Assembly: GCF_039769035.1 (NCBI RefSeq)
Contig: NZ_JBDMZG010000023.1
Span: 4,429-68,428, forward strand
Source: Pacificibacter sp.
Lineage (GTDB): Bacteria > Pseudomonadota > Alphaproteobacteria > Rhodobacterales > Rhodobacteraceae
DNA length: 64,000 nt
Direction: 5' to 3'
The translations under genes and the position numbers were made by a program. Of the stretch, positions 1 to 64,000 are shown piece by piece. The notes under the pieces were generated by a model. The model did no database searches and was not told where the DNA came from. It was given only the letters and a program-made list of their open reading frames with translations. Within the stretch, counting starts at the first letter, position 1; each line of letters starts with the position of its first letter.

Positions 1-241
1 CTTCCAGCTCGTCAAACCCATCCAAAAGCGGCTCGCACATTGCAAGATAGGTGACGCCTGCGTCGGTCATGGACACATTGCGCGTCGTGCGGTTCAACAG
101 TTGAACGTCAAGGGACTCTTCCAGATCGGCAACATATTTACTGACCAGCCGGGCTGATCTGCCCATGCGGTGGGCGGCTACTGTGAATGATGCGTTCTTT
201 GCAACCAAAGCAAAGGCCCGCATGCGATCAATTTTGTCCAT
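1..241 (-). CDS. LysR-family transcriptional regulator (5' part; runs off window start)
   Basis: Manual translation from ATG at 241: MDKIDRMRAFALVAKNASFTVAAHRMGRSARLVSKYVADLEESLDVQLLNRTTRNVSMTDAG, a LysR HTH with the LLNRTTR motif; divergent from the GST gene. Confidence 0.9.
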   Translation of the reverse strand, partial: MDKIDRMRAFALVAKNASFTVAAHRMGRSARLVSKYVADLEESLDVQLLNRTTRNVSMTDAGVTYLAMCEPLLDGFDELE

Positions 242-352
242 GATGATTGCGCCCTCTCTGGGCTTAAAGTTCGCCTAATTCTGTCAATTATAACGAGTGA
301 CTGCAAGTGGTATCCGTATCCCAAGATATTTTACCCAAGCAGGAGCCGTCAC

Positions 353-979
353 ATGTCTAGCGCCGTTCGTATTCATCATTTTCCAAAATCCGGTCATGCG
401 CATCGCGCTTTGGTCTTTGCCAAGCTGGCGGGGATCGCCCATGAGGCGGTATTTGTTGACCTTGCCGCTGGCGCTCATAAGTCTGCCGATTTTCTGGCGA
501 TGAACCCAAACGGACAGGTGCCTGTGTTGGAAGATGGGGACACAGTTGTTTCAGATTCAAACGCCATTTTGGTGTATCTGGCGCGAAAATACGCCCCTGG
601 ATGGATGCCAGACGATGCAGCGAGCATGGCAAACATTCAGCGGTGGTTGACGCTCGCAGCGGGTGAGGTTGCCTTTGGAACCTGCGCTGCGCGGCTGATT
701 ACGGTGTTTGGAGCGCCGCTGGATGCGGATTTTGCAAAAGCCACTGCAAACAAGGCGCTTCAGAAATTGGAACAAGGTTTGGAAGGACGCGACTGGCTTG
801 TCGGTGACAAACCCAGCATCGCGGATGTTGCGACCTACTCCTATACAGCCCATGCGCCCGAGGGGAACGTATCGCTTGCGCTTTATCCGAATGTACAAGC
901 TTGGCTTGCGCGTTTTGAGGCTTTGCCAGGATTTGAGCCAATGCCAGCAACCGCCGTCGGCCTCGTAGCAGAAAGATAG
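353..979 (+). CDS. Glutathione S-transferase family protein
   Basis: SGHAHR N-terminus, NPNGQVPVLED, DSNAILVYLA and SIADVA motifs. Confidence 0.92.
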   Translation: MSSAVRIHHFPKSGHAHRALVFAKLAGIAHEAVFVDLAAGAHKSADFLAMNPNGQVPVLEDGDTVVSDSNAILVYLARKYAPGWMPDDAASMANIQRWLTLAAGEVAFGTCAARLITVFGAPLDADFAKATANKALQKLEQGLEGRDWLVGDKPSIADVATYSYTAHAPEGNVSLALYPNVQAWLARFEALPGFEPMPATAVGLVAER

Positions 980-988
980 GGTATTGAA

Positions 989-1465
989 ATGAAATTTGAA
1001 AATCCACGTCATCCCGTGCCCCCGTTCACACGGGAAACCGCCATTGAAAAAGTTCGCCTTGCCGAAGATGGCTGGAATGGTCGCAATCCAGCCAAGGTTG
1101 CAGGTGCCTATACCCCCGATAGCAAATGGCGCAATCGCGCCGAGTTTCCGCAAGGTCGTGTCCAGATCGAAGAGTTCCTGACCAGAAAATGGGCAAAAGA
1201 ACTCGACTATCGCCTGATCAAGGAACTTTGGGCCTATGACAGCAATCGTATCGCGGTGCGATATGCCTATGAATACCACGATGACAGCGGCAATTGGTTT
1301 CGCGCCTATGGCAACGAAAACTGGGAGTTTGACGAAAACGGGTACATGGAGCGCCGCTTTGCGAGCATCAACGAACACCCGATCCAAGAGACCGACAGAA
1401 AGTTTCGTTGGGCGCTCGGACGCCGGCCTGATGATCACCCAAGTCTGAGCGATCTCGGTCTCTAG
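989..1465 (+). CDS. DUF1348 / NTF2 (SnoaL-like) protein
   Basis: [36 protein letters not shown] and YGNENWEFD are typical of DUF1348. Confidence 0.88.
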
Positions 1466-1534
1466 TTCAATCAGGCGCAATGTCGGAGCAGCTCTTGCGA
1501 GGCAACCTTGTCACAAGAGTAGAAGGATCAAGCA

Positions 1535-3478
1535 ATGTCGCAGTCACATAAATCACACCGAGGTGAGCTGGTATTGCAAGAACGACGCAATACACCAAAA
1601 GAGCTTATTGACGCCATTCCGGGCTATATCCGCCGTGATATGCCAGTGCAGCACGCGGATTTCTTTGCGGATTTACCTTACCTGCCTCTGGCCACGCTTG
1701 ATCGGGACGGGCGCCCTTGGGTCAGCCTTTTGGTGACCGCGTCAAGCACTGACCCAAACGTCGGCATCAACGTACGCGGTGGGAATGTTACAGACATCAT
1801 TGCCGAGACAACGCCAAATGATCCCTTCGCGCGCGCGCTTGGACACAGGCCCGCGTCGGCGGGTGAAAAACGGTTTTTTGCAGGTGTCGGGGTCGATTTC
1901 AACAACCGGCGGCGCAATAAAATAGCCGGTACGATCGAAGCGGCCAACGTTGATGAAAAAGGGAAGGTGGAGCTCCGGCTCCGGTCCGACCAGCACCTTG
2001 GAAATTGCCCGAAATACATAACCGTGCGCGCGCTAGAGTATATGAAACGCGCGGGTGAATTGGTTCACGATAGTTTTGACACTGCCACGTCCATCCTGCC
2101 CGCCGACGCCAAAGCCGTTGTCGGCCGCGCAAGTACGGTGTTTCTGGCGACGAAACACGTGGCTGGAGACACGACTTTGGGCGCGCAGACTGACATGGGG
2201 GTGAACCATCGCGGCGGTGCTCCCGGTTTCACGCGCGTCTACGAAGAAAATGATGGCGATCAAATCACGACCTATCTGGTGTTGCCTGACCATTCCGGAA
2301 ATCGATTTTACCAGTCCCTGGGCAATATTGAGACCGACCCCCAAGTTGGTCTTATGTTCCCAGATTTCACAACGGGCGATGTTCTGTATATCACGGGTGA
2401 GGCCAAGAACTTAACCGGCCAAGACGTCGAGGCGCTCATGCCGCGGGTTGAGCTATTGACGCGTATCAAGGTGACTGGTGCGGTCTTTGTAAAACATGGT
2501 CTCAATCTGAGGCTAACCTCCGAGGAACAGCTCTCGCCGTATAATCCGCCGGTAAAATACCTGCGGCATGAATTGGATCAGATGGGGCAGACCGCGGTTG
2601 ACGTTGGCACAACGGCCACGCTTATCTCAACCAAAACGCTATCTGACAGTATCACGACCTTCAACTTTCAACTCTCGTCGCCGACGGATCTGCCATTGCC
2701 CGGAGGGTTTGGGATTTTCGATTTCTCACGCATTCTGGATCTTGGGTACAACCATATGTACGAGGCCAATCCGCAACTGGTGAACGAAGACTATGTACGC
2801 ACTTGGACGCTTTCGAGTGCGAGTGATTTTGATGCACAGTACAGTCTGTTCCGCGCCTCGGATCAAGTGAGCGTGACGGTCAAACGCAAAAAGAGTGGCT
2901 TGATCTCCAATCTGTTGCATGACAATGCCGATACATTGATCGCGCAAAACCTGCCGGTTACGTTCAAAGGCACGGGGGCGGGGTTCTCATGTTTTTCGCA
3001 CTCTGATGAGTCCGCGAAACCACATCTTCCTGCGCAGATGCTTTGGATCGCTGGCGGTGCTGGTATCACGCCCTTCATGGCGATGTGGGACGGTATCCTT
3101 AAGATGGCAAAGGCGCACCCAAGCAAGGTGAAAACCGATATCGTTCTTATGTTTGCGGGACGTGATGATGACGTAAATGTCTTGGCGGAATTTGCCGCAC
3201 AACAAAGCGAACTTGCCCCGAATGTGACACTTCGTATCCATGCATTTCAAAGCAGGCAGAACGCGTCGTCAGTCCCACAATTGACCCAGAAGAACACACC
3301 AGCCGTGCCCGTCAAGCAGCGTCGTATGGAGTTCGGTGACATCCAATCGGTGTCAGACCTCATGGCCCGCGAGATCTTCTTGTGCGGACCCGATGCTTTG
3401 ATGAACTGGAGTGAAACAAGCCTTACGGACCTTGGGATTGCACAGACGCGAATACACCGCGAATCCTTTGTTTTTTGA
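1535..3478 (+). CDS. Pyridoxamine-5'-phosphate-oxidase-like / FAD-NAD(P)H ferredoxin-reductase-type fusion oxidoreductase
   Basis: N-terminal HRGELVLQER, GNCPKYI, NHRGGAPGF and PDHSGNRFYQSLGNI; C-terminal RTWTLSS, IAGGAGITPF and FLCGP..IHRESF FNR motifs. Confidence 0.8.
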   Translation: MSQSHKSHRGELVLQERRNTPKELIDAIPGYIRRDMPVQHADFFADLPYLPLATLDRDGRPWVSLLVTASSTDPNVGINVRGGNVTDIIAETTPNDPFARALGHRPASAGEKRFFAGVGVDFNNRRRNKIAGTIEAANVDEKGKVELRLRSDQHLGNCPKYITVRALEYMKRAGELVHDSFDTATSILPADAKAVVGRASTVFLATKHVAGDTTLGAQTDMGVNHRGGAPGFTRVYEENDGDQITTYLVLPDHSGNRFYQSLGNIETDPQVGLMFPDFTTGDVLYITGEAKNLTGQDVEALMPRVELLTRIKVTGAVFVKHGLNLRLTSEEQLSPYNPPVKYLRHELDQMGQTAVDVGTTATLISTKTLSDSITTFNFQLSSPTDLPLPGGFGIFDFSRILDLGYNHMYEANPQLVNEDYVRTWTLSSASDFDAQYSLFRASDQVSVTVKRKKSGLISNLLHDNADTLIAQNLPVTFKGTGAGFSCFSHSDESAKPHLPAQMLWIAGGAGITPFMAMWDGILKMAKAHPSKVKTDIVLMFAGRDDDVNVLAEFAAQQSELAPNVTLRIHAFQSRQNASSVPQLTQKNTPAVPVKQRRMEFGDIQSVSDLMAREIFLCGPDALMNWSETSLTDLGIAQTRIHRESFVF

Positions 3479-3619
3479 TTGTGGGCATTCGTTTGCCTTG
3501 CGTCGGTCCGTAAGGAAGCCCCACGTCCCCTAGGTGTATCTTAAGTCCGCAACAGGCGACACGATAACACGGTGTCACCCGTTGCGGTTGGCACCGTATT
3601 TTCCCTATTGACTGCGCAC

Positions 3620-3635
3620 CCTACCTATTGGTAGG
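3620..3635. promoter_or_regulatory. Palindromic operator CCTACC-N4-GGTAGG, probable TetR site
   Basis: Perfect 6-bp inverted repeat just downstream of TTGACT (3608-3613), 50 bp upstream of the cupin gene. Confidence 0.55.
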
Positions 3636-3685
3636 TAAGGCTGAGCGGTTGATCTAGCCGGACAAGATAAAAAGGACTTGAGATA

Positions 3686-4354
3686 ATGGAGCTGAACGCT
3701 GACTTTGCAGTACGAACACTTGTCCAGTCGGAGCAAATCGATTGGGTTTCGTCTCCTGTGCCAGGAGTGGAGCGCCGCATGCTTGACCGTATCGGGGGCG
3801 AGGTTGCGCGCGCGACAACCATCGTGCGCTTTGCCGCCGACAGCAAGTTTTCGGAACATACCCATACCGGTGGCGAAGAATACATAGTGCTGGATGGCGT
3901 CTTCCAAGATCAATATGGTGATTTTCCCGCAGGCACTTATGTGCGCAATCCGCCAACCACATCTCACGCCCCAAGTTCAGACCTTGGATGCACGGTCTTT
4001 GTGAAGCTGTGGCAGTTTGACATGGACGACCGCAGCCAGTTTCGCAAGAACATGGCAGAAGAACTTGGTGCGCCAATAGATGGTGTGGCAACGGCGCAGC
4101 TTCATCGCGACGATCGCGAAGTGGTCACCTATCATCATCTCGATGCTGGGGCATCCATGACCAATGGCGATGCTGGTGGGATCGAGATGTTGGTGATCAG
4201 CGGTTCAGTCACGGAAAACGGTGCCGAACTTGGCAAAGGCGCTTGGTTGCGTTTGCCTGATGGCGAAAACCTGACCGTGGTCGCAGGCCAAGATGGTGCG
4301 AAACTCTGGATTAAAACTGGGCATTTGATCCACGCAAAACCACCGGCCGTGTGA
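3686..4354 (+). CDS. ChrR-like cupin domain protein
   Basis: [36 protein letters not shown] and [12 protein letters not shown] motifs. Confidence 0.88.
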
Positions 4355-4421
4355 TCCCGATGCCAGGAATGAGTGCAAAACCCGCCTCTTCGCGCGCGCG
4401 ATACCCGAAGGGGTATTACCT

Positions 4422-5495
4422 ATGACGACGCTGATTGTCGGTGGTGGCCTGTCCGGCCTTGCCCTCGCGGATGCCCTGCACGCAAAGGGTAGAGATTTCG
4501 TTTTGGTCGAAGCGCGCGCGCGCCTTGGCGGTCGTATAAAAACCGATACCTATGCGGGTGGAGCGTTTGACCTTGGACCGGCTTGGTTTTGGCCCGGGCA
4601 GCCACGTATCGCGTGCCTGATTGAACGCTTGAAACTTGCGAAATTCGACCAATTCGCAGACGGCGATTTGATGTATGAAAATGAACGGGGGCACGTACAG
4701 CGCGGCCGTGGGTTTTCCTCTATGCAAGGCTCTTGGAGGCTTGCAGGCGGTCTGGGTGCGTCGATCGACGCTCTGGCGGATGGCCTACCACAGGATCGTA
4801 TCCGCATGGGCACCGAAGTGACCGAACTAAAAAAGACAGAAGCCGGCATCGTGGCCACCTTTCGCACGGGTGAATTTGCGGTGTTCGACCGTGTGGTTTT
4901 GTGTTTGCCGCCACGTGTGGCGACCAATATTAAATTCTTGCCCGGCTTGCCCAGTGTCGCCACGAGGGCATTGGAAAAAACCCCCACATGGATGGCCGGT
5001 CAAGCGAAGGCGGTTGCCATTTATGATACACCATTTTGGCGCAACGCCGGCTTATCTGGAGATGCACAAAGCCGGTTTGGCCCCATGGTTGAAATACATG
5101 ATGCCTCACCCGAACATGGCGGGCCATACGCATTGTTCGGGTTTATTGGAGTGCCGCCAAAAGTACGCACAGACGTACAGATGTTGCGCCAGAACATTCA
5201 GGTACAACTCGGGCGACTGTTTGGGCCATTCGGGGCAAAGCCGAGACATCTGTTTGTAAAAGACTGGGCCTTTGACCCGTTTACGGCAACCGAGGCGGAT
5301 TTGGCCCCTTTACATGCCCATCCGTCTTATGGAATGCCGCGCTCGCTTGTCGGGCTTTGGGATGACCAGCTGCTGTTTTGTGGCACCGAAATGGCTCCCC
5401 AATTTGGCGGATATATCGAAGGGGCTTTGGAATCGGCCGAAAACGCATTGCGAACGTTGGACATTAAGATGGGTGGTCAAAATTCCGACTGTTGA
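4422..5495 (+). CDS. Flavin monoamine oxidase family protein
   Basis: IVGGGLSGL dinucleotide fold, EARARLGGRI, DLGPAWFW, GTE...GGYIEGAL. Confidence 0.85.
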   Translation: MTTLIVGGGLSGLALADALHAKGRDFVLVEARARLGGRIKTDTYAGGAFDLGPAWFWPGQPRIACLIERLKLAKFDQFADGDLMYENERGHVQRGRGFSSMQGSWRLAGGLGASIDALADGLPQDRIRMGTEVTELKKTEAGIVATFRTGEFAVFDRVVLCLPPRVATNIKFLPGLPSVATRALEKTPTWMAGQAKAVAIYDTPFWRNAGLSGDAQSRFGPMVEIHDASPEHGGPYALFGFIGVPPKVRTDVQMLRQNIQVQLGRLFGPFGAKPRHLFVKDWAFDPFTATEADLAPLHAHPSYGMPRSLVGLWDDQLLFCGTEMAPQFGGYIEGALESAENALRTLDIKMGGQNSDC

Positions 5496-5945
5496 CACAA
5501 AATCGCTTTGACAAATTCCGCCGAGCATGCCGCACGAACAATGGGTTTCGATGATTTTGGCTATGCCGATTTTGCTGCGGATGTCGGCATCCGCAAAGCA
5601 AGTATTCGCCACCGTTTCCCGTCCAATGCCAGGTAACCGGTGGCTTTGATGCCATTTGCGCGTTAATATAGGTCAGAACACTGCGACAGGTAGCCAAAAA
5701 TTGTTGGGACTGATTGGTCGGTATCGAGACAGCAAACAGCTTGCCTTCGTACATCGTTTTCTGCCAGTCATCATAGCCTTCCTGCCGAGGTGCTGACTTA
5801 GCAGCCAATTCCGCGCGATGATCATGACGTGGCTGAACGATATTGGCAATTACGGGACAATCTTAGAGGTTATCGAGCCTCCCTAGAGGCGGTAGCGACA
5901 CTTTCGATGCTAGAAGGGGGGGGCGGATCGCCGCACGCGGCGAAG
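5496..5945 (+). pseudogene. Degraded TetR/AcrR (NemR-like) regulator
   Basis: Frames read AEHAARTMGFDDFGYADFAADVGIRKASIRHRFP*, then LIGRYRD, CLRTSFSASHHSLPAEVLT*, QFRAMIMTWL and ATLSMLEG; several stops and frameshifts, no start. Confidence 0.75.
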
Positions 5946-6015
5946 AAAACCCGTGTTTGTTGGAAGGTGTCGCTAAATCTCTAGGTATACACATTTCGTA
6001 TAGGGGACTGGGGGC

Positions 6016-6852
6016 CTAGGCTGGCTTTGATCGGATTGGAAACCGCTGAAGCGCACTATGGGCCAGTTTTTTCGTGGGTTTTGCGTGGCCTGCTGAGTGC
6101 CACAGTTCCAAACCAACGGGTTTGCCAGACGATGTCCGCGCCCCGATCACATCTTCACCACGTTCAATGTTGCCAAAATAGTGCACACGCCGGCACCGCA
6201 CGGGGGCCCATTCTTTGGAGTTTTCGAGGCAGCGTTCAACTTGATCGAAAAAACGCGTAAAGCTTGGGAAATAGAGCAGCCCCACAGCGTTGAAATCAGT
6301 CCCCACACAGGGGTGTATCAGGACGTTCTTCTCCCATGTTTTGTCTTGGGCGCGGCAGGCACGGGCCGTTTGGCTTGTTTGCGCGGCAAATGCATCCGGC
6401 GCAGGATCAAGCACCGGAACCAAGTAGGGCATTGTGCGACAGATGCTCGAATTAAGGCCATCTTTCTCGTGGCACACAAATGTGGAAATCAACCGAAAGC
6501 GCGCAACAATGACATTGCCGACCATAAGGACATGGTTGGATTGAAGGCGGCTTCTGCCGGCCGCCCACAGTATGGAATTCACTTCTAAGACATCTCCCAA
6601 ACCGATGTGATCAGGATTGAGTTGGGCAAACTCGGTCGCACAAAAGGCCGCATAGACTTGCCGCCCAGAGGCATCTTTGAACACAGTTGTGGTTTGACCG
6701 AGGGAAGCGGCAATCAATTGCCAATGCACATCGCCAAGATGGCGCAGCCACCATTCTTCCGCCAGTCCACGCAACCCTAGCTGCGCCATGCCTAGAGTAT
6801 GGGTTGCACGGTGGCTGATGTGTTTTTGCGCGCTTGTGGGCTGTGCAATCAT
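6016..6852 (-). CDS. Pnap_2097/LnmK-like double hot-dog-fold protein
   Basis: LGMAQLGLRGLAEEWWLRHLGDVHW, VYAAF, DFNAVGLLYFPSF and RRVHYFGNI; ATGA-coupled to nitH. Confidence 0.7.
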   Translation of the reverse strand: MIAQPTSAQKHISHRATHTLGMAQLGLRGLAEEWWLRHLGDVHWQLIAASLGQTTTVFKDASGRQVYAAFCATEFAQLNPDHIGLGDVLEVNSILWAAGRSRLQSNHVLMVGNVIVARFRLISTFVCHEKDGLNSSICRTMPYLVPVLDPAPDAFAAQTSQTARACRAQDKTWEKNVLIHPCVGTDFNAVGLLYFPSFTRFFDQVERCLENSKEWAPVRCRRVHYFGNIERGEDVIGARTSSGKPVGLELWHSAGHAKPTKKLAHSALQRFPIRSKPA

Positions 6853-8105
6853 GATGCTTCGCGCATCTTGCTTTTTTGTCGTGCTGAAATCACGTCAACC
6901 AAGTATCTGGAGTCTTCATTAATCCCCAAAAATCGGCCGGATCCCCATGTGTTCAACCATCCTAGACCGATGAAATAGAACCCGTCTTCTTCACACACGC
7001 CGCGCCTGTAAACAGGACGCCCCAGATCGTCGAAGACATCGACGTCGATCCACCCATAGTTCGGGCGAAACCCGATCGCCCAAAGGATTGAAGTGATGCC
7101 GAGGGCCTCGCAATCAATGTGAGTGATCTCTTGTTCTGGACGCCAAACCTTTTCAAATTCCGGCTCTACAGGGGCATCGATATTGTTCCTCTCAATGTAG
7201 CCGTCAATGGCCGTACAAATGCCAAGATAGCTTTCATCCGCGTCATCCAGGTTCTTTTCCAAGTCTGGCAGAAATTGAATACTTTTGTCGTCCATGCCGC
7301 TGACCGAGCCATACAAAGACACTCCATCGCGGGCAAATTTGCGCAGATCAATTTCGTGTCCGCCGTCACGTCCAGTCATATAGTGATTGGTCTTCGATAC
7401 CGCGTGTTCAGGGTTTGGGTGTTTATCGATTGTGATGTCGTAGTGGCCCAAATCATACATCCAATCGGTCGCGTCTCGTCCTCGGTACATCCGAGGCGAG
7501 CGTGGTGCAGGGCCCACAGCGAGATGAACGTCGCGGCCAGCGAGGTGCAAATCCTCCATCAGCTGAACCCCCGATTGCCCCGTGCCAACCACAAGGGTTG
7601 CGCCCTCGGGCATTTGGCTTGGGCGGCGGTAGTCTACCGAATGCATTTGCATGATCGAGGGATCGAGGTCGGCCGCATAGGGCGGGACAATCGGGTTGTC
7701 ATAACCACCGGTGGCAATCACGACTTGGTCGGTCGAATAGTTACCCATGGACGTGTCAACAAGGTATCCGCCTTCGGGCCGTTTTGTGATCCGTGTCACT
7801 TCGCAATCTTCAACAATTGGCGGATTGAACGTCTGTGCAAAGGCATCCAGATAATTCGCAATCTCGTCCTTTACCATAAACCCACCAGGGTCATTTCCTG
7901 CATAAGGGAAATCAGGTAAACGGCATTGCCAATTGGGCGTGACCAGACAAAAAGTATCCCACCGATTGACCCGCCACGAATGGAATTTCTTCCGACGTTC
8001 CAAGATAACATGGTCGATGTTTTCCTGTGTTAGATAGTAACTTACCGACAGGCCGGCCTGACCACCGCCGACAACGACGATAGATTTATATTCGCGATGG
8101 TTCAT
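6849..8105 (-). CDS. nitH: MSMEG_0569-family flavin-dependent oxidoreductase (Nit1C NitH)
   Basis: VVGGGQAGL, RWDTFCLVTPNWQCRLP, VGTGQSGVQ and WLNTWGSGRF; position in Nit1C gene order; start moved to the ATG behind AAGGA. Confidence 0.85.
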   Translation of the reverse strand: MNHREYKSIVVVGGGQAGLSVSYYLTQENIDHVILERRKKFHSWRVNRWDTFCLVTPNWQCRLPDFPYAGNDPGGFMVKDEIANYLDAFAQTFNPPIVEDCEVTRITKRPEGGYLVDTSMGNYSTDQVVIATGGYDNPIVPPYAADLDPSIMQMHSVDYRRPSQMPEGATLVVGTGQSGVQLMEDLHLAGRDVHLAVGPAPRSPRMYRGRDATDWMYDLGHYDITIDKHPNPEHAVSKTNHYMTGRDGGHEIDLRKFARDGVSLYGSVSGMDDKSIQFLPDLEKNLDDADESYLGICTAIDGYIERNNIDAPVEPEFEKVWRPEQEITHIDCEALGITSILWAIGFRPNYGWIDVDVFDDLGRPVYRRGVCEEDGFYFIGLGWLNTWGSGRFLGINEDSRYLVDVISARQKSKMREAS

Positions 8106-8116
8106 GGATGTATTCC

Positions 8117-8395
8117 TTAGGTGATCGACAGGCATGTAACGTTGTCGGCTGCAGAAAAAGCGCGCGCGGCGTTTTCGATTTTTTCCAATTGTGCGTCCGC
8201 ACTCGTGCAGCGATACCCAAACTTGGCCTCTACGCGTGTGCTGGCTTCTTCTAATGCCAAGCGGCTCTGAGATAGAAAGTCACTCAGTGTATATGTGGTC
8301 CCCGCAGCTAGGAAATCTCGAATAACGGTCGATGGTGAGTAGCAGTCTTCGGTCTGACCATCAGGCCATTGAATGGTAAAACGTGCTTCAGGCAT
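8117..8395 (-). CDS. nitG: MSMEG_0570-family small protein (Nit1C NitG)
   Basis: MPEARFTIQWPDG..CYSPSTV..ASTRVEAKFGYRCTSA. Confidence 0.85.
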   Translation of the reverse strand: MPEARFTIQWPDGQTEDCYSPSTVIRDFLAAGTTYTLSDFLSQSRLALEEASTRVEAKFGYRCTSADAQLEKIENAARAFSAADNVTCLSIT

Positions 8396-9371
8396 GGTGG
8401 GGTCCTCTTGCTGTTAAATTCAAATAAGGGGTGCGTTCATGATCCCAGAATACGGCGGTTTCTTCGCGTCCTGAGAGCTGCACAGCGCTGCCATCGTTGA
8501 TGTCTCCGCAGGCTGCGGCGGAAACCCCTCGGGCGACAAATGCTTGGCAAATAGCCTCGACATTCTCTGGTCTTGCGCTGAGCAAAAAGCCGAAACTTGG
8601 GAAGCTGCGAAGCCAGCGATCTAGTGCAACCTCCGCTGGGCGCGGCACTGCATCGACTTGAATGTCGATGCCAACACCGGAGGCTTCAGCCAGCATCAGT
8701 GCAGTGCCAACGATGCCGCCTTGGCTTATGTCTTTGCCTGAATGTACAAGGTTACTGTTTGCCAGTTTAGGCAAAATATCCATAGTAGTCCGAAGCGTTT
8801 GAGGAGCTGCGGTCAGGGCTGCGTTCCAGTTGTCGAAGGGCTCTCGGTAGCTGCCTCGTAAATCTACCGCGCAGATCAGAACGTCACCGGGCTGGGCGGT
8901 AAAGCTTGAAATGACATTTGTCGCATGCCCAAGAATGGACACCGAAAGCTGTAATTCATCCGTATGGAGATTGGTGTGTCCGCCCACAATTGGCACGCCA
9001 TATGCCAGAGATGCGGCTTTCATTCCCGCAAGGACAGGCTGCGCTTTATCGGCGCTTGGGGCCCAAATCGCGTTGGTGACCGCCTTTGGGTGACCGCCCA
9101 TAGATAGAATATCCGAAATGTTCACCATCACGCCGCACCACCCTGCAAACCACGGATCGGCCTGTACGAAAGCGTTGATGAACCCTTCGCAGGCGAATAA
9201 ATCGTAACCGTCTTGGGTCGGCAAAACGGCGCAATCATCGCCTGGTTGGCCCGCGCTGTCAGAGGTCAAACCAAGTGTTGCGGTGCTTTGGGCGATGTCG
9301 AGCTTGCTGCGGATGGACGGATGGTCACGCAGCGTACGCGCGATCTGGCGAAGGGACTGCTGAGTTCTCAT
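8388..9371 (-). CDS. nitF: sll0787-family AIR-synthase-related protein (Nit1C NitF)
   Basis: GDDCAVLP, PWFAGWCGVMVNISDI, PIVGGHTN, KDISQGG and WLRSFPSFGF. Confidence 0.88.
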   Translation of the reverse strand: MRTQQSLRQIARTLRDHPSIRSKLDIAQSTATLGLTSDSAGQPGDDCAVLPTQDGYDLFACEGFINAFVQADPWFAGWCGVMVNISDILSMGGHPKAVTNAIWAPSADKAQPVLAGMKAASLAYGVPIVGGHTNLHTDELQLSVSILGHATNVISSFTAQPGDVLICAVDLRGSYREPFDNWNAALTAAPQTLRTTMDILPKLANSNLVHSGKDISQGGIVGTALMLAEASGVGIDIQVDAVPRPAEVALDRWLRSFPSFGFLLSARPENVEAICQAFVARGVSAAACGDINDGSAVQLSGREETAVFWDHERTPYLNLTARGPHHA

Positions 9372-9919
9372 GCGCTGCGCTTTCGGTGCGGGGAAAGGGA
9401 TTTCCAGCCGACGAATGGGTCCGTGATCGCAGGGTAGGCGTTAAGGTCGGCCTCCATCTCCATGTGGGGGACGCCGTGGACGTTCACCTCTTGCAAGGGG
9501 GTCCAGTGGAGGCGTTTAAAGAGGCGCACGTTTTGCATCTGAACCTGCGCAAGAAACCTGTCGCAGCCACGCCCATGTGCGGTGCAAACCGCCAACCGAA
9601 TGAGTTCGGCGCCAAGGCGCCCCATGCGTCGATGGCTTTCAGTCACCGCCAAACGCGAACCGCGCCACAACCGCGGTGCCTCTTCGTGAATGCGCACGGT
9701 GCCGACCACTTGATCCGCCTCAGACGCAAGCGTGCTTATGGCCGCGAGCGGCATGGCAATCGCGTCAATCGCGTCGCGGTCATGGTCTTTGAAAATGCCT
9801 TGTTCATCGACAAAGACTTGACGGCGCAGGGCCTCAACGCCGTTAAGTTCCCAAGGTTTGGCCGCCGCGCGGATAATAAAATCGGGTGAGAGAAAAATGC
9901 GGGGGTTCTGAAAACTCAT
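9368..9919 (-). CDS. nitE: MSMEG_0567/sll0786-family GNAT acetyltransferase (Nit1C NitE)
   Basis: LRRQVFVDEQGIF, VVGTVRIHE, WRGSRLAV and FLAQVQMQNV; ATGA overlap with nitD. Confidence 0.88.
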   Translation of the reverse strand: MSFQNPRIFLSPDFIIRAAAKPWELNGVEALRRQVFVDEQGIFKDHDRDAIDAIAMPLAAISTLASEADQVVGTVRIHEEAPRLWRGSRLAVTESHRRMGRLGAELIRLAVCTAHGRGCDRFLAQVQMQNVRLFKRLHWTPLQEVNVHGVPHMEMEADLNAYPAITDPFVGWKSLSPHRKRSA

Positions 9920-11002
9920 GACGCCCTCAATTTTTCGTAGACAGAAAGGGCCGAGCACGCGCCACATTTGGCACAGCCTGCTTTTACGCTTTCCGCGCTC
10001 ATGCCTGCCCGTAAAATCATGCCCGACAAAGGCTTAAGGATACGTGCCATGAAATCTGCATCGGGCGCGGGGTGGCTTTCCATTGGGGTGCCCGAAACAG
10101 GAACGAATGGCACCACAAAGGGGTAAACCCCGATATTGCAAAGCTCTTGCGAGGTCTCAAGGATCGCTTCGGGCGTATCCCCGAGGCCGGCCAAAATATA
10201 GGTCGAGACTTGGCCGCGACCGAACACTTGGACCGCGGATTTGAAGCTGTCAAAGTACTTCTCTAAGCTGACTTGCGCCTTGCCGGGCATCACGCGTGCG
10301 CGCACTTCTGGGGTCACGGCTTCAAGGTGCATGCCAAGCGCATCGATGCCCGCTTCAAACATGCGCTCGTGCCAGATGTTGTCTTCGGGTGGTTCGCATT
10401 GGCCTTGGATTGGCAAATCAACCGCGGCCTTGATCGCAAGGGCGCTGTCGACCATCACCGATGCGCCGCGATCTTTTCCGGCGGGGGTGCCTGTGGTCAT
10501 AACCATGTGTTTCACGCCATCCAATTCCACAGCGGCCTTGGCAACTTCGGCGAGCTGTTGGGGCGTTTTATGGGCAATCGTGCGACCCGCGGCGAGGGAC
10601 TGGCCGATAGAGCAGAACTGGCAGGTTTTCTTGCGGCTTTCATACCGAATGCAGGTTTGCAAAACCGTCGTGGCCAGAACGTCCTTTGAGTGCAGCGTCG
10701 CGATTTTGCTGTATTCCACCCCATCTGCGGTTTTCAGGTCATAGAATTTGGGGCGGTTCGGGAACCGAATTTTGGCCAACGGCTGGCCTTGTTTGCTGAC
10801 TTGCGCGAACCCGTCTTCGTCGGGCGCTTGCACCCAATAGGGGCTGTCAAAGGCCGGAGCGGTGTGGACAGGGACCATGACCGTGGTGTCGCCAATCGTG
10901 ACGGCCTTGTGATCCGTTGGACCCGCCCCGCCACGACGGCTTTCCATGCCCGCGGTCGGGTCAACCAGCCGCATTCCATGGGTCTGCAATTCATTGATCA
11001 AT

Positions 11003-11016
<14 letters not shown>
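9916..11016 (-). CDS. nitD: MSMEG_0568-family radical SAM protein (Nit1C NitD)
   Basis: [30 protein letters not shown] (spread CxxxCxxC) and terminal GCAKCGACS. Confidence 0.9.
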
Positions 11017-11989
<973 letters not shown>

Positions 11990-12058
11990 AGGCCATCCTT
12001 TGTGGGTGATCGGCGGGGAAAACCGCGCCATGATCAGATGAAGTCAAATTTGAAGGTC

Positions 12059-12097
12059 GGAGCCTTGGGGCGACGCCGTTGCCGCCCCAAAGCTTCC
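12059..12097 (-). terminator. Intercistronic stem-loop between nitB and nitC
   Basis: GGAGCCTTGGGGCG-N10-CGCCCCAAAGCTTCC imperfect inverted repeat. Confidence 0.5.
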
Positions 12098-12101
12098 GGT
12101 G

Positions 12102-12584
12102 TTAGACAGTCCAGGTGTCCACGATCACCGCATCGTCGCGGATGTGTAGCAACTTGAGATCAAGCACATCTTGCGGTGCGATTGGCACGATGCCAGGAAG
12201 CAAGGATGGCTCGCCGTGGCCCATAAGCATTTGCAGGGCAAAACGGCAGGCATAGACTTTGCCGCCCTCTTTCATGAACTTTTTCAGGTTGGCCGAATAG
12301 TTCTGCGCGCCCGGAAAGGCTTCGTCGCCCAATGTCGGGAAACCACGTTGAACACCCAAAGACACACCTGGGCCATAAAGCAGCACAGACGTCTCAAAAC
12401 CTTTGCGCTGTAGGCGGATGGCCTGAAGGATATTCACCAATCCAATAGAGCCCTCAAAGGCAACAGAGTGGAAGGTCACAAGTGCTTTCTGGCCTTCTTC
12501 GGCCTGTACGTCTTCGAATACTTTCTCTTCGTAGTCCACAAAGAAATCACCGTCTTTATGGGCTGGTGTTGTTACCTTTGGCAT
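12102..12584 (-). CDS. nitB: MSMEG_0572/sll0783-family DsrE-like protein (Nit1C NitB)
   Basis: [41 protein letters not shown] and VYACRFAL. Confidence 0.9.
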
Positions 12585-12655
12585 TTCGCTCTCCTGTAGT
12601 TTGCGGTTGTCTTGCCTTAGGTGTGTCAGGTCATGCGGTAGGCTTCTATTGGTGC

Positions 12656-12816
12656 GTACAAATATACATACAATGTAATTGTATTGATTGTACGCTTTTG
12701 CTTAACTGCTGTGCGATACCGGATAAAATATGCGAATATTTGGGCTGTATTTGTTTTTTTGGCGCTTTACAGGCTTGCTTCTCGTCCTAATATTGATTGC
12801 ATATTATGCATACAAT
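12656..12816. promoter_or_regulatory. Repeated TACAAT/ATTGTA motifs, candidate MocR operator array in the nitB-mocR divergent region
   Basis: ATACAAT-GTA-ATTGTAT perfect inverted repeat at 12668-12684, ATTGTAC at 12687-12693, ATACAAT at 12810-12816, and TGCATA-T-TATGCA at 12798-12810. Confidence 0.55.
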
Positions 12817-12849
12817 GTTGGCACTAAGCGCAAGGATGAACGAAGAGCA

Positions 12850-14214
12850 ATGGAGAATTGGTCGAAAAGAATCGAACAAGCGAGCAAACCGCGGTATTTG
12901 GCGATTGCCGATTGTATTGCGCAGGACATGAAGGATCGTGTGTTGTTACCCGGTGATCGGTTGCCGCCGCAGCGGCGGCTTGCCGACATGATTGGCGTTG
13001 ATTTCACAACCGTTTCACGTGGCTATACCGAAGCGATCAGTCGCGGACTTGTTGAATCACATGTTGGGCGTGGCACCTTTGTGTTGCCCCAGCACAATAT
13101 CAACGGTGCCAGCGATGAACGCCGCGCGATGGCGAATGATCTCACCATGAATGCGCCGCCCGAACCCACGGATCCTGATCTTATCGAACGCATGCGCTTA
13201 GGGCTTTCTGCCGTGTCCGAAGATCTCTTGCATCTGCTGCGCTATCAAGCACCGATGGGCGGCGATGTCGACAAAGAAGCGGCGTCGATCTGGCTGTCTA
13301 TGCGTGGGTTGGTGCCCAATCTGGATCGCGTGTCGGTCACCCCTGGGGCACATGCCACGATGCTCGCGATCCTCACTGTTTTGGCGCGCCCTGGTGATTG
13401 CATTTTGTGCGAAGATATTACCTATGCGGGCTTCAAAAAGATCGCGGCGCAGCTGGGTCTTGAACTGATTGGTTTGCCGATGGATAAGGATGGCATTTTG
13501 CCAGACGCCCTCGAAGAGGCCATTCACCGCCATGGTCCAAAAGCGCTTTATCTTAATCCGACCTTGCACAATCCGACCACTATGATTGTGCCTCAACATC
13601 GCCGCCTTGAGATTGCCAAGGTGATCAACCGCCACAGTCTTCCGCTGATTGAGGACGATGCCTATGGGTTTGTTCTACCTGATGCGCCGCCTCCGATGGC
13701 AACCAGCGCGCCTGAGTTGACGTGGTACATCGGGGGGCTTGCGAAGTGCATTGGCGCGGGGTTGCGTCTTGCCTATACCGTCACTCCCAATGCGAGGGCC
13801 AATTTCGCCCTTGAAAATGGTATTCGTGCCGTATCAGGCATGTCTTCGCCGGTGTGTATGGCGCTTGCGACCCGCTGGGTTCTAGATGGCACGGCGGATC
13901 AAATTCGACGCTATATTCGCAAAGAAAGCGCCATCCGTCAGGAAATCGCCGCGCAGGAAATCACCGAGGCCGAGTTTTGGTCACACCCGCATGCATTTAA
14001 TATCTGGCTGCGGCTCCCCGAGAACGTGAGCTGTGCGACGTTGATGTCCCATATGTCCAACCACGAGATCGGCATTGCCCCTGAAAACGCGTTTCGCACC
14101 GCGGGGATACATGACCAAAACGTGCGCATTTGTCTTGGCGGGCGTATTCAACGCGAAACTCTGCCAAAGCTTCTGTCCCATCTCAATAATCAAATTTGGC
14201 AGCTCAGCCAGTGA
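12850..14214 (+). CDS. MocR/GabR-family regulator (GntR wHTH + PLP aminotransferase-like domain)
   Basis: GDRLPPQRRLA..GVDFTTVSRGY..VGRGTFV; PTLHNPT, IEDDAYG, GGLAKCIGAGLRL; start set at MENWSKR. Confidence 0.9.
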   Translation: MENWSKRIEQASKPRYLAIADCIAQDMKDRVLLPGDRLPPQRRLADMIGVDFTTVSRGYTEAISRGLVESHVGRGTFVLPQHNINGASDERRAMANDLTMNAPPEPTDPDLIERMRLGLSAVSEDLLHLLRYQAPMGGDVDKEAASIWLSMRGLVPNLDRVSVTPGAHATMLAILTVLARPGDCILCEDITYAGFKKIAAQLGLELIGLPMDKDGILPDALEEAIHRHGPKALYLNPTLHNPTTMIVPQHRRLEIAKVINRHSLPLIEDDAYGFVLPDAPPPMATSAPELTWYIGGLAKCIGAGLRLAYTVTPNARANFALENGIRAVSGMSSPVCMALATRWVLDGTADQIRRYIRKESAIRQEIAAQEITEAEFWSHPHAFNIWLRLPENVSCATLMSHMSNHEIGIAPENAFRTAGIHDQNVRICLGGRIQRETLPKLLSHLNNQIWQLSQ

Positions 14215-14715
14215 TGCGGCTTGGAGGGTGTCTTGGCGTCGGCTCAATCAATTTAGCTCAAAACATCACTATAGCATCTAGAAGGTGTTGTGACTGATTT
14301 TGATCAAATTCGGGCTTGCTTGTCTCCGTGGCTGATGGCAGGAGCGATCCGCTCTAAGAGAGAGTTTGCCGCTTGCGAAAGCCTGAGAAAAGGTTCCTGT
14401 GCACTTGCAAGATGGTGGCGCAGGGGTTCCTTCAGCGGTGAAGATAGTTGCGATGATGAGTGCGGACTGTCCGAGATTGTATGCGTTGAAAATATCTTCA
14501 CCACGGCGTCTTCCTCCGGACAGATGATCGGCTCTCTGATCTTGAGGGGCTGGTGGTCAAGTTTGTATCCGAAATTCCGGCCACCACCTTATTTAGGAAC
14601 TTCCACACAATGATGTGCCTTTCATTTTAGGCGATATGCGGTTGTTTTGGGCAAATTGATAATTCGAAAGCTGATACTCATTTAAAATTGTTGACTCGAT
14701 GAATTGGCCTCGGCA

Positions 14716-14751
14716 TGCTGTATGTCAATACATATGTGCTGACATACAGCA
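14716..14751. promoter_or_regulatory. 12-bp perfect inverted repeat overlapping the promoter of the amino-acid SBP
   Basis: TGCTGTATGTCA-N12-TGACATACAGCA; TTGACT at 14691-14696 and CATGCT 17 bp later. Confidence 0.6.
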
Positions 14752-14772
14752 CAAACAACAAGGAGTGAAATC

Positions 14773-15810
14773 ATGAAAAAGAATACGACACTTGCAATTG
14801 CAGTGGGTCTTGCGGGCGCAGCCTTGGCTCCAACTGCATCATTCGCGCAGAGCGCGACGGTTCAGCAGATTATGGATCGCGGGACTATGTTGTGCTCTGG
14901 CCACAACGGTAGCTACTTCGGTTTTGTCGAAGTGAACGACAAGAACGAATGGAAAGGTCTTGATATCGACCTTTGCCGTGCAATGACCACCGCGATTCTT
15001 GGTGATCCAGACAAGGCGCAAATTGTGCCGCTTAGCTGGGCCCAACGTTTCCCTGCACTTCAGTCCGGCGATGTCGATATCATTATTAAGGCGACAGGTT
15101 GGACAATGGGCCGCGATACAGAGCTTGGTCTTCAGTTCAGCTTGCCTTACTTCTTTGGTGGGACACAGTTCATGGTCCACGGTGATCTGGGTATCTCGGA
15201 CTCGTCCGGCCTCGAAGGCGGTACCGTTTGTGTTGAAGCGGGTACAACGATTGAACGTATTTCCGCAAACTACCTTCAGACCGCTGGCGTTGAGCACACC
15301 ATGGTGTCCTACGAAAGCGCGGCTGAACTTCGTGCGGCATATCTTGCAAATCGCTGTGATGCCTTTGCGGGTTGGGGCCCAAGTCTGGCGGTTCTACGCG
15401 CGACCGAACTCGATAACCCAGACGCACACGTCATTCTGAATGACCAACTCTCGAGCGAGCCAATCGCAGCAGCAATGCGTCAAGGCGATGAAGGTTTCGT
15501 TGATATGGCGAACTGGACAATCGCGGCGCTTTTGATTGCCGAAGAAGAAGGCGTCACCTCTGCGAATGTCGAAGAAATGGCCGCAACACCTCCGAACCCT
15601 AAGGTGGCACGCCTTCTTGGTGTTGAACCGGGAATGGGCGAGCGTCTTGGCATCCGTGATACTTGGGCGCGTGAAATGATCGCAGCAGTTGGTAACTTCG
15701 GTGAAATCTACGATCGAAACCTCGGTTCTGAAAGCCCGTACAATCTTGAGCGTGGCTTGAACAATCTCTGGAGCCACGGCGGCGTTCTTTACGCTCCGAT
15801 CCTTGACTAA
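14773..15810 (+). CDS. Amino-acid ABC transporter substrate-binding protein (AapJ/BztA-like)
   Basis: Signal peptide; GLDIDLCRA, RFPALQSGDVD, SSEPIAAAMRQGD, VGNFGEIYDRNLG and ERGLNNLW..GGVLYAP. Confidence 0.9.
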   Translation: MKKNTTLAIAVGLAGAALAPTASFAQSATVQQIMDRGTMLCSGHNGSYFGFVEVNDKNEWKGLDIDLCRAMTTAILGDPDKAQIVPLSWAQRFPALQSGDVDIIIKATGWTMGRDTELGLQFSLPYFFGGTQFMVHGDLGISDSSGLEGGTVCVEAGTTIERISANYLQTAGVEHTMVSYESAAELRAAYLANRCDAFAGWGPSLAVLRATELDNPDAHVILNDQLSSEPIAAAMRQGDEGFVDMANWTIAALLIAEEEGVTSANVEEMAATPPNPKVARLLGVEPGMGERLGIRDTWAREMIAAVGNFGEIYDRNLGSESPYNLERGLNNLWSHGGVLYAPILD

Positions 15811-15821
15811 ACAGTATATGG

Positions 15822-15845
15822 ACCGCCCAATCGATATTGGGCGGT
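15822..15845 (+). terminator. Stem-loop after the SBP gene
   Basis: ACCGCCCAAT-CGAT-ATTGGGCGGT. Confidence 0.6.
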
Positions 15846-15867
15846 TCACTTATATTTGGGGGCTAAT

Positions 15868-17004
15868 ATGACGACAACAGAAGTGCTTCGAAAGAAGAGT
15901 AGACAGCGAAAAATTACGATACAAGTATTGCTTGTTATCATCTCAATCATAGCGATTTGGGGGGCAGTGAGCAGTGCCCAAGTCAACCTTGCTGCGCTAG
16001 GAATTACGAACGGTTTTGGGTTTTTAGATCGCAGTACAGGCTGGGACTACAGCTTTTCTCTGGTCGAGCGATCCATCAATGATCCCTATTCAAAGACTTT
16101 GGTGATAGGATTTCAAAATACGATTTTCGTCGGTTTTATTTCCATCTTTTTTGCAACGATTTTTGGCTTCATCATCGGAACTGGACGCGATTCATCCCAT
16201 CCTGGCGTGAAGGCCGCCGCAACAGTTTTTGTACAAACGTTCCGTAATATTCCTTTGATTTTGCAAGGCGTTTTCCTTTACTCAGTTCTCATACATTTCC
16301 CAGGACCGCGCCAATCCATGTCATTCGCTGACAGTGTATTTTTGTCAAATCGTGGGCTTATGTTGCCAGGCTTAAATGTATCGCCTAGCGTCGCGGTCGC
16401 TTTGATTTTGGCCATAGCTAGCGTGGCTGTGCTTTTGGTGTGGAGAAAGGTGCCTTTGCTGCGTGGTTTGATAATTTGGATTGCTGCGGCCATCTCGATG
16501 TCTGTGATTGTTGCGTTTGTGATGCGTCCCGAGGGTGAGCCGTTGTTGTCAATCCCATCATTGAAAGGGCTTCGATTTAATGGGGGCATAACCGTTTCTA
16601 TTGAACTCGTAGCGATGATCACAGCGATCACATTGTACGGAAGTGCGTATATCGCAGAAGTTGTGCGCGGTGGCCTCAAACAAGTGCCCCGTGGTTTGAT
16701 TGAAGCGGGGCAGGCTGTGGGACTAACACAAGGTCAAATTTGGCACCGCATCAAGATGCCCATGTCGCTACGCAGCATCATTCCGCCATTGGGCAATCAG
16801 TGGATTTTCATCATGAAAGCCACCACCATCGGTATCGCTATTGGCTTTAGTGATATGTTCTACATTGTATCGAATTCCATTACGCAATCTGGGCAGACGC
16901 TTGAACTTATCTTCTTGTTGATGGCGGCGTTTCTTACCGTGAATTTTTCAATCTCAATTTTTACGAATTGGTTGAACAATCGACTAAAGCTAAAGGCACA
17001 CTAA
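15868..17004 (+). CDS. Amino-acid ABC permease (AapQ/BztB-like)
   Basis: GFGFL, FRNIPLILQ, AYIAEVVRGG..VPRGLIEAG (EAA loop) and IIPPLGNQ. Confidence 0.9.
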   Translation: MTTTEVLRKKSRQRKITIQVLLVIISIIAIWGAVSSAQVNLAALGITNGFGFLDRSTGWDYSFSLVERSINDPYSKTLVIGFQNTIFVGFISIFFATIFGFIIGTGRDSSHPGVKAAATVFVQTFRNIPLILQGVFLYSVLIHFPGPRQSMSFADSVFLSNRGLMLPGLNVSPSVAVALILAIASVAVLLVWRKVPLLRGLIIWIAAAISMSVIVAFVMRPEGEPLLSIPSLKGLRFNGGITVSIELVAMITAITLYGSAYIAEVVRGGLKQVPRGLIEAGQAVGLTQGQIWHRIKMPMSLRSIIPPLGNQWIFIMKATTIGIAIGFSDMFYIVSNSITQSGQTLELIFLLMAAFLTVNFSISIFTNWLNNRLKLKAH

Positions 17005-17005
17005 G

Positions 17006-18088
17006 ATGGCACATACTCAAAAATTATCTCCCAACCGCTTTCACGCCTATATGGCGTCTTTCTCAAAACGCGCTTTCGGGACCCCATCTGCAGCAGTTTT
17101 GTCCATCGTCATTTTTGGCGCTCTCGGGTATTGGACTTGGCTTGCGGTTGATTGGGCCATTTTTCGAGCGGTGTGGTCCGCCGAAAATGTTGCCCACTGT
17201 ACCGAAGAGGCGGGTGCCTGTTGGTCTGTGATTGATGCGCGCCATCGCCTGATCCTCTTCGGTCTTTATCCCTATGAGGAACATTGGCGATCTACATTTG
17301 CTTGCCTGTCCATTATTGCGACAGTGATCATTTCTTGTTTTCCGGCCACCTGGACGGCGAAGCGACTCACAAGCCTTTGGGTGGCAGGATTTGCTGCATA
17401 TTATCTCCTGATGGAAGGGAGCTTGCTGGGCCTTGCGCAGGTTACAACGGATGGGTGGGGCGGGCTTTCCCTCACGTTATTTCTGTTTGCGTCTGTTGTT
17501 CTATTGGGCATGCCTATGGGGCTTGGCTTGGCGTTGATGCGCCGCTCTGAGATGCCTGTTGTGCGTAGCTTTGCGGTGATCGTGATCGATACAATTCGTT
17601 CATTGCCTCTTTTGACTACACTGTTTACCGCGGCTGTCGTCGTTCCAATCCTTTTGCCAAGCTGGCTTGAAGGTGACAAGATTTGGCGCGTTATCATCGC
17701 GTTTTCTTTGTTCTTTGGCTGTTATCAGGCCGAAGTTTTCAGAGGCGGTTTTCAGGCCATTCCGAAAGGGCAATTCGAAGCCGGCAAGGCCCTTGGTATA
17801 GGGTATTGGAAGATCATGGCGCGCATCATTTTGCCGCAAGTGTTCCGCCATGCTTTGCCAAGTACCATCAATATGGTTGTTGTGACGTTTAAAGAGACAG
17901 CCATCGTGATCATCATCGGCTTCTTTGATGTATTGGCATCGGCCAAGGCTGCTTTCGGGACAGGCGAGTGGGCGCCGCATTACATGGAGGTCTATGTCTT
18001 TGTCGGTGCGATATATTGGACATTCATCTTTTCGCTCGGCCAGTATGGCGAGTATTTGAAAGGAAGAATGGCCTTATCGACGCACTAG
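17006..18088 (+). CDS. Amino-acid ABC permease (AapM/BztC-like)
   Basis: GACW, YPYEEHWR, WGGLSLTL, AEVFRGGFQAIPKGQFEA and FKETA. Confidence 0.9.
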   Translation: MAHTQKLSPNRFHAYMASFSKRAFGTPSAAVLSIVIFGALGYWTWLAVDWAIFRAVWSAENVAHCTEEAGACWSVIDARHRLILFGLYPYEEHWRSTFACLSIIATVIISCFPATWTAKRLTSLWVAGFAAYYLLMEGSLLGLAQVTTDGWGGLSLTLFLFASVVLLGMPMGLGLALMRRSEMPVVRSFAVIVIDTIRSLPLLTTLFTAAVVVPILLPSWLEGDKIWRVIIAFSLFFGCYQAEVFRGGFQAIPKGQFEAGKALGIGYWKIMARIILPQVFRHALPSTINMVVVTFKETAIVIIIGFFDVLASAKAAFGTGEWAPHYMEVYVFVGAIYWTFIFSLGQYGEYLKGRMALSTH

Positions 18089-18106
18089 CGACCTAGGAGG
18101 TGCAAA

Positions 18107-18146
18107 GAAAAGGGGCGAAGAGGTAAAACCCGCTTCGCCCCTTTTC
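18107..18146. terminator. Bidirectional rho-independent terminator
   Basis: GAAAAGGGGCGAAG-N12-CTTCGCCCCTTTTC between convergent operons. Confidence 0.8.
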
Positions 18147-18167
18147 TATTGGATCAAGTGTTGGGTA

Positions 18168-18383
18168 TTACGAATTCAAATATCCAGCAATGAGTGCAAC
18201 AAAGGCCCCGATGTGCACGACCATCAGCGCTCGGTCCCTCCACATAAATCCAACGACAAACCACAGCACGATACCGATGACAAAGGCCGCAATATTCCAC
18301 GGCACGATATTCATCCCCGTCAAGGCATATCCAATAAGTTGCACGACCGTCGCAATCCATTTGATCACATCTACGCGTTCCAT
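18168..18383 (-). CDS. Small membrane protein (DUF6552-like)
   Basis: 71 aa, hydrophobic: IKWIATVVQLIGYALT..PWNI..LWFVVGFMWRDRALMVVH. Confidence 0.65.
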   Translation of the reverse strand: MERVDVIKWIATVVQLIGYALTGMNIVPWNIAAFVIGIVLWFVVGFMWRDRALMVVHIGAFVALIAGYLNS

Positions 18384-18413
18384 ATCTTTACTCTTTCGTT
18401 ATTTCGTTAAGGA

Positions 18414-19298
18414 TCACAACGCATCAATTGGCACAGTAAGCGTCATGTTACCGTCTTTATCTTTGGGAACTTCGCCGGCGCGCATATTGACTTGGAGCGA
18501 CGGAATAATCAATTTTGGCATGCCAAGGGTCGCGTCGCGGGCTTCGCGCATGGAGACGAACTCTTCACGAGACGCCCCTTCACCAACATGGATATTCGCT
18601 TTCTTTTGTGCGCCGATGGTCGTCTCCCAACGGATTGCGCGCCCATTGGGGCCGTAGTCGTGACATACAAACAGTCGCATTTCTTCAGGGAGAGCAAGAA
18701 CGCGTTCGATTGAATCGAACAACTCACCGGCATCGCCTCCAGGAAAATCCGCCCGCGCGGACCCGCCATCTGGCATGAATAATGTATCACCCGTAAAGAC
18801 CGCATCCCCTATGACATGCACCATACAGGCCGGCGTATGTCCGGGCGTATGCATGGCAAAACAAGTCATTTTGCCGACATTATAAACCTGATTGTCCGTG
18901 AACAGACAGTCGAACTGTGTGCCGTCCCGTTGGAATTCGGTGCCAGCATTAAAGATCTTTCCAAAGGTTTCTTGCACAGTCAGGATATGTTCACCGATCC
19001 CGATTTTACCGCCCAGTTTTTTCTGTATATAGGGCGCGCCAGATAGGTGATCTGCGTGAACATGTGTTTCAATAATCCATTCAAGTCTAAGCCCGCGTTC
19101 GGTTATGAATGCGATGATCTGATTCGCGGTATCAAAGCTGAGGCGTGCAGCCGCGTAATCAAATTGCATGACAGCATCAATGACCGCGCAAGACGTGCTT
19201 GCGGGGTCTTTGATGACATAGCTTATTGTGTTGGACTGCGCATCGAAGAATGCCGTTACGTCTGGCTTTTGATCCAGAGATGCAATTGGATGTTCCAT
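18414..19298 (-). CDS. MBL-fold persulfide (sulfur) dioxygenase, ETHE1/Blh type
   Basis: ETHVHADHLS, TPGHTPAC, GDTLFMPDGGSARADFPGG, CHDY and PKLIIPSLQVNMRAG. Confidence 0.85.
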   Translation of the reverse strand: MEHPIASLDQKPDVTAFFDAQSNTISYVIKDPASTSCAVIDAVMQFDYAAARLSFDTANQIIAFITERGLRLEWIIETHVHADHLSGAPYIQKKLGGKIGIGEHILTVQETFGKIFNAGTEFQRDGTQFDCLFTDNQVYNVGKMTCFAMHTPGHTPACMVHVIGDAVFTGDTLFMPDGGSARADFPGGDAGELFDSIERVLALPEEMRLFVCHDYGPNGRAIRWETTIGAQKKANIHVGEGASREEFVSMREARDATLGMPKLIIPSLQVNMRAGEVPKDKDGNMTLTVPIDAL

Positions 19299-19313
19299 GC
19301 CCGTCTTCCTTTT

Positions 19314-19952
19314 CTAATCGAGAGTTACAGCGCCTTTTGGTGTACTTAGATCAAAGGACAACGCGGCGGGGCCCTCGCTGACATTGGCCAAGTGATCGAC
19401 CTTGAGTGCTTTCAAAACTTCCAACAGTTCAGACGGGTTTGGGTGGGCCAAATGAACCTTGTCCAAGGTCACGCCCAAATCTTGTTGGCCTGTGCTTGGA
19501 TGGGGCCCTGGCGACCATTCGATGAACGCAGGCAACAAACCTCCCATCGGCAAGCTTCCGTCTTTTGGTACAGTCAAACGCCATGAGCGATCACCGCGCG
19601 TGAACAGTACCACTTCGCCCAGATCCACGGGGCTCGCGGCGATGACCGCATCCAGATCGTCGGTCCCAACGACCCAGCACAATGCACGAGGACGGGTTTT
19701 TAGGCGGGCTTGGGTGGCACGGTCATCCAGCGTGAACCAACGTACCCGCCCTGGATCGGCTGGTGCGTCGGGATCGATCGCGATAAGTTCAAAGAAGCTC
19801 TCGTTGCCTGATTGCATCACACAATTATGCGTGCTCATCGCGTCGTGTTTGCCGCCGCGTGGAACTTCGACGCCAAGGACGTCCTTCAGGCTTTCGATAC
19901 CTTGCTCCAAGCTGTCGGCGCCAATCGCAAAGTGGTCAATTTTGTTGTGCAT
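19314..19952 (-). CDS. VOC/glyoxalase-like domain protein
   Basis: IDHFAIGA..GGKHDAMSTHN..FELIAIDP..PAFIEW. Confidence 0.8.
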   Translation of the reverse strand: MHNKIDHFAIGADSLEQGIESLKDVLGVEVPRGGKHDAMSTHNCVMQSGNESFFELIAIDPDAPADPGRVRWFTLDDRATQARLKTRPRALCWVVGTDDLDAVIAASPVDLGEVVLFTRGDRSWRLTVPKDGSLPMGGLLPAFIEWSPGPHPSTGQQDLGVTLDKVHLAHPNPSELLEVLKALKVDHLANVSEGPAALSFDLSTPKGAVTLD

Positions 19953-19977
19953 TTGGGCACTCCGTTTTGATGGTAAA

Positions 19978-21153
19978 CTATGAATTCAAAAGAGGTAACG
20001 CGGCCTGCAGGTCTGCTTTCAGGCTATCTGTGTCTTCAAGGCCGATGTTAAACCGCACCAAGGCACCGGTCTCAGTCCAAGCTTTCGCGCTGCGCATGGG
20101 GTCAACGGGCAATACAAGGCTCTCGTATCCACCCCAGCTCACGCCGATACCAAAATGATGCAGGGCGTCGACAAAATCGCGGATTTGTGCCGCGCTGCAG
20201 GGGTGAAAAATCACGGAGAACAGACCTGCGGCGCCGGTGAAGTCACGCTTCCAGAAATCGTGGCCGGGGCAACTCTCAAAGGCTGGGTGCAGAACAGTCT
20301 TTACTTGTTTTTGTTGTCCCAGCCATGTCGCGATTTCACGGCCGGCCTTGTCAAAATACTCCATGCGGACCTTAAGCGTTCTAAGCCCGCGCAAGGCGAG
20401 GAAAACTTCGTGTGATCCTGGCTTGTCGCCGATTGCAAAAACGGTCTTACGTATCTGATCATGGTACATGGTATTGCTCGCGATCATGCCCATCATGCAA
20501 TCTGAATGCCCGCTGATGTATTTTGAGCAAGAGGCGACCACGACATCGCAGCCCAGATCAAGGGGTTTGCAAAACAACGGCGTGGCCCAAGTGCTATCGA
20601 TAATCGAGGGGATAGAGGCATCGCGTGCGGCTTTTGCAATGGCCGGAATGTCAGGTATTTCAAAGGTGCCCGACCCTGGGGCTTCGAGCATAATGGCGCA
20701 GGTTGTTTCACGAATTAAATCGTAGATATCTGTGCCGATCATGGGATCGTAGTATTCAATCTCAACGCCCATGCGGCTCAAAACGCCATCACAAAAGGCG
20801 CGCGTGTTGCCGTAGACGTGATCGGCGACCAATAGGTGTTTTCCCGGGGCAACGAATGTCATCAACGCCGTAGAGATGGCCGCCACGCCGGATGATGTTA
20901 AGGTGACACCGCGTGCGTTTTCGAGATTGGCAAGTAGCGCTTCCAGTTGAAATGAGGCGTCATTTCCATACCGCCCATAGTAAAGGGTACCGGATGCGTA
21001 GCGCGCATCGCGTGCGCTCTCAAAACTTGCCATACTGTCAAAGACAATCGTCGAGCCAAGCTCAATAGGCATGTTAACATGACGACCATCGACACGGGGA
21101 GGCCTACCGTTTTGCACGAGAGCATCGGCGTTATTTCTTGTATCTGAAGGCAT
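19978..21153 (-). CDS. PLP-dependent C-S lyase, cystathionine beta-lyase (MetC)-like
   Basis: GSTIVF, YGRYG, DSTWATP, SKYISGHSD (PLP lysine), RGLRTL and GVSWGGYESL. Confidence 0.85.
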   Translation of the reverse strand: MPSDTRNNADALVQNGRPPRVDGRHVNMPIELGSTIVFDSMASFESARDARYASGTLYYGRYGNDASFQLEALLANLENARGVTLTSSGVAAISTALMTFVAPGKHLLVADHVYGNTRAFCDGVLSRMGVEIEYYDPMIGTDIYDLIRETTCAIMLEAPGSGTFEIPDIPAIAKAARDASIPSIIDSTWATPLFCKPLDLGCDVVVASCSKYISGHSDCMMGMIASNTMYHDQIRKTVFAIGDKPGSHEVFLALRGLRTLKVRMEYFDKAGREIATWLGQQKQVKTVLHPAFESCPGHDFWKRDFTGAAGLFSVIFHPCSAAQIRDFVDALHHFGIGVSWGGYESLVLPVDPMRSAKAWTETGALVRFNIGLEDTDSLKADLQAALPLLNS

Positions 21154-21203
21154 GGAATAATCTCGCTTAATATAGACGTTCTGAGGATGACATCCCAGAT
21201 CTA

Positions 21204-21241
21204 CTGTGTCAATATGCAGAAAATATGTTCACTATAGCAGC
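21204..21241 (-). promoter_or_regulatory. Promoter/operator block of the C-S lyase operon (TTGACA -35)
   Basis: Minus strand GCTGCTATAGTGAACATATTTTCTGCATATTGACACAG; 28/38 identical to 24856-24893. Confidence 0.6.
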
Positions 21242-21254
21242 ACGTGAGAGTTGA

Positions 21255-23591
21255 ATGCCTAAGATTGAAACAAAGATTACTGCAAACCACTGGGGCGTTG
21301 GTGTCGCTGTGGTTGAAGATGAAAAAATTCAATCGGTCGCTGGGCATTGCGAGGATCCAAATCCGTCGCGGATCAACGATAATATCGCAAGCAGCTTGCA
21401 TGGCGATGCGCGTATCACGCGTCCAGCCGTGCGCAAATCATGGCTTGAGAACGGTCCCGAAGGGCGCGGTACAAGCGGCGAAACAGCACGCGGTCGCGAT
21501 GGCTTTGTCGAAGTCAGTTGGGATACGGCTCTCGATTTGATTGCCAAAGAACTTAGACGTATTCGTGAGGCGTATGGGAATGGAGCAATTTTTGCCGGTT
21601 CATATGGTTGGTCAAGCGCCGGACGCTTTCATCACGCCCAGAGTCAACTGAAGCGTTTTTTGAACACGCAGGGCGGGTTCGTGCGTTCAGAGGGTAACTA
21701 TAGCTATAATGCGGCCCTTGTCCTGATGCCGCATATCGTTGGGCCGTACCGACAACATGTTGTGGACGCGACCCGCTGGCCGGTCATTGCCAAACACAGC
21801 GATCTTGTTGTGTGTTTTGGTGGCATCGCACAGCGCAATACTCAAGTCAGCGATGGTGGCGTTGCGCGTCATCGGATGAAAGATAACTTGACCCTATGCA
21901 AGGACGCGGGCGTTGAGTTTGTCAACATCAGCCCATTACGCAGCGATATCTTAGAGACACTTGATGCTGTCTGGATGCCACCATTGCCGGGTTCTGACAC
22001 TGCATTGATGTTGGGGCTCGCGCATACCTTGCTAACCGAAGGTCTGCATGATGTTTCGTTTTTGGATAAATACACCGTCGGCTTTGACCGCGTCGCAGCG
22101 TACATTCTGGGCAAAACCGATGGCCAGCCAAAAGACGCCGCTTGGGCTGCGGCACAATCGGGAATCGACGCCGAAGACATTGCGGCCCTCGCTCGAAAAA
22201 TGGCGTCGTCCCGTACGATGATCAGTATTGCCGCGGGGGTACAGAGGGCAGATTATGGCGAACAACCCCTTTGGATGGGAGTGACTTTGGCAGCGATGCT
22301 GGGGCAAATCGGCTTACCTGGTGGCGGATATGTGATTGGGTACGGCGTGAACGCGAACATCGGGAATGTAGAGCGCCCATTTCGGTGGGGCGCCTTTTCA
22401 CAACTCAAGAACCCGCACGATGACTTTATCCCAGTCGCGATGATTTCCGAGATGTTACTAAGTCCCGGGAAAAGCTATGATTACAACGGGCGTAAACGGA
22501 AATTCCCCCATGCGCGTATGGTCTGGTGGGCCGGAGGAAACCCTTTTCATCATCACCAAGACCTGAATAGGTTACACGAGGCGTTCCAGGCCCCCGACAC
22601 CGTGATTGTGAATGAGCTGAATTGGACCGCAACCGCGCGTCATGCGGATATCGTTTTGCCGATTGCGTCTGCGCAAGAACGTACAGACTTTGGCGCAGGG
22701 AAATCAGACAATGCCCTTGTTCCGATGCCTGCATTAATCAAGCCGGTGGGCGAGGCGCGGATGGAATATGACATCTATGCAGACCTCGCAGGGCGTCTTG
22801 GAAATGCCGAGGCGTTTACGGAGGGGCGCAGCAGTGAAGACTGGTTGCGGTGCATTTGGCAACAAACGCAATCTACGGCTTCGAAGGCCGGTATTGATCT
22901 GCCGAACTGGGATGAATTTATCTCTGGGGACGTTGTGCATGTGCCAGATCCAGCGCCTGAGCAAGTATTTCTGGACAAATTTCGTGCCGATCCGGTGGCA
23001 AATCCCTTGTCGACCCCAAGCGGCCGCATCCAGCTATTCTCGCAAACCATTGCGTCGTTTGGTCGCCCTGACTGCCCAGGCCATGCGGCGTGGTTCGCGC
23101 CACGGGATGTGGCAGCCGGAGCGGAACAAAAATACCCACTGTATATGTTGTCGGGGCAACCAAAAACGCGGTTGCACAGCCAGCTTGATAATGGCGACTA
23201 TAGTAAAAGCCATAAGATCAAGGATCGCGAGCCGGTGCTGCTTCATCCAAGAGATGCGGCTGAGCGTGGGATTGAGCATGGAGATATCGTTGAGCTCTAC
23301 AATGATCGCGGGCGTTGTCTTGCTGGTGCAAAAATAACCGATGAAGTCCGCGAGGGCTGTGTCTTTTTGTGGACGGGAGCTTGGTATGATCCCGATTTCA
23401 ATGCGCCGCAAAACCGTGATCGACATGGAAATCCGAATGTTTTAACCCATGATCTTCGCACATCGTCCCTTAGTCAAAGCACGGCGGCACATTCAACCTT
23501 GTTGAATGTACGTAAGTTTGAAGGTGTATTGCCAAAAATCACGGCTCATTCAGCTCCTGACTTCCTGTTTCGGAATGAACCTGATACTTGA
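21255..23591 (+). CDS. Cytoplasmic bis-MGD molybdoenzyme, BisC/DMSO-reductase clade (S-oxide reductase-like)
   Basis: NHWG start with no Tat peptide or FeS cysteines; GSYGWSSAG, NYSYNAA (Ser ligand), WAGGNPFHHHQD, RLHSQL and GNPNVLT. Confidence 0.88.
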   Translation: MPKIETKITANHWGVGVAVVEDEKIQSVAGHCEDPNPSRINDNIASSLHGDARITRPAVRKSWLENGPEGRGTSGETARGRDGFVEVSWDTALDLIAKELRRIREAYGNGAIFAGSYGWSSAGRFHHAQSQLKRFLNTQGGFVRSEGNYSYNAALVLMPHIVGPYRQHVVDATRWPVIAKHSDLVVCFGGIAQRNTQVSDGGVARHRMKDNLTLCKDAGVEFVNISPLRSDILETLDAVWMPPLPGSDTALMLGLAHTLLTEGLHDVSFLDKYTVGFDRVAAYILGKTDGQPKDAAWAAAQSGIDAEDIAALARKMASSRTMISIAAGVQRADYGEQPLWMGVTLAAMLGQIGLPGGGYVIGYGVNANIGNVERPFRWGAFSQLKNPHDDFIPVAMISEMLLSPGKSYDYNGRKRKFPHARMVWWAGGNPFHHHQDLNRLHEAFQAPDTVIVNELNWTATARHADIVLPIASAQERTDFGAGKSDNALVPMPALIKPVGEARMEYDIYADLAGRLGNAEAFTEGRSSEDWLRCIWQQTQSTASKAGIDLPNWDEFISGDVVHVPDPAPEQVFLDKFRADPVANPLSTPSGRIQLFSQTIASFGRPDCPGHAAWFAPRDVAAGAEQKYPLYMLSGQPKTRLHSQLDNGDYSKSHKIKDREPVLLHPRDAAERGIEHGDIVELYNDRGRCLAGAKITDEVREGCVFLWTGAWYDPDFNAPQNRDRHGNPNVLTHDLRTSSLSQSTAAHSTLLNVRKFEGVLPKITAHSAPDFLFRNEPDT

Positions 23592-23612
23592 TACGTATCG
23601 GAGGATGAACCA

Positions 23613-24383
23613 ATGACAGATACGCCGCCTAAGACGCCCAAAGTTGACTCTACCCTCTCCAAGGGATTGAGCATTCTTGAAAACTTGGCACATGCCCCAT
23701 CAGGCAAGGGCGTTACCGAGTTATCGGTGGAGTTGGGTCTTACGAAATCTAACACATTTCGCCTTTTGCAGAGTCTCACAACACTTGGATATGTCAAACA
23801 CTTGGAAAGCAAAGCTTATGCCGCGACGTTGAAGACGTGGCAAATTGGACGAGCTTCGGTTGATAATTTGAACCTGCGCGAACTGGCCGCGCCTGAGATG
23901 TCATTCCTGTCCAAGGAAACCGGCGAGACGATTTATCTGGCCGTTCCTGAACATCTTGGGATCGTCTATATAGATAAGATTGAGAGCCAAAAACCCATCC
24001 GGTCTTGGAGCCCGATTGGCGGCGAAGCGCCGATTCATTGCGTGGGTACCGGGAAGGCCATCTTGGCGGCGAATTATGGTAGCATGCGCGAACGCATTAA
24101 GGGGCAACTGACCCGACATACGGAAAAGACAATATCCTCTATTGCGGCCCTTGATGATGATATAAATGCGACGCTTGCCCGAGGATATGCCGTAGACCAA
24201 GGCGAATTTCGCGAGCGCATTTGGAGTCTTGGGGCAGCGATTACGCTTCCCAGTGGAGAAAGCATAGCGTCGTTGGGGATTTCGTTGCCAGATGTGAGTA
24301 TGCCCGAAAACGGGTTAGATAGATATGGATCTTTGGTTGCCAATTGCGCCGAAAGCGTATCTGCGAAACTGGCGCGCCGCTAA
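23613..24383 (+). CDS. IclR-family regulator
   Basis: TLSKGLSILE..GVTELS..LTKSNTFRLL; PIHCVGTGKAILA; RGYAVDQGE. Confidence 0.92.
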   Translation: MTDTPPKTPKVDSTLSKGLSILENLAHAPSGKGVTELSVELGLTKSNTFRLLQSLTTLGYVKHLESKAYAATLKTWQIGRASVDNLNLRELAAPEMSFLSKETGETIYLAVPEHLGIVYIDKIESQKPIRSWSPIGGEAPIHCVGTGKAILAANYGSMRERIKGQLTRHTEKTISSIAALDDDINATLARGYAVDQGEFRERIWSLGAAITLPSGESIASLGISLPDVSMPENGLDRYGSLVANCAESVSAKLARR

Positions 24384-24441
24384 ATTTCACTTGATCTAAC
24401 TGTTTCGCGCCTTCTTTGTAGAGTGCGCGAAACAGAGTTTT

Positions 24442-24843
24442 TTAGCCCTTCTTTTCAGGAAATTCGACTGAACCGCCTTGTTTTTCCCAAGTGGAGAAAC
24501 CTTCTTTGAGGTGAGCCGCTTCAAACCCCATGTCTTGGAGCGTGGCAACTGTTAGCGACGAGCGCCAACCTGAGGCGCAATGGAAGACAAACTTTTTATC
24601 TTCTCCAAAGATGTCCTTGAAATATGGGCTGTCTGGATCGACCCAGAATTCGATCATGCCACGCGGCGCGTGAAAGCTGCCAGGAATAAAACCTGTGCGC
24701 TGGCGTTCACGTGGGTCGCGAATGTCAACCACGACAACATTTGGATTTTCGAGCATCGCGATGAGGTCGGCGGTTTCGACTTCCTCAATGCGCGCTCTTG
24801 CGGCTTTCACCATGTCAGATGATGACAATTTGAGCTTTTTCAT
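24442..24843 (-). CDS. Single-domain rhodanese (sulfurtransferase)
   Basis: VVDIRDPRE, HAPRGMIEFWVDP and active-site FHCASGWRS. Confidence 0.88.
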   Translation of the reverse strand: MKKLKLSSSDMVKAARARIEEVETADLIAMLENPNVVVVDIRDPRERQRTGFIPGSFHAPRGMIEFWVDPDSPYFKDIFGEDKKFVFHCASGWRSSLTVATLQDMGFEAAHLKEGFSTWEKQGGSVEFPEKKG

Positions 24844-24855
24844 AAAGACCTCTGT

Positions 24856-24893
24856 GCTGATATATAGAACTTATATATCATATATTGACACAG
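24856..24893 (+). promoter_or_regulatory. Promoter/operator block of the FAD-oxidase operon
   Basis: TGATATATA-GAACT-TATATATCA palindrome (24858-24880) abutting TTGACA (24885-24890). Confidence 0.65.
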
Positions 24894-24954
24894 AGGAGAA
24901 GCTGTTGCAACCTTTCCTCAATCGCAGCCATTCCGTTTGAGGTAGGGAATCTAT

Positions 24955-26229
24955 ATGAGTGCACAAAATGCAATTTCGCTTTGGAACGCCACGGCGATTG
25001 AAGAAGATTTTCATGCGCCGCTCGATACGCAAGGTATCTTGGATGTCGTGATTATCGGCGGTGGGTTCACCGGGTTATCATCAGCGCTTCATTGCGCCGA
25101 GCAGGGACTGTCGGCGCATGTGCTTGAGGCGAATCAAATCGGTTTCGGTGGGTCAGGACGCAACTGTGGGCTGGTAAATGCCGCGCTTTGGTTGCCACCC
25201 CAAAAAGTGCGTGAGAAATTGGGACCGGTATATGGTCCGCGTTTCATCGATATGTTCGGTCAAGGCCCAGGGTATGTGTTTTCTCTAATTGAAAAGCACC
25301 AAATCCGCTGTGAAGTGACCAAAACTGGGACAATTCATGGTGCGCATGCCCCTTCAGGTTTTCGCGACCTACAGGACCGCCACAAAGAGTGGCAGCGCCT
25401 GGGTCAGCCAGTGGATCTGCTATCGCGTGAGGAGGTATCCGAGAAATTGGGCACGACTGTGTTCCATGGTGGCCTTTTGGATCACCGCGCCGGCACGATA
25501 AACCCAATGGGCTATGTGCGAGGACTTGCACGTGCGGCGCTCGGAGCCGGTGCGAAAATAAGCACCAAGGTCCGCGCGACCAAATTATCCAAAGAAGGTG
25601 ATCTGTGGATCGTTGAAACGGATAAGGGCACAGTGAAAGCTAAGGCGGTTGTTCTGGGAACCAACGCTTACACGGATGACCTATGGCCAGGCTTGAAGCA
25701 GAACTTTACGTTGATCAATTACTTTCAACTCGCCACCAAGCCGCTGGGGCCAGAGGCCGCGCATATTATGCCCGAAAAACAGGGTTTGTGGGATACCGGT
25801 CAGATCATGTTTAATGTGCGCCGCGATGCATACGATCGCCTGCTGATTGGATCTATGGGTAAGGTCATGGGTGATATTAATGGCGGCGTTTCACAGCGTT
25901 GGGCGCGCAAACAAATCGCGCGTTTGTTCCCAACACTTGGCCCCGTCGAGTTCGAAGAGGCGTGGACAGGGCAAATTGCAATGACACCAGATCATCTGCC
26001 CCGCATTCATGAGCTTGATAAAAATCTATTCACGCCAATTGGTTACAATGGTCGTGGTATCACAACCGGTACGATGTTTGGGCGCACGATGTCGCAATTA
26101 TTGACCGGCATGGATCGTGCAGATCTGCCGCTACCTATGACGGACCCATCGACAGTGAAATCTGCTCCTGTCTTTTCGCGCTTGTACCAAACGGCGTTCA
26201 CAGCAAAACAAATCTTGAAAGCAATTTGA
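24955..26229 (+). CDS. FAD-dependent oxidoreductase, DAO/PuuB-like
   Basis: IIGGGFTGLSSAL, GFGGSGRNCGLV, INPMGYVRGLA and GYNGRGITTG. Confidence 0.88.
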   Translation: MSAQNAISLWNATAIEEDFHAPLDTQGILDVVIIGGGFTGLSSALHCAEQGLSAHVLEANQIGFGGSGRNCGLVNAALWLPPQKVREKLGPVYGPRFIDMFGQGPGYVFSLIEKHQIRCEVTKTGTIHGAHAPSGFRDLQDRHKEWQRLGQPVDLLSREEVSEKLGTTVFHGGLLDHRAGTINPMGYVRGLARAALGAGAKISTKVRATKLSKEGDLWIVETDKGTVKAKAVVLGTNAYTDDLWPGLKQNFTLINYFQLATKPLGPEAAHIMPEKQGLWDTGQIMFNVRRDAYDRLLIGSMGKVMGDINGGVSQRWARKQIARLFPTLGPVEFEEAWTGQIAMTPDHLPRIHELDKNLFTPIGYNGRGITTGTMFGRTMSQLLTGMDRADLPLPMTDPSTVKSAPVFSRLYQTAFTAKQILKAI

Positions 26230-26231
26230 CT

Positions 26232-28319
26232 ATGACACTGGCTTCTACACGCGTCGGCGTGGATATCGGCGGCACCTTTACGGATGTTGCATTGCAACAT
26301 GCGGGCGGGCTTTCGACGTGCAAAGTTCTGACCAACTACACTCAACCTGAACAGGCGATTTTGGATGGAATTGCCTTGGCTTCCAAACAGGCTGGGATCG
26401 AATTGTCTGATATTGATCAAGTGATCCACGGCACCACTTTGGTGACGAACTCTTTGATTGAGCGTCGCGGAGCAAAGCTGGCGTTTATCACGACCGAAGG
26501 TTTTCGCGACGTCATCGAAATGCGTTCTGAAAATCGGTTTGAGCAGTATGACCTGAACCTTAACCTGCCAAAGCCGATGGTGCCTCGTCAGGATCGTTTC
26601 ACATTGAATGAACGGATCGGCGCAAGTGGCGCGGTCCTGTTGCCGCTTGAGCAAGACGACGTGGACGCAATGGTACAAACCATTCTGGCCGGCGACTTTG
26701 AAGCCGTCGCGATTGGGTTGATGCACTCCTATGCCAATGATGCGCACGAACGTCAGATGGCGGATGCATTGCGTGCGGCGGCCCCTGATTTGTCGATTTC
26801 GATCTCATCTGTGATTTCGCCACAAATGCGCGAACTGCCACGGTTTAATACAGTGATCGCAAACGCATATGTACAACCACAGGTCGCGGATTATCTTGGA
26901 CGTTTGGTCGCCCGCCTTCGTGGCGCCGGCGTCGCGGCCCCAGTCTTTATGTTACATTCTGGGGGTGGTTTGATTTCGGTAGAAACAGCCGCAGAACAGC
27001 CTGTCCGTCTGCTTGAATCTGGTCCCGCAGGGGGCGCAATTTTTGCCGCCGATTTTGCGCGGGCGCATGATCTCGACAAAGTCTTGAGCTTTGATATGGG
27101 GGGCACCACTGCCAAGATTTGCTTGATCGAAGATGGTGCGCCCAAGACGGCGAATACCTTCGAAGTCGCGCGTACATATCGTTTCAAAAAAGGCTCGGGC
27201 ATGACCGTGTCCACACCCGTTGTTGAAATGGTCGAGATCGGCGCGGGAGGCGGTTCAATTGCGTCCATCGACAGCATGAACCGAATCCAAGTTGGACCTC
27301 GATCCGCGGCCTCAGAGCCAGGCCCGGCGTGCTATGGCCGAGGCGGAGAAGAGCCAACTGTGACGGATGCGAACCTGCTTTTGGGTCGCCTTGATCCAAA
27401 CAATTTCGCGGGAGGTGCGATCCAACTGCACCCTGACGCATCGGACACTGCCGTGGCTGCGAAACTTGGCGAAACTTTGAGTATTACAAGCAGCGACGCC
27501 GCCTTTGGTGTTACCGAAATGGTTGACGAAAACATGGCCAATGCGGCGCGTGTTCACACGGTTGAAAATGGCCGTGATATTGAACATTTTACCATGATCG
27601 GTTTCGGAGGTGGGGCACCGCTTCATGCCTGTCGTCTCTGTGAAAAACTCGGCATACGTGATTTGATCATTCCGCCAGGTGCGGGTGTTGGTTCTGCGAT
27701 TGGCTTCCTGAAGGCCCCCTTCAGTTATGAAGCTACGCGCGGATTGTTTCAGCAACTCGCTGATTTCAATGGCGCTGCAGTGAACTCAGCTTTGGCTGAG
27801 CTGGAGCAAGAGGCCCGCGCTTTTGTTGAAGCAGGGGCCAAGGACGCGGATACCTCATCTAAACTGACTGCGTTTATGCGATATGCGGGGCAGGGTTGGG
27901 AAATCCCAGTGTCCCTACCGTACAAACCGTTTGCGGACTCGGATAAATCAGAGATCCAAGATGCGTTTGAAGCCGCATATGAAATGTTGTTTGGCCGGAC
28001 CATCGATGGGCTTGCGATTGAAATCACCAACTGGTCGCTTGTGGTTGCATCCGTGCTGCCTGATGTTGCAAAGGCCGCGCATTTCGCATCGGGAGATGCA
28101 GCAACAGAGCGACGGACACGTCAATTCTATGACGCTGCACTGCGAAGCACCGTGGATGCGCGCGAAGTAGAGCGTAGCGAAATGAGCGCTGGGAAATCTG
28201 TCGAAGGCCCCGCCGTGATTATCGAAAATGAGACCACCACAATTGTCACATCCGCCTATACGGCGATTGGCCAAGGCGACGGCAGCTTGCTGCTGCGCCG
28301 CAAGGGAGACGCACTATGA
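26232..28319 (+). CDS. Hydantoinase A / 5-oxoprolinase ATP-binding subunit
   Basis: GVDIGGTFTD, HGTTLVTN, ESGPAGG, DMGGTTAK, IGAGGGSI and GPACYGRGG. Confidence 0.92.
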   Translation: MTLASTRVGVDIGGTFTDVALQHAGGLSTCKVLTNYTQPEQAILDGIALASKQAGIELSDIDQVIHGTTLVTNSLIERRGAKLAFITTEGFRDVIEMRSENRFEQYDLNLNLPKPMVPRQDRFTLNERIGASGAVLLPLEQDDVDAMVQTILAGDFEAVAIGLMHSYANDAHERQMADALRAAAPDLSISISSVISPQMRELPRFNTVIANAYVQPQVADYLGRLVARLRGAGVAAPVFMLHSGGGLISVETAAEQPVRLLESGPAGGAIFAADFARAHDLDKVLSFDMGGTTAKICLIEDGAPKTANTFEVARTYRFKKGSGMTVSTPVVEMVEIGAGGGSIASIDSMNRIQVGPRSAASEPGPACYGRGGEEPTVTDANLLLGRLDPNNFAGGAIQLHPDASDTAVAAKLGETLSITSSDAAFGVTEMVDENMANAARVHTVENGRDIEHFTMIGFGGGAPLHACRLCEKLGIRDLIIPPGAGVGSAIGFLKAPFSYEATRGLFQQLADFNGAAVNSALAELEQEARAFVEAGAKDADTSSKLTAFMRYAGQGWEIPVSLPYKPFADSDKSEIQDAFEAAYEMLFGRTIDGLAIEITNWSLVVASVLPDVAKAAHFASGDAATERRTRQFYDAALRSTVDAREVERSEMSAGKSVEGPAVIIENETTTIVTSAYTAIGQGDGSLLLRRKGDAL

Positions 28320-29962
28320 GCCCGACAGCAATCGATTATCAAATCATGTGGAACCGCTTGATTGCGGTTGTCGAAGAACAAGCCACGACATTGATCCGAA
28401 CCGCTTTTTCAACCTCAGTGCGCGAAGCGGGCGATTTGTCGGCAGGGCTTTTTGATCGCCAAGGCCGAATGATGGCGCAGGCGGTCACCGGCACGCCAGG
28501 TCACGTGAACGCAATGGCCGAGAGCGTGACGCATTTTGTACGTGAGCTGGGACTGGATAACGTATTTGAAAACGACGTTTTCATCACCAACGACCCATGG
28601 CTTGGCACGGGGCACCTTCACGACATTACGGTTGTGTCGCCAACGTTTCGCAACGGCCAACACATCGGTTTCTTTGCCTGTACTGCGCATGTTGTGGATA
28701 TTGGTGGTCGGGGTTTTGGGCCTGACGCGAACGAAGTGTATGAAGAGGGTCTCTTGATCCCGATCATGAAGTTCGCCGAACGGGGAAACGTGTCCAAGGA
28801 TCTTATCCGTATGGTGCGCTCTAACGTGCGTGAACCGGATCAAGTGGTCGGCGATCTTTATTCTCTAGCGGCCTGTAACGAGGCAGGGGATCGCCGCTTA
28901 CAGACCATGATGGGCGAATTTGGCATCTCTGATCTGGAGGGTCTGTCGGATTTCGTGATTGAGACATCGCGCAAAGCCACCCATGAGGCCATCGCCAAAG
29001 TTCCCGATGGCACGTTTCGTCATTCTATGCAGGTGGATGGGTATGATGCACCGGTCAATATGGTTGTGCGTTTGGATGTCGCTGGGGATAAAATCAAAGC
29101 CGATTTTGATGGTACCTCAGGCATGAGCCGCTTTGGCGTAAACGTTCCCGAGGTCTACACACGTGCCTATGCGTGCTATGGCTTGAAATGCGCGATTGCG
29201 GCAGAGGTGCCGAATAACACGGGTTCACTTGAACCCTTTGAAATTACCGCTCCTGAGGGATGCATCTTGGCCGCGCGTCGACCTGCTCCGGTTTCGGTGC
29301 GCCATGTCTTGGGACATTTGGTGCCTGATGTGGTGCTGGGCGCTTTGCACCAAGCGATGCCCGACACAGTTCCCGCCGAGGGGGCAAGCGCACTTTGGAA
29401 TATCCAAATTTCGGCACGCGCCAGTGATCCCGCAAGCGGTTTGCCGAATGCCGAGGTCCTGATGTTCAACTCTGGCGGGACAGGGGCCCGCCCAACATTG
29501 GACGGATTGTCTGCGACGGCCTTCCCATCTGGTGTGTCGACGATGAGCGTCGAAGCGACCGAGCACGTTGGCCCGATCACAGTGTGGCGAAAAGATCTTC
29601 GTGAGGGATCAGGCGGGGCGGGGGCCTTTCGGGGCGGCCTTGGTCAGAACATCGAAATCGAACCCCGCGAAGGCTATGACTTTTACTTTAACGCCATGTT
29701 CGATCGGGTGGAAAATCCCGCGCGCGGTCGCGAAGGTGGCCATGCGGGTGCCAAGGGACAGGTCGAACTTTCAGATGGCACCAAGATGAGAAGCAAGGGG
29801 CGCCAGTTGGTCAAAAATGGCCAACGTCTCAAACTCAGCCTCCCAGGAGGGGGCGGATATGGCGCGCCAAGCGCGCGCGACAAAACGGAAGTGGCCCAAG
29901 ATCTGGCCGCTGGATTCATCACAGAAGAGCAAGCGACCGGCGTTTACGGTCTGAAAAAGTAG
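28316..29962 (+). CDS. Hydantoinase B / 5-oxoprolinase catalytic subunit
   Basis: RTAFSTSVREAGDLS, NDPWLGTGHLHD, HVVDIGG, EEGL, SGGAGAFRGG and PGGGGYG; ATGA-coupled to subunit A. Confidence 0.92.
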   Translation: MSPTAIDYQIMWNRLIAVVEEQATTLIRTAFSTSVREAGDLSAGLFDRQGRMMAQAVTGTPGHVNAMAESVTHFVRELGLDNVFENDVFITNDPWLGTGHLHDITVVSPTFRNGQHIGFFACTAHVVDIGGRGFGPDANEVYEEGLLIPIMKFAERGNVSKDLIRMVRSNVREPDQVVGDLYSLAACNEAGDRRLQTMMGEFGISDLEGLSDFVIETSRKATHEAIAKVPDGTFRHSMQVDGYDAPVNMVVRLDVAGDKIKADFDGTSGMSRFGVNVPEVYTRAYACYGLKCAIAAEVPNNTGSLEPFEITAPEGCILAARRPAPVSVRHVLGHLVPDVVLGALHQAMPDTVPAEGASALWNIQISARASDPASGLPNAEVLMFNSGGTGARPTLDGLSATAFPSGVSTMSVEATEHVGPITVWRKDLREGSGGAGAFRGGLGQNIEIEPREGYDFYFNAMFDRVENPARGREGGHAGAKGQVELSDGTKMRSKGRQLVKNGQRLKLSLPGGGGYGAPSARDKTEVAQDLAAGFITEEQATGVYGLKK

Positions 29963-29970
29963 GACATGAC

Positions 29971-30723
29971 ATGAGCAAACAACCAATCGCATTGGTCACG
30001 GGCGCCGCCCAAGGGATCGGCTATGCCTGTGCAGAAGCCATCGCAGAAGATGGTGCAAAGGTGATTTTGGCAGATATCAACGCCGAAGGTGTCGCGGCAG
30101 CGGCCGATAAACTTGGTGGTGGTGCCGTTGGCATGGCCTGTGACATGGGGGATCCTGCGCAGATCGAAGCCATGTTCGACGCAATCGAAGCAGAGCATGG
30201 CCCTGTTGAAATTCTTGTGAACAACGCGGGCATCGCGATGCCGGGAGATTTTCTTGAAACGTCGCTCGAGAGCTTTCAAAAGGTGATCGACGTTAATCTC
30301 ACTGGGACGTTCCTTGCACTTCAACGTGCTGCAAAAACCATGGCCGCCAATAACATTGAGGGCGCGATTGTGAATATGTCGTCCATCAATGCGGTCGTCG
30401 CAATCCCGTCAATCCCTGCGTATTGTGCCTCAAAGGGCGGTGTGATGCAGTTGACCAAGGCGACGGCGCTGGCATTGGCTCCGCACAATATTCGGGTGAA
30501 TGCTGTTGGACCTGGTTCGATCGATACCGAAATGATGGCCGGCGTGAATGCAAACCCAGAAGCCATGAAAATGGTTATGTCGCGTACGCCTCTGAAACGT
30601 GTCGGCGAGCCACGTGATATTGGCGATGCCGTCGCATTTCTCGCGAGCAAAAAAGCCAAATATATCACTGGCGAAACCATCTATGTGGATGGTGGGCGCA
30701 TTGGTATGAACTACACGTGCTGA
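29971..30723 (+). CDS. Short-chain dehydrogenase/reductase
   Basis: TGAAQGIG, NNAG, SSINA and YCASK. Confidence 0.92.
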   Translation: MSKQPIALVTGAAQGIGYACAEAIAEDGAKVILADINAEGVAAAADKLGGGAVGMACDMGDPAQIEAMFDAIEAEHGPVEILVNNAGIAMPGDFLETSLESFQKVIDVNLTGTFLALQRAAKTMAANNIEGAIVNMSSINAVVAIPSIPAYCASKGGVMQLTKATALALAPHNIRVNAVGPGSIDTEMMAGVNANPEAMKMVMSRTPLKRVGEPRDIGDAVAFLASKKAKYITGETIYVDGGRIGMNYTC

Positions 30724-30728
30724 GGTAA

Positions 30729-32648
30729 ATGATGTCGAAATACCCACAAACCTATGCCGATTGGCAGGCGGATCCCGCGGCCTTTTGGGCCAATGCCGCT
30801 AAAGCAATTGATTGGTTCACCCCGCCGACGTCCACGTTCAATGCCGACAAAGGCGCCTATGGGCGTTGGTTTGATGGGGCGACATGCAATACCTGTTACA
30901 ACTGCGTTGATCGCCATGTCGAAGCCGGCCACGGCGACCGCGCGGCTGTTATTTATGATAGCCCTGTTACGGGAACCGCGAAAACCTATTCCTATGCCCA
31001 AACCAAGGACGAGGTCAGCGCGTTGGCGTCTGTTCTGCGTGGGCTAGGCGTCACCAAAGGTGATCGTGTTATTATATACATGCCAATGGTGCCTGAGGCG
31101 ATCTTTGCGATGCTGGCCTGTGCGCGCCTTGGTGCGATCCATTCGGTTGTATTCGGTGGTTTTGCTGCGCGCGAATTGGCAACCCGAATTGACGATGCTG
31201 CTCCAAAAGCGATCATTTCGGCGTCCTGTGGGATCGAGACAAATCGGGTGATCGCCTATAAGCCGTTATTGGATGAAGCGATTGAAATCGCATCGGCCAA
31301 GCCTGATCACTGTGTGATCTTGCAACGCGATACCCAGTCATGTGAGCTGATCGAAGGGCGCGATGTTGATTACGCGCAATCGGTTCAATCTGCCATTGCG
31401 GCTGGCGAGGGTACAGAATGTGTGCCGGTCGAGGCGACTGATCCGCTTTATATCCTTTATACATCGGGTACGACGGGCCAGCCCAAAGGCGTTGTTCGCG
31501 ACAATGGCGGGCATATGGTCGCGCTGCGTTGGTCGATGGAGTATCACTATGATATCAAACCGGGAGAAACCTTCTGGGCCGCCTCTGATGTGGGTTGGGT
31601 CGTTGGCCATTCCTATATCTGCTACGGACCATTGCTGAATGGCAGTGCAACGGTTGTCTTTGAGGGCAAACCCGTTGGCACACCGGATGCTGGGGCGTTC
31701 TGGCGCGTGATCCAAGACCACAAAGTCGCGGCGATGTTCACCGCACCGACCGCGCTTCGCGCGATCAAAAAGGTTGATCCCTCGGGGCTGCTTATTCAGG
31801 ATTACGATCTAAGCAACTTCAGGACCTTGTTCTTGGCGGGTGAACGATCTGATCCGGCGACGATTGAATGGGCGCAGGAGAAACTCGACCGTCTTGTTAT
31901 CGACCATTGGTGGCAAACCGAAACCGGATGGGCCATGTCTGGCAACCCTGTGGGGCTGGGGGCATTTCCGATCAAGCTTGGTTCACCTGGGAAACCAATG
32001 CCTGGTTACGATATCCGTGTGCTGGATGACGAGGGTAACCCTGTAGAAGCTGGTACGTTGGGGAATATCGTCTGCAAGCTACCGTTGCCCCCTTCGGGAT
32101 TTCCTACATTGTGGAATGCTGAAGAGCGTTTCCGATCCTCCTATATGGAGGAGTTCCCTGGGTATTATGCGACATCTGACGCTGGTATGATCGACGAAGA
32201 CGGATATGTTTTTATCATGGCGCGCACAGATGACATCATCAATGTCGCAGGGCACCGGTTGTCCACCGGCGCGATGGAGGAAGTTATCTCGGGGCATGAA
32301 GACATCGCCGAATGCGCAGTGGTGGGTGCAGCCGATGCGCTTAAGGGACAGATGCCGCTCGGATTTTTTGTTGTGAACGATGGTGTGGATCGCGACCCTG
32401 CTGACTTGGAAAAAGAACTGGTTCAGTTGGTCCGTGCCAAGATTGGCGCAGTTGCGGCGTTTAAATTGGCTGTGCCGGTAAAACGTTTGCCCAAAACGCG
32501 ATCAGGCAAAGTGTTGCGTGGGACGATGCAAAAAATCGCAAACGGCGAGACTTACAAGATACCCGCAGCGATTGATGACACAATGATTTTAACCGAAATC
32601 CACGAGGCGCTTGGCGCACGAAACTTGATTGGAAAACCCAATGATTGA
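30729..32648 (+). CDS. prpE: Propionyl-CoA synthetase-like acyl-CoA ligase
   Basis: [32 protein letters not shown] and LPKTRSGK. Confidence 0.82.
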
Positions 32649-32985
32649 ACGCATTCACACATCTGAACGCATGAGCAAAATCGTCAAACACAACGGTGTC
32701 GCCTACCTTTGTGGTCAAGTCGGCGCGGGTGACAGCGTCGCCGAGCAAACCGCTGACTGTCTGGCGCGTGTAGATGCGCTTCTTGCGGAGGCAGGCTCAG
32801 ACCGCGAACACATTCTTCAGGCTGTAATTTGGGTGTCTGACATGGCTCATTTCGCTGAAATGAACGCGGTTTGGGATGCTTGGGTGCCTGCCGGCCATGC
32901 GCCTGCCCGCGCCTGCGGCGAAGCCAAGCTTGCCCGCGATGTGTTGAAGGTAGAAATCATCGTTACCGCCGCCGTTAAATCGTAA
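32641..32985 (+). CDS. RidA (YjgF/Rid) family imine/enamine deaminase
   Basis: [31 protein letters not shown] and VEIIVTAA. Confidence 0.88.
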
Positions 32986-33000
32986 ACAAAAGGATCGCCT

Positions 33001-33738
33001 ATGACTTATGCAGTAGAAATGAAAGATGTGAACAAGTTTTACGGAACGTTTCATGCCTTGAAGGGCATTAATCTTTCGGTGAAAAAGGGTGAGAAAATCG
33101 TGGTTTGCGGGCCGTCTGGTTCAGGTAAGTCAACGATGATCCGCACGATCAACCAGCTCGAAGAGCATCAATCCGGCGAGATATTGATCAACGGTGACCC
33201 GATCAACGCCGATGCGCCAAATATCGAAGAAATGCGTCGTGAGGTGGGGATGTGTTTCCAGCATTTTAATCTCTTCCCGCATCTGTCCATTTTGGAAAAC
33301 TGCACGCTTGCACCGATGCTTGCGCGTAAAGAAACCCAAGCAGATGCAGAGGCGACCGCGATGGCATTCTTGGAAAAAGTTCAAATCGCCAACCAAGCCG
33401 ACAAATTTCCAGGTCAACTGTCTGGCGGTCAACAACAGCGTGTTGCGATCGCGCGGGCACTTTGCATGAAGCCGGAAATTTTGCTCTTTGATGAACCGAC
33501 TTCGGCGCTTGATCCCGAGATGATTGGTGAGGTTTTGGATGTCATGGAAACATTGGCCCAAGAAGGCATGACGATGGTCTGCGTGACGCATGAAATGGGT
33601 TTTGCGCGCAAGGTTGCTGACCGTGTTATCTTTATGGATGCCGGGGAAATCATCGAAGAAAGCGATCCGGAAACTTTCTTCACCTCGCCAGCCAATGAGC
33701 GGACACGGAACTTCTTAGATCAAGTTCTCACTCACTAA
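33001..33738 (+). CDS. Amino-acid ABC ATP-binding protein (AapP/BztD-like)
   Basis: [45 protein letters not shown] and THEMGFA. Confidence 0.93.
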
Positions 33739-33779
33739 TAAACTAGCGGCGCTTCAGCGACACGCAAACTCGAGGGCTC

Positions 33780-35516
33780 GTGATGATACACAACTACGTT
33801 CCGATATTGTCGTGGGGCCGGCGTTATTCGAAAAAGATAATGCTGGAGGATCTGCTTGCTGCTGTGATCGTCACGGTCATGCTTATCCCGCAATCTTTGG
33901 CCTATGCATTGCTTGCTGGCCTGCCTCCCCAGGCAGGCCTATATGCGTCCATAGCGCCGATCATCCTCTATGCGATCTTTGGGACAAGCAGCGCACTTGC
34001 CGTTGGTCCTGTTGCTGTTGTCTCCCTGATGACCGCCGCAACGCTCAGCCAGATCGCTGAACAAGATACAATGGGATACGCGATTGCAGCGCTTTCTCTG
34101 GCGGGATTGTCCGGGCTTATCTTGCTTGTGATGGGCATGCTTCGCCTTGGATTTGTCGCGAATTTTCTTTCTCATCCGGTGATGTCCGGGTTTGTCTCGG
34201 CATCAGGGATTATTATTGCCGCAAGCCAAATTCAACATATCCTCGGCATCGACGCGTCTGGCCAAAGCCTGTGGCAGTTAATGCAGTCATTGAGTAAAAA
34301 CATTTCGCAAACAAACATCTATACGGCCGTGATTGGCGTTGGTGCTACTGCATTTTTGTTCTGGATGCGGCTTGGGTTGAAGCCACTTTTGAGTAGGCTA
34401 GGGGTAGGGGCACCCTTGGCTGGGGTCGTCGTCAAGATTGGACCTATTTTCGTTGTCGTTCTCACAACCCTCGCTGTATGGCTCGCGGGACTGATGAACA
34501 AAGGTGTCCGAATTGTCGGGGAGGTACCTCAGAGTTTGCCTCCATTGACGTTCCCGTCTTTGTCCACAGAGTTATTAGATGCATTGGTGATGCCAGCGGT
34601 CTTAATCTCGATCATTGGTTTCGTGGAATCTATTGCTGTGGCCCAAACTCTAGCGGCTAAAAAACGCGAGCGAATTGACCCAGACCAGGAGTTGATTGGA
34701 TTGGGCGCTGCGAATATCGGTGCATCTCTCACGGGTGGTTTCCCGGTGACCGGCGGTTTCTCTCGGTCGGTGGTGAATTTTGATGCGGGGGCTGCAACAC
34801 CTGCGGCGGGGGCCTTTACGGCGATCGGGTTGGCCTGTGCCGCGCTTTTCTTGACCCCACTGATCTATTTCCTACCTAAGGCAACACTGGCGGCCACGAT
34901 CATTGTCGCTGTGGCGAATTTGGTTGATTTCAGTATTCTACGCCGGAGCTGGTCGTATTCAAAACCGGATTTTGCGGCCGTGTTCGTGACACTCATTCTG
35001 ACCTTGGGGTTCGGCGTTGAGGCCGGTGTCTCAGTCGGAGTAGGGGTGTCAATTTTGCTCCATTTATACCGGACATCAAAGCCCCATATTGCCGAAGTTG
35101 GTCTTATTGAAGGAACGGAACATTTTCGTAATGTGCTGCGACATGACGTTCAGACGGATCCGAGCGTGGTCAGCCTGCGTGTCGATGAAAGCCTTTATTT
35201 CGCCAATGCGCACTACCTAGAAGAGGCGATCTACAATAGGGTTATGGGGGATGCAGCGGTACGTCATGTGATCTTGCAATGCTCAGCGGTGAACGACATT
35301 GATCTCAGCGCGCTTGAGGCACTGGAGACGATTAACAAGGTACTAAATGAGATGGATGTGAAACTTCATCTTTCAGAAGTGAAAGGTCCAGTTATGGATC
35401 ATCTTGGATCGGAGCAATTCTTAAGCGACCTCACAGGCTTTGTTTTTCTCTCTCAATTTGAAGCCGTAAAAGCGGTAGGTCGACATTCAAAAGATGAAAC
35501 TTTGCCCACTCGTTAA
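33780..35516 (+). CDS. SulP-family anion permease with STAS domain
   Basis: IPQSLAYA, GLY, GPVAVVSL, GGFSRS and RVDESLYFANA. Confidence 0.92.
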   Translation: MMIHNYVPILSWGRRYSKKIMLEDLLAAVIVTVMLIPQSLAYALLAGLPPQAGLYASIAPIILYAIFGTSSALAVGPVAVVSLMTAATLSQIAEQDTMGYAIAALSLAGLSGLILLVMGMLRLGFVANFLSHPVMSGFVSASGIIIAASQIQHILGIDASGQSLWQLMQSLSKNISQTNIYTAVIGVGATAFLFWMRLGLKPLLSRLGVGAPLAGVVVKIGPIFVVVLTTLAVWLAGLMNKGVRIVGEVPQSLPPLTFPSLSTELLDALVMPAVLISIIGFVESIAVAQTLAAKKRERIDPDQELIGLGAANIGASLTGGFPVTGGFSRSVVNFDAGAATPAAGAFTAIGLACAALFLTPLIYFLPKATLAATIIVAVANLVDFSILRRSWSYSKPDFAAVFVTLILTLGFGVEAGVSVGVGVSILLHLYRTSKPHIAEVGLIEGTEHFRNVLRHDVQTDPSVVSLRVDESLYFANAHYLEEAIYNRVMGDAAVRHVILQCSAVNDIDLSALEALETINKVLNEMDVKLHLSEVKGPVMDHLGSEQFLSDLTGFVFLSQFEAVKAVGRHSKDETLPTR

Positions 35517-35569
35517 GTCTCTTAGAGGCGCGGGACGACAACCGCGCTCCATTAAATGTGTTCGCCTTT

Positions 35570-36470
35570 CTAAAGCGTGCATTTCAATCGAGGAAATTTA
35601 CGGCGGTTGCGCCTTCCCGCAAACACTTGAACCGACAACCCGCCCTTAAAACGGCGGGTGTTGTTGTTTTGGGGGTCTGTGAGATCTAAGATTGCAGCCA
35701 ATTCCCCAAAGAGTTCAATCATATGACCATCATCAGCTGCTTCATCCGGATGCAGGCGCACCTTTGGAACAAGGCTACGAAGTAGCTCTGAGGCTTCAGA
35801 TCTGTTCGTCTCGTCATTGAGGCTGTCCGACAAGGCGGTGATCTTCTTGCTGTAGGTCTCTGCGAGGGCAGGGTGTAGCACAATTGGATCTTGTTCGGGC
35901 AGGGCTGCGAGCTTTGCTGTTAACTCGGTTTTGCGCGCCTCTAGGGCATCCATTTTTGTCTTCATAGAGGCGTGGAACATGCCCGCTGTGATGGCGTAAA
36001 CGATCTTCTGGATCTGCACGCCGAGCTGTTTGAGCTCACGTTCAATGGAGCTTCGCGCTGATGTGCTCTCGCTGTGCAGTCGGTTCCATTCCCTTTGATA
36101 TTCCGTGACGAACTCCTTGAGCAGCTCTGGATGCATCAGCTTGGATTTGAGGCCACTCAGAATACGCTCTTCAACACTCTCGCGTTTGATGAGCTTGCGG
36201 TTGTCGCAAGTGCCTTTATTGAGAGCGGAAGCGCAGCCGTATTTGGTCTTGTTCATCAGGGTATAGGAGCCACCGTAGTGGCCACACTTAAGAAGACCTG
36301 AAAACAGGTGTTTGGTACGTTTTGCTCGAGCGAGTGGATTGCTATCGTTGGTCTGCTGGGCTTCGCTCAATGTTGATCTGATCACGCCTTGGCGCCGCTT
36401 GATCCGTTGCCACATATCAGCTTCGATCAGGCGAAGGTCTGGTACTGCGTTTTTCAAGTGGCCGCCTCCC
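35570..36470 (-). pseudogene. Large serine recombinase, C-terminal remnant (Zn-ribbon and coiled coil; catalytic domain lost)
   Basis: VPDLRLIEADMW, HLFSGLLKCGHYG (CxxC degraded), YGC..KGTCDN, LHPALAETY and IELFGELAAIL; the upstream sequence is not recombinase-like. Confidence 0.8.
35601..35625 (+). repeat. att-like 25-bp repeat, copy 1
   Basis: CGGCGGTTGCGCCTTCCCGCAAACA; 23/25 identical to 63136-63160; lies inside the recombinase 3' end. Confidence 0.7.
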
Positions 36471-36699
36471 AGTCCTGTCCAACGTCGCTGCGCAATGTCA
36501 ATTATGTTGTTAGGTTTCGACAATGGGCCAAACATGAAGACTTAAACTTTTGTGGCACAGTTTGTACGCTAAATGGGTCAGCCGCAGCCCGCTCTCAATC
36601 AAAAAATCTATGGACGCGATTTCCAAAGAATCGCCGCATTCTGTGCGGTTTGCTGAACGCACGTCGTCCATTTGCGTCAACAGCTCTTGCTGCTCGTGA

Positions 36700-37379
36700 C
36701 ACATCCCTCGTAATTACCCCGGAAGTCGCCTTAATCGCGTCGTGAGTCGGAAAAACCCCCATGAGCAAGGCCATAAGAAGTTCGACCGAATTAAGGCGGG
36801 AGCCGATTATGCGGAAACGCCCAACCGATCCGTTATACAGCTGCATCAAGACCTGCCCGCTGAGATTGCCGCACGGCAAGCTGAGCTCAACGCAAAGGAA
36901 GCAAAGCGTCTGAAAACATATGAGGCGCCTCGCGAAGAAACAAGAAGAACAGACCAAAATCGAGCCACGTCAAATGGACCTGATGACCCAAATGAAAAGT
37001 GCCGAAACGGAACTCCAAAAGGGGCGCGAGCAGATGGCTCAGAAAAAGGCGGAGGCGCTCAGATAATTCCATGAGGCCAACACCTGTCTTGCTGCAATCG
37101 AAGCCGTTGCAGCTGAGTTTGAAGCGAGCAACATTGGCTGAGATGAGCAGGGCAAGTTAAAGGTGAACGATGCGTCAAACCAAAGGCATTGCCTGTAGGC
37201 TCGCCAATATCGCGAAACGTTTCGTGGACCATCGCGCTCGTCTCGAGCGCAAAGAGCGGCTTTTTGGCTGGCTGACCGTAGCGCTTCGTACGTTTTTGAA
37301 ACGGGATGATTTGACGGAAAGCGCGCGTGTGGAGGCTGAGGCATTGCAGATAGAACTGGATGAGGGGCTGGAAGTTTAG
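36700..37379 (+). pseudogene. Fragmented coiled-coil gene, possibly a mobilisation/relaxase C-terminus
   Basis: Consecutive helical, charged fragments in shifting frames (36742-37074, MDLMTQMKSAETELQKG..., 37170-37379) next to the recombinase remnant; family not firmly recognised. Confidence 0.3.
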
Positions 37380-37384
37380 ATCAA

Positions 37385-37406
37385 GTGGCACAGTATTAGG
37401 AGGCCA
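37385..37406 (+). mobile_element. Isolated IS3-family (IS407-group-like) right inverted repeat
   Basis: GTGGCACAGTATTAGGAGGCCA is 20/22 identical to the reverse complement of the IS end at 62450-62471. Confidence 0.7.
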
Positions 37407-37709
37407 AGACAAAGCAATTGATCTAACGCGCCTAAAGCGAATACTGCATCGCCTAGCGCTTCGGCGCAGCCAGTGCTAAAAACACCTGACCTCAATGAGT
37501 TAAGTTTGCAGATCAAGACAGGGGATGTCGCAATGTTCTTAACTTGGTAAGATACTGTATTGAAGATATACTGTCCTAAAAGCCAGCCCTGCTATGTATT
37601 CATTTAGTGCCCCAAAAGTTTGCATTGACTTTGCGGGTCTTATGGCGGGCGTAAATGTAAACGTCATAGATGCTATGAAGGTGGCTATGTGGCCAAGAAA
37701 CGAGCGACA

Positions 37710-38399
37710 ATGAGAGTCACGTACAAAGAAGTCAAAGCGGATATCTTGGCTAAGATTGTCAGGGGCGATTGGGGGCCGGGCGAATTGGTTCCCAACGAAA
37801 TGGATCTGACGGAAACCTACAATTGCGCCCGCGCCACAGTGAACCGCGCGATGCGCGAGCTTGCGGATGAAGGCATTATTGAGAGACGCCGCAAAGCAGG
37901 CACGCGCGTGCGCGAGACCCGCATTCTTCAGGCCAAATTTGATATTCCAGTGTTGCGCAACGAAATCGAAGCGCTCAACGCGGAATACAGATATTCATTG
38001 GTGTCTAGTAGCGTTGAAAACGCGCCTGATTGGCTGCGAGCGCGCCTGCAATTGCCCAAGGCAGCAGATGTACTGCATCTCATTTGCATGCACTATGCAG
38101 ACGGAAACCCATATCAATACGAAGATCGCTGGATCAATCTTGATGCGTTGCCGCAAGCGAGAGAGATTGATTTTTCCAAACTCGGTCCAAATGATTGGTT
38201 GATGAGTGAAATACCATACTCAGAAGCTGAAATTAGCTTTTCTGCAGCATTGGCAGACAAAGAGATGACTGAGTTTTTGGAATGTGCTGTAGGGGATCCG
38301 ATTTTCATCGTCGAGAGATCTACGTGGCACGCTGAGCAAGCGATGACCTATGTTAGGTTGTCGCACAAGCCTGGGCACCGGATGACAACGCGCTATTGA
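37710..38399 (+). CDS. hutC: Histidine utilization repressor (GntR/UTRA)
   Basis: wHTH PNEMDL..CARATVNRAMREL..RRRKAGTRV plus UTRA YEDRWINL; convergent with hutU. Confidence 0.85.
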   Translation: MRVTYKEVKADILAKIVRGDWGPGELVPNEMDLTETYNCARATVNRAMRELADEGIIERRRKAGTRVRETRILQAKFDIPVLRNEIEALNAEYRYSLVSSSVENAPDWLRARLQLPKAADVLHLICMHYADGNPYQYEDRWINLDALPQAREIDFSKLGPNDWLMSEIPYSEAEISFSAALADKEMTEFLECAVGDPIFIVERSTWHAEQAMTYVRLSHKPGHRMTTRY

Positions 38400-38428
38400 T
38401 ATCGCAAGCCCTAAGGCGCCCATAGAAA

Positions 38429-38452
38429 ATGGCGGACCCGAAGGCCCGCCAT
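38429..38452. terminator. Terminator between hutC and hutU
   Basis: ATGGCGGACC-CGAA-GGCCCGCCAT hairpin (one mismatch). Confidence 0.55.
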
Positions 38453-38473
38453 CTCGACGAAATGTCGCTCTAT

Positions 38474-40144
38474 TTACCCAAGAATACCGGGCAGATTTAG
38501 ATCATGCGCGCGGGCACATGCTTTGGCGTCATCATAGCCCGCATCGGCGTGACGCATGACACCTGTGGCCGGATCGTTCCACAAGACACGTTCAATGCGG
38601 CGATCCGCATCCTCAGAGCCGTCACAGCAAATCACCATGCCGGAGTGTTGCGAAAAGCCTATGCCAACGCCGCCGCCGTGGTGTAATGACACCCAAGTCG
38701 CGCCTGAAGCTGTGTTTAGAAGCGCATTCAAAAGCGGCCAGTCCGATACAGCATCTGAGCCGTCCATCATCGCCTCTGTTTCGCGATTGGGGGAGGCGAC
38801 CGATCCTGAGTCGAGGTGGTCGCGGCCAATCACGATCGGCGCGCTGAGCTCGCCAGTGCGAACCATTTCGTTGAAGGCAAGACCTAGCTTGTGGCGAATG
38901 CCCAAACCAACCCAGCAGATGCGTGCAGGCAAGCCTTGGAATTCGATACGTTCGCGAGCCATATCGAGCCAAGTGTGCAGATGCTTGTCCTCGGAAAGAA
39001 TTTCCTTAACTTTGGCGTCTGTTTTGTAGATGTCCTCTGGATCACCAGACAGCGCCGCCCAGCGGAACGGACCGATGCCGCGGCAAAAGAGCGGACGGAT
39101 ATATGCTGGAACGAAGCCTGGGAAATCAAAGGCGTTTTCAAGACCTTCTTCAAGCGCAACCTGGCGAATGTTGTTGCCGTAATCAAACGTAGGAATGCCC
39201 AGTTTCTGGAAATCGATCATCGCTGCTACATGCGCTTTCATCGAGGCGCGGGCGGCAGCTTCTACAGCCTTCGGATCGCTTTCGCGTTTCTCTTTCCATT
39301 GCGCCATGCTCCAACCTTGGGGCAGGTAACCGTTGATTGGGTCATGCGCAGAGGTTTGATCTGTGACCATATCTGGACGCACGCCGCGCTTTGCGATTTG
39401 CGCAAAGACATCTGCCGCATTGCCCAAAAGGCCAACAGATTTTGCTTCACCAGCGGCGGTCCATTTTTCGATCAACGCCAAAGCTTCGTCCAACGTATCG
39501 GCGCGCTCATCTACATAACGGGTGCGCAGGCGGAAATCGATGCTGTCTGGGTTACATTCAACAGCCAAGCAGCATGCGCCTGCCATAACTGCCGCCAAAG
39601 GTTGCGCGCCGCCCATGCCGCCAAGGCCGCCTGTGAGGACCCATTTGCCCGTCAGATCGCCGCCGTAATGTTGGCGACCAGCCTCGACGAAGGTTTCATA
39701 CGTCCCCTGCACGATGCCTTGGGAGCCGATGTAAATCCAAGAGCCGGCCGTCATCTGGCCGTACATGGCCAAGCCCTTTTTATCGAGCTCATTGAAGTGA
39801 TCCCAATTTGCCCAATGCGGTACGAGGTTGGAGTTAGCGATCAAAACGCGTGGGGCGTCTTTGTGGGTTTGGAACACGCCGACAGGCTTTCCAGACTGCA
39901 CCATCAACGTTTGATCTTCTTCAAGGTTTTTCAGTGCCTCAACGATGAGATCAAAATCTTTCCATGTGCGCGCAGCGCGCCCGATACCGCCGTACACCAC
40001 CAGTTCATGGGGGTTTTCGGCTACATCAGGATGGAGGTTGTTCATCAACATCCGCATCGGCGCTTCGGTCAGCCAGCTTTTGGCAGTGATGTCAGAGCCC
40101 GTCGCGGGGAAAATATCACGGGTGTTCTTGTGGGGATCGCTCAT
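38474..40144 (-). CDS. hutU: Urocanate hydratase
   Basis: [62 protein letters not shown] and [18 protein letters not shown]. Confidence 0.97.
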
Positions 40145-40941
40145 GATGTGCCTTTCGGGAAAGGGGCCAATTCGGCCAGTTTGGTCAAAATTGATTGGAG
40201 GTGAGGACGCAGCTTTGCGGCTTTTTCCTCGTCATAAGTCCAAGGGCTTGTCTCAGATTGCAGATACATGCTTTGCGCCAATTCCATTTGGATCGCGTGA
40301 AAACCTTCTGCAGGGCGGCCATAAGCGCGGGTCGTCCAGCCGCCTTTAAAGCGGCCATTGGTGACTGAGGAATAACCTTCTGCAGCGGCGCAAATGTCTT
40401 GGGTGATTTGCGCGACCTTCGGATCGCATGTGGTGCCTAGATTCGTCCCGATGTTGAAGTCGGGCAGGGTGCCTTCGAACAGAAAAGGGATGTCCGATCG
40501 GATCGAATGGCAGTCATACAGAATGACAAAACCATGTAGGCTCTTAACACGCTCAAGTTCGGCCACAAGGGCGGCGTGATAGGGCGCATGAAAAGCCAGA
40601 CGACGTGTTTCATTAGTCGCAGCATCGGGTGCCTTGTCCCAAATATCATGGCCGTCAAAGTCAGTGAGCGGCACCAGACCTGTCGTGTTTTGGCCAGGGT
40701 AGAGCGACACACCAGAGGGATCACGATTGGCGTCCACAACATAGCGGTGAAACGTTGCGCGCACAGTCGTGACGTCGGGCAAGAGGCCCTCATAGAGCGT
40801 GTGAATGTGCCAATCCGTATCATCCAATCCGCGCCCGCGGTCGTTGAGATCCGCCAAAACATCCTCTGGTACATAAGTTCCTGTGTGTGGCAGGCCCAAA
40901 ACGATCGGGCTATCACCTTGTGTGATTTCTACGGGTGTCAT
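40141..40941 (-). CDS. hutG: N-formylglutamate deformylase
   Basis: [40 protein letters not shown] and HAIQMELAQ. Confidence 0.93.
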
Positions 40942-41033
40942 GGTGTCATCTCCTGCGTGTCGCTGGCTGCTGTGGTAATGTCCTCGGATGCGATCATTGT
41001 TGCCGCCTCAGACTTAAAAGGCTGCGGGCTCAC
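40938..41033 (-). pseudogene. 31-codon ORF at the hutH position, probable in-frame deletion scar of hutH
   Basis: GTG overlaps the hutI stop (GTGA) behind GGAGG; TGA overlaps the hutG start (ATGA); translation [31 protein letters not shown]. Confidence 0.55.
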
Positions 41034-42241
41034 AATTTGCCTCCGAAAATACGCGCGTGAAGTGGGTTGAAGCCAATCCGATAAGAGAGTTCGGCTGGGT
41101 GTTTGATGTCCCAAACGGCCATGTCAGCACGCATGCCAACAGCAAGTGTGCCCGTGTCCGTTAGGCCCAAAGCACGCGCTGCGTTTTGCGTCACGCCGCG
41201 CAGGGTTTCTTCGGGTGTCATACGAAACAGAGTGCACCCCATGTTGAGGGTGAGCAGCAGCGAATTTAGGGGGGACGATCCGGGGTTGATGTCTGTCGCG
41301 AGCGCCATCGGCACCTTGTGTTGGCGCAGCGCATCGATTGGCGGCGCTTGTGTTTCGCGCAAGGTGTAGAACGCACCGGGCAGGATGACAGCAACCGTGC
41401 CCGCATCCTTCATGGCGACGACGCCGTCCTCGTCCAGATATTCGATATGGTCGGCAGACATAGCGCCATAGCGTGCAGCCAGTTTTGCGCCGCCGAGGTT
41501 GGAGAGCTGTTCAGCATGCAGCTTGACCGGTAAGCCCAGCTCCTGAGCCACATCAAACACGCGCGCGATTTGTTCAGGCTGAAAAGCGATGCCTTCGCAA
41601 AACCCGTCCACAGCGTCGACCAAGCCTTCGGCATGGGCTGCGCGTAGGGCAGGGATGCAGACATTATCGATGTACGCATCATCTCGACCGGCATATTCAG
41701 CTGGTGTTGCATGCGCGCCAAGGAAGGTCGTTTTCACACGTAAGGGGCGGTGTTTCGGGATCGCGCGGGCGACACGCAGCATGCGCAGCTCGGTCTCCAG
41801 ATCCAAGCCATAACCAGATTTCACTTCAATACATGTGACGCCTTCTGCAATCAAAACATCCACTCGGCGCAAGGCATCGCGAAGCAGGTCTTCTTCGGTT
41901 GCAGCGCGTGTGGCATTGACCGTCGATACAATCCCGCCGCCTGCGCGTGCGACCTCTTCATAGCTGGCGCCACTCAGTCGCATCTCGAACTCTGCTGCGC
42001 GGTCGCCGCCATGTACAATATGCGTATGGCAATCGATCAGCCCAGGGGTGACGAGGCGACCACCAAGGTTGGTTTCAGGCAGAGCTTTATACTGTTCAGG
42101 GATCTTGGACTGAGGTCCGATCCAATCGATAACCCCGTCCACGACTGGCACTGCTGCATCTTCGATCAGTCCGTATGGCGCGTCTGTTTCACCCATTGTC
42201 ACAAGATTCAGGTGGGAGAAGAGTCTGTTGTCTTTCGGCAT
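41030..42241 (-). CDS. hutI: Imidazolonepropionase
   Basis: [41 protein letters not shown] and [10 protein letters not shown]. Confidence 0.96.
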
Positions 42242-42268
42242 TATCAATCCGGTTTGGCTAAGAATATA

Positions 42269-42312
42269 CATTTAAGGTATGCAAAGATATGCTTTATGTC
42301 TATACATAAAGC
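42269..42312. promoter_or_regulatory. HutC operator box 1 within a duplicated 40-bp promoter block
   Basis: GCTTTATGT-CTAT-ACATAAAGC palindrome with core TATGTCTATACATA upstream of hutI. Confidence 0.8.
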
Positions 42313-42445
42313 GGGCTCCGAGTTGATTTTCTTAGACAGTCGACACTCTCTTGTCAGCCTCGGGAAATCTGCTCAGCCATAACTTTCAACTGCCACTCGA
42401 GTATCGAGCTGCTCTCGTACTTAAAAATATTCAGGTTCAATCAAG

Positions 42446-43420
42446 ATGAATTACCGCCAAGCCGTGCTCTTCATGCCAGGGGTGCTTATTTGTTCAATCG
42501 TCGCGGCCGCCTCGCGATTTTTATCAGATCACTACAGTGCTCCCACGATGTTATTTGCGCTGCTCATTGGGTTGAGTCTGCATTTCTTGGTGGATGACCA
42601 GAAAGTGGCGCCGGGGATAAGGTTCGCGGCGGCGGATTTGTTGAAATTGGGGGTGGCATTGTTGGGGTTGCGAATCACGTTGGCTGATATTGGCGATTTA
42701 GGTGTGCAAACGATTGGTCTCGTTATTGGCGGCGTAATCTTTTCCATCTCTATCGGGATTGCGATCACGTTATTGCTTGGAAAAAATATCAGGTTCGGCG
42801 TTTTGTCTGGCGGAGCTGTTGGTATCTGCGGGGCGTCTGCGGCCTTGGCCATTTCAGCAGTGTTGCCCACGTCTGACACCAGAGAACGCGATACCGCTTT
42901 TATCGTAGTTGCCGTCACAACACTCTCTACAGTAGCAATGGTTCTCTACCCGATTTTGGGAAAACGTTTGGGATTAGACGACCAGCACATTGGGATCCTT
43001 TTAGGGCTAACAATTCACGATGTGGCGCAGGTTGTCGGTGCCGGGTTTTCGGTTTCAGAAGAAACGGGCAACATCGCAACCCTCATTAAGCTGTTTCGTG
43101 TCTCCATGCTTGTCCCAGTCATAATTGTGATCTCATTCGCGTTCCGCAAGCAAAACGCGCAATGCAATCGCAGCGGTGTTCCCTGGTTCGTTCATGGCTT
43201 CGCAATCGCTATTGTGATCAACAGTCTAGGTGTTCTTCCTGAGACGATCAGGGTGTTGCTAGCGGCGGTTTCATCATGGATGTTAGTGATTGGGATTGTT
43301 GGGATCGGGATAAAAACCTCCCTAAAAAGCTTGGGCCATGTCGGGGGTGCAGCGCTGGTTATTGTCTGCCTGGAAACCCTCCTGCTTTTTGCGGTGGCGG
43401 CTGTAATCCTTGTGCTGTGA
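42446..43420 (+). CDS. YeiH / putative sulfate exporter (TauZ/SuyZ-like) membrane protein
   Basis: LKLGVALLGLRI, GAVGICGASAALA, GLTIHDVAQVVGAG, IKLFRVSML and GIGIKTSL. Confidence 0.88.
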   Translation: MNYRQAVLFMPGVLICSIVAAASRFLSDHYSAPTMLFALLIGLSLHFLVDDQKVAPGIRFAAADLLKLGVALLGLRITLADIGDLGVQTIGLVIGGVIFSISIGIAITLLLGKNIRFGVLSGGAVGICGASAALAISAVLPTSDTRERDTAFIVVAVTTLSTVAMVLYPILGKRLGLDDQHIGILLGLTIHDVAQVVGAGFSVSEETGNIATLIKLFRVSMLVPVIIVISFAFRKQNAQCNRSGVPWFVHGFAIAIVINSLGVLPETIRVLLAAVSSWMLVIGIVGIGIKTSLKSLGHVGGAALVIVCLETLLLFAVAAVILVL

Positions 43421-43626
43421 CAGTTCAATGCAACTGTCATCGTATCGCTAAGCGATCTAGAGGCTTCTAAAATTTATCTTACGCAGGCCATGCATACTTG
43501 GAGTTTTAGGACTTAGGTCACCGCATCTTCCGTGATTTCACGGAAGGCCGTGGATGTCATTTTGCGGCGCTCAAAACGGCAAAGAAACAAGAACAGGTTG
43601 ACGGTTCAATATAACGGAGAAAACCG

Positions 43627-44211
43627 ATGCAAATTCTGAAATCAAATGCCTTGATTGATGTGCCATGGAAAAACGGCGGCGGGATCACGCGCAACATCGC
43701 GAAAGGTTTGCGTGAGGGCAAGATTGCTTGGACCATTAGCCGCGCTGATGTCGCCGAGGCTGGCCCTTTTTCTGATTTTGCAGGCATGATACGTGTGCTG
43801 ACTGTAGTGTCTGGCGGGACGATGGTTTTGGACACACCCAAAACGTCCCTCACGGCGGTGCTTTTTTCGCCAGTTCGCTTTGATGGGGCGCTGAAGGTGT
43901 TTTCGCGTTTGGAAGATGGCCCGATTACTGATCTGAATCTTATGTTTGATCCGAGCTTTTGTGACGGGGATGTCGTGGTCCACAAAGGCCCGTGCGATCT
44001 CAAAGCCACGTGTCCGGAGCACGGAGTGTTGGCGTTTCATGGGCTTGCCGGAGGCCCCTGCGTCGACGGAACGGCAATCAGCTCCGCGGATACGGCGTTT
44101 GTCACACAGCCCAACGCGATGCTTCAGTTGAAAGAAGGAGAGGCATTGCTTGAGCTACGCTTAAGCTATCTGGATCAAGACAATGCCATCAAGCTGTGCA
44201 TTGCAGATTGA
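43627..44211 (+). CDS. hutD: HutD-family protein
   Basis: PWKNGGGITRNI, ISRADV..GPFSDFAG..R and TDLNLM. Confidence 0.9.
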   Translation: MQILKSNALIDVPWKNGGGITRNIAKGLREGKIAWTISRADVAEAGPFSDFAGMIRVLTVVSGGTMVLDTPKTSLTAVLFSPVRFDGALKVFSRLEDGPITDLNLMFDPSFCDGDVVVHKGPCDLKATCPEHGVLAFHGLAGGPCVDGTAISSADTAFVTQPNAMLQLKEGEALLELRLSYLDQDNAIKLCIAD

Positions 44212-44353
44212 TCGGCTAAGCGAACCTGACCGCGGTTATCCTTGCAAGCAAATGGCTCGGCAAGGCTGCATCGCCCGCTCTTCTAGGCCTTCTGGCTATC
44301 AAAGAGTGGGGTGCGAAACTTGCAGGCCAAGTTTTGGTTTCTGCCGAAGGCCG

Positions 44354-46456
44354 CTAAGTTGGATCCGCTTCCGCTGCGGTTTTAATGACCGGCTCCATGG
44401 ACGCTAAGGCCTCGGGGCTTAGGTGACATTTGACTTGATGCCCATCCGCAAGGTTCTGCACGTCTGGAACTTGGGTCTCACAGAGATTGCCTGCCACCGA
44501 CGATTTCCAACGGCACCGCGTTTGGAACGGGCAACCAGAAGGTGGGTTCATGGCGGAAGGAATGTCGCCTTCAAGGACGATTTGTTGCTTCTGGATCGTG
44601 GTGTCCGCAATCGGAACCGCCGACAACAATGCTTCGGTGTAGGGGTGGTACGGAGGCGAGAACACCTGATCAGCTGTGCCAAGCTCCACGACGTGACCGA
44701 GATACATCACCAGCACTCGATCACTGAGGTAGCGCACAATGGAAAGATCGTGAGAGATAAACAGCAACGTGGTGCGGTTCTTACGTTGAATCTCCATCAG
44801 AAGATCTGTCACTGCGGCCTGCACAGACACATCAAGGGCAGACACAGGTTCATCCGCGACGACGATCTTGGCGTCGCCGGCAAACGCACGCGCGATCCCT
44901 ACGCGTTGCTTTTGACCGCCTGAGAGCTGCCGCGGGGTGCGTTCGGCGAAAGCGCGAGGCAGTTTGACCAAATCCAGAAGTTCAAGCATACGATTGCGGC
45001 GCTCTGCATCATTGCTGCCAATCTTGAAAATTTCCAACGCGCGGATGATCTGGCGCCCAATGGTCATGGAGGGATTGAGCGTGTCGAAGGGGTTTTGAAA
45101 AACCATTTGAACACTGGAAACGGCCGTTGTGCCACGTTCGGCAATCGGCGTGTCTTGGATCTCGGTGTCGAGCAGTTGGATCTTACCATCGGTGGCTGTT
45201 TCAAGGCCCAACAGCATTTTAGCGAGCGTGGACTTGCCGCAGCCAGACTCTCCAACAATGGCGAGGGTTTCTGCTTCGTGAGCACTGAAGCTGATGTCCT
45301 CGTTGGCCTTCACAACGGCGACATCGCTTTTGTTTTTGAACATCGAGCTTGAGGCGACTTCATAGTATTTTTGAAGGTTTTGCAGATCAAGGATCTTTGC
45401 ACCGCGATCGGTTTTCTCCGTTTGTCGCGCCACTTCTGGCTCGGCCAGCCAATCGATCTCTTCATAGCGGCGGCATCGTGTCTCGTGAAGGCCGTTGCCA
45501 TCGACGGATGCCATTTCAATAGCCCCTTGGTCGCATTGGCCTTTAACAGCGTAAGAACAGCGTGGACCAAAATTACACCCTATCGGGCGTTCGTGCGGCA
45601 AGGGAAAGTTGCCGGGAATTGCCATAAGCGGACGGCTGTTTTTGTCCGCACCGGGCAGGGGGATCGAGCGGAAGAGAGCTTGCGTGTAGGGATGGCGCAT
45701 TTTGTCAAAGACGTCTTTGATTGACCCGCGCTCAATCGCTTCGCCGGAGTACATCACGCAGATGCGGTCGCAGGTTTCCAGAACCAAACCAAGGTTGTGC
45801 GAGATAAACAGGATGGATGTCCCGTATTTCTTACCAAGGTCTTTCACCAATTCAATCACCGCTGCCTCAACCGTTACATCCAGCGCAGTGGTGGGCTCAT
45901 CTAGGATGAGCAACTTGGGCTTTGACATCAATGCCATGGCAATCACGATACGTTGTTGTTGCCCGCCTGAGAGCTGGTGAGGATAGCTGTTCAAAACGCG
46001 TTTTGGGTCTGGAAGTTTGACGTCTGTGACGACCTCCAAGGCACGCGCATAAGCGTCATTCGCGCACATGTTCTCGTGCAGCATGGGCACTTCCATCAAC
46101 TGCTTCCCGATTTTCATCGCAGGGTTTAGCGAGGCCATGGGCTCTTGGTAAATCATGGCGATTTCTTTGCCGCGGATGCGGCGCAGTTCTTCTGCGGGCA
46201 TTGTTGTCAGATCTTTGCCTTTGAACTTGATCGTTCCTCCAACAATTTCACCGTTCTTGCCAAGATCGCGCATGATCCCGAGCGCGACTGTAGATTTCCC
46301 GCAGCCAGATTCACCCACAAGGCCCAGTGCTTCGCCCGGCATGATTTTCGCGGAGAAGTCCATCACGGCGGGAATTTCCATTAAGCGCGTCATGAAGCTG
46401 ATCGACAGTTTGTCGATTTCCAAGATAGGGCCGGCATAGTCTGTTTGATCGGACAT
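44354..46456 (-). CDS. Peptide/opine/nickel ABC transporter, fused double ATPase
   Basis: Two GESGCGKST Walker A motifs, two LSGGQ motifs and two C-terminal GCxFxxRC oligo-HPY domains. Confidence 0.93.
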   Translation of the reverse strand: MSDQTDYAGPILEIDKLSISFMTRLMEIPAVMDFSAKIMPGEALGLVGESGCGKSTVALGIMRDLGKNGEIVGGTIKFKGKDLTTMPAEELRRIRGKEIAMIYQEPMASLNPAMKIGKQLMEVPMLHENMCANDAYARALEVVTDVKLPDPKRVLNSYPHQLSGGQQQRIVIAMALMSKPKLLILDEPTTALDVTVEAAVIELVKDLGKKYGTSILFISHNLGLVLETCDRICVMYSGEAIERGSIKDVFDKMRHPYTQALFRSIPLPGADKNSRPLMAIPGNFPLPHERPIGCNFGPRCSYAVKGQCDQGAIEMASVDGNGLHETRCRRYEEIDWLAEPEVARQTEKTDRGAKILDLQNLQKYYEVASSSMFKNKSDVAVVKANEDISFSAHEAETLAIVGESGCGKSTLAKMLLGLETATDGKIQLLDTEIQDTPIAERGTTAVSSVQMVFQNPFDTLNPSMTIGRQIIRALEIFKIGSNDAERRNRMLELLDLVKLPRAFAERTPRQLSGGQKQRVGIARAFAGDAKIVVADEPVSALDVSVQAAVTDLLMEIQRKNRTTLLFISHDLSIVRYLSDRVLVMYLGHVVELGTADQVFSPPYHPYTEALLSAVPIADTTIQKQQIVLEGDIPSAMNPPSGCPFQTRCRWKSSVAGNLCETQVPDVQNLADGHQVKCHLSPEALASMEPVIKTAAEADPT

Positions 46457-46508
46457 ATTTTCTTCTTTCGTTCGCTGGATCTGGCGGTTTGACACCGCCG
46501 GATGTGAC

Positions 46509-47699
46509 TTAGTCGCGCAGGCTTTCTTCGCGCAGACCGTCGGCAAGAAGGTTGAGGCCAAGCACGAGGCTCAAAAGAGCGATGGCTGGCGGTAGGGCGG
46601 GATGAAGGTAGATTGACAAGAGTTTGCGGCCCTCATTGATCGTTGAGCCCCAATCCGGACTCTCGGGCGGAAGGCCCAAACCGAAGAAGCCAAGTGTCCC
46701 CAGAAGGATGGTCGTGTAGCCAATGCGCAGGCAGAAATCCACGATGAGCGGGCCGCGCACGTTGGGCAAAATTTCCCACAACATGATGTACCAATGCGAT
46801 TCACCGCGTGTTTGCGCCGCGGCAACGTAGTCGCGGGTTTTAACATCGAGGGTAAGCCCCCGCACGATCCGAAAGACGGTTGGCGCATTTACGAAAACCA
46901 CGGCAACAAAAACAACAAGAATGCCGCCAGGAACGTCGAAGCCGTCTAGCAAAGCTGGCACGAGATCTATGGCTCCGCCTTTTTCGGAAATCAAAGACAG
47001 GTAAATCCAGCCCATGCTCCCGAGCACCACGATCAAAAGCGGAGTGCGCACGCTGGGCCGAGTGTGAAAGCGCGAGTTCAGCAAAACGCCCACAAAAATC
47101 AGCGGGAATATGAAGAGGACGGCTGCCATATAATTGGGAATGCCAGATTCTACGATCTCTGGTGTGACCAAGAGGTAGAACAGGAGAATAACAGGAAAGG
47201 CTAAGATCAGGTTGGCTGCAAAAGAGAGGGCTGTGTCCAAATACCCGCCAAAATAGCCCGCAGGCAATCCCAGTGTGATGCCAACCATAAAGGCAAAAAG
47301 AGTTGAGAGAGGTGCGATTTGCACGACAACGAAAGCGCCTTTGACCATTCGGCTGAACACATCACGCGCCAAGTTGTCACCACCAAGAAGATAGTAGCCA
47401 GAATATTTGCTCGAGTCTGGCACCGGTGTTCCCGGAGCTTTGTTTTTGAGGCCCGAAATTTGGGTCAGTGGATCATGCGTGATGATCATATCCATCGCGC
47501 CAAACAGGCCGGTGAAGATCCAAAACATAACGAGGAAAAATCCTACCATGCCAACCTTGCTGTCAAAGAGCTTACCGTAGAGGCCAAGCTTGCGTTTGTA
47601 GGTGATGGACAGCACAAACACAGCGGCCAAAGCAATCCAAACCGGCATAAACTGCAATAAGATGCGCACGATGATTGCGCCCCAGCTCAGAGTTTCCAT
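46509..47699 (-). CDS. Peptide/opine ABC permease (DppC-like)
   Basis: LGGDNLARDVFSR, DYVAAAQTRGE, ILPNVRGP and LGFFGLG..PDWG. Confidence 0.9.
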   Translation of the reverse strand: METLSWGAIIVRILLQFMPVWIALAAVFVLSITYKRKLGLYGKLFDSKVGMVGFFLVMFWIFTGLFGAMDMIITHDPLTQISGLKNKAPGTPVPDSSKYSGYYLLGGDNLARDVFSRMVKGAFVVVQIAPLSTLFAFMVGITLGLPAGYFGGYLDTALSFAANLILAFPVILLFYLLVTPEIVESGIPNYMAAVLFIFPLIFVGVLLNSRFHTRPSVRTPLLIVVLGSMGWIYLSLISEKGGAIDLVPALLDGFDVPGGILVVFVAVVFVNAPTVFRIVRGLTLDVKTRDYVAAAQTRGESHWYIMLWEILPNVRGPLIVDFCLRIGYTTILLGTLGFFGLGLPPESPDWGSTINEGRKLLSIYLHPALPPAIALLSLVLGLNLLADGLREESLRD

Positions 47700-47713
47700 G
47701 AGTCAATTCCCTC

Positions 47714-48760
47714 TTAGGATACGCGAATGCGCGGGTTGAGATAGACATATCCAATGTCGCTGATGAGCTGCGTAAGCAGGACAACCACAACGGATACCAC
47801 GGACACTCCCAGCAGAAGCGAGATGTCATTATTGCCAGCGGCTTGCACCAGTGCCCAGCCAAAACCTTTGTAGTTGAACAGGGTCTCGACGATGACCACG
47901 CCGTTCAACAGCCATGGGATTTGCAGCATAATAACGGTGAAAGGGGCGATCAGAGCGTTTCGCAGCGCATGGCGAATAACAATGTCGCGGAACTTCACGC
48001 CCTTGAGACGCGCCGTGCGGATATATTGCGCGGTCATGACCTCAGCCATCGAAGCGCGCGTCATCCGTGCGATATAGCCCATGCCATACAACGCGATTGT
48101 GACAACTGGTAAAAAGAAATTCCGGAAAGTCGCGTCGTCCATTGCTTTCGTGGCGGTGCCAGTGAACCATTTCAATCCAACGGCCGACGAGGCGAAGACA
48201 GCAATGAGAATGACGCCTGACACGTATTCAGGTGTGGCCGTTGTGGTGATGGCGATCGAGGACAACGTGCGATCGGTTTTTGAGCCCTCTTTCATACCAG
48301 CAATGACACCAAGGATCAGCGCAGATGGGATCATCACCACAAGCACCCAGAACATCAATTTGCCTGTGAGAGCGAGGCGGGTGCCGATGATGGTGCTGAC
48401 GTCATCGCGGAAAACCGTAGACGTCCCCCAATCCCCCTGCAAAACACCGCAGTACTTTGGGGCATTTGCGGGATCGATACTACGTTTGATACAGGTCCCT
48501 GTTACGTCACCAGCTTCATCCGAAATTGTGAAGCCGGGAACGACGCCGAGCCATTCGCCGTATTTCGTGAGCATCGGGCGATCATAACCACGCTTGTGCA
48601 GCCATGATGTCACCTCAGCGTCAGCCATGCGGCTGTTGCCTTGCGTTTTAGCGAGTTTTTCAAGGTTGGGCGGCAGGTTTGTCAGCGCAAAGACTATGAA
48701 GGTGAGGCAAAGTGCTGTCAAAATCATAAACGCAAGGCGTCGCAGTAAAAAGAGTACCAT
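47714..48760 (-). CDS. Peptide/opine ABC permease (DppB-like)
   Basis: GDWGTS, ARMTRASMAEV..YIRTARLKG, HALRNAL and VETLFNYKGFG. Confidence 0.9.
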   Translation of the reverse strand: MVLFLLRRLAFMILTALCLTFIVFALTNLPPNLEKLAKTQGNSRMADAEVTSWLHKRGYDRPMLTKYGEWLGVVPGFTISDEAGDVTGTCIKRSIDPANAPKYCGVLQGDWGTSTVFRDDVSTIIGTRLALTGKLMFWVLVVMIPSALILGVIAGMKEGSKTDRTLSSIAITTTATPEYVSGVILIAVFASSAVGLKWFTGTATKAMDDATFRNFFLPVVTIALYGMGYIARMTRASMAEVMTAQYIRTARLKGVKFRDIVIRHALRNALIAPFTVIMLQIPWLLNGVVIVETLFNYKGFGWALVQAAGNNDISLLLGVSVVSVVVVLLTQLISDIGYVYLNPRIRVS

Positions 48761-48848
48761 TTTTGTCCTCAGTTGGCTGGCCACTACAGGCGGCAAAAGG
48801 CTTGGCGCTGAATGTGGCACGCCTCACGCGGATCGGATGTAGGTGGAA

Positions 48849-48874
48849 AAGCAGCTGACCTAAGTCAGCTGCTT
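48849..48874 (-). terminator. Stem-loop after the SBP gene
   Basis: AAGCAGCTGAC-CTAA-GTCAGCTGCTT perfect 11-bp stem. Confidence 0.65.
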
Positions 48875-48884
48875 GTATTTTGAA

Positions 48885-50531
48885 TTAGGCCTCAAACGAG
48901 ATTTCGCTGGGTCTAATTTCATGTGTTGGGTGCATGTCAGCGTTCACCACATTTTGCGCAGAGTGACGGTAGAGCAAGCGCCAGTACGGCTGAATTGTCA
49001 CGGCTTCATCTTGCATAATCCGTTGCAATTTTTCCATCAATTCACGGCGCGTGTCCGCATCCGCAATGGAGAGAGCTTGGTCCAGCGTTTCGTCAAACTC
49101 TTTGTTTGCGAAGCCCGTTTCGTTCCAAGCAACTCCAGAACGATACGCTAGATTGTACACTTCTACCCCCAAGGGTCGGTGGCCCCATGTTGTGGTTGAG
49201 AATGGGTACTTGGTCCAATCATTCCAGAACGTGGACCCTGGCAAAAGCTTGCGTGAAACGTTGAGGCCTGCATCTCGCAACTGGCCTGCCACTGCATCAG
49301 CGGTGTCTTTGGAGAAGCCGCCGTCTGTTGAAACCAGTTCGAATTCCACATCGGCCAAACCAGATTCTTGTGCGAGCGCCAAGGCCGCGTCCGGGTCGTA
49401 GCTCAGTGGTGGGAGCTCTGCATAATCGGGGTGAATGGGGCTGACATGATGGTTTTCGGCAGCAATACCGCGGTCTGCGTAGCCCAGCTCCAGTGTGACA
49501 GCATTGCTGCTCGCCATCTGCAAAGCCTTGCGCGCGCGCACATCTTCGAAAATCTTTTTGCCATCGACTTCGGCGAGTTGGTTGGGGCGCACAACAATCG
49601 TACTGGCAGTGGTTGCCGATGTCTGCTTCCAACCAAGGCTGTCCATGATGTCGACAAATTCGCCGGTGGTTTCATACACCAGATCGATTTCTTCGCTTTC
49701 AACAGCTGCAAGAAGAGATGCGGGCTCTGTGCCGTAATCGATGTACTCGACACCGTCCAGTGACACTTCACCGCCCCACCACGTGTGGTTTTCCGCTTTC
49801 ACGATGACGGCCTTCACACCAATTTCGATGCTTTCCAAACGGAAGGGGCCCGTGCCTATTGGATTTACTGTCGGATCACCTTCGTGGGATGAATGCGTCA
49901 CCGCAGCTGGGTAGTCAGCAAAGGACGCAATGATCGAAATGTCAGGCTTTGAGAGGGAGAGTTTAACAGTGTGTTCATCAACAATCTCGATCGCATCGGC
50001 ACGTATCACGCCAGATTCCGCATCGGTGAGGGATGACATCCGCGCTGCCATTGAGTTGCCTTCGACCGAACTGTCTGCCCACATAGAGATATTGCGTACG
50101 ACATCCTGCGCTGTAAAAGCATCTCCGTTATGCCATGTGACGCCTTTGCGAACATGCAATGTGTATTCAGTTGCATCCGCGTTGGCTTCCCACGCTTCAA
50201 GCAGCATAGGGCTGAAGCTGCCGTCACGTTCGTAGCTTACAAGGTATTCCAACCAACCGCGTGTCAGGTTGCCCAGCTCTGGCCAGTCAAACGTGCGCGG
50301 GTCTTTTGGTGATTTGATTGGCATGCCGACACGCAGTGTGCCACTAGATGCATCTGACGCAGCTTGAGCTGGTTGAACGAGCCCCATAGCGCCATAGGCA
50401 ACCGAGGCAGTGACACCCAGCGCAGTCGCACGACTTAGAAATTCGCGGCGGCTGAGCTTGCCTGCGGTGTGTTCTTGTAGATACATATGCGCTGCATTGG
50501 GCAGCTCTGGCTTTGCTGTTTTCTGTGTCAC
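48885..50531 (-). CDS. Tat-exported family-5 solute-binding protein
   Basis: GTG start behind GGAGA; SRREFL twin-arginine motif and AQA cleavage site; [24 protein letters not shown] and GTGPF. Confidence 0.9.
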
Positions 50532-50811
50532 GTTACGTTCTCCATGTTGTGGTTCTTCTGCTTCAGGTTTTCCTGTTAAGCGGCGTTTTGCTATGAAACT
50601 TTGGATGTCTGCGCGCCTGGGCGTGATCGCTACAGTCGTTGACTGTGATTGCTCTCGGAACGGCAATTCGGTGTAAGCCGTCACGCAGTCCCTTAGCGGC
50701 GCTCAATGAGGCATCAAGCGCTGTGAAAAAAACGATATAGATCGAGCATTGGCCGAAGAAAAACGGCGCTTTCATCTCACTGGGTTGCGTTGTCATGGCG
50801 CATCATCATTC

Positions 50812-50831
50812 CATTATGTCTGCACATAATG
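50812..50831. promoter_or_regulatory. HutC operator box 2, in the SBP / lyase-1 divergent region
   Basis: CATTATGT-CTGC-ACATAATG; core TATGTCTGCACATA is 12/14 identical to boxes 1 and 3. Confidence 0.7.
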
Positions 50832-51099
50832 AGACTTAAGCAATTAACGACCTGTCAATAAATGGTTGAAAGCACACAGAACGGAAAATCTTGATTTAAT
50901 TCACAACAAGTCAAGTTAACCATTTGAAATATAAGTATTAATAATATTGCGAATGCGGAGGGTATGCTCATTTTTTGAGCTGATTTTGAGAGTTGTCACG
51001 CAAAAACGCAATTTTGCTCGCATTTAGCACATGTTGAACCCCGCATTTCCCACATAAGAATTGCTGAGTTTTATACTTCTCAGGATGACCGGAGCGACG

Positions 51100-52569
51100 A
51101 TGCAATACGATAAGCAAACCCCTACAACTGAATTGACAGGTGATATGTTGACCTGCGAAGTCCTCGTGGCGATCTCGAAGGGACAAATGCATGCGAGCTT
51201 ATCTGAAGCAGCAACACAGCGTATAGCCGAGTCTCGCAAGCATGTGGATAAGATTGTCAATGAAAGGCGTCCTGCATACGGTATTACAACGGGAGTTGGA
51301 TCTCAAAAAGATCATCAAATCGATATGGAGGCTGTCGCCTTGTACAATCGGCGTTTGGTGAAAGGGCATGCGACGCGTGTGCCGGGGCCATCTTACGACC
51401 CTTCGATTGTGCGCGGCGCATTGGTCGTCCTCTTGAATGGGTTCGCCAAAGGTGGATCTGGTGTCACACCGGAGCTGACAAAAATTTTGAAACAGAAAAT
51501 TTCCGCGAGCGAGATGCCAACAATTGATGCAAGCGGATCGGTCAGTGCATCCGACCTTGTGCCTCTGGCTCAAACCGCCGACTGGTTGCTATCAAGCGAA
51601 GACGCCGAGTCAGCAGGACTGCCCAAGGCAAAAGAAACGCTCTCTTTGATCAACTGGAATGCATTTACTCTGTCCGAAGGGGCGCAGCACATAACGGAAC
51701 TGCTGCGTTTGCTGGACGTTTATACTCTTGCGTTGGCGACAACATACGAAGGCTTTCGAAGCAATCTTGATGCCATTGCGGAGCCCGTGAATGCGCTTCA
51801 CCGGCGAGGCGGACAGTCTAAAGTTGCGGCCGATCTGCGGGCTCACCTTAAGGGCAGTGCGCTTTGGCAATCTGGTGCCTCGCGGTTCCTCCAAGATCCT
51901 CTAAGCTTTCGGACGGCCTCACAGATCCATGGGGCTACATTTGAGTGCTTTAAGTCGCTAGAATCCGTTTGGAACAGCGAGTTGAACACCGTCAATGACA
52001 ACCCTATTATTGATCGCGCTGATGGTCGGGCATATTCACATGGCAACATGGACACCACGCGGTTTACGCTGGCGCTGGACACTGCGCGGCAAGCCTTGGC
52101 TAAGGTGGTGGATGTGTCTGGTGAGCGTATTCACAAACAACAATGGCCCGTTTTTTCCGGTCTGCCTATTGGCCTTTCTGAAGAGGATTCCGCGACTGGG
52201 GGCGTTCAGTTTTTGAACCTTGGGCACATCTCTTCTTCCCTGATCACATCGGTGAAAATTTGGGCCACACCACACTTGCTAAACTCAGTTGGACAGGTGG
52301 CTGATGGGGTTGAAGACACTGCAAGCCATGCCATGCACGCCGTACATGATTTGAAAAGGCAATTGGATGCGAGCTGGAAGATTGCCGCTTTAGAAATGCT
52401 GGTGGCTGTTTGGGCCATTCACCGCCGTAAATTGCCTTTGGATGAGTTGGGAAAAGATGTGCGAGAGGTGTATCAAACGCTTCTCCCTTTGCTGCCCATC
52501 GGTCATGAAGGTGATGCAGTTTTCGATCTGGCGGAGGTCATAGCTGCGGTTAAGGCAATCAGGGTTTAG
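51100..52569 (+). CDS. HAL/PAL-superfamily lyase lacking the MIO motif (lyase 1)
   Basis: YGITTGVG, NGFAKGGSGV, QDPLSFR..QIHGA, NTVNDNP, HGN and VED; GSVSASDL at 51535-51558 instead of GSVGASGDL. Confidence 0.85.
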   Translation: MQYDKQTPTTELTGDMLTCEVLVAISKGQMHASLSEAATQRIAESRKHVDKIVNERRPAYGITTGVGSQKDHQIDMEAVALYNRRLVKGHATRVPGPSYDPSIVRGALVVLLNGFAKGGSGVTPELTKILKQKISASEMPTIDASGSVSASDLVPLAQTADWLLSSEDAESAGLPKAKETLSLINWNAFTLSEGAQHITELLRLLDVYTLALATTYEGFRSNLDAIAEPVNALHRRGGQSKVAADLRAHLKGSALWQSGASRFLQDPLSFRTASQIHGATFECFKSLESVWNSELNTVNDNPIIDRADGRAYSHGNMDTTRFTLALDTARQALAKVVDVSGERIHKQQWPVFSGLPIGLSEEDSATGGVQFLNLGHISSSLITSVKIWATPHLLNSVGQVADGVEDTASHAMHAVHDLKRQLDASWKIAALEMLVAVWAIHRRKLPLDELGKDVREVYQTLLPLLPIGHEGDAVFDLAEVIAAVKAIRV

Positions 52570-53473
52570 GGGCCGCTTGTTTTAGCAGCTGTTGAATGTG
52601 ATCCAAATATTGCGACTTGCGCGGCTTAACTTCGCTTAGGCTCCGTGCGTTTTGCGACACATAATATCCGTACGGCAAGCTGAGTTGAGTGCTGGCGAGC
52701 GCAGTGACTTGGCCTGCCGTTATGGCCTTTTGCGCTAAGCTGAGCGGGGCAAGCATGATACCAGCGCCTCGGATCGCCAGTTCCAGCCCTATGTTTGTCC
52801 CAGCAACGCGCAGACCTGCACGCGCATCGGAGATTTTACGGTTTCCAAAATTTCGAAACCAAGTCGCCCAAGTCGGATATGACGTATATGTTTCGCCCCA
52901 ATCTACATGAATGAGCAGCCTGTCGGGGATGTCCAAAAGATCCGGCGGCAGGTGCTGTGCCAAAGGGGGGGCACAGATGGGGGCCACGGTGTCTTGGAAA
53001 AGCAATTGGCTGGTGACGTTTGCGGAGTTGTGGTCTTGAAACGAGACTCTCAAGTCGATCTCGTGTTGGTCAAAGACAAACGGATCTGAGTCTATTTGAA
53101 GCGACACGCCCACCTGAGGGTTGGAGTGCCGAAACTTGGCGACAGCGGGAACAACCAAACCTTCGGCAAGCGATTGAATTGTGCTGATCACAATTCTGGA
53201 GCGCATATCCTGCTCAAGAAATCGCTCCGTGATTTCAGAAAGATCTGACAGGGCACGGGCCACGTGGGGGTATAGCATCTGTCCCGCATCCGTCGTCGTT
53301 AGGAAGTTGTTGCCGCGCAGAAATAATTGCTTTCCAAGGAACTCTTCGGCTTTGCTGACTTGAAGACTGACGGCTGCGGATGAGACGCCGAGTTCCGCAC
53401 CGGCAGCCGTGAATGTTCCGCATCTGACCGTGGCTTCGAAGGCTTTAATCGCGTTGAGAGGGGGTAATTTCAT
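52559..53473 (-). CDS. LysR regulator, GcvA/AmpR type
   Basis: MKLPPLNAIKAFEA..FTAAGAELGVSSAAVSLQV; divergent from the OCD gene. Confidence 0.9.
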   Translation of the reverse strand: MKLPPLNAIKAFEATVRCGTFTAAGAELGVSSAAVSLQVSKAEEFLGKQLFLRGNNFLTTTDAGQMLYPHVARALSDLSEITERFLEQDMRSRIVISTIQSLAEGLVVPAVAKFRHSNPQVGVSLQIDSDPFVFDQHEIDLRVSFQDHNSANVTSQLLFQDTVAPICAPPLAQHLPPDLLDIPDRLLIHVDWGETYTSYPTWATWFRNFGNRKISDARAGLRVAGTNIGLELAIRGAGIMLAPLSLAQKAITAGQVTALASTQLSLPYGYYVSQNARSLSEVKPRKSQYLDHIQQLLKQAAPKP

Positions 53474-53578
53474 AGGGCCAGTATTGGCATAAGAAAAACT
53501 TGTGCAATGCCCAATTTTTCTAGAATCACGTTTTTCTTGAAAGCGCGTAATCTGTTCCAAACTGAATTGGAGGAAACG

Positions 53579-54589
53579 ATGTCGCGTATGGAAATTGAAT
53601 ATTTGGGCAAACCGGAAATCGATGCACTGGCTCTGACGAACGATGAAATTTTAAATGCCATCGAGCAGGGCTTGATTGCAGCTGGGCAGGGCAAAACCGT
53701 TATCGAGCCGCGCATGCACCTGACCCCTGACCCGAGCTTCGATGGGCATTTCAACGTTCTGCGCGGATATGTTGAGCCGCTCAACTATGCTGGCGTTAAA
53801 GTCGTGGGTGATTTTGTCGACAACTACAAACATGGGTTACCCAGTGAGTTGGCCCTGCTGAACCTGTTCTGTCCACGCACTGGTGCGCCCAAAGCCGTGA
53901 TCGATGCCGCAGGCATTACGGATATGCGGACGGGAGCATTGACTGCGCTCGGGGCGAAATGGCTTGGTCCAAAAAATCCAAAAGTATTGGGGCACCTTGG
54001 GGCCCGAGGGACGTCCTATTGGAATGTGCGTCTTCTCGATCACCTTTTTGACTTTGAAGAAATTCGTGTGCATTCGCGCCGCCCAGAAAGCCGCAATGCT
54101 TTTGCAGAGAAGCTGACACAGGACCTCGGCAAGAAAATCACTGTAACGGAAGATTGGGAAAGCTGCCTTAAAAGCGCTGACATTATGATAGAAGCAACGC
54201 GTCTGAATGAACCAACGCCAAAGTTCGACCGGTCATGGGTGAAAAAAGGAAGCTTGGTCATACCGTATGGCACGATGAGCACGCTGCCGTTGGATTTCGT
54301 GGAGGGCATAGACAAATTCGTCATGGATGATTTGGGGCAAATGCGTGCGGGGCACCTCGGAGCACTGCGGCCACATATTGATGCGGGTCTGATCTCAGAA
54401 GAGAACTTTTACGCAGAGATCGGTGAGATAGCAGCCGGATTGAAACCTGGACGTGAACATGAGGATGAGACCATCTTGTTTTGGCACCGGGGTATGTCGA
54501 CCGGCGATATCGCTTTGGGAGCAGCGATTTTGGAAAAAGCACGCGCACGCGGCAATGTGCAAAATCTGCTTTACCGAGAAGACCAATGA
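53579..54589 (+). CDS. Ornithine cyclodeaminase / mu-crystallin family protein
   Basis: GVKVVGDF, TDMRTGA, GARG Rossmann motif, ADIMIEAT, EIGEIAAG..GRE and GDIALG. Confidence 0.88.
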   Translation: MSRMEIEYLGKPEIDALALTNDEILNAIEQGLIAAGQGKTVIEPRMHLTPDPSFDGHFNVLRGYVEPLNYAGVKVVGDFVDNYKHGLPSELALLNLFCPRTGAPKAVIDAAGITDMRTGALTALGAKWLGPKNPKVLGHLGARGTSYWNVRLLDHLFDFEEIRVHSRRPESRNAFAEKLTQDLGKKITVTEDWESCLKSADIMIEATRLNEPTPKFDRSWVKKGSLVIPYGTMSTLPLDFVEGIDKFVMDDLGQMRAGHLGALRPHIDAGLISEENFYAEIGEIAAGLKPGREHEDETILFWHRGMSTGDIALGAAILEKARARGNVQNLLYREDQ

Positions 54590-56115
54590 AAGCGCTGAGA
54601 TTAGACGGTTCAAACTTGACTGTTGGCGTCTTGGCGCGAGCGGCTTGTGGGGAATACCAAGTCGAGCTTTCAGACACGGGCTTAGAACGCATGCGCCGCG
54701 CGCGAGCACTTGTGGACCGCGTGATCGAACAGCGCGTTCCTGTCTACGGTGTGACAACTGGCCTTGGGGCCAGATCATCCGAAGCGCTCGATGCGCACAC
54801 CTTGCAGGAATTCTCAATCCAAACTCTGCGTGGGCGGGCGCAAGCGATGGGGTCAAAGGCGCCCCGCGAAATTGTGCGCGCCGCCATGATCGTCAGGGCG
54901 AACACAATGCTGACGGGATATAGTGGCGCTCGGCCGCAAGTCGCGCTGCATCTAGCGGCCTGTCTGAATGCCAATTTGACCCCTGTCGTTGGTGAGGTCG
55001 GCTCGATTGGCGCCGCAGATCTTGTGCAGAACGCAACGCTTGGTCTTGCTTTGATTGGCGAAGGAGAGATGCAAGATGCGTCAGGTGAAATCGGGCCGAG
55101 CGCTGATAAAATGCGTGCATACGGCATCACCCCACTGACGTTGGGGCCCAAAGACGGCTTGGCTTTGGCCAATCATACAGGCTTTTCAAGTGGAGCTGCT
55201 GCTCTGGCGTGTCATGCCGCTGAGGTTGCATTTGAAGTGGCGCAAACGGCGGCCTCTTTGTCATTAGAAGCCTTTCGCGCCAATTTAACCCCCTTCAAAC
55301 ACAGCGTGCTTGCGGCGAAACCGTTGCCCGGGCAAAGCTTGGTGGCCGCAGGGCTGAGAGCGCGCTTAGAGGGGAGTTTGCTGTGGGATGAAAAACATGC
55401 ACGCCGTCTTCAAGATCCGCTGTCCTATCGCAATATCTGCCAAATTCATGGGGCGACCGCCAGTGCCTTAGAGCAGGCTCGATTGGTCGTTGAGATTGAA
55501 GCGAACGGCTCAAGTGACAATCCGATTGCATTGATCGAAAGCGATGAGATTATCTCGTGCGGCAACTACTATACGGCTGAATTGGGTCAGGGGATTGAGG
55601 GGATAAGCCGCGCAATCGCCTCGCAGGCCATGGCTCAATTGTCGCGGATGTCCAAACTGCTTCATCCTGACTTTAGCGGGCTGCCCGCATTTTTGGCGCA
55701 GGAGAACAGTGGATCAAATGGGTTCGCTCCCGTTATGAAGACCGCCGAGGCGTGGTTGGCCAAACTCGTACATGCTGCGCAACCGGTGCCAATTTGGCCG
55801 AGCATCAATGCCAATGGGGTAGAAGATTGTCTGCCCAATTCACCACAGTCTATTTCTGCGTTGTCTACTGCGGTTGAGTGCATGCGCCATATGAATGCTC
55901 TGGAGCTTTTGATTGCTGCGCAAGCGATCGAGCTGCGTGCGTGTCAGGTTGAGATGGCGCCCTTTGTTCAAGGCACTTTCGCCATGGTGCGCACGCATGC
56001 AAAGGCTTTGACGATAGACCGCTCTTTTGGCTGCGATGTGGATGGGCTGGTGCAGGTCATGCGGGCTGGTGCAAGCTCCGCACTCTTTCCGGTGTGTGCT
56101 ATGTCGCGTAAATGA
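54586..56115 (+). CDS. HAL/PAL-superfamily lyase lacking the MIO motif (lyase 2)
   Basis: VYGVTTGLG, GYSGAR, LGPKDGLALAN, QDPLSYRNICQIHGA, SDNP and VED; GSIGAADL at 55000-55023; ATGA-coupled to the OCD gene. Confidence 0.85.
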   Translation: MKALRLDGSNLTVGVLARAACGEYQVELSDTGLERMRRARALVDRVIEQRVPVYGVTTGLGARSSEALDAHTLQEFSIQTLRGRAQAMGSKAPREIVRAAMIVRANTMLTGYSGARPQVALHLAACLNANLTPVVGEVGSIGAADLVQNATLGLALIGEGEMQDASGEIGPSADKMRAYGITPLTLGPKDGLALANHTGFSSGAAALACHAAEVAFEVAQTAASLSLEAFRANLTPFKHSVLAAKPLPGQSLVAAGLRARLEGSLLWDEKHARRLQDPLSYRNICQIHGATASALEQARLVVEIEANGSSDNPIALIESDEIISCGNYYTAELGQGIEGISRAIASQAMAQLSRMSKLLHPDFSGLPAFLAQENSGSNGFAPVMKTAEAWLAKLVHAAQPVPIWPSINANGVEDCLPNSPQSISALSTAVECMRHMNALELLIAAQAIELRACQVEMAPFVQGTFAMVRTHAKALTIDRSFGCDVDGLVQVMRAGASSALFPVCAMSRK

Positions 56116-56239
56116 GTGAATGCGATAGATAGTCGGTGATGTGTTTGGAAATCCCGCGAATGCGACCAACTCACGACAGGTAAGTACGTCTCATCTATGC
56201 GAAATACTGTTCAGTTAAACTTCGCAGAATGGGACATCT

Positions 56240-57232
56240 ATGAAACTCGAACAGAACACTGCAGCGCTCGCTGAGACGGGACGCATCTATTCGGAGAAAC
56301 ATGACAATTTAGCTGTTGGTATCGAGTGGCCGACGCTGGGTATCGCAGCGGTTTGTATTGTTCTTATGCCATTGATCACCTACTTTTCCGACAGCTTTCC
56401 CTTGGTGCTATCCGTGCTGGCGCTCGGGATTGTCCTCGCCCTTCAATCTTCTTTGCAGCATGAAGTTTTGCATGGTCACCCCTTTTCGAGCGAAGCCTTA
56501 AATGAGCTTTTGGTTTTTCTGCCTGCCGGCCTATTTGTGCCCTATCGCCGTTTTAAGGACACGCATATCCAGCATCACTATGATCCAAATTTAACTGACC
56601 CTTATGATGATCCAGAAAGCAATTTCTTGGACCCAAAAAAATGGGATCAAATGGGCCCGCTGCACCGACTGATCTATCGAATGAACAACACAATGTTTGG
56701 GCGGATGGTGCTAGGGCCTGCACTTGGTATGATCTGTTTCTACACGTCAGATTTACGCGAAATATCACGGGGAAATACACGAGTTTTGACGGCTTATGCG
56801 CTGCATTTCATTGGTTTCATTCCGTTAGCTTTCTGGCTCACTACCCTTAGTACAATGCCGTTTTGGGCCTATTTTTGTGCGGCCTATTTCGGAATGTCGT
56901 TGCTCAAAATACGAACTTTTCTAGAGCACCAAGCCCACGAGAAAGTGCCAGGGCGAACAGTTGTCATTGAAGATCGTGGGCCTTTGTCACTCCTGTTTTT
57001 GAACAATAATTTCCATTCGGTGCATCATGCCCACCCGAAGGTTGTTTGGTACCGGCTGCCGCAACTCTATGCACTGCGCCGAGAAGAGTATTTGCGCATG
57101 AACCAAGGGTATCTTTTTGAGAGCTATGGTGACGTGTTCCGACGTTTCCTCTTTAAAGCTAAAGATCCGGTCCCCCATCCACTGCGTGCCAGCCCTTGTG
57201 ACTTGGATTCAAAACAGGATTTACCAAACTGA
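56240..57232 (+). CDS. Membrane diiron fatty-acid-desaturase-superfamily protein
   Basis: His boxes QHEVLH, HIQHH and NFHSVHH; hydrophobic segments. Confidence 0.85.
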   Translation: MKLEQNTAALAETGRIYSEKHDNLAVGIEWPTLGIAAVCIVLMPLITYFSDSFPLVLSVLALGIVLALQSSLQHEVLHGHPFSSEALNELLVFLPAGLFVPYRRFKDTHIQHHYDPNLTDPYDDPESNFLDPKKWDQMGPLHRLIYRMNNTMFGRMVLGPALGMICFYTSDLREISRGNTRVLTAYALHFIGFIPLAFWLTTLSTMPFWAYFCAAYFGMSLLKIRTFLEHQAHEKVPGRTVVIEDRGPLSLLFLNNNFHSVHHAHPKVVWYRLPQLYALRREEYLRMNQGYLFESYGDVFRRFLFKAKDPVPHPLRASPCDLDSKQDLPN

Positions 57233-58047
57233 TGAGAATGACACCTAAACACGCTAGCTTGCCGATGTATGATTTCGCAGGGGTAGCGGAGGCGACGGAT
57301 CTACTTTGGTCGCACTTGAAGCGCGGACCTCTTTCTGAGTTTTACGATGCCCCTGATCGACTGACGCGAGGTATGGATCTTTGGGACCTGTGGCAGCGTG
57401 AGAACTTGTTTCTGGCGCAGACTTGCGGGTTTCCATTTGTACATAAATTACGAGGGCAGGTCGGGCTTGTGGGAACGCCGGACTACGGCGTCGTGCCAGA
57501 AAAACCCGGTTGGTACTATAGCGTGATCCTATGCCGCCAAGACGATCCACGCAGGACTTTGGCGGATTTTGAGGGGGCAAAATTTGCCCTCAATGAAACC
57601 GGTAGCCAGTCCGGATGCCATGCCTTGATGCACACGCTAAATACGCAATTCGGTACCGAAAAATTGCTGGGAGGCAGCTTGTTGACGGGCGCGCATGTGC
57701 ACTCTGCCCTCGCGGTTTTAGAAGGCGAAGCCGACATTGCGGCCGTGGATATTGTGACATGGTTGCATGTTCAGCGCGATCATCCCGAAGTGTCTGGATT
57801 AAGGGTTCTCTTGCAAACGGAGCCAACACCTGGATTACCTTATATTACGGCCAATGCACAGGATGCAGCGCAACTGGGAGAATGCATTTCTGAAGGCATT
57901 CAATCCTTACCTGCGCAGACTGCGAAAGCTCTCTTTCTGAAGGGGGTCTGGCGCTCTAGCGAGGCGGATTATGATATTATTGAGGCCCGAGCCCATGCCG
58001 CAAAAGCCGTTTTTGAAAGCTATTTTCCAAACGGTCTTGCTCATTAG
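57232..58047 (+). CDS. PhnD-like PBP2-fold protein without an obvious signal peptide
   Basis: ASLPMYD, LAQTCGFP, YYSV, ALNETGSQSG, TGAHVHSALAVLEGEADIAAVD and TPGLPYIT; TGATG-coupled to the desaturase. Confidence 0.75.
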   Translation: MRMTPKHASLPMYDFAGVAEATDLLWSHLKRGPLSEFYDAPDRLTRGMDLWDLWQRENLFLAQTCGFPFVHKLRGQVGLVGTPDYGVVPEKPGWYYSVILCRQDDPRRTLADFEGAKFALNETGSQSGCHALMHTLNTQFGTEKLLGGSLLTGAHVHSALAVLEGEADIAAVDIVTWLHVQRDHPEVSGLRVLLQTEPTPGLPYITANAQDAAQLGECISEGIQSLPAQTAKALFLKGVWRSSEADYDIIEARAHAAKAVFESYFPNGLAH

Positions 58048-58218
58048 CTGACGGTTGATATGCCGTCCTCGTTGATCTCTTTGGTGCGCATTCTGCGCCG
58101 GCTCCCTGTGTGTTGAGCGAGAGGCTTTGGGAGGCATCAATGGCGTCATGAAACTGCCTCGATATCAGGCAGTTTGCGTTTCTGCTGTTGAAAAGGCGGT
58201 ATTCTGAAGCTTATCAGT

Positions 58219-59115
58219 TTGCAGTATTTCGTAACAAATGGTGTAAAAGAAAACAAAAAGGGTGCACGCAAATTGATTGATAAACGCGATACTGTGGCGG
58301 TTTTCCGTTCAAGACTTGGAATGTTGATCACGCGCCGTCGTGAGACAACATCGGCCTTTGCGCGGCGTTGCAAGTTGGACCGGTCCGCGCTCAGTCAATT
58401 TCTTGACCCTGGATCCGTTAGGTTGCCGCGGGCGGAAACCCTGACGTCAATTGCTGTGAATGAAGGCGTGAGCATTGATTGGTTACTGGGCATCAGTCAG
58501 GACGAAGAGTCTGTTGGCGAGGTCGCCTCGCTGTTGAATGTTGAACGCGGGCAGCTCGGCACGCGCGATTCACCTTTGGCCAAATGGCACAGCGATGCGA
58601 TTGGCTACAAAATCAGATATTCGCCGTTATCAATTCCGGACCTGCTAAGGACCGAAGCCGTGACCGAATATGAGTTCGATACAAACACACGTATACAGGC
58701 TGATGTGAAACAGGGCCAATCCCGTCATCAATTGGATTACTCCCGAAAACCAGAAACCGACATGGAGACGGTTGTGCCAATGCGTCACCTGCAGGATTTG
58801 GCTTCTGGGACAGGGGCATGGGCGGGATTGAGTAGATCGCACCGCAAAGAGCAGTTCGATCATATGATTCAATTGATCGATGAGCTCTATCCCACGTTCC
58901 GCCTCTTCTTGTACGATGGCCGTGCGCATTATTGTGCGCCTTTCACCTTGTTTGGGCCAAAGCGAGCAGCTGTCTTTTTGGGAGATATGTATTTGGTCAT
59001 CAACTCCGTAGAGCACATTCGGGAATTGACCAATTTCTTTGACAATATCATCAGGCATGCCGTGGTGGGGCCTGACCGCAGCTCTGCGTGGCTCAAAGCA
59101 TTGAAGGTTCAGTAG
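58219..59115 (+). CDS. XRE-type HTH transcriptional regulator with ligand-binding C-terminal domain (start uncertain, possibly TTG at 58273)
   Basis: SAFARRCKLDRSALSQFL..RLPRAETL..SIDWLLG; YPTFRLFLYD. Confidence 0.75.
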   Translation: MQYFVTNGVKENKKGARKLIDKRDTVAVFRSRLGMLITRRRETTSAFARRCKLDRSALSQFLDPGSVRLPRAETLTSIAVNEGVSIDWLLGISQDEESVGEVASLLNVERGQLGTRDSPLAKWHSDAIGYKIRYSPLSIPDLLRTEAVTEYEFDTNTRIQADVKQGQSRHQLDYSRKPETDMETVVPMRHLQDLASGTGAWAGLSRSHRKEQFDHMIQLIDELYPTFRLFLYDGRAHYCAPFTLFGPKRAAVFLGDMYLVINSVEHIRELTNFFDNIIRHAVVGPDRSSAWLKALKVQ

Positions 59116-59121
59116 CGCCTT

Positions 59122-60498
59122 CTATGAGGCAGCTTTAGCCGCGGTGGGTGTTTTTAACATGCCCCATGCTGCATAAGCGCTAATCAAGCATAGGATACAG
59201 CCAACCCAAAGCGCCAAAATGAAGCCACTATGAGCGCCCTCCAGTGGTTGGCCGACATCGGTGAACGTCACCCCCAACAGCGATCCGGCCAATAGCGCAC
59301 CAACACGTGCGACTGCTGTGTTGACGCCAGAAGCGATGCCAGACATCCGTGTTTCGACACTGTTTAAGGCGGATGTTGTTAAGGGGGCGACGACAATGCC
59401 CATGCCGATTGCCAGCAGGCATTCTCCGGGTAAAATCGCAGCCCAAGGATGTATTGGATGGAGTGGCAGCTGTGCGAGCGAAGCAAACCCAGTACCGACA
59501 ATGAGCGCACCTGAGGTGAGAACTGCGCGTTCTCCATATCTCATGGCTAAGCGCGTTCCGCCTTTGGAAATTACCCCAATGATCACGGAAAAGGGCATCA
59601 AAATTGCGCCTGCACCAGTCCCACTAAAGCCGTAAATCGTAATCAGCACATAGGGGAAAGAAATCAGGAAGCCACCTATCGCCATGTATAGGAAAAAAGT
59701 GATGACGGTAATTCCTAGAAAATCGCCCTCACGAAACAGTCTTATGGGCAGCATCGCGTAATCGGCTTTTTGGTGCTCAACTTTGATCAGCAGGCCACCC
59801 AAGACGAGTGCTCCGATGAACTGCGCCAGTGATTTTAGCAGGTGGGGCGAAGCGCTTGTTGCATCTGTGAGCCACCAAATGAGCGTGGCGAGAAAAAGTG
59901 AGGCAAGCAGTGTGCCTTGCCAGTCGAGCGATGATGCCTGCTTTTCATCGTCTTGTTTTGAGGCGATGTAAACGTGTCCCAAAATGAGGGTGATCAACCC
60001 TAATGGGACAAAGAGGCCCAAACACACACGCCACCCAAATGCATCAATGATCCAGCCGGCAAGAAGCGGGGCGGCGGCCCCCAAAATCGCTGTGGCTGCA
60101 GACCATGTGCCGATGGCACGGGCGCGGGCATCGCCTGTGTGGGTAATGGCAAGGATAGCCAGACTGGAGGGCACAATAAGAGCAGATCCAACGCCTTGTA
60201 CAAACCGCGCTATGAGCAGGGTTGTAAAATGAGGGGCAACAGCTGATGTGAGGCTGCCGGCTGTGAAGAGCCACAGCCCCAAGCTGAAGACTCGTTTGTG
60301 CCCAAAGTGATCCCCCAAGGCACCGCCTGTTAAAATGAGAGCGCCAAGCGGCAACATAAAGCTCGTGACAATCCACTGTAGTTGCGTTGGAGAGAGACCA
60401 AATTCTTGCTGTATGCTCGGTAGGGCGAGATTGGCAACGACGACGATTATGAGCGTCAGTGCTGATGCAAAAATTGAGGTGATCAAGATGGGGTTCAT
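59122..60498 (-). CDS. MFS efflux transporter, DHA2-like
   Basis: ALPSIQQEF, LQWIVTSF, GALGDHFGHKRVF, ARFVQGVGSAL and ASGVNTAVARVG. Confidence 0.88.
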   Translation of the reverse strand: MNPILITSIFASALTLIIVVVANLALPSIQQEFGLSPTQLQWIVTSFMLPLGALILTGGALGDHFGHKRVFSLGLWLFTAGSLTSAVAPHFTTLLIARFVQGVGSALIVPSSLAILAITHTGDARARAIGTWSAATAILGAAAPLLAGWIIDAFGWRVCLGLFVPLGLITLILGHVYIASKQDDEKQASSLDWQGTLLASLFLATLIWWLTDATSASPHLLKSLAQFIGALVLGGLLIKVEHQKADYAMLPIRLFREGDFLGITVITFFLYMAIGGFLISFPYVLITIYGFSGTGAGAILMPFSVIIGVISKGGTRLAMRYGERAVLTSGALIVGTGFASLAQLPLHPIHPWAAILPGECLLAIGMGIVVAPLTTSALNSVETRMSGIASGVNTAVARVGALLAGSLLGVTFTDVGQPLEGAHSGFILALWVGCILCLISAYAAWGMLKTPTAAKAAS

Positions 60499-60713
60499 GC
60501 GCCGTGTGAAAGTCAATGAGTGCTCCCTAATTGCTACGCAGCAATTCGTTGAGTTGAAATATAGGTCTAGAAAAGAGCTGCGCTATTAAACGACGTGCCG
60601 CACAGTTTCAAAACAGGTGAATGTCCGACTTCATGTTGTGACTTCACATGGTTGAGTGCGCAGTAGCACAGATTTTCGCGCTGATTTAAAACTTCACTAT
60701 GGCAAAAAAATTC

Positions 60714-60753
60714 CATTTAAGGTATGTGCTGATATGAGTTATGTCTATACATA
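60714..60753. promoter_or_regulatory. HutC operator box 3 / second copy of the 40-bp block
   Basis: CATTTAAGGTATGtgctGATATGagTTATGTCTATACATA; 34/40 identical to 42269-42308; upstream of hutF. Confidence 0.8.
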
Positions 60754-60768
60754 TAAACAGAGGTTGAA

Positions 60769-62127
60769 ATGATTTTTGCAAAGCAAGCACTGCTTTCAAG
60801 TGGATGGGCGTCAGGTGTTCGCCTCGATGTGACGCAGGGGACGATCACAAAAATTGAAACGCAGCAGCAGGCTCACGCAGGTGATGTGACAGTCGACACC
60901 CTCTTGCCTGCCTTGGCAAATCTACACAGTCACAGCTTTCAGCGGGCTATGGCAGGAATGACCGAATACCGCATGGCTGGTAAGGACAGTTTCTGGACGT
61001 GGCGCGATTTGATGTACAAGTTCACCTCAACGATATCAGCTGAACAAGTCGAGGCAATTGCAGCCTTTGTGTTCTTGGAAATGCAAGAGGCGGGCTATGC
61101 CAGCGTTGGTGAGTTTCACTACCTTCACCACCAACCGGGCGGCATGCCTTATGATGATCTTGGCGAACTGTCGTCCCGCATCGCATCCGCGGCAGATGTG
61201 ACCGGCATTGGCCTAACACATCTCCCAGTTCTCTATACATATGGCGGGGCTGGGCAGGTGCCGCTCAAAGCAGGACAGGCGCGTTTCGGAAACTCTGCCG
61301 ATCAGTTTAATGCATTGGTCGATAAAGCAAAAAACGCGGTGTCTTCCCTCGCAGATGATTGCCGCGTCGGCATCGCACCGCACTCATTGCGCGCGATATC
61401 GCCCGATGACCTCAAAGCCGTCTTGGCCGCTCGCTCCAACGGGCCAATCCATATTCATATTGCCGAACAACCCAAAGAAGTCGCTGATATTCAAGCTTGG
61501 CTCGGCGCACGTCCCGTTGAGTGGTTGCTGGCAAACACGGACGCCAATGAAGATTGGTGCCTGATCCATGCCACCCATATGACAGAAGTCGAAACAAAGA
61601 ACATGGCCCAGTCTGGCGTGGTTGCTGGCCTGTGCCCTGTCACCGAGGCCAATCTGGGAGATGGCCCGTTCAATGGACAGGCATATGTGAACCATGGTGG
61701 AGCCTTTGGTGTCGGATCTGACTCCAATGTTCTGATCTCATTGACGGAAGAGCTGCGTACTTTGGAATATTCGCAACGTCTGCGTGATGTTGCGCGAAAC
61801 ATCATGGTCAAAGGTGAGGGCTCCGTTGGGGCGAAACTCTATTGTGGTGCAGCAAAGGGCGGCGCGCAGGCGCTGAGCCGTCAAGCGGGCGACATTTCCG
61901 TTGGAAACCTCGCAGATCTTGTAGCCATCGACAGCACGGCGCCGGCACTCTGCGCGCTACGCCAAGATCAAATCCTCGATGGTCTTGTGTTCGCAGCGAA
62001 GGATACAGTCGTGACAGATGTTTGGTCCGCTGGCAGACACGCGGTGCAAACTGGCCGCCATGTGAAACGGGATGAGATCACTGCAGCCTACACCTCAGCA
62101 ATGCACGCTTTGGTGGCCTCGCTCTGA
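60769..62127 (+). CDS. hutF: Formimidoylglutamate deiminase
   Basis: NLHSHSFQRAMAGMTE, SFWTWR, GEFHYLHH, HIHIAEQPKEV, CPVTEANLGDG and GSDSNV. Confidence 0.96.
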   Translation: MIFAKQALLSSGWASGVRLDVTQGTITKIETQQQAHAGDVTVDTLLPALANLHSHSFQRAMAGMTEYRMAGKDSFWTWRDLMYKFTSTISAEQVEAIAAFVFLEMQEAGYASVGEFHYLHHQPGGMPYDDLGELSSRIASAADVTGIGLTHLPVLYTYGGAGQVPLKAGQARFGNSADQFNALVDKAKNAVSSLADDCRVGIAPHSLRAISPDDLKAVLAARSNGPIHIHIAEQPKEVADIQAWLGARPVEWLLANTDANEDWCLIHATHMTEVETKNMAQSGVVAGLCPVTEANLGDGPFNGQAYVNHGGAFGVGSDSNVLISLTEELRTLEYSQRLRDVARNIMVKGEGSVGAKLYCGAAKGGAQALSRQAGDISVGNLADLVAIDSTAPALCALRQDQILDGLVFAAKDTVVTDVWSAGRHAVQTGRHVKRDEITAAYTSAMHALVASL

Positions 62128-62449
62128 TCCTGACAGCTTAGCTATAGCTCAAGCTGCCTTTTCCAAACGAAACCTCCTCCTTTGAGATCCCCTTACTCTG
62201 GCCGGGTCAGGGGCAGGGTATCCTTCCAATCAAAGCGCCCGCGAGCCTTCTCTTTGCACCGAAATATTGAGAGCGGCAGCTAGAAGGCTCAAGCGTGCTA
62301 AAGGAAGACGCAAAGATCTTGGTCCGGCATCAAGATTATGACCGTTCCGCGAGCTGCATTTGAAGCTGTCTAGGGAATTCTAGCTGAAGATCTTCTACTT
62401 CTCGACTCTGCCTTTCGTTTAGACCACTGCCAAGAAGAACCGGGAGGCT

Positions 62450-62800
62450 TGGCCCCCTAAAACTGTGCCACTATTTGTTGATAGCAGGAGTTTAGAGGCA
62501 TGGCATTTAAACTGTATTCTGATGAATATGCGCTAAGGCTGTCGCGCGAGATTGATGTTCATTTGCACGATGGTATGGATGTTGCTGGAGCTGTCCGCAA
62601 GGCTGGGATTTCGGATAAGAACTATGACTACTGGCGCAAGAAGTGTGGAGGGATGGCGAGACCACAACTTTCTGAGATGAAGGTTCCCAAAACAGAGAAT
62701 GAAATTTTAAAGAGGATCGTCGTGGATCTACAATTTGATAAGGTGATTTTGAAGGAAAGTTTCGATTATCTAAAGCTTCTAGGCGTTGACGTCAGAGACA
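62450..62800 (+). mobile_element. Truncated IS3-family (IS407-group-like) element: left IR plus degenerate orfA
   Basis: TGGCCCCCTAAAACTGTGCCAC, then GGAG and orfA YSDE..AGISDKNYDYWRKKCGGM..EN..LK.IV.DL..DK.ILKE; no orfB. Confidence 0.8.
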
Positions 62801-63135
62801 CTCCCCAAGATACTGATCTGTTTTGGATTCACCAATTCAACTAGCTCCTTTCAAACACACGCTTGCAATCAAATCAATTGGCGACCCTTTACCGTCTAGT
62901 GGACCTTCTTCGGGTAGATTTCTCAGGGTGTTCGTTACTTTCACCTTGCCCAAAGTAGGGCCTTCCCACTGCCTGCGGTAACCACACACAGGCCCTCCCG
63001 CTGCGCTTCCGCGGGCCTAAGCTATGTCGAGAGGGGAATTATTTTACGCCGTGGTCGTTGGCGGCGTTCGCAGTGAGAGAGGTCTTGTCGTCGGTCACAT
63101 TAGGTTAAACAACACATTTTAACTTTGGTCGGCTT

Positions 63136-63160
63136 CGGCGGTTGCGCCCTCCCGCAACCA
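63136..63160 (+). repeat. att-like 25-bp repeat, copy 2, ending in CCCGCAACCA (tRNA-fMet-like 3' end)
   Basis: The antisense frame reads LVAGGRNRRSRPKLKCVV*, homologous to the recombinase tail VFAGRRNRRKFPRLKCTL*, but an in-frame stop lies a few codons upstream. Confidence 0.7.
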
Positions 63161-63265
63161 ATTCTCTACTTACTCTGACGTACTACTGAAACTTGATAAC
63201 GCAAGGCCCTCTGCATGTAAAATGGCGTCGACCATTTGCTGAGATCGCGTGTGGCTTGGGCAAGC

Positions 63266-64000
63266 TCAGCCGTCGGCGCGTCTTTGTCCGTGTGGTGGCT
63301 TTGCAAGGAATGCAGGGCTCGCTTTTTTCGCTCTGTCGGCGAATTCAGAAATGAGATTGTTCCAAGATTCCTGAAAAACCGCCAATTGATTGATCCCGCC
63401 GTTTGGAATGCTGATACCATTGCTCTGTTTCGCAAGTCTCGACATGGCTGCGGCCAAATGGGTTTTGGTGTAGGTGTTGAAATAGTCCGTGCCCAGTGAC
63501 GCGTGATCCATCAGCCCGTCAACACGCGAGCACAGCAGCCGTCGGCCGGCTGCCCGCGCTTCTATCGCGACCAGGCCAAAAGCTTCCCACCGCGATGGCA
63601 TGACGACGGCGTCAACATCTTTGAACGGTAGGGATGGGTCAGTGCAGAACCCCATGAATTCAATTCTTCCGTCCCCTGCAGCTGTCTCGCGTAGTGCTTG
63701 TTCTTCAGGGCCCGTTCCAAAGATCTTTAGCCTAAGCGATGGATCTGGCAGGGCTTTGAACGCGTTGATTAGCATATCAAACCCTTTTTGCTGATCTAGT
63801 CGGCCTATCGCGCCAAATGTTTTTATCGGACCAGCCGCTGGGTTGATTGCATGAAACGGGGTTAGATCGACGCAAGATTGGATCGTGGTGAGGCGCTGCG
63901 CGGAAACGAGCTTTCGCGATGTCATCCAGTTTGCTTGCGCATGGCTGACCGCAACGACCCGATCAAACAAGGAAAAGGCCGCCTTAAGTAGGCTCGAGAA
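63266..64000 (-). CDS. Glycosyltransferase family 4 (3' part; starts beyond window end)
   Basis: RVVAVS, GAIGRLDQQKGFD, GTGP and VMPSRWEAFGLVAIEARAAG. Confidence 0.88.
   Translation of the reverse strand, partial: FSSLLKAAFSLFDRVVAVSHAQANWMTSRKLVSAQRLTTIQSCVDLTPFHAINPAAGPIKTFGAIGRLDQQKGFDMLINAFKALPDPSLRLKIFGTGPEEQALRETAAGDGRIEFMGFCTDPSLPFKDVDAVVMPSRWEAFGLVAIEARAAGRRLLCSRVDGLMDHASLGTDYFNTYTKTHLAAAMSRLAKQSNGISIPNGGINQLAVFQESWNNLISEFADRAKKASPAFLAKPPHGQRRADG

Follow-up and report, generated by a model that had tools for sequence, protein, structure and literature searches.

A co-inherited gene set with a shared predicted operator in Pacificibacter sp. that probably breaks down a sulfur-containing cyclic amino acid

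Why do genes for an amino-acid importer, a molybdenum (Mo) enzyme, a C-S lyase, a flavin oxidase, a lactamase and several sulfur enzymes lie side by side in Pacificibacter sp., and what compound could such a set act on? In this marine member of the Rhodobacteraceae the genes form a 21-kb block at positions 14773-35516 of the 64,000-nucleotide stretch of DNA that was analysed (the window). The block begins exactly at the start of the gene for a binding protein (SBP) and ends exactly at the stop codon of the SulP gene. The original prediction named 16 gene families here, and Pfam and NCBIfam profiles identified 16/16. It also did not recognise the set as a described pathway. This agrees with our literature search, which found no published description of such a pathway. 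The family names are to be read with the caveat that the oxidase, the Mo enzyme, HyuAB, the ligase and the Rid protein fall short of the curated cutoffs set for the named families closest to them.

Within same-strand runs the genes are separated by -20 to +45 bp (overlaps or gaps), consistent with four transcription units. The importer comprises an SBP_bac_3 binding protein (14773-15810, + strand, PF00497) and two AapQ/AapM-like permeases (15856-17004 and 17006-18088, +, PF00528 and the HEQRo permease domain). The binding protein is of the polar-amino-acid (AapJ-like) type, and its best PDB match is the amino-acid-binding protein 4z9n (275 bits). The GlnQ-like ATPase of the importer (33001-33738, +, PF00005, 311 bits) has its gene at the distal end of the catabolic operon, well away from the permease genes. 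In other genera the SBP gene is syntenic at 74-88% identity and the ATPase gene at 83-90%, and both permease genes are syntenic as well.

Whether the block is one unit was approached through its conservation. The gene order SBP-permease-permease, VOC-MetC, Mo-IclR, rhodanese, and DAO-HyuA-HyuB-SDR-PrpE-RidA-ATPase is kept in at least nine other genera, and those with a syntenic full set include Marinovum, Roseovarius, Sulfitobacter and Leisingera. One Vibrio genome carries a rearranged copy at 50-70% identity (MetC-VOC-DAO-HyuA-HyuB, IclR, an MFS transporter, SDR and Mo) that adjoins an integrase. Another copy of the gene set is found in a Pararhizobium genome, and a plasmid-borne copy without the Mo enzyme in Paracoccus seriniphilus. 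Carriers available in culture include Leisingera aquimarina, Marinovum algicola FF3 and P. seriniphilus DSM 14827. The VOC ortholog is present in 11/401 genomes of the family, and the oxidase ortholog in 11/11 of those. Within the family, oxidase orthologs share 53% identity or more and paralogs 47% or less; the cluster neighbours were never found beside the paralogs. The identities of most neighbour genes correlate with that of the oxidase (r = 0.8-0.95). The expectation that the genes form one co-conserved functional unit is thus borne out by synteny across genera and classes and by the 11/11 co-occurrence.

The conserved heart is smaller than the whole block, and it is modular. Among 56 related loci the oxidase has the SDR as a neighbour in 33, the rhodanese in 29 and the IclR gene in 22. 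DAO plus SDR is the commonest pair, rhodanese is usual, HyuAB and IclR are frequent, and Mo, MetC and VOC are found less often. In many genomes the locus has DAO and SDR, with or without rhodanese, but lacks the Mo enzyme, MetC and HyuAB, so this core may act on non-sulfoxide compounds. The transporter type also differs by lineage (Aap-type, MFS or TRAP). A Hyphomicrobiales variant has a CoA-transferase and an enoyl-CoA hydratase in place of the ligase, a hint that the thiol acid is C3 and not C2.

The promoter regions point to common control. The importer promoter (14691-14753, +) consists of TTGACT, a 17-nt spacer and CATGCT, followed downstream by the operator half-site GTGCTGACATACAGCACA at 14736-14753. 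The same layout is present upstream of the SBP gene in nine other genera. A 38-bp operator/promoter block on the MetC side (21206-21243, -) supplies TTGACAC as the -35 element facing MetC and overlaps what is likely the promoter of the Mo gene (ATGACA, 17 nt, CAATAT). At 46.4 bits it is one of only two genome matches above 18 bits in the matrix scan. The block GTGCTGATATATAGAACTTATATATCATATATTGACAC (24854-24891, +), which gives the -35 element of the oxidase operon, is the top match genome-wide (54.7 bits). The 38-bp block thus lies in both divergent promoters, where it is conserved across at least ten genera. The importer half-site was left out of matrix building and is the third-best match genome-wide; together with the two blocks it makes up the three best matches, with no comparable score elsewhere in the genome. 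The operator block is seen in promoter regions of loci that contain the IclR gene of the cluster or lie near one. The IclR protein (23613-24383, +, PF09339 and PF01614), whose gene is probably co-transcribed with the Mo enzyme gene, is likely the binder of this operator. One conserved predicted operator at all three promoter regions argues for co-regulation, and together with cross-genus and cross-class synteny and strict co-occurrence it indicates a grouping far beyond chance. The gene identities, co-conservation, co-inheritance and shared conserved operator are established here, and the block is a real, co-inherited set with one shared control site.

The Mo enzyme (21255-23591, +) is the sole enzyme of its kind in the genome and scores 919 bits on TIGR00509 (cutoff 1017.55). 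Its best PDB match is 7l5i. The motifs GSYGW and YS align with DorA and 7l5i, keeping the Ser/Tyr/Trp of the S-oxide type, and a search of the sequence for a twin-arginine (Tat) leader found none. It is a predicted cytoplasmic molybdopterin S/N-oxide reductase of the BisC/MtsZ/DorA type. It shares its fold, active-site motifs and soluble single-subunit form with BisC, MtsZ/TorZ (7l5i) and DorA, and BisC likewise has no Tat leader. However, it falls below the BisC-family cutoff and lies within a catabolic regulon with its own regulator, whereas those enzymes serve in repair, scavenging or respiration.

The DAO-family FAD oxidase (24955-26229, +, PF01266) scores 447 bits on the AmaA model NF050086 (cutoff 600). 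A Pseudomonas homolog that is about 42% identical passes with 738 bits, and the oxidase is assigned by sequence to a sister group of the L-pipecolate oxidase AmaA. In Pseudomonas putida, lysine is degraded by way of L-pipecolate with the oxidase AmaA and the dehydrogenase AmaB, and the route encoded here would likewise start by oxidising a six-ring imino acid. In contrast to that branch, the cluster has an SDR and an ATP-dependent lactamase instead of an AmaB-type aldehyde dehydrogenase, and includes an S-oxide reductase and a C-S lyase, neighbours that true AmaA loci do not have. The SDR (29971-30723, +, PF13561), a short-chain dehydrogenase, accompanies the oxidase more constantly than any other protein, and its gene directly follows that of the oxidase where HyuAB is absent. 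Among its best family matches are glucose 1-, pyridoxal 4- and rhamnose 1-dehydrogenase, which convert ring-closed hemiacetals to lactones. HyuA (26226-28319, +) and HyuB (28316-29962, +), identified by PF01968, PF05378 and PF02538, match N-methylhydantoinase (204 bits) and caprolactamase (6yra, 140 bits) in the PDB. They are predicted to form an ATP-dependent cyclic-amide hydrolase of the hydantoinase/oxoprolinase/caprolactamase family. Their two-subunit architecture is that of caprolactamase CapAB, N-methylhydantoinase and 5-oxoprolinase, and the role proposed here, ATP-driven opening of a stable lactam, would be the same. They differ in their genomic partners and in scoring far under the CapA and CapB equivalog cutoffs (455 and 198 bits; cutoffs 1000 each).

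The MetC-type lyase (19978-21153, -), for which the genome holds no second close MetC-type gene, passes the cystathionine beta-lyase model TIGR01324 (412 bits, cutoff 365.9). Its top PDB matches are cysteine-S-conjugate beta-lyase and MetC (279-284 bits), and a PLP-dependent C-S beta-lyase is predicted. The Rid-family protein (32629-32985, +) scores 84.7 bits on PF01042 and 54 bits on TIGR00004 (cutoff 106). It keeps the catalytic Arg in a PAR motif and is a predicted member of the enamine/imine deaminase family. The regulon thus resembles systems that pair MetC with RidA, but here the lyase stands under a catabolic operator, outside a methionine-biosynthesis context, and is always paired with the VOC gene. 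The VOC protein (19314-19952, -, Glyoxalase_3, PF13468) has seven residues invariant in 100 homologs (D6, H7, H36, T41, N43, E55 and W146). Its AF2 model (pLDDT 97) gave generic fold matches at TM about 0.5: the uncharacterised 3p8a, 4-hydroxyphenylpyruvate dioxygenase (HPPD), methylmalonyl-CoA epimerase and glyoxalase I. The PrpE-like ligase (30729-32648, +) scores 727 bits on NF007815 (cutoff 955) and is a predicted short-chain acyl-CoA ligase. It is a paralog of PrpE; a second copy on contig C57, 64% identical, is presumably the housekeeping PrpE.

The single-domain rhodanese (24442-24843, -, PF00581) has the active-site loop CASGWR, and its gene is divergent from the oxidase operon. The type-II persulfide dioxygenase (18414-19298, -) is encoded by the last gene of the MetC-VOC operon; its Blh C-terminal domain scores 355 bits and its PDB matches, of the persulfide-dioxygenase type, 313-347 bits. 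The SulP-family anion transporter (33780-35516, +) scores 437 bits on TIGR00815 (cutoff 380), and a terminator-like hairpin lies past its stop at 35638-35659. A recombinase remnant adjoins the SulP gene. Paralogs of both exist in the genome: a second persulfide dioxygenase, 68% identical, has a SulP paralog close by on contig C23, in a locus that also contains DUF442-like and YeeE-like genes and to which the cluster copies are 64-68% identical. This locus is comparable to known persulfide dioxygenase-rhodanese-SulP sulfide-detoxification modules, whereas in the cluster the two genes stand apart, each added to the end of a different catabolic operon. The dioxygenase is found in 3/56 related loci and SulP in 0/56; both are lineage-specific additions to the block. 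The sulfur oxidation and export with which the predicted pathway was to end is thus a local add-on outside the conserved pathway. That the dioxygenase, and here also SulP, was added inside operons in some lineages argues for reduced sulfur as a product. The enzyme set does fit the predicted kind of substrate, an imported amino or imino acid with a thioether S-oxide: the Mo enzyme has an S-oxide-type site and lacks a Tat leader, and the oxidase is sister to AmaA.

From these families we favor, with about even confidence, one repressor-controlled catabolic regulon whose substrate would be an imported S-oxide amino acid with a secondary ring amine, most likely a thia-pipecolate analogue. The most likely candidate would be 1,4-thiazane-3-carboxylate S-oxide (chondrine) or a variant of it in ring size or methylation. 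Chondrine occurs in algae. All chemical steps of the route are inferred from enzyme families. After uptake through the AapJQMP-like ABC system, the cytoplasmic BisC/MtsZ-type enzyme would reduce the S-oxide to the thioether. The AmaA-like flavoenzyme would then oxidise the ring C-N bond distal to the carboxylate, giving a cyclic imine in equilibrium with a carbinolamine, which the SDR would convert to a lactam. To our knowledge there is little precedent for this SDR step, which counts against the route. ATP-using HyuAB would open the lactam to an S-(carboxyalkyl)-L-cysteine, and the MetC-like lyase would split this into a mercapto-acid and aminoacrylate. The Rid protein would convert aminoacrylate to pyruvate and ammonia, and the PrpE-like ligase would activate the mercapto-acid. 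The VOC protein would act on some product of the MetC step and the rhodanese would handle sulfane sulfur; in the present lineage the added dioxygenase and SulP would take part in dealing with sulfane sulfur or sulfite as well. Known natural cyclic imino acids include thiomorpholine-carboxylates (PMC7545470).

An opine-like secondary amine, or an N-substituted pyroglutamate-type lactam, with a sulfoxide side chain (e.g. from methionine sulfoxide or S-alkylcysteine sulfoxide) is an unlikely substrate. HyuAB would first open the lactam and the DAO enzyme would then cleave the secondary amine, while the Mo enzyme and MetC process the sulfur-bearing half. Catabolism of agropinic and mannopinic acid encoded by the Agrobacterium Ti plasmid follows this logic, with the DAO-family oxidase AgaE, the hydantoinase-like HyuA/HyuB-type lactamase AgaF/AgaG and a dedicated ABC importer. 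Compared by description rather than by sequence, the cluster shares the secondary-amine oxidase, the lactamase and the importer, and differs in its sulfur enzymes, Mo enzyme and CoA ligase, which are absent there. The oxidase family in general acts on secondary amines, one related locus combines an ABC system of the peptide/opine type with an IclR gene and a fused HyuAB, and the lineage-dependent transporter type is also in keeping with an opine. However, AmaA, the nearest characterised oxidase relative, is a ring-amine oxidase, the frequent DAO-SDR pair without HyuAB fits an oxidase-first order, and the cluster has no opine-synthase-like or sugar-handling genes.

A linear S-(carboxyalkyl)-L-cysteine sulfoxide, such as that of S-(2-carboxyethyl)cysteine (which could arise from acrylate and cysteine) or of S-carboxymethylcysteine, is a likewise improbable substrate. 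HyuAB would then only salvage a spontaneously formed lactam. The thiol product, 3-mercaptopropionate or thioglycolate, would pass to its CoA ester. For this the Mo enzyme, MetC-like lyase, Rid protein and propionate-type CoA ligase would suffice. The class III CoA-transferase and enoyl-CoA hydratase of the variant cluster would fit H2S elimination from 3-mercaptopropionyl-CoA, and HyuAB has its best match to a named family in the seven-ring caprolactamase. Such a substrate leaves the most conserved pair, oxidase and SDR, without a role, and no cluster member needs a primary-amine oxidase.

A non-sulfur, pipecolate-like cyclic imino acid or its N-oxide is very unlikely. The Mo enzyme would then be an N-oxide reductase, which its family permits (BisC/TorA enzymes reduce N-oxides too; TorA models give 608-649 bits), and MetC, rhodanese, dioxygenase and SulP would be passengers or general sulfur housekeeping, in line with the many DAO-HyuAB-SDR loci that have no MetC. 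Against this, MetC and VOC are inherited together with the Mo enzyme and oxidase, the rearranged Vibrio island included, and share the operator of the other operons, rhodanese is the second most frequent oxidase neighbour after the SDR, sulfur-oxidation genes are inserted within operons, and the Mo enzyme retains the S-oxide-reductase Tyr/Trp pair. An accidental juxtaposition of unrelated operons, which the four transcription units on both strands, the recombinase remnant and the modularity might suggest, is contradicted by the synteny in at least nine genera, the rearranged copy found in a different class, the 11/11 co-occurrence, the operator common to all three promoter regions and the ATPase gene inside the catabolic operon, and is extremely improbable.

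Judged by its predicted enzymes, the gene set probably serves the breakdown of a cyclic amino acid that contains sulfur and may be of algal origin, and the thia-pipecolate reading accommodates this.

The gene families named in the original prediction for the block at 14773-35516 were all found at their predicted limits by ORF listing and Pfam/NCBIfam scans. The genes are arranged as four transcription units and a solitary rhodanese gene. Unit 1, on the forward strand, encodes an SBP_bac_3 binding protein (SBP, 14773-15810) and two AapQ/M-like permeases extending to 18088. Unit 2, on the reverse strand, encodes a MetC-type lyase (21153-19978), a Glyoxalase_3 VOC protein (19952-19314) and a persulfide dioxygenase (19298-18414). 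Unit 3, on the forward strand, consists of a BisC-family molybdopterin enzyme (Mo enzyme, 21255-23591) and an IclR regulator (23613-24383). The rhodanese gene stands alone on the reverse strand (24843-24442). Unit 4, again on the forward strand, begins with a DAO-family oxidase (24955-26229), followed by HyuA, HyuB, an SDR, a PrpE-like ligase, a Rid-family protein, an ABC ATPase and SulP, which ends at 35516. Spacing within units ranges from a 20-bp overlap to a 45-bp gap. The gene for the importer ATPase sits at the far end of the catabolic operon, some 15 kb away from the permease genes, and this placement indicates that the two ends of the block belong together.

Neither flank was counted as part of the cluster. 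The left flank holds a MocR-type regulator and a nitrile-type cluster. The regulator (MocR/EhuR-like, 12730-14214) was left out; it was never seen beside the cluster elsewhere, though most of the fetched loci ended short of that position. The 560-bp gap between this gene and the importer promoter contains a 107-codon ORF (14290-14613) that has no family match and is probably not a gene. After SulP lies a truncated recombinase remnant (35570-36535) with only a Zn-ribbon domain. Traces of mobile elements were seen at the cluster edge in three lineages: this remnant, a phage-type integrase in Vibrio (L058:4953-6128), and an IS110 transposase in Leisingera aquimarina (L127:14235-14732). The right flank is a histidine-utilisation cluster, with genes of that type at 37689-44211, 51061-54589 and 60769-62127. 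They encode HutC, HutU, HutG, a HutI-like amidohydrolase, a YeiH-family membrane protein and HutD, and beyond HutD a histidine/aromatic ammonia-lyase-family protein, an ornithine cyclodeaminase/mu-crystallin-family protein and HutF. Relatives of mu-crystallin reduce cyclic ketimines, thia-ketimines included. A link between this gene and the regulon is therefore conceivable, but the gene is 18 kb distant and lacks an operator match.

The two divergent promoter regions of the cluster share a 38-bp similarity, at 21206-21243 (reverse strand) and 24854-24891 (forward strand). In the rhodanese/oxidase spacer the block GTGCTGATATAtaGAACAnnTATTTCAtATATTGACAC is conserved at 16 loci, and in the MetC/Mo spacer it is conserved at 10 loci, where it runs the other way; the sequence around it varies freely in both spacers. 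By this pattern of conservation the 38-bp block has the character of a phylogenetic footprint. A matrix built from the instances in both spacers was scanned over the 3.4-Mb genome. Only two sites exceeded 18 bits, both in the cluster (54.7 and 46.4 bits). When the first 18 positions were used alone, the same two sites ranked first and second, and the third-ranked half-site (14736-14753) lay 20 bp upstream of the SBP start codon, a promoter that was absent from the matrix-building set. This promoter consists of TTGACTC, 17 nt, a -10 element and an inverted pair of GTGCTGATATAC-like half-sites, a layout that recurs in nine other genera. The fourth-ranked half-site, at a gene end upstream of dnaK, has neither a second half nor a promoter and was judged a chance match. 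One operator is thus common to all three promoter regions, and the simplest candidate to bind it is the IclR protein encoded in the cluster. An IclR-type repressor with a palindromic operator would be expected to have that operator conserved upstream of the operons it controls, as seen here, and IclR binding is predicted. As evidence from sequence, the shared operator argues for co-regulation of the genes.

The organism belongs to the Rhodobacteraceae, and conservation was examined in a sample of 401 genomes of this family, one per genus. The oxidase forms a distinct ortholog group; about 40 of the 401 genomes have a match of at least 53% identity, and every other match is at most 47% identical. 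Orthologs are therefore present in approximately 10% of Rhodobacteraceae genera. Their surroundings, in the family sample and in a genome collection, were scored for each cluster gene by tblastn. Neighbours were compared through tblastn presence matrices and deposited gene calls, since ORF calls based on length or third-codon-position GC proved too noisy in high-GC genomes as well as in this one (52% GC).

The cluster is near-identical in two deposited assemblies, an uncultured Halocynthiibacter sp. and an uncultured Rhodobacteraceae bacterium (oxidase 100%, other genes 98-100%). The complete SBP-to-ATPase set, with its order kept, was found at 60-90% identity in Marinovum algicola FF3, a Roseovarius, two Sulfitobacter-like genomes, Leisingera aquimarina and several more genera. 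Pararhizobium sp. IMCC3301 has the VOC-to-SDR enzyme genes in the same order, and no Aap-type importer genes beside them. An uncultured Vibrio carries MetC-VOC-DAO-HyuA-HyuB, then IclR, an MFS transporter, SDR and the Mo enzyme, at 50-70% identity, in a different gene order and adjoined by the phage-type integrase. That the set has been rearranged yet retained in another class, with a different transporter, strongly supports a functional link among its members. In tblastn searches of the surroundings of oxidase paralogs, true Pseudomonas AmaA genes included, the cluster neighbours were never seen. VOC orthologs occur in 11/401 genomes, and 11/11 are among the approximately 40 carriers of the oxidase ortholog. 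A search for the cluster across Rhodobacterales had been proposed as a check on the prediction, and both the synteny across genera and the VOC carriers show that the genes are co-conserved.

Neighbours were then counted in 56 non-redundant related loci, some of which end at contig edges. The oxidase is accompanied by SDR in 33/56, rhodanese in 29/56, HyuB in 25/56 and IclR in 22/56. Less frequent are the Mo enzyme (14/56), VOC (12/56), MetC and the ligase (10/56 each), the importer genes (9-10/56) and the Rid protein (8/56). Based on these counts, the conserved heart of the cluster is the oxidase plus SDR, usually with rhodanese and HyuAB, while the full form is defined by an extension comprising the sulfoxide reductase, lyase, VOC and importer. 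Identity of the neighbours correlates with oxidase identity (r = 0.8-0.95) for HyuA, HyuB, Mo, MetC, VOC, IclR, rhodanese, SBP and ATPase, as expected if the gene set moves as a block. The cluster is mobile, with plasmid copies in Paracoccus seriniphilus DSM 14827 and strain SC52. The former, on plasmid p449297, is the set without the Mo enzyme; the latter is limited to rhodanese, oxidase and SDR.

Several variants depart from the full form. On p449297 (L129:5116-8448), MetC-VOC is followed after 143 bp, in the same orientation, by tpa, annotated as encoding hypotaurine-pyruvate aminotransferase, and then by an aldehyde dehydrogenase gene; tpa may point to an aminoethyl-sulfur intermediate in this variant. 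Loci L003 and L007, from Sulfitobacter and Shimia MAGs, have IclR-rhodanese-DAO-HyuA-HyuB-SDR intact and only short fragments of VOC, Mo, ligase or ATPase (9-70% coverage), with no runs of N. They look like full clusters that decayed to the core module. A Hyphomicrobiales MAG (L050:5384-7945) has Mo-IclR-DAO-SDR, a 195-aa protein without known identity, a family III CoA-transferase, an enoyl-CoA hydratase and an Aap-type ATPase, with neither HyuAB nor a PrpE-like ligase. The neighbours of reduced clusters are mostly unrelated (a cyclase, TRAP or peptide ABC systems, Xaa-Pro peptidase, alkaline phosphatase, DnaJ), and among them the CoA-transferase and enoyl-CoA hydratase variant offers the only clue to the substrate.

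Individual enzymes were compared with characterized families. The oxidase scores 447 bits against the L-pipecolate oxidase AmaA model NF050086, below its cutoff of 600. The score is 456 bits for the Vibrio ortholog and 738 bits, above the cutoff, for a Pseudomonas homolog with about 42% identity. Given these scores, the oxidase is best placed as a sister subfamily of AmaA. AmaA acts on a six-ring imino acid, oxidizing the C-N bond that lies farther from the carboxylate. As for the AmaB-type partner of AmaA, Pfam/NCBIfam scans detected no aldehyde dehydrogenase among the cluster genes. The best named matches of the SDR include dehydrogenases that convert cyclic hemiacetals to lactones; these are in keeping with an oxidative step from a cyclic carbinolamine to its lactam, though such matches are common among SDRs. 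HyuA and HyuB match their Pfam domains and score 455 and 198 bits against the caprolactamase models NF050156 and NF050157, below cutoffs of 1000. By these scores HyuAB falls within the ATP-dependent hydantoinase/oxoprolinase/caprolactamase family, outside its named members. The ligase is below cutoff for both PrpE models, NF007815 (727 bits, cutoff 955) and TIGR02316 (692 bits, cutoff 827). A second copy elsewhere in the genome, 64% identical, is likelier to be PrpE.

The genome encodes no second Mo enzyme of this kind. The protein aligns end to end with DorA and PDB 7l5i, which we take to be the Haemophilus methionine-sulfoxide reductase MtsZ. It scores 919 bits against the BisC-family model TIGR00509, below the cutoff of 1017.55 (Vibrio ortholog, 947 bits). 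Its FAGSYGW and GNYS motifs align with GSYGW and GDYS of 7l5i and DorA (1e18); the Ser Mo ligand and the GSYGW Tyr/Trp pair of the active-site funnel are kept, as in S-oxide reductases of the DMSO-reductase type. The N-terminus, MPKIETKITANHWG, has no RR motif and the alignment starts where mature DorA starts. The enzyme therefore has no Tat leader, like cytoplasmic BisC and unlike periplasmic TorA and DorA. The lyase passes the cystathionine beta-lyase model TIGR01324 (412 bits, cutoff 365.9) and falls below narrower MetC equivalog models (e.g. NF006538, 394 vs 655); its best solved relatives are MetC and cysteine-S-conjugate beta-lyase. The Rid protein matches the Pfam domain and has the catalytic Arg of the PAR motif, with 54 bits against the RidA model TIGR00004 (cutoff 106).

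The VOC gene always adjoins MetC. The protein has invariant His/Glu residues, which are typical of metal-binding VOC enzymes. An AlphaFold model from 24 close orthologs was unusable (pLDDT 56), and a 100-sequence alignment gave pLDDT 97. The fold of the latter model matches only an uncharacterised protein, 4-hydroxyphenylpyruvate dioxygenases (HPPD), methylmalonyl-CoA epimerases and glyoxalase I, with TM about 0.5. Distant homologs have genomic contexts unrelated to the cluster. Public sequence data contain 827 homologs, and the best 120 of the 827 are all at least 79% identical.

The original prediction treated sulfur oxidation and export as part of the pathway. The type II persulfide dioxygenase has full-length PDB matches (9g8t, 4efz and 4ysk, 313-347 bits) that we take to be persulfide dioxygenases, and scores 355 bits against the Blh dioxygenase domain. 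SulP passes TIGR00815 (437 bits, cutoff 380) and has a STAS domain. The families are as predicted, but their presence is lineage-specific, with the dioxygenase in 3/56 related loci and SulP in 0/56. Copies of both were appended to the ends of two operons in this lineage, and of the dioxygenase alone in three others. Elsewhere in the genome (C23:20385-24960) are two YeeE/YedE-like membrane proteins, a persulfide dioxygenase, a DUF442-like protein and SulP. The cluster copies are 68% (dioxygenase) and 64% (SulP) identical to these paralogs, and this locus probably supplied both of the appended genes. Their recruitment to the operons suggests that the pathway releases reduced or sulfane sulfur. 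The interpretation of the block as a unit, and its general chemistry, stand, while sulfur oxidation and export are additions of particular lineages and not general steps.

We consider it very probable that the block forms a single regulon devoted to an organosulfur amino compound. A scheme of six stages, with all chemical steps inferred, is the simplest that assigns a role to every conserved enzyme. A thioether-S-oxide imino acid would be imported, its S-oxide reduced, and its ring oxidized in an AmaA-like manner. The resulting carbinolamine would be converted to a lactam by the SDR, and ATP-driven opening of the lactam would yield an S-(carboxyalkyl)cysteine. Beta-elimination would then release a mercapto-acid and aminoacrylate, the latter being taken by the Rid protein to pyruvate and ammonia, and the thiol acid would be activated to its CoA ester. 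Chondrine (1,4-thiazane-3-carboxylate S-oxide) occurs in red and brown algae. A six-membered ring of this type would proceed through thiomorpholine-3-carboxylate, 5-oxothiomorpholine-3-carboxylate and S-carboxymethylcysteine to thioglycolate. A seven-membered homolog, giving 3-mercaptopropionate, would better suit the propionate-type ligase, the caprolactamase-like HyuAB, and the CoA-transferase and enoyl-CoA hydratase that replace the ligase in the one Hyphomicrobiales variant. Thiomorpholine carboxylates are established natural cyclic imino acids (PMC7545470). We would put the chances that the substrate belongs to the thioether-S-oxide imino-acid class at about even.

Other readings of the gene set were weighed. 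It is possible that the cluster follows an opine-like lactam logic, in which the lactamase acts first and a secondary amine is cleaved next; this order fits the variable transporters and misfits the frequent oxidase and SDR pairs that occur without HyuAB. A linear S-carboxyalkylcysteine sulfoxide is an unlikely substrate, as the oxidase and SDR would then have no role. A non-sulfur N-oxide is difficult to reconcile with co-inheritance of the lyase, with the rhodanese and with the insertion of sulfur-oxidation genes. The conservation and shared-operator evidence rules out a chance mosaic.

A full-text literature search returned no published description of the cluster or of a bacterial pathway for compounds of this kind. 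The annotations in deposited records are generic ('FAD-binding oxidoreductase', 'VOC family protein', 'hydantoinase/oxoprolinase family protein'); the lyase is entered as 'cystathionine beta-lyase' and labelled as methionine biosynthesis. All parts fall into known enzyme superfamilies; the gene combination and the predicted route have no described counterpart. We tentatively propose, as a reading that is rather doubtful in its full extent, the first catabolic pathway for algal cyclic thioether imino-acid S-oxides (chondrine-type or homologs). It would comprise Mo-dependent sulfoxide reduction, flavin-dependent ring oxidation, lactam formation, ATP-driven opening and C-S beta-cleavage, and its genes would form a mobile regulon present in a minority of Roseobacter-group members (VOC 11/401, oxidase about 40) and in scattered Vibrio and Hyphomicrobiales. 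The cultured carriers and the defined operator make this hypothesis directly testable.

Roseobacters are the main bacterial consumers of algal organosulfur compounds, and to our knowledge only a few of their routes are understood (DMSP, sulfonates, taurine). The regulon is common in marine data, present in cultured strains and defined down to its operator. Even if the substrate proves different, the conserved module and operator offer a ready handle to find it. If the substrate is an algal thioether-sulfoxide imino acid, five enzyme subfamilies now named only generically would gain functions, and biocatalysis a new ATP-dependent lactamase and a catabolic sulfoxide reductase. Such a substrate would also give the marine sulfur and nitrogen cycles a new branch, and a true cyclic-S-oxide pathway would open an unaccounted pool of organosulfur to the marine sulfur cycle.

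Follow-up and report, generated by a model that had tools for sequence, protein, structure and literature searches.

The locus of Pacificibacter sp. analysed here raises the question of what a molybdoenzyme of the S-oxide reductase type and a C-S lyase, encoded head to head, would do together. In the window, by which we mean the whole stretch of 64,000 nucleotides that was analysed, the two genes were positioned as follows:

19978..21153, minus strand: MetC-like PLP lyase (P0002), 391 aa, exact ORF
21255..23591, plus strand: Dor/Tor-type Mo enzyme (P0001), 778 aa, exact ORF, predicted to be cytoplasmic, signal-less and of the bis-MGD type

A sequence-only reading of this DNA had placed the two starts 101 bp apart. 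This spacing was confirmed (gap at 21154-21254), and upstream extension of either ORF is impossible because no other start codon lies between each start and the preceding stop. Conservation was assessed on 75 loci retrieved by P0001 peptide patterns, a set biased to close relatives with many kin among them, and per-gene counts were taken over the 47 loci with full 10-kb flanks. The lyase gene lay within 10 kb of the Mo-enzyme gene in 34 of these 47 loci, and in 35 comparison loci the two stood head to head with a gap of less than 600 bp. In a 200-genus sample of Rhodobacteraceae, close lyase orthologues were found only next to the Mo enzyme, and those other than the present one were head to head with its orthologue in 3 cases out of 3. 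The pairing occurs far more often than expected by chance. When E. coli genomes were searched by megablast with the pair, no match was obtained. The Mo enzyme was more tightly linked to an IclR-family regulator and a flavoenzyme (39/47 loci each) than to the lyase, which was missing from four otherwise complete clusters (L016, L019, L037 and G179) and present in only 4 of the 12 genomes carrying the Mo-enzyme clade in an unbiased sample of the family. The pair is real, but the sequence-only reading was confined to two genes out of a regulon of about 19 kb.

A distinct clade of cytoplasmic molybdoenzymes

The Mo enzyme has the Molybdopterin_N, Molybdopterin and Molydop_binding architecture (PF18364, PF00384 and PF01568, all above their cut-offs), while its score with TIGR00509 (bisC_fam), 919.3 bits, is below the cut-off of 1017.55, so that the enzyme counts as a divergent representative of the broader Dor/Tor (type III DMSO reductase) family. 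Its N-terminus is MPKIETKITANHWG and PF18364 spans residues 9-49, so that the N-terminal Mo domain starts immediately; the alignments place residues 4-7 opposite MtsZ residue 33 and DorA-precursor residue 50, which leaves no space for a twin-arginine leader. The start position and these alignments bear out the earlier claim that the enzyme has no Tat signal. The motifs to which that reading had drawn attention were found to be the expected ones: the serine of 'NYS' (Ser150) aligns with the Mo ligand Ser147 of DorA, and Tyr117 and Trp119 of 'GSYGW' align with DorA Tyr114 and Trp116, all three residues being invariant across the P0001 clade. That this tyrosine is replaced in TorA-type enzymes also held, as E. 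coli TorA reads 'AS-GW' and lacks the tyrosine of S-oxide reductases, in agreement with the literature (PMC5122715).

The best solved relatives were MtsZ (7l5i, 634 bits) and DorA (622 bits), and identity with E. coli BisC, TorZ and TorA was about 40% in each case. The phylogeny within the DMSOR family, which the sequence-only reading had asked for, gave full support to the P0001 clade and separated it from E. coli BisC, TorZ and TorA and from other cytoplasmic paralogues. The enzyme falls inside a well-supported cytoplasmic group that has the block SAGRFHHAQSQLKRF in common and stands apart from E. coli BisC/TorZ and TorA; in this tree, built without RsBisC (AAA74739.1), it groups with other cytoplasmic Rhodobacteraceae paralogues, and three genomes hold both a member of its clade and another cytoplasmic paralogue. 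The clade is marked by N148, Y151, N152, L155 and H168, and its Ser-ligand loop is GNYSYNAAL rather than the GDYSTGAAQ of E. coli-type BisC, an active-site loop unlike that of every characterised Dor/Tor member.

RsBisC, the biotin sulfoxide reductase of R. sphaeroides and a 'group 3' Dor/Tor enzyme (PMC8166771), resembles P0001 in being a soluble bis-MGD protein of the cytoplasm, with one subunit and no Tat leader, and in coming from Rhodobacteraceae; unlike RsBisC, P0001 belongs to a catabolic regulon, and its clade has its own GNYSYNAAL loop and coexists with cytoplasmic paralogues. The group 2 enzymes (E. coli BisC and TorZ, and H. influenzae MtsZ) share its fold, domain order, Tyr-x-Trp pair and Ser ligand, but P0001 is outside their clade and has Asn148 in place of Asp185 and His168 in place of Tyr205, the Ser-ligand partners that have been termed highly conserved (PMC8166771). 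Moreover, Arg166 and His182, the pair that holds the methionine sulfoxide side chain in MtsZ, are replaced by Gln and Ser. The percent identity, the tree position, the loop, Asn148 and His168 led us to reject an identity as E. coli-type BisC, and the absence of a leader and the presence of a PLP lyase and an IclR regulator as neighbours led us to reject a respiratory TorA or DorA.

Members of the clade also exist as stand-alone genes (G073, G161 and Oceanospirillum). Their Ser-ligand loop is nearly identical to that of the clustered ones, and no common theme was found among their neighbours (LysR regulators, an efflux pump, YcaO, a glycosyltransferase).

The lyase and the methionine question

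The lyase belongs to the PF01053 family, scores 412 bits with TIGR01324 (cut-off, 365.9) and matches the E. coli MetC structure (1cl1) with 279 bits. The PLP lysine and all the catalytic and alpha-carboxylate residues are common to both enzymes, and residues Y56, R58, Y111, D185, K210, S339, W340 and R372 are invariant across the P0002 clade. Lodha et al. are said to have described in 2010 MetC R59 and D116, with W131, Y238 and Y338, as the pocket for the distal homocysteine moiety. All five are replaced throughout the P0002 clade: R59 by Tyr in every member, D116 mostly by small residues (Ala, Gly, Ser, Thr) with Asp never present, W131 by Tyr or Pro, Y238 by Met, Phe, Leu or Ile, and Y338 mostly by Val or Leu. 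By these alignments, the lyase appears to have no equivalent of the distal cystathionine pocket of MetC and, unlike MetC, its gene is limited to genomes with the cluster.

The two genes could be adjacent because both feed methionine, with the Mo enzyme as a common BisC-type enzyme that scavenges biotin sulfoxide or free methionine sulfoxide, and the lyase as the cell's MetC, which makes homocysteine. The lyase is the sole gene of the genome passing TIGR01324, the Mo enzyme is its sole BisC-family gene, stand-alone members of the P0001 clade exist, and E. coli BisC, MtsZ, TorZ and RsBisC all reduce methionine sulfoxide (PMC8166771). However, a search for CBL at E 1e-60 gave no match in 181 of 201 Rhodobacteraceae genomes, so that transsulfuration is not the usual methionine route of this family, and the lyase is not a housekeeping methionine-biosynthesis gene in it. 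The replaced distal pocket, the loss of both MtsZ side-chain residues from P0001 and the putative operator common to the pair, the flavoenzyme/lactamase operon and the importer (see below) also speak against this explanation, which we regard as improbable.

A regulon of about 19 kb with a putative common operator

The other genes of the set, with the number of full-flank loci in which each was found, were as follows:

14773..15810, plus strand: periplasmic substrate-binding protein of an Aap/Bzt-type polar amino-acid ABC importer (PF00497, TIGR01096; 35/47)
15856..17004, plus strand: ABC permease 1 (TIGR01726, GlnP-like; 35/47)
17006..18088, plus strand: ABC permease 2 (GltK-like, TIGR01726; 35/47)
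18414..19298, minus strand: metallo-beta-lactamase-fold, persulfide-dioxygenase-like protein, C-terminal part of Blh (NF040641, 355 bits; PF00753)
19314..19952, minus strand: VOC-fold protein, Glyoxalase_3 (PF13468, E 1.5e-33; 33/47)
23613..24383, plus strand: IclR-family regulator (PF09339, PF01614; 39/47)
24442..24843, minus strand: single-domain rhodanese (PF00581; 32/47)
24955..26229, plus strand: FAD amine oxidase, nearest named family L-pipecolate oxidase AmaA (NF050086; 39/47)
26226..28319, plus strand: hydantoinase/oxoprolinase A-type subunit, ATP-dependent lactam hydrolase alpha (NF050156, caprolactamase alpha; 35/47)
28316..29962, plus strand: hydantoinase/oxoprolinase B-type subunit, beta (NF050157; 33/47)
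29971..30723, plus strand: short-chain dehydrogenase, SDR (36/47)
30729..32648, plus strand: acyl-CoA ligase, PrpE/Acs-like (NF007815, 727 bits, below the 955 cut-off; 25/47)
32641..32985, plus strand: RidA-family protein (TIGR00004, E 1.5e-14; 24/47)
33001..33738, plus strand: ABC ATPase completing the importer (GlnQ/TcyN-like; 32/47)
33780..35516, plus strand: SulP-family anion transporter (TIGR00815, 437 bits), regulon membership uncertain, outside the 10-kb flanks of the comparison loci

Most of these genes recur in 33 to 39 of the 47 loci, with the CoA ligase, RidA and the persulfide dioxygenase in fewer, and the set of about 19 kb is a conserved, uncharacterised gene set of marine bacteria. 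Its hosts are alphaproteobacteria (roseobacters, Hoeflea, Roseibium, Stappiaceae and Afipia), and rearranged versions were found in the gammaproteobacteria Psychromonas, Vibrio and Marinomonas. The substrate-binding protein is the most conserved product, at 83-90% identity across most of the alphaproteobacterial clusters and at 76-79% across the gammaproteobacterial ones. The IclR gene starts 21 bp past the Mo-enzyme gene and adjoins it downstream in all 39 loci where it was counted. The AlphaFold2 model of the VOC protein (pLDDT 91.7) had as top solved folds an S. aureus hypothetical protein (3p8a), methylmalonyl-CoA epimerases and HPPD, a search that supports the superfamily only and nothing narrower. 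Sequence searches found no solved relative for the flavoenzyme, at E 1e-10, nor any for the VOC protein, and a 71-aa membrane ORF past the persulfide dioxygenase gene was without conservation in the comparison loci.

The nearest named families of the flavoenzyme/lactamase operon are AmaA and the ATP-dependent lactamases (5-oxoprolinase and caprolactamase CapAB), but the scores are well under the curated cut-offs and, unlike those systems, these genes are tied to sulfur enzymes. The flavoenzyme scores 447.4 bits with NF050086 (cut-off, 600) and 112 bits with the next family, so that it was rejected as a true AmaA although this family is its nearest by far; the alpha and beta subunits score 455 and 198 bits with NF050156 and NF050157, respectively, against cut-offs of 1000. 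The likeness to these families suggests the oxidation of a cyclic secondary amine, then the opening of a lactam.

Another module, a paralogous one, brings together genes for BisC-like and CBL-like proteins, a rhodanese, an oxidase of the DAO family and a VOC protein. It is tight in G029, where a 3-mercaptopyruvate-sulfurtransferase-like rhodanese gene directly precedes the CBL-like gene, and looser in G068 and G117, where fewer parts were identified, along with HydAB. This order of genes, the persulfide-dioxygenase-like gene that closes the lyase operon (with a match to profile positions 139-423 of NF040641) and the rhodanese gene close by would suit a system for cystine and sulfane sulfur. 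MetC-type enzymes cleave cystine and cysteine, and the lyase would then be a source of persulfide or sulfide for the dioxygenase and the rhodanese to oxidise to sulfite or thiosulfate, and the Mo enzyme would repair cystine S-oxides (thiosulfinates) or methionine sulfoxide. We consider this explanation unlikely: the persulfide dioxygenase is accessory (19/47 loci), the rhodanese is present in 32/47, neither was found in the gammaproteobacterial versions, which keep the core, and the pipecolate-oxidase-like enzyme, the lactamase, the SDR and the CoA ligase, under the same operator, are left unexplained.

Two putative operators were located in the window:

21206..21243: putative operator A, imperfect 38-bp dyad GTGTCAATAT-N18-ATAGCAGCAC, ending 12 bp ahead of the Mo-enzyme start codon
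24854..24891: putative operator B, GTGCTGATAT-N18-ATATTGACAC, located between the genes for the rhodanese and the flavoenzyme

Of 35 orthologous intergenic regions between lyase and Mo-enzyme genes, 34 had the motif TGTCAAYAT, as did all 37 between rhodanese and flavoenzyme genes, compared with 0.02 per kb elsewhere in the comparison loci, and exact GTGTCAAYAT occurred in the 64-kb window at sites A and B only, that is, at the two divergent promoters. One 38-bp putative operator is common to both, and it is likely bound by the IclR-family protein. Scans for consensus promoters and terminators between 18000 and 25200 gave sites no more frequent than in shuffled sequence. The predicted operator is common to the lyase and Mo-enzyme genes, the flavoenzyme/lactamase operon and the importer, which argues for one regulon.

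A catabolic, non-respiratory role of the Mo enzyme, as put forward by the sequence-only reading, is well supported by the missing Tat leader, the co-transcription with the IclR gene and the operator in common with catabolic operons; no TorC/DorC cytochrome or TorD-type chaperone was found near the Mo enzyme. Dor/Tor enzymes commonly reduce S- and N-oxides alike (PMC8166771, Table 1) and the loop of the P0001 clade is its own, so that the enzyme could be an N-oxide reductase, or act on another non-sulfur substrate, and lie beside sulfur genes in a mixed island rather than in one pathway. This is very improbable, since the S-oxide-reductase tyrosine missing from TorA is invariant in the clade, the neighbours are sulfur-themed, the association is repeated in the paralogous module and the common operator argues for a single regulon.

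A proposed route for an oxidised organosulfur amino acid

The regulon most likely imports and degrades an oxidised sulfur-containing amino acid, possibly made by seaweeds. In our estimation it is somewhat probable that the Mo enzyme and the lyase lie at the divergent centre of a catabolic regulon that IclR controls and that serves an imported organosulfur amino acid bearing a sulfoxide; the paralogous module, with its like set of parts, speaks for this. The earlier idea that the Mo enzyme would ready a thioether for beta-elimination fits the gene context.

The analysis itself shows the identities of the genes, their conserved clustering, the operator motif in common, the distinct clades and the remodelled pockets. 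We infer the S-oxide chemistry, the order of the steps and the substrate as follows. The Aap/Bzt-type importer would bring the compound in, and the cytoplasmic Mo enzyme would strip the sulfoxide oxygen to give a thioether, with a cytoplasmic reductant rather than the respiratory chain. The pipecolate-oxidase-like flavoenzyme, the SDR and the ATP-dependent lactamase would then oxidise and open a nitrogen-containing ring, or take off an N-substituent, exposing a free S-substituted L-cysteine. Beta-elimination by the MetC-like PLP lyase would yield pyruvate, ammonia (with RidA assisting) and a thiol fragment, which the VOC protein and the CoA ligase would work up; where their genes are present, the persulfide dioxygenase and the rhodanese would deal with the released reduced sulfur.

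Chondrine, a compound of brown and red algae, is the S-oxide of 1,4-thiazane-3-carboxylate. It, or a close cyclic relative, is the single compound that best fits all the parts, and as the actual substrate it is the leading candidate, though a tentative and rather doubtful one. Equally speculative is the wider proposal of an undescribed bacterial pathway for seaweed cyclic thioether imino-acid S-oxides (chondrine and its relatives), with the new clade of cytoplasmic Mo sulfoxide reductases as the committed first step and paralogous modules taking other cysteine-derived sulfoxides. A literature search on chondrine or thiomorpholine-carboxylate catabolism, on BisC with CBL and persulfide dioxygenase, and on roseobacter work naming these genes found nothing relevant. 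Among other substrates, biotin catabolism was rejected as a misfit with the amino-acid importer and with the lyase's need for an alpha-amino acid, DMSOP or DMSO would leave the flavoenzyme, the lactamase and the lyase unaccounted for, and gamma-glutamyl sulfoxide peptides were set aside as a gamma-glutamyl enzyme is absent.

Several points count against the regulon acting on an imported sulfoxide-bearing amino acid, among them the gaps in the distribution of the lyase given above. The stand-alone clade members, with nearly the same loop and unrelated neighbours, are also compatible with a generic substrate, free methionine sulfoxide for example, and a simple thiol product does not explain the roles of the VOC protein, the CoA ligase, the persulfide dioxygenase and the rhodanese. 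For a PLP lyase, a sulfoxide makes a good leaving group in chemical terms, and cleavage thus does not strictly require reduction, which may serve to avoid reactive sulfenic acids or to permit the reaction of the flavoenzyme and the opening of the ring.

The usual view of cytoplasmic BisC-type molybdoenzymes is that they repair or scavenge, with biotin sulfoxide or methionine sulfoxide as substrate. In the present case, one BisC-type clade forms part of a regulated gene set dedicated to catabolism, and this set occurs in many marine bacteria that live in association with algae and invertebrates or were isolated from them. A defined predicted operator, a likely IclR regulator, a lyase with a remodelled pocket and a short list of candidate substrates provide experimental handles, the substrates being open to test in cultured strains such as Epibacterium ulvae U95, Primorskyibacter sedentarius DSM 104836, Tateyamaria omphalii and Dinoroseobacter. 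The gene set suggests a pool of organosulfur substrates that has so far gone unrecognised, and a new physiological role for cytoplasmic BisC-type enzymes; if the seaweed S-oxide pathway is true, such enzymes would serve the marine sulfur cycle as a general point of entry for oxidised organosulfur compounds.

The divergent pair and its operator

Comparison of the divergent Mo-enzyme/lyase pair with reference proteins agreed with every element of the sequence-only observation (ORFs, gap, leader and motifs). The start codons of P0001, the Mo enzyme, and P0002, the MetC-like PLP lyase, are separated by 101 bp (bases 21154-21254).

Pair and operators in the window
19978-21153, minus strand: P0002 lyase ORF, 391 aa
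21206-21243: operator A, lyase/Mo-enzyme intergenic region, GTGTCAATAT-N18-ATAGCAGCAC
21255-23591, plus strand: P0001 Mo-enzyme ORF, 778 aa
24854-24891: operator B, rhodanese/flavoenzyme intergenic region, GTGCTGATAT-N18-ATATTGACAC

The domain search found all three domains of a bis-MGD S/N-oxide reductase in P0001. A Tat signal was absent, the conserved N-terminal domain beginning at once; residues 4-7 were already matched to position 33 in MtsZ and position 50 in the DorA precursor, which leaves P0001 without a twin-arginine leader. The serine of the NYS motif, taken as the Mo ligand, is Ser150, aligned with the DorA ligand Ser147, and the GSYGW motif carries Tyr117-Gly-Trp119, aligned with Tyr114 and Trp116 of DorA. 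This tyrosine, said to be replaced in TorA-type enzymes, was not present in E. coli TorA (alignment; PMC5122715). P0002 was recognized as a Cys/Met-metabolism PLP enzyme with a score exceeding the cystathionine beta-lyase cut-off. The window is that of a marine member of the Rhodobacteraceae; the pattern scan found 100% identity over the Mo gene in two Halocynthiibacter-like records.

An imperfect 38-bp dyad recurs in both of the window's divergent promoter regions, and exact matches to GTGTCAAYAT were found in the 64 kb at operators A and B only. Across genomes, TGTCAAYAT was found in 34 of the 35 intergenic regions between lyase and Mo-enzyme genes and in all 37 between rhodanese and flavoenzyme genes, against a background of 0.02 sites per kb elsewhere in the loci; most of these leftover sites were located at the starts of lyase, binding-protein, Mo-enzyme or flavoenzyme genes in rearranged clusters. 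The obvious candidate for the putative operator-binding protein is the IclR regulator encoded on the plus strand 21 bp 3' of the Mo-enzyme gene.

The gene set and its conservation

The lyase gene is followed on the minus strand by a gene for a Glyoxalase_3 (VOC) protein and then by one for a persulfide-dioxygenase-like protein of metallo-beta-lactamase fold, resembling the dioxygenase half of Blh. The IclR gene is followed by a rhodanese gene on the minus strand, from which diverges an operon encoding a flavoenzyme, hydantoinase/oxoprolinase-type A and B subunits (HydA and HydB, an ATP-dependent lactamase pair), an SDR, a PrpE/Acs-like CoA ligase, RidA and an ABC ATPase. The only strong named relative of the flavoenzyme was L-pipecolate oxidase (447 bits, with the next family at 112 bits).

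Other features in the window
12102-12584, minus strand: DsrE-like small protein, between a Nit1C-type cluster and the importer
12730-14214, plus strand: MocR-type GntR/aminotransferase regulator, also between the Nit1C-type cluster and the importer
14773-18088, upstream of the pair: importer binding protein (14773-15810) and two permeases, matching the ABC ATPase of the operon
18168-18383, minus strand: 71-aa hydrophobic ORF, 30 bp after the persulfide-dioxygenase-like gene
35570-36535, minus strand: recombinase-like ORF (weak XisF-type match), just past a SulP gene

The DsrE-like and MocR-type genes were not kept adjoining the regulon in other genomes. The 71-aa ORF was found in one other locus only, elsewhere placed (L071), and is thus probably outside the conserved set. 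The recombinase-like ORF may mark the border of an island.

The pattern scan, with one genome per species, gave 75 loci, which were then searched by tblastn with the proteins of the window. Among the 47 loci having a Mo enzyme of the P0001 clade and full flanks, a set biased to close relatives and including many kin, we found the IclR regulator and the flavoenzyme in 39 each, the SDR in 36, the binding protein and HydA in 35 each, the lyase in 34, the VOC protein in 33, the rhodanese and the ABC ATPase in 32 each, the CoA ligase in 25, RidA in 24 and the persulfide dioxygenase in 19. The gene set was found again in roseobacters, Hoeflea, Roseibium, Stappiaceae and Afipia, and also, with an altered gene order, in Psychromonas, Vibrio and Marinomonas. 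Of all the cluster proteins, the binding protein was the best conserved, with an identity of 83-90% in most alphaproteobacterial clusters (down to 54% in a few outliers) and of 76-79% in Psychromonas, Vibrio and Marinomonas, while that of the cluster enzymes was only 52-75%, a pattern pointing to strong constraint or to joint horizontal transfer.

Sampling 200 genera of Rhodobacteraceae without such bias gave a more sober picture. The P0001 clade (at least 62% identity) was present in 12 genomes, source genome included, and the lyase in only four of these; it was head to head with the Mo gene in all three of the others bearing it. Among the lyase-less genomes, three kept the flavoenzyme, which adjoined the Mo gene in two, and two had the Mo gene alone.

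The Mo-enzyme clade and the lyase pocket

P0001 was equally distant from E. coli BisC, TorZ and TorA (~40% identity to each, against 64% between BisC and TorZ), and its score against the bisC_fam model was under the cut-off. In trees its clade had full support and was nested in a larger cytoplasmic group, separate from the BisC/TorZ and TorA/DorA-like sequences. Cytoplasmic paralogues in other Rhodobacteraceae were 45-51% identical to P0001 and differed in their Ser-ligand loops; three genomes had both a P0001-clade enzyme and another paralogue. The clade signature is Asn148, Tyr151, Asn152, Leu155 and His168; the residues at these positions in the reference enzymes are Asp, Thr, Gly, Gln and Tyr. 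Of these, the Asp and the Tyr, replaced by Asn148 and His168, are highly conserved partners of the Ser ligand (PMC8166771). Arg166 and His182 of MtsZ, which hold the methionine sulfoxide side chain, correspond to Gln129 and Ser145 in P0001. A third Dor/Tor group has been defined around R. sphaeroides BisC (PMC8166771), and P0001 probably belongs near it. Judged from its sequence, P0001 represents a new clade of putative cytoplasmic sulfoxide reductase within the regulon.

P0002 is no housekeeping MetC. The source genome has no other CBL-type gene, and 181 of 201 genomes of the family had no CBL at E 1e-60. The catalytic set (Y56, R58, Y111, D185, K210, S339, W340 and R372) was invariant in the lyase clade, and alignment showed that the distal-pocket residues of MetC were replaced clade-wide: R59 by Tyr, D116 mostly by a small residue and never Asp, W131 by Tyr or Pro, Y238 by Met, Phe, Leu or Ile, and Y338 mostly by Val or Leu. 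What R59 and D116 do on the distal side of the pocket was reportedly described by Lodha et al. in 2010, a study cited in PMC5025676. The C-S lyase of the regulon is, as predicted from these replacements, re-pocketed. The other Cys/Met PLP matches of the source genome were one complete gene, on contig C80, and two contig-end fragments (contigs C40 and C45; L008 and L009), the latter probably one sulfhydrylase gene split by assembly; they fit direct sulfhydrylation, not transsulfuration, as the methionine route.

Paralogues of the same gene kinds formed a tight 7.5-kb cluster in one genome of the family sample (G029, L101:8816-16315), with genes for a VOC protein, a BisC-like protein (44% identical), a LysR regulator, a ThiO/SoxB-like DAO-family oxidase, a 3-mercaptopyruvate-sulfurtransferase-like rhodanese and a CBL-like protein (46% identical). 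In G068 (L104:1508-18874) and G117 (L102/L103), the BisC-like and CBL-like genes were 14-17 kb apart with HydAB between them, together with rhodanese and DAO oxidase genes in G068. The three BisC-like genes were 41-46% identical to P0001, two of them having the loop ETNYSYGAAM. A BisC-family gene and a CBL were within 20 kb in 7 of the 12 family-sample genomes having both. That two diverged lineages hold the same association speaks for a functional link rather than for inherited synteny, and the paralogous module may handle a different cysteine-derived sulfoxide.

A proposed regulon for a sulfoxide-bearing amino acid

The genes are best read as a regulon under IclR control that serves an imported amino acid bearing a sulfoxide. 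In the cytoplasm, the Mo enzyme would strip the oxygen from the sulfoxide, an N-containing part would be opened or trimmed by the flavoenzyme, SDR and lactamase, the S-substituted cysteine so formed would be cut by the lyase at its C-S bond, and the accessory genes would deal with the sulfur fragment. Chondrine is the S-oxide of the sulfur analogue of pipecolate. By chemical reasoning only, it fits the combination of a pipecolate-oxidase likeness, a lactamase, a sulfoxide reductase and a beta-lyase; its route would pass through a ring imine, a lactam and S-carboxymethylcysteine.

The earlier proposal of a catabolic reductase preparing a thioether for beta-elimination is partly supported. Too narrow a reading is opposed by the absence of the lyase from some clusters, by members of the Mo clade that stand alone and have a nearly identical loop, by the VOC protein, CoA ligase and sulfane-sulfur enzymes, whose roles it leaves unexplained, and by the fact that PLP lyases do not chemically require sulfoxide removal. 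Methionine economy, cystine or sulfane-sulfur handling, and N-oxide reduction were less well supported than a regulon for a sulfoxide-bearing amino acid. The conserved regulon, made up of known enzyme families, is apparently itself undescribed.

Follow-up and report, generated by a model that had tools for sequence, protein, structure and literature searches.

The operon at positions 24,955 to 32,985 is the core of an island of about 21 kb and 16 genes that is conserved across many marine alphaproteobacteria and has never been characterised; no name for this island was found in the literature or in annotations. It lies in a window of 64,000 nucleotides from Pacificibacter sp. (GCF_039769035.1, NZ_JBDMZG010000023.1:4429-68428), to which all positions refer. 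In the reading preferred here, the operon forms the centre of a conserved regulon that breaks down a cyclic imino acid resembling pipecolate but with sulfur in the place of one ring carbon, and thiomorpholine-3-carboxylate, with its S-oxide chondrine, is the leading candidate. A probability of about 40% is given to this reading.

Organization of the island

The six open reading frames (ORFs) of the operon lie on one strand and belong, in order, to a DAO/AmaA-like oxidase, Hydantoinase_A with its N and C domains, Hydantoinase_B, a classical SDR, a PrpE/Acs-type AMP-ligase and Ribonuc_L-PSP (Table 1). These assignments bear out the gene content of the original prediction (oxidase, HyuA/HyuB, SDR, CoA ligase and RidA), and its view of a single operon with near-zero gaps also holds, the junctions ranging from -20 to +15 nt. 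The oxidase/HyuA junction is -4 (TTGA; +2 with the ATG at 26232 as the HyuA start), HyuA/HyuB is -4 (ATGA), HyuB/SDR is +8, SDR/PrpE paralogue is +5, PrpE paralogue/RidA is -20 (-8 with the ATG at 32641 as the RidA start), and the next gene after RidA, encoding an ABC ATPase, follows at +15. The transcription unit probably continues through the ABC ATPase and SulP genes.

The conserved unit is much larger: it spans approximately 14715-33738, extends to 35516 in the Pacificibacter lineage, and only about one third of it is taken up by the operon. The island genes beyond the operon encode a split Aap/Bzt-type amino-acid ABC importer, a persulfide dioxygenase, a VOC protein, a MetC-type C-S lyase, a BisC-type sulfoxide reductase predicted to be cytoplasmic, an IclR regulator and a rhodanese. 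Because importer genes sit at both ends of the island, the entire stretch is regarded as one unit.

Table 1. Features of the island and its borders, with positions in the window
Feature	Position	Strand	Evidence
MocR/EhuR-like PLP-domain regulator, membership uncertain	12730..14214	+	NF052286 402 bits, cut-off 480
Two operator-like boxes 5' of SBP gene	14715..14752	.	pattern GTGCTGAYATAYAGMAC
Periplasmic solute-binding protein (SBP), Aap/Bzt-type polar amino-acid ABC importer	14773..15810	+	SBP_bac_3, TIGR01096
ABC permease 1	15856..17004	+	NCBIfam amino-acid permease matches; syntenic
ABC permease 2	17006..18088	+	profile matches; recurs at left edge of many related loci
Persulfide dioxygenase (ETHE1/Blh-type), accessory member	18414..19298	-	NF040641 355 bits; HVHADH
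VOC-superfamily protein (Glyoxalase_3, PF13468)	19314..19952	-	Pfam 117 bits
MetC-type PLP C-S beta-lyase	19978..21153	-	TIGR01324 412 bits
Shared promoter/operator-like block, lyase-BisC divergent region	21204..21243	.	inverted repeat; box 21227-21243
BisC/DorA-type molybdenum S-oxide reductase, predicted cytoplasmic	21255..23591	+	TIGR00509 919 bits
IclR-family regulator	23613..24383	+	Pfam HTH_IclR, IclR_C
Single-domain rhodanese, invariant core member	24442..24843	-	PF00581; loop CASGWR
Shared promoter/operator-like block, rhodanese-oxidase divergent region	24854..24893	.	inverted repeat; box pattern search
AmaA-type (L-pipecolate-oxidase-like) FAD oxidase	24955..26229	+	NF050086 447 bits
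HyuA, ATP-binding subunit of predicted ATP-dependent lactamase	26226..28319	+	Hydantoinase_A/N/C
HyuB, metal-binding hydrolytic subunit	28316..29962	+	Hydantoinase_B 484 bits
Classical SDR, probably NAD+-dependent	29971..30723	+	TGAAQGIG, NNAG, YCASK motifs
PrpE paralogue (short-acyl-CoA ligase)	30729..32648	+	NF007815 727 bits
RidA-family imine/enamine deaminase	32629..32985	+	PF01042 85 bits
ABC ATPase, fourth component for importer 14773-18088	33001..33738	+	GlnQ/EhuA-type
SulP-family anion transporter, lineage-specific addition	33780..35516	+	TIGR00815 437 bits
Recombinase-like ORF	35570..36535		
Terminator-like site, 3' of SulP gene	35638..35659		

Conservation, importer and regulation

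Related loci were found in about 50 other species-level genomes, from the Roseobacter group, Roseibium, Hoeflea and Tepidamorphaceae. Isolates that carry the cluster include Marinovum algicola FF3, Tateyamaria omphalii KCTC 12333 and Paracoccus seriniphilus DSM 14827. Dozens of genomes keep the gene order, at protein identities of 60-93%, so the arrangement is not due to chance. All ten tested genes are present in 27 of the 55 related loci with both flanks, and the core of IclR, rhodanese, oxidase, HyuAB and SDR stands alone in five, the short forms, which are without lyase, BisC and PrpE. Among the 64 loci with a full upstream flank, the rhodanese gene is found in 59, IclR in 57, BisC in 49, VOC in 44, the lyase in 41 and the persulfide dioxygenase in 23. 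Of 61 related loci, the SDR occurs in 57, the ABC ATPase in 41 and SulP in only two. No further conserved genes were found across the related loci. The distribution is patchy. Pelagic MAGs such as Planktomarina carry the island, the window sequence occurs in seawater metagenomes, and Paracoccus seriniphilus has a plasmid-borne copy, with many related HyuB genes on plasmids. Among the sampled relatives (32 of the same genus), HyuB was at most 60% identical and the island neighbourhood was missing.

The best PDB match of the SBP was 4z9n (275 bits), and its gene is syntenic in three related loci (L079, L148 and L150); permease 2 has counterparts of 70-83% identity. No ATPase gene was found among the ORFs adjoining the SBP and permease genes; in related loci the ABC ATPase gene, where present, is always 3' of RidA or PrpE.

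An operator-like box occurs in three promoter regions, those of the importer (SBP), lyase-BisC and rhodanese-oxidase. At 14736-14752 it consists of the inverted half-sites GTGCTG and CAGCAC with a five-base spacer. The blocks in the two divergent regions pair with each other over 40 nt with 75% complementarity, the longest inverted repeat in 12-36 kb, and a promoter-like site (24857-24886) lies inside the rhodanese-oxidase block, which is conserved in the distant genomes G295 and G152. In the 20 kb checked in these two genomes, box matches were found only in the same promoter regions, including the one upstream of the SBP gene, and of 40 genomes examined for the inverted motif, most have it in both divergent regions. 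The IclR regulator likely binds this shared box. The MocR/EhuR-like regulator adjoins the cluster in the window and in one related locus (L058); in neither G295 nor G152 was it seen 5' of the SBP gene.

Oxidase, dehydrogenase and lactamase

The AmaA-type oxidase gene is single-copy in the genome. Its product scored 447 bits on the AmaA model NF050086, below the curated cut-off of 600; alphaproteobacterial homologues adjoining AmaB or a Pip2C reductase scored 420-455 bits and E. coli PuuB 213 bits. These homologues are 42-46% identical to the window oxidase, and the AmaB that neighbours some of them is genuine (808-820 bits). Judged by its score on this model, the window oxidase is indistinguishable from alphaproteobacterial pipecolate oxidases. 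AmaB (piperideine-6-carboxylate dehydrogenase) itself is absent from the island and from the genome (98.7% complete), where the best match reached 255 bits (cut-off 730). The predicted SDR and HyuAB stand in place of this canonical P6C dehydrogenase.

The motifs of the SDR are located at 10 (TGAAQGIG), 84 (NNAG) and 151 (YCASK), and the Asp of the LADIN stretch, which follows strand beta-2, suggests a preference for NAD. HyuA (697 aa) and HyuB (548 aa), with their ATGA overlap, have the two-subunit make-up of the hydrolase type, and no third small subunit (carboxylase gamma) was found in the window locus or in any related locus. The ASKHA ATP site of HyuA comprises phosphate-1 (DxGGTxxD), phosphate-2 (DxGGT) and adenosine (GxxPGP) motifs (PMC8453981). 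The two phosphate motifs are present as DIGGTFTD (residue 13) and DMGGT (residue 290); a search for the exact pattern GxxPGP gave no match. D40, H100, D103 and H125 of HyuB align with the metal tetrad D41, H99, D102 and H124 of CapB.

A chain of this kind has been documented: 5-oxoprolinase also opens 6-oxo-pipecolate, and in human ALDH7A1 deficiency a side route leads from P6C via 6-OH-pipecolate and 6-oxo-pipecolate to aminoadipate (PMC11670438, PMC9671801). A cyclic amine can likewise pass through a hydroxy-amine to caprolactam and ring opening (PMC9477822). By analogy, the set of oxidase, SDR and HyuAB would match the side route from P6C.

CoA ligase, RidA and sulfur enzymes

The PrpE paralogue scored below the cut-offs of both NF007815 (727 bits, cut-off 955) and TIGR02316 (692 bits, cut-off 827); a second PrpE, 64% identical to the operon copy, is encoded on another contig (C57). 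In an alignment with E. coli PrpE and Acs, the acyl pocket of the operon copy reads V/V/A/W as in E. coli PrpE, and so do those of the second copy and of 13 orthologues; the pocket positions are taken to be V310, T311, V386 and W414 of Acs, which are V/V/A/W in PrpE. Such a pocket would be propionate-sized and the isosteric thioglycolate would fit; as the housekeeping PrpE has the same pocket, plain propionate or acrylate would be equally allowed. The RidA-family protein carries the PAR arginine motif and, by its TIGR00004 score (54 bits, cut-off 106), differs from an archetypal RidA.

No other MetC-like gene product is encoded in the genome; the lyase exceeds the equivalog cut-off of TIGR01324 (412 bits, cut-off 366) and matched E. 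coli MetC and cysteine-S-conjugate lyase structures with 279-284 bits. Since the sole alpha-amino-acid enzyme of the marine island is a beta C-S lyase, the ring-opened product probably carries sulfur on its beta-carbon. The BisC-type enzyme scored 919 bits on TIGR00509 (subfamily cut-off 1018) and 620-634 bits against DMSO/TMAO reductase structures. Its N-terminus is without an RR motif or twin-arginine leader, which argues for a cytoplasmic location, and GSYGW at 115 (kept in 46 of 47 orthologues) and NYS at 148 provide the Tyr/Trp/Ser motifs typical of S-oxide reductases.

The rhodanese loop CASGWR, of the Cys-X4-Arg form, is unchanged in all orthologues in which the motif was detected. Regarding the persulfide dioxygenase, the NF040641 match covers the dioxygenase half, and the HVHADH motif is present. 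A paralogue with 68% identity is encoded on contig C23, where a SulP paralogue lies about 1 kb away. The structure model of the VOC protein has a pLDDT of 70, and its best matches of known function were methylmalonyl-CoA epimerases, with weak TM-scores (0.36-0.5).

Proposed pathway

The Aap/Bzt-type ABC system would import the compound, and the BisC-type enzyme would reduce its ring sulfoxide in the cytoplasm. The AmaA-type oxidase would dehydrogenate the N-CH2 bond distal to the carboxylate, the NAD-type SDR would convert the cyclic carbinolamine into the lactam 5-oxothiomorpholine-3-carboxylate, and HyuAB would open the lactam with ATP to S-carboxymethyl-cysteine, in which the alpha-amino group is now free. 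The MetC-type lyase would release the thiol by beta-elimination, the RidA protein may turn aminoacrylate into pyruvate and ammonia, and the PrpE paralogue would thioesterify thioglycolate, a propionate-sized thiol acid. The VOC protein, persulfide dioxygenase and rhodanese (plus SulP in the Pacificibacter lineage) may serve sulfur disposal.

The original prediction had proposed this order of sulfoxide reduction, oxidation next to nitrogen, lactam formation, ATP-dependent opening, lyase and PrpE. Its general logic is supported by the oxidase context, the chain precedent, the synteny in about 50 genomes, the shared box and the PrpE pocket; chondrine fits most of the genes and is a candidate only, a guess. 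The cycloalliin-type ring, which had also been considered, is likewise a guess and would yield no lactam, since the carbon next to its nitrogen is substituted.

Several observations count against the thia-imino-acid scheme. On the AmaA, PrpE, BisC and RidA models, none of the scores reaches the curated cut-off. The rhodanese has no role in spite of its membership in the invariant core, and the VOC protein and persulfide dioxygenase are unplaced, since a thioether ring yields no sulfane sulfur. The lactam route spends ATP where an aldehyde dehydrogenase would do. Chondrine is recorded from macroalgae, whereas the island also occurs in pelagic MAGs. Short-form loci would stop at S-carboxymethyl-cysteine; a route from thiazolidine-4-carboxylate to cysteine fits those better.

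Among the alternatives, it is rather unlikely that two modules share one regulator, with the core (oxidase, SDR, HyuAB) degrading a sulfur-free imino acid, e.g., L-pipecolate via 6-oxo-pipecolate to 2-aminoadipate, and BisC, lyase, VOC and dioxygenase handling linear amino acids with a sulfoxide group, namely methionine sulfoxide and S-alkyl-cysteine sulfoxides, of the same algal origin. The AmaA-model score cannot separate the window oxidase from true pipecolate oxidases, a route through 6-oxo-pipecolate is on record, free methionine sulfoxide is a substrate of BisC-type enzymes, and the short forms retain the core without lyase and BisC. However, neither an aminoadipate aminotransferase nor a downstream lysine-pathway gene was found in or near the island, the core includes a sulfur enzyme, the rhodanese, even in short forms, one box is common to both divergent promoters and the importer promoter, and the lyase is of the beta type (MetC), not a methionine gamma-lyase.

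A five-membered ring is improbable. Thiazolidine-4-carboxylate (thioproline, the cysteine-formaldehyde adduct) would be oxidised at C2 and then dehydrogenated to 2-oxothiazolidine-4-carboxylate, which HyuAB would convert to cysteine and CO2; the lyase would act as cysteine desulfhydrase, and the dioxygenase and rhodanese would detoxify sulfide. 5-Oxoprolinase is known to make cysteine from 2-oxothiazolidine-4-carboxylate, the core genes of the short forms would suffice for cysteine salvage, and rhodanese and persulfide dioxygenase would gain an obvious role in sulfide handling. This would leave the PrpE paralogue, VOC protein and sulfoxide reductase without function even though they occur in most full loci, and the nearest relatives of the oxidase are found in six-membered-ring (pipecolate) contexts.

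A low probability is also given to a lactam-first order, in which HyuAB would open an imported lactam derived from an opine-like sulfur amino acid with a substituted nitrogen, the FAD oxidase would cleave the secondary amine, as AmaA-type oxidases generally do, RidA would hydrolyse the imine, SDR and PrpE would take the short carbon unit, and the sulfur amino acid would pass to BisC and the lyase. All of RidA, SDR and PrpE thus receive roles, and agropinic-acid catabolism on the Agrobacterium Ti plasmid, where the HyuAB-like lactamase AgaFG acts before the FAD oxidoreductase AgaE, offers a precedent for the order. To our knowledge, however, there is no marine sulfur-containing lactam of this opine-like type, a literature search for the agropinic-acid precedent gave other lactams and hydantoinases only, and the oxidase relatives lie in pipecolate rather than opine contexts.

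Finally, an adjacency without function, with unrelated catabolic and sulfur-detoxification genes hitch-hiking on a mobile island, would agree with the patchy distribution, the divergent HyuB of sampled relatives without the neighbourhood, the plasmid copies and the recombinase-like ORF, but is very improbable, as order and content kept across several families, a split importer and a common box are unexpected without selection for joint function.

Relation to known systems

BisC/DorA resembles the window reductase in its cytoplasmic character, Ser ligand and Tyr/Trp motif, as far as motifs can tell, and the lyase passes the MetC equivalog cut-off; unlike BisC and MetC, neither window enzyme has a setting of biosynthesis or repair, and their genes form a divergent pair conserved along with the lactamase operon. 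HyuAB shares its two-subunit architecture, the two HyuA phosphate motifs and the HyuB tetrad with 5-oxoprolinase (OPLAH), caprolactamase CapAB (PDB 6yra) and N-methylhydantoinase (PDB 7hk5), whereas it reaches only 140-204 bits to solved family members, and the scores of HyuA on the CapA model (455 bits) and of HyuB on the CapB model (198 bits) are below the cut-offs of 1000.

In the AmaA/AmaB L-pipecolate pathway of Pseudomonas putida and alphaproteobacterial loci (L137, L140), the oxidase is of the same family (window 447 bits, compared with 450-455 bits), and the window oxidase presumably also oxidises the N-CH2 bond of a six-membered cyclic imino acid. In the window island, however, the SDR and the predicted ATP-dependent lactamase replace AmaB, and sulfur enzymes replace those of the lysine pathway.

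A rhizobial plasmid cluster (R. leguminosarum pRL1, R. jaguaris pRCCGE525a) has the order HyuA, HyuB, aminotransferase, NAD(P) oxidoreductase, FAD oxidoreductase and TPP enzyme, with a HyuB 66-67% identical to that of the window. Like the window island it combines a triad of amine oxidase, dehydrogenase and lactamase with an enzyme for a free alpha-amino acid (here an aspartate-type aminotransferase); unlike it, it is without sulfur genes and has a Liv-type importer. Its SoxB-like oxidase and Azf-like extended SDR are non-orthologous to those of the window, which suggests that the same enzyme triad was recruited independently. The human ALDH7A1-deficiency route follows the same logic of oxidase, dehydrogenase and ATP-dependent oxoprolinase; there it is an overflow whose dehydrogenase is not identified, whereas in the window the three predicted activities are brought together in one operon and would apparently form the main route.

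Organization of the gene cluster

The original prediction of a single operon with near-zero gaps at 24955-32985 was borne out, with six plus-strand open reading frames (ORFs) of the families described joined by tight junctions. The oxidase and HyuA genes share a TTGA overlap (or are separated by 2 nt when the ATG at 26232 is taken as the HyuA start) and HyuA and HyuB an ATGA overlap; gaps of 8 nt (HyuB/SDR) and 5 nt (SDR/PrpE) follow, then a PrpE/RidA overlap of 20 nt (with the ATG at 32641 as start, 8 nt) and a spacing of 15 nt between RidA and the ABC ATPase. The unit extends beyond these genes and is referred to below as the island (about 21 kb, 16 genes). For the AmaA, PrpE, BisC, RidA and CapA/B models, the window proteins fall under the curated equivalog cut-offs, though each enzyme belongs to a known family.

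Genes of the operon and its flanks in the window
Feature	Position	Strand	Remarks
SBP (solute-binding protein) and two permeases	14773-18088		Amino-acid ABC importer, upstream of operon; without own ATPase
MetC-type lyase, Glyoxalase_3 VOC protein, persulfide dioxygenase (PDO)	21153-18414	-	Upstream of operon
BisC-family molybdoenzyme	21255-23591		Upstream of operon; IclR gene also upstream
Rhodanese	24442-24843	-	Upstream of operon
AmaA-type DAO-family flavoenzyme (oxidase)	24955-26229	+	Best NCBIfam model by far: L-pipecolate oxidase AmaA, 447 bits
HyuA	26226-28319	+	Pfam Hydantoinase_A plus N and C domains
HyuB	28316-29962	+	Hydantoinase_B
SDR	29971-30723	+	Classical SDR
PrpE paralogue	30729-32648	+	PrpE/Acs-type ligase, 727 bits on PrpE model
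RidA-family protein	32629-32985	+	Ribonuc_L-PSP
ABC ATPase	33001-33738	+	Directly after RidA, same strand as operon
SulP	33780-35516	+	After ABC ATPase, same strand as operon

The importer is preceded by a gene for a MocR regulator (12730-14214) resembling EhuR, the ectoine regulator (402 bits against a cut-off of 480), an association with the island that is not kept in the genomes G295 or G152. SulP is specific to the window's lineage. On contig C23 of the same genome (21322-24954), a further PDO gene (68% identical) lies about 1 kb from a further SulP gene (64% identical), so the SulP closing the window operon may have been copied from a sulfide/sulfite module of general function. Just past it, a 321-aa ORF (35570-36535, minus strand), whose sole Pfam match is a recombinase zinc-ribbon domain, may be a remnant at the edge of an acquired segment.

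Shared operator-like element

The longest inverted repeat within 12-36 kb pairs 21204-21243, in the lyase/BisC divergent region, with 24854-24893, in the rhodanese/oxidase divergent region. The box GTGCTGAYATAYAGMAC occurs at 24854, 21227, 14736 (with inverted half-sites GTGCTG / CAGCAC) and 14715, against a chance expectation of 0.55 for a pattern itself derived from two of the matched sites; a fifth match at 48015 is probably due to chance. In two genomes with oxidases only 68-74% identical, all GTGCTGAYATAYAGMAC matches within 20 kb lie in island promoter regions (upstream of the SBP gene, lyase/BisC, rhodanese/oxidase), one of the two genomes having none in the lyase/BisC region. Most of the 40 genomes checked carry the motif in inverted orientation in both divergent regions, adjoining a TATTGACAC -35-like element. 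From this distribution, a single regulator, presumably the IclR protein encoded locally, appears to control importer, sulfur genes and operon alike. Promoter and terminator scans gave results not above chance.

Conservation and distribution

An uncultured Halocynthiibacter assembly matches the window at 100% identity. When one genome per species was scanned, 345 stretches were found to encode a HyuB relative, the best 80 of which are 79-100% identical. Regarding these best 80 loci, tblastn with the window proteins gave a gene order common to most: (SBP-permease-permease) (PDO) VOC-lyase / BisC-IclR / rhodanese / oxidase-HyuA-HyuB-SDR-PrpE-RidA-ATPase. All ten tested genes are present in 27 of the 55 loci complete on both flanks, and five of the 55 contain IclR-rhodanese-oxidase-HyuAB-SDR alone (short-form loci). 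De novo ORF clustering of related loci yielded no further conserved gene, and the flanks of the short-form loci yielded no common gene. Nor is the adjacent hut/ergothionase island conserved together with this one.

Carriers include many (dozens of) Roseobacter-group genera, Roseibium, Hoeflea and one Tepidamorphaceae MAG. Cultured strains with the island include Marinovum algicola FF3, Tateyamaria omphalii KCTC 12333, Antarctobacter jejuensis KCTC 42009, Hoeflea poritis E7-10 and Paracoccus seriniphilus DSM 14827. In 60 sampled relatives, 32 of them congeneric, HyuAB reaches no more than 60% identity and shows no synteny with island genes, which indicates that the island is patchily distributed. 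Marinovum algicola FF3 has two full copies on different contigs (loci L054 and L077). A further copy lies on a Paracoccus seriniphilus plasmid, p449297, and in this one annotated copy inspected most genes bear only family-level or 'hypothetical protein' names. There, a gene for Tpa (hypotaurine/taurine-pyruvate aminotransferase; L158:7748-9127), directly downstream of the VOC gene, occupies the slot of the window's PDO; as an island member Tpa was rejected, being unlinked to the cluster in every other locus checked.

Predicted core chemistry

Oxidase homologues from other alphaproteobacteria, 42-46% identical, score 420-455 bits on the AmaA model, the level of the window protein, and directly adjoin genes for L-piperideine-6-carboxylate dehydrogenase (808-820 bits, above cut-off) or Pyr2C/Pip2C reductase. 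The window's own genome (98.7% complete) yielded neither this dehydrogenase nor a second AmaA-like gene. None of the oxidase homologues at 41-48% identity is linked to orthologous HyuAB, and close homologues in the databases bear generic names only. HyuA has both phosphate motifs, and with HyuB it makes up a two-subunit pair of the hydrolase type. By the AmaA-like score, the neighbours of the homologues and the absence of the dehydrogenase, the island couples a pipecolate-oxidase-type enzyme with an SDR of NAD type and a lactamase dependent on ATP, which stand in for the usual aldehyde dehydrogenase. A cyclic imino acid would be converted to a lactam, and the lactam to an open-chain amino acid.

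By analogy, such an oxidase-dehydrogenase-lactamase sequence has precedent. Oxidation of 6-hydroxy-pipecolate yields 6-oxo-pipecolate, a stable lactam from which 5-oxoprolinase can form aminoadipate by ring opening (PMC11670438); an association of OPLAH variants with 6-oxopiperidine-2-carboxylate is on record (PMC9671801); and for azepane a scheme from cyclic amine via hydroxy-amine and caprolactam to ring-opening was proposed (PMC9477822).

A rhizobial plasmid operon (L156:9888-18590, L157:9884-18586) has HyuB 66-67% identical to that of the island but a set of its own: HyuA-HyuB-aspartate-type aminotransferase-Azf-like NAD(P) oxidoreductase-SoxB-like FAD oxidoreductase-TPP enzyme, in which oxidase and dehydrogenase are both non-orthologous to the island's. 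HyuB matches 206 plasmid records, with Rhizobium, Sinorhizobium and Shinella predominating; in L156 the operon has genes for a Liv-type ABC importer and a FadR regulator next to it. The probable substrate of this operon is a cyclic imino acid free of sulfur, broken down via a lactam. That the triad was recruited independently and is followed by an enzyme in need of a free alpha-amino group speaks for the route from imino acid via lactam to amino acid. Genome G084 (L142:9866-18200) has a RidA-like gene and a distant HyuB/HyuA pair (29-34% identical) about 4 kb away from the gene for an AmaA-like oxidase (41% identical), which may be a further independent oxidase-lactamase association.

Candidate substrates

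The MetC-type beta C-S lyase scores above its equivalog cut-off and is the sole such gene in the genome. As it is the only enzyme of the marine island acting on alpha-amino acids, the ring-opened product should bear sulfur on its beta-carbon, which points to a putative thiazolidine-, thiomorpholine- or thiazepane-carboxylate ring. A cytoplasmic enzyme, BisC retains the Tyr/Trp/Ser motifs typical of S-oxide reductases, features compatible with a ring sulfoxide as substrate. The PrpE paralogue shares 64% identity with another PrpE encoded on contig C57, presumably the housekeeping copy, and retains the V/V/A/W pocket of E. coli PrpE, as do 13 of 13 orthologues examined; this pocket is predicted to take an acyl chain of three heavy atoms. 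Thioglycolate, the thiol freed from S-carboxymethyl-cysteine, is isosteric with propionate. 3-Mercaptopropionate, as released from a ring of seven members, would exceed this length, and one of five members would give no acid; the thiazepane ring is accordingly disfavoured by the kept Trp gate. Judged by lyase, BisC and PrpE pocket, thiomorpholine-3-carboxylate and its S-oxide chondrine, the candidate originally put forward, would explain the most genes.

Several observations fit less well. The proposed scheme leaves the rhodanese without a role, although this protein belongs to the invariant core (59 of 64 loci), and it offers no place for the PDO either; the VOC protein weakly resembles methylmalonyl-CoA epimerases in structure, Atlas and Foldseek searches giving fold-level answers only. 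The short-form loci lack lyase, BisC and PrpE, and they are better matched by conversion of thioproline to cysteine, or by plain pipecolate breakdown, than by the thiomorpholine scheme. The lactam route is also energetically expensive. In view of these unplaced genes, the short forms and the ATP cost, we give a cyclic thia-imino-acid pathway in general a probability of 0.4, and chondrine or thiomorpholine-3-carboxylate specifically is an unlikely choice. Equally doubtful is the fullest version: a dedicated, widespread marine pathway mineralising algal chondrine, the first pipecolate-type oxidation routed by design via a lactam and ATP-driven ring opening, plus a previously unknown thioglycolate-CoA desulfurisation branch (PrpE paralogue, VOC, PDO, rhodanese).

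A gamma-glutamyl-amine (Puu-type) substrate was rejected: E. coli PuuB, 32% identical to the oxidase, itself scores just 213 bits on the AmaA model, to which the oxidase is far closer, and neither a glutamine-synthetase-like ligase nor an amidase is encoded in the island. Biotin-sulfoxide, glutathione/5-oxoproline, methionine-sulfoxide, ergothioneine-thiohydantoin and ectoine were likewise put aside, as each would leave most genes unexplained.

Significance

The literature searched yielded nothing relevant on the island, bacterial chondrine or thiomorpholine-carboxylate catabolism, roseobacter hydantoinases, or S-carboxymethyl-cysteine/thioglycolate lyases, and to our knowledge no described pathway combines these enzyme families. 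The island can best be seen as a pipecolate pathway that has a lactam bypass and is fused with a module for cysteine S-conjugates and sulfoxides. Bacteria of the Roseobacter group play a central part in the turnover of organic sulfur in the sea. If the cyclic thia-imino-acid reading is true, these compounds and their sulfoxides would be a new organosulfur substrate class feeding bacterial carbon, nitrogen and sulfur metabolism, many orphan HyuAB pairs beside an amine oxidase and a dehydrogenase would gain a physiological role, and the classical imine/aldehyde-dehydrogenase step would have an ATP-driven lactam bypass. Should another substrate prove to be the right one, the regulon of 16 genes, its operator box and the cultured carriers would still make the question directly testable.
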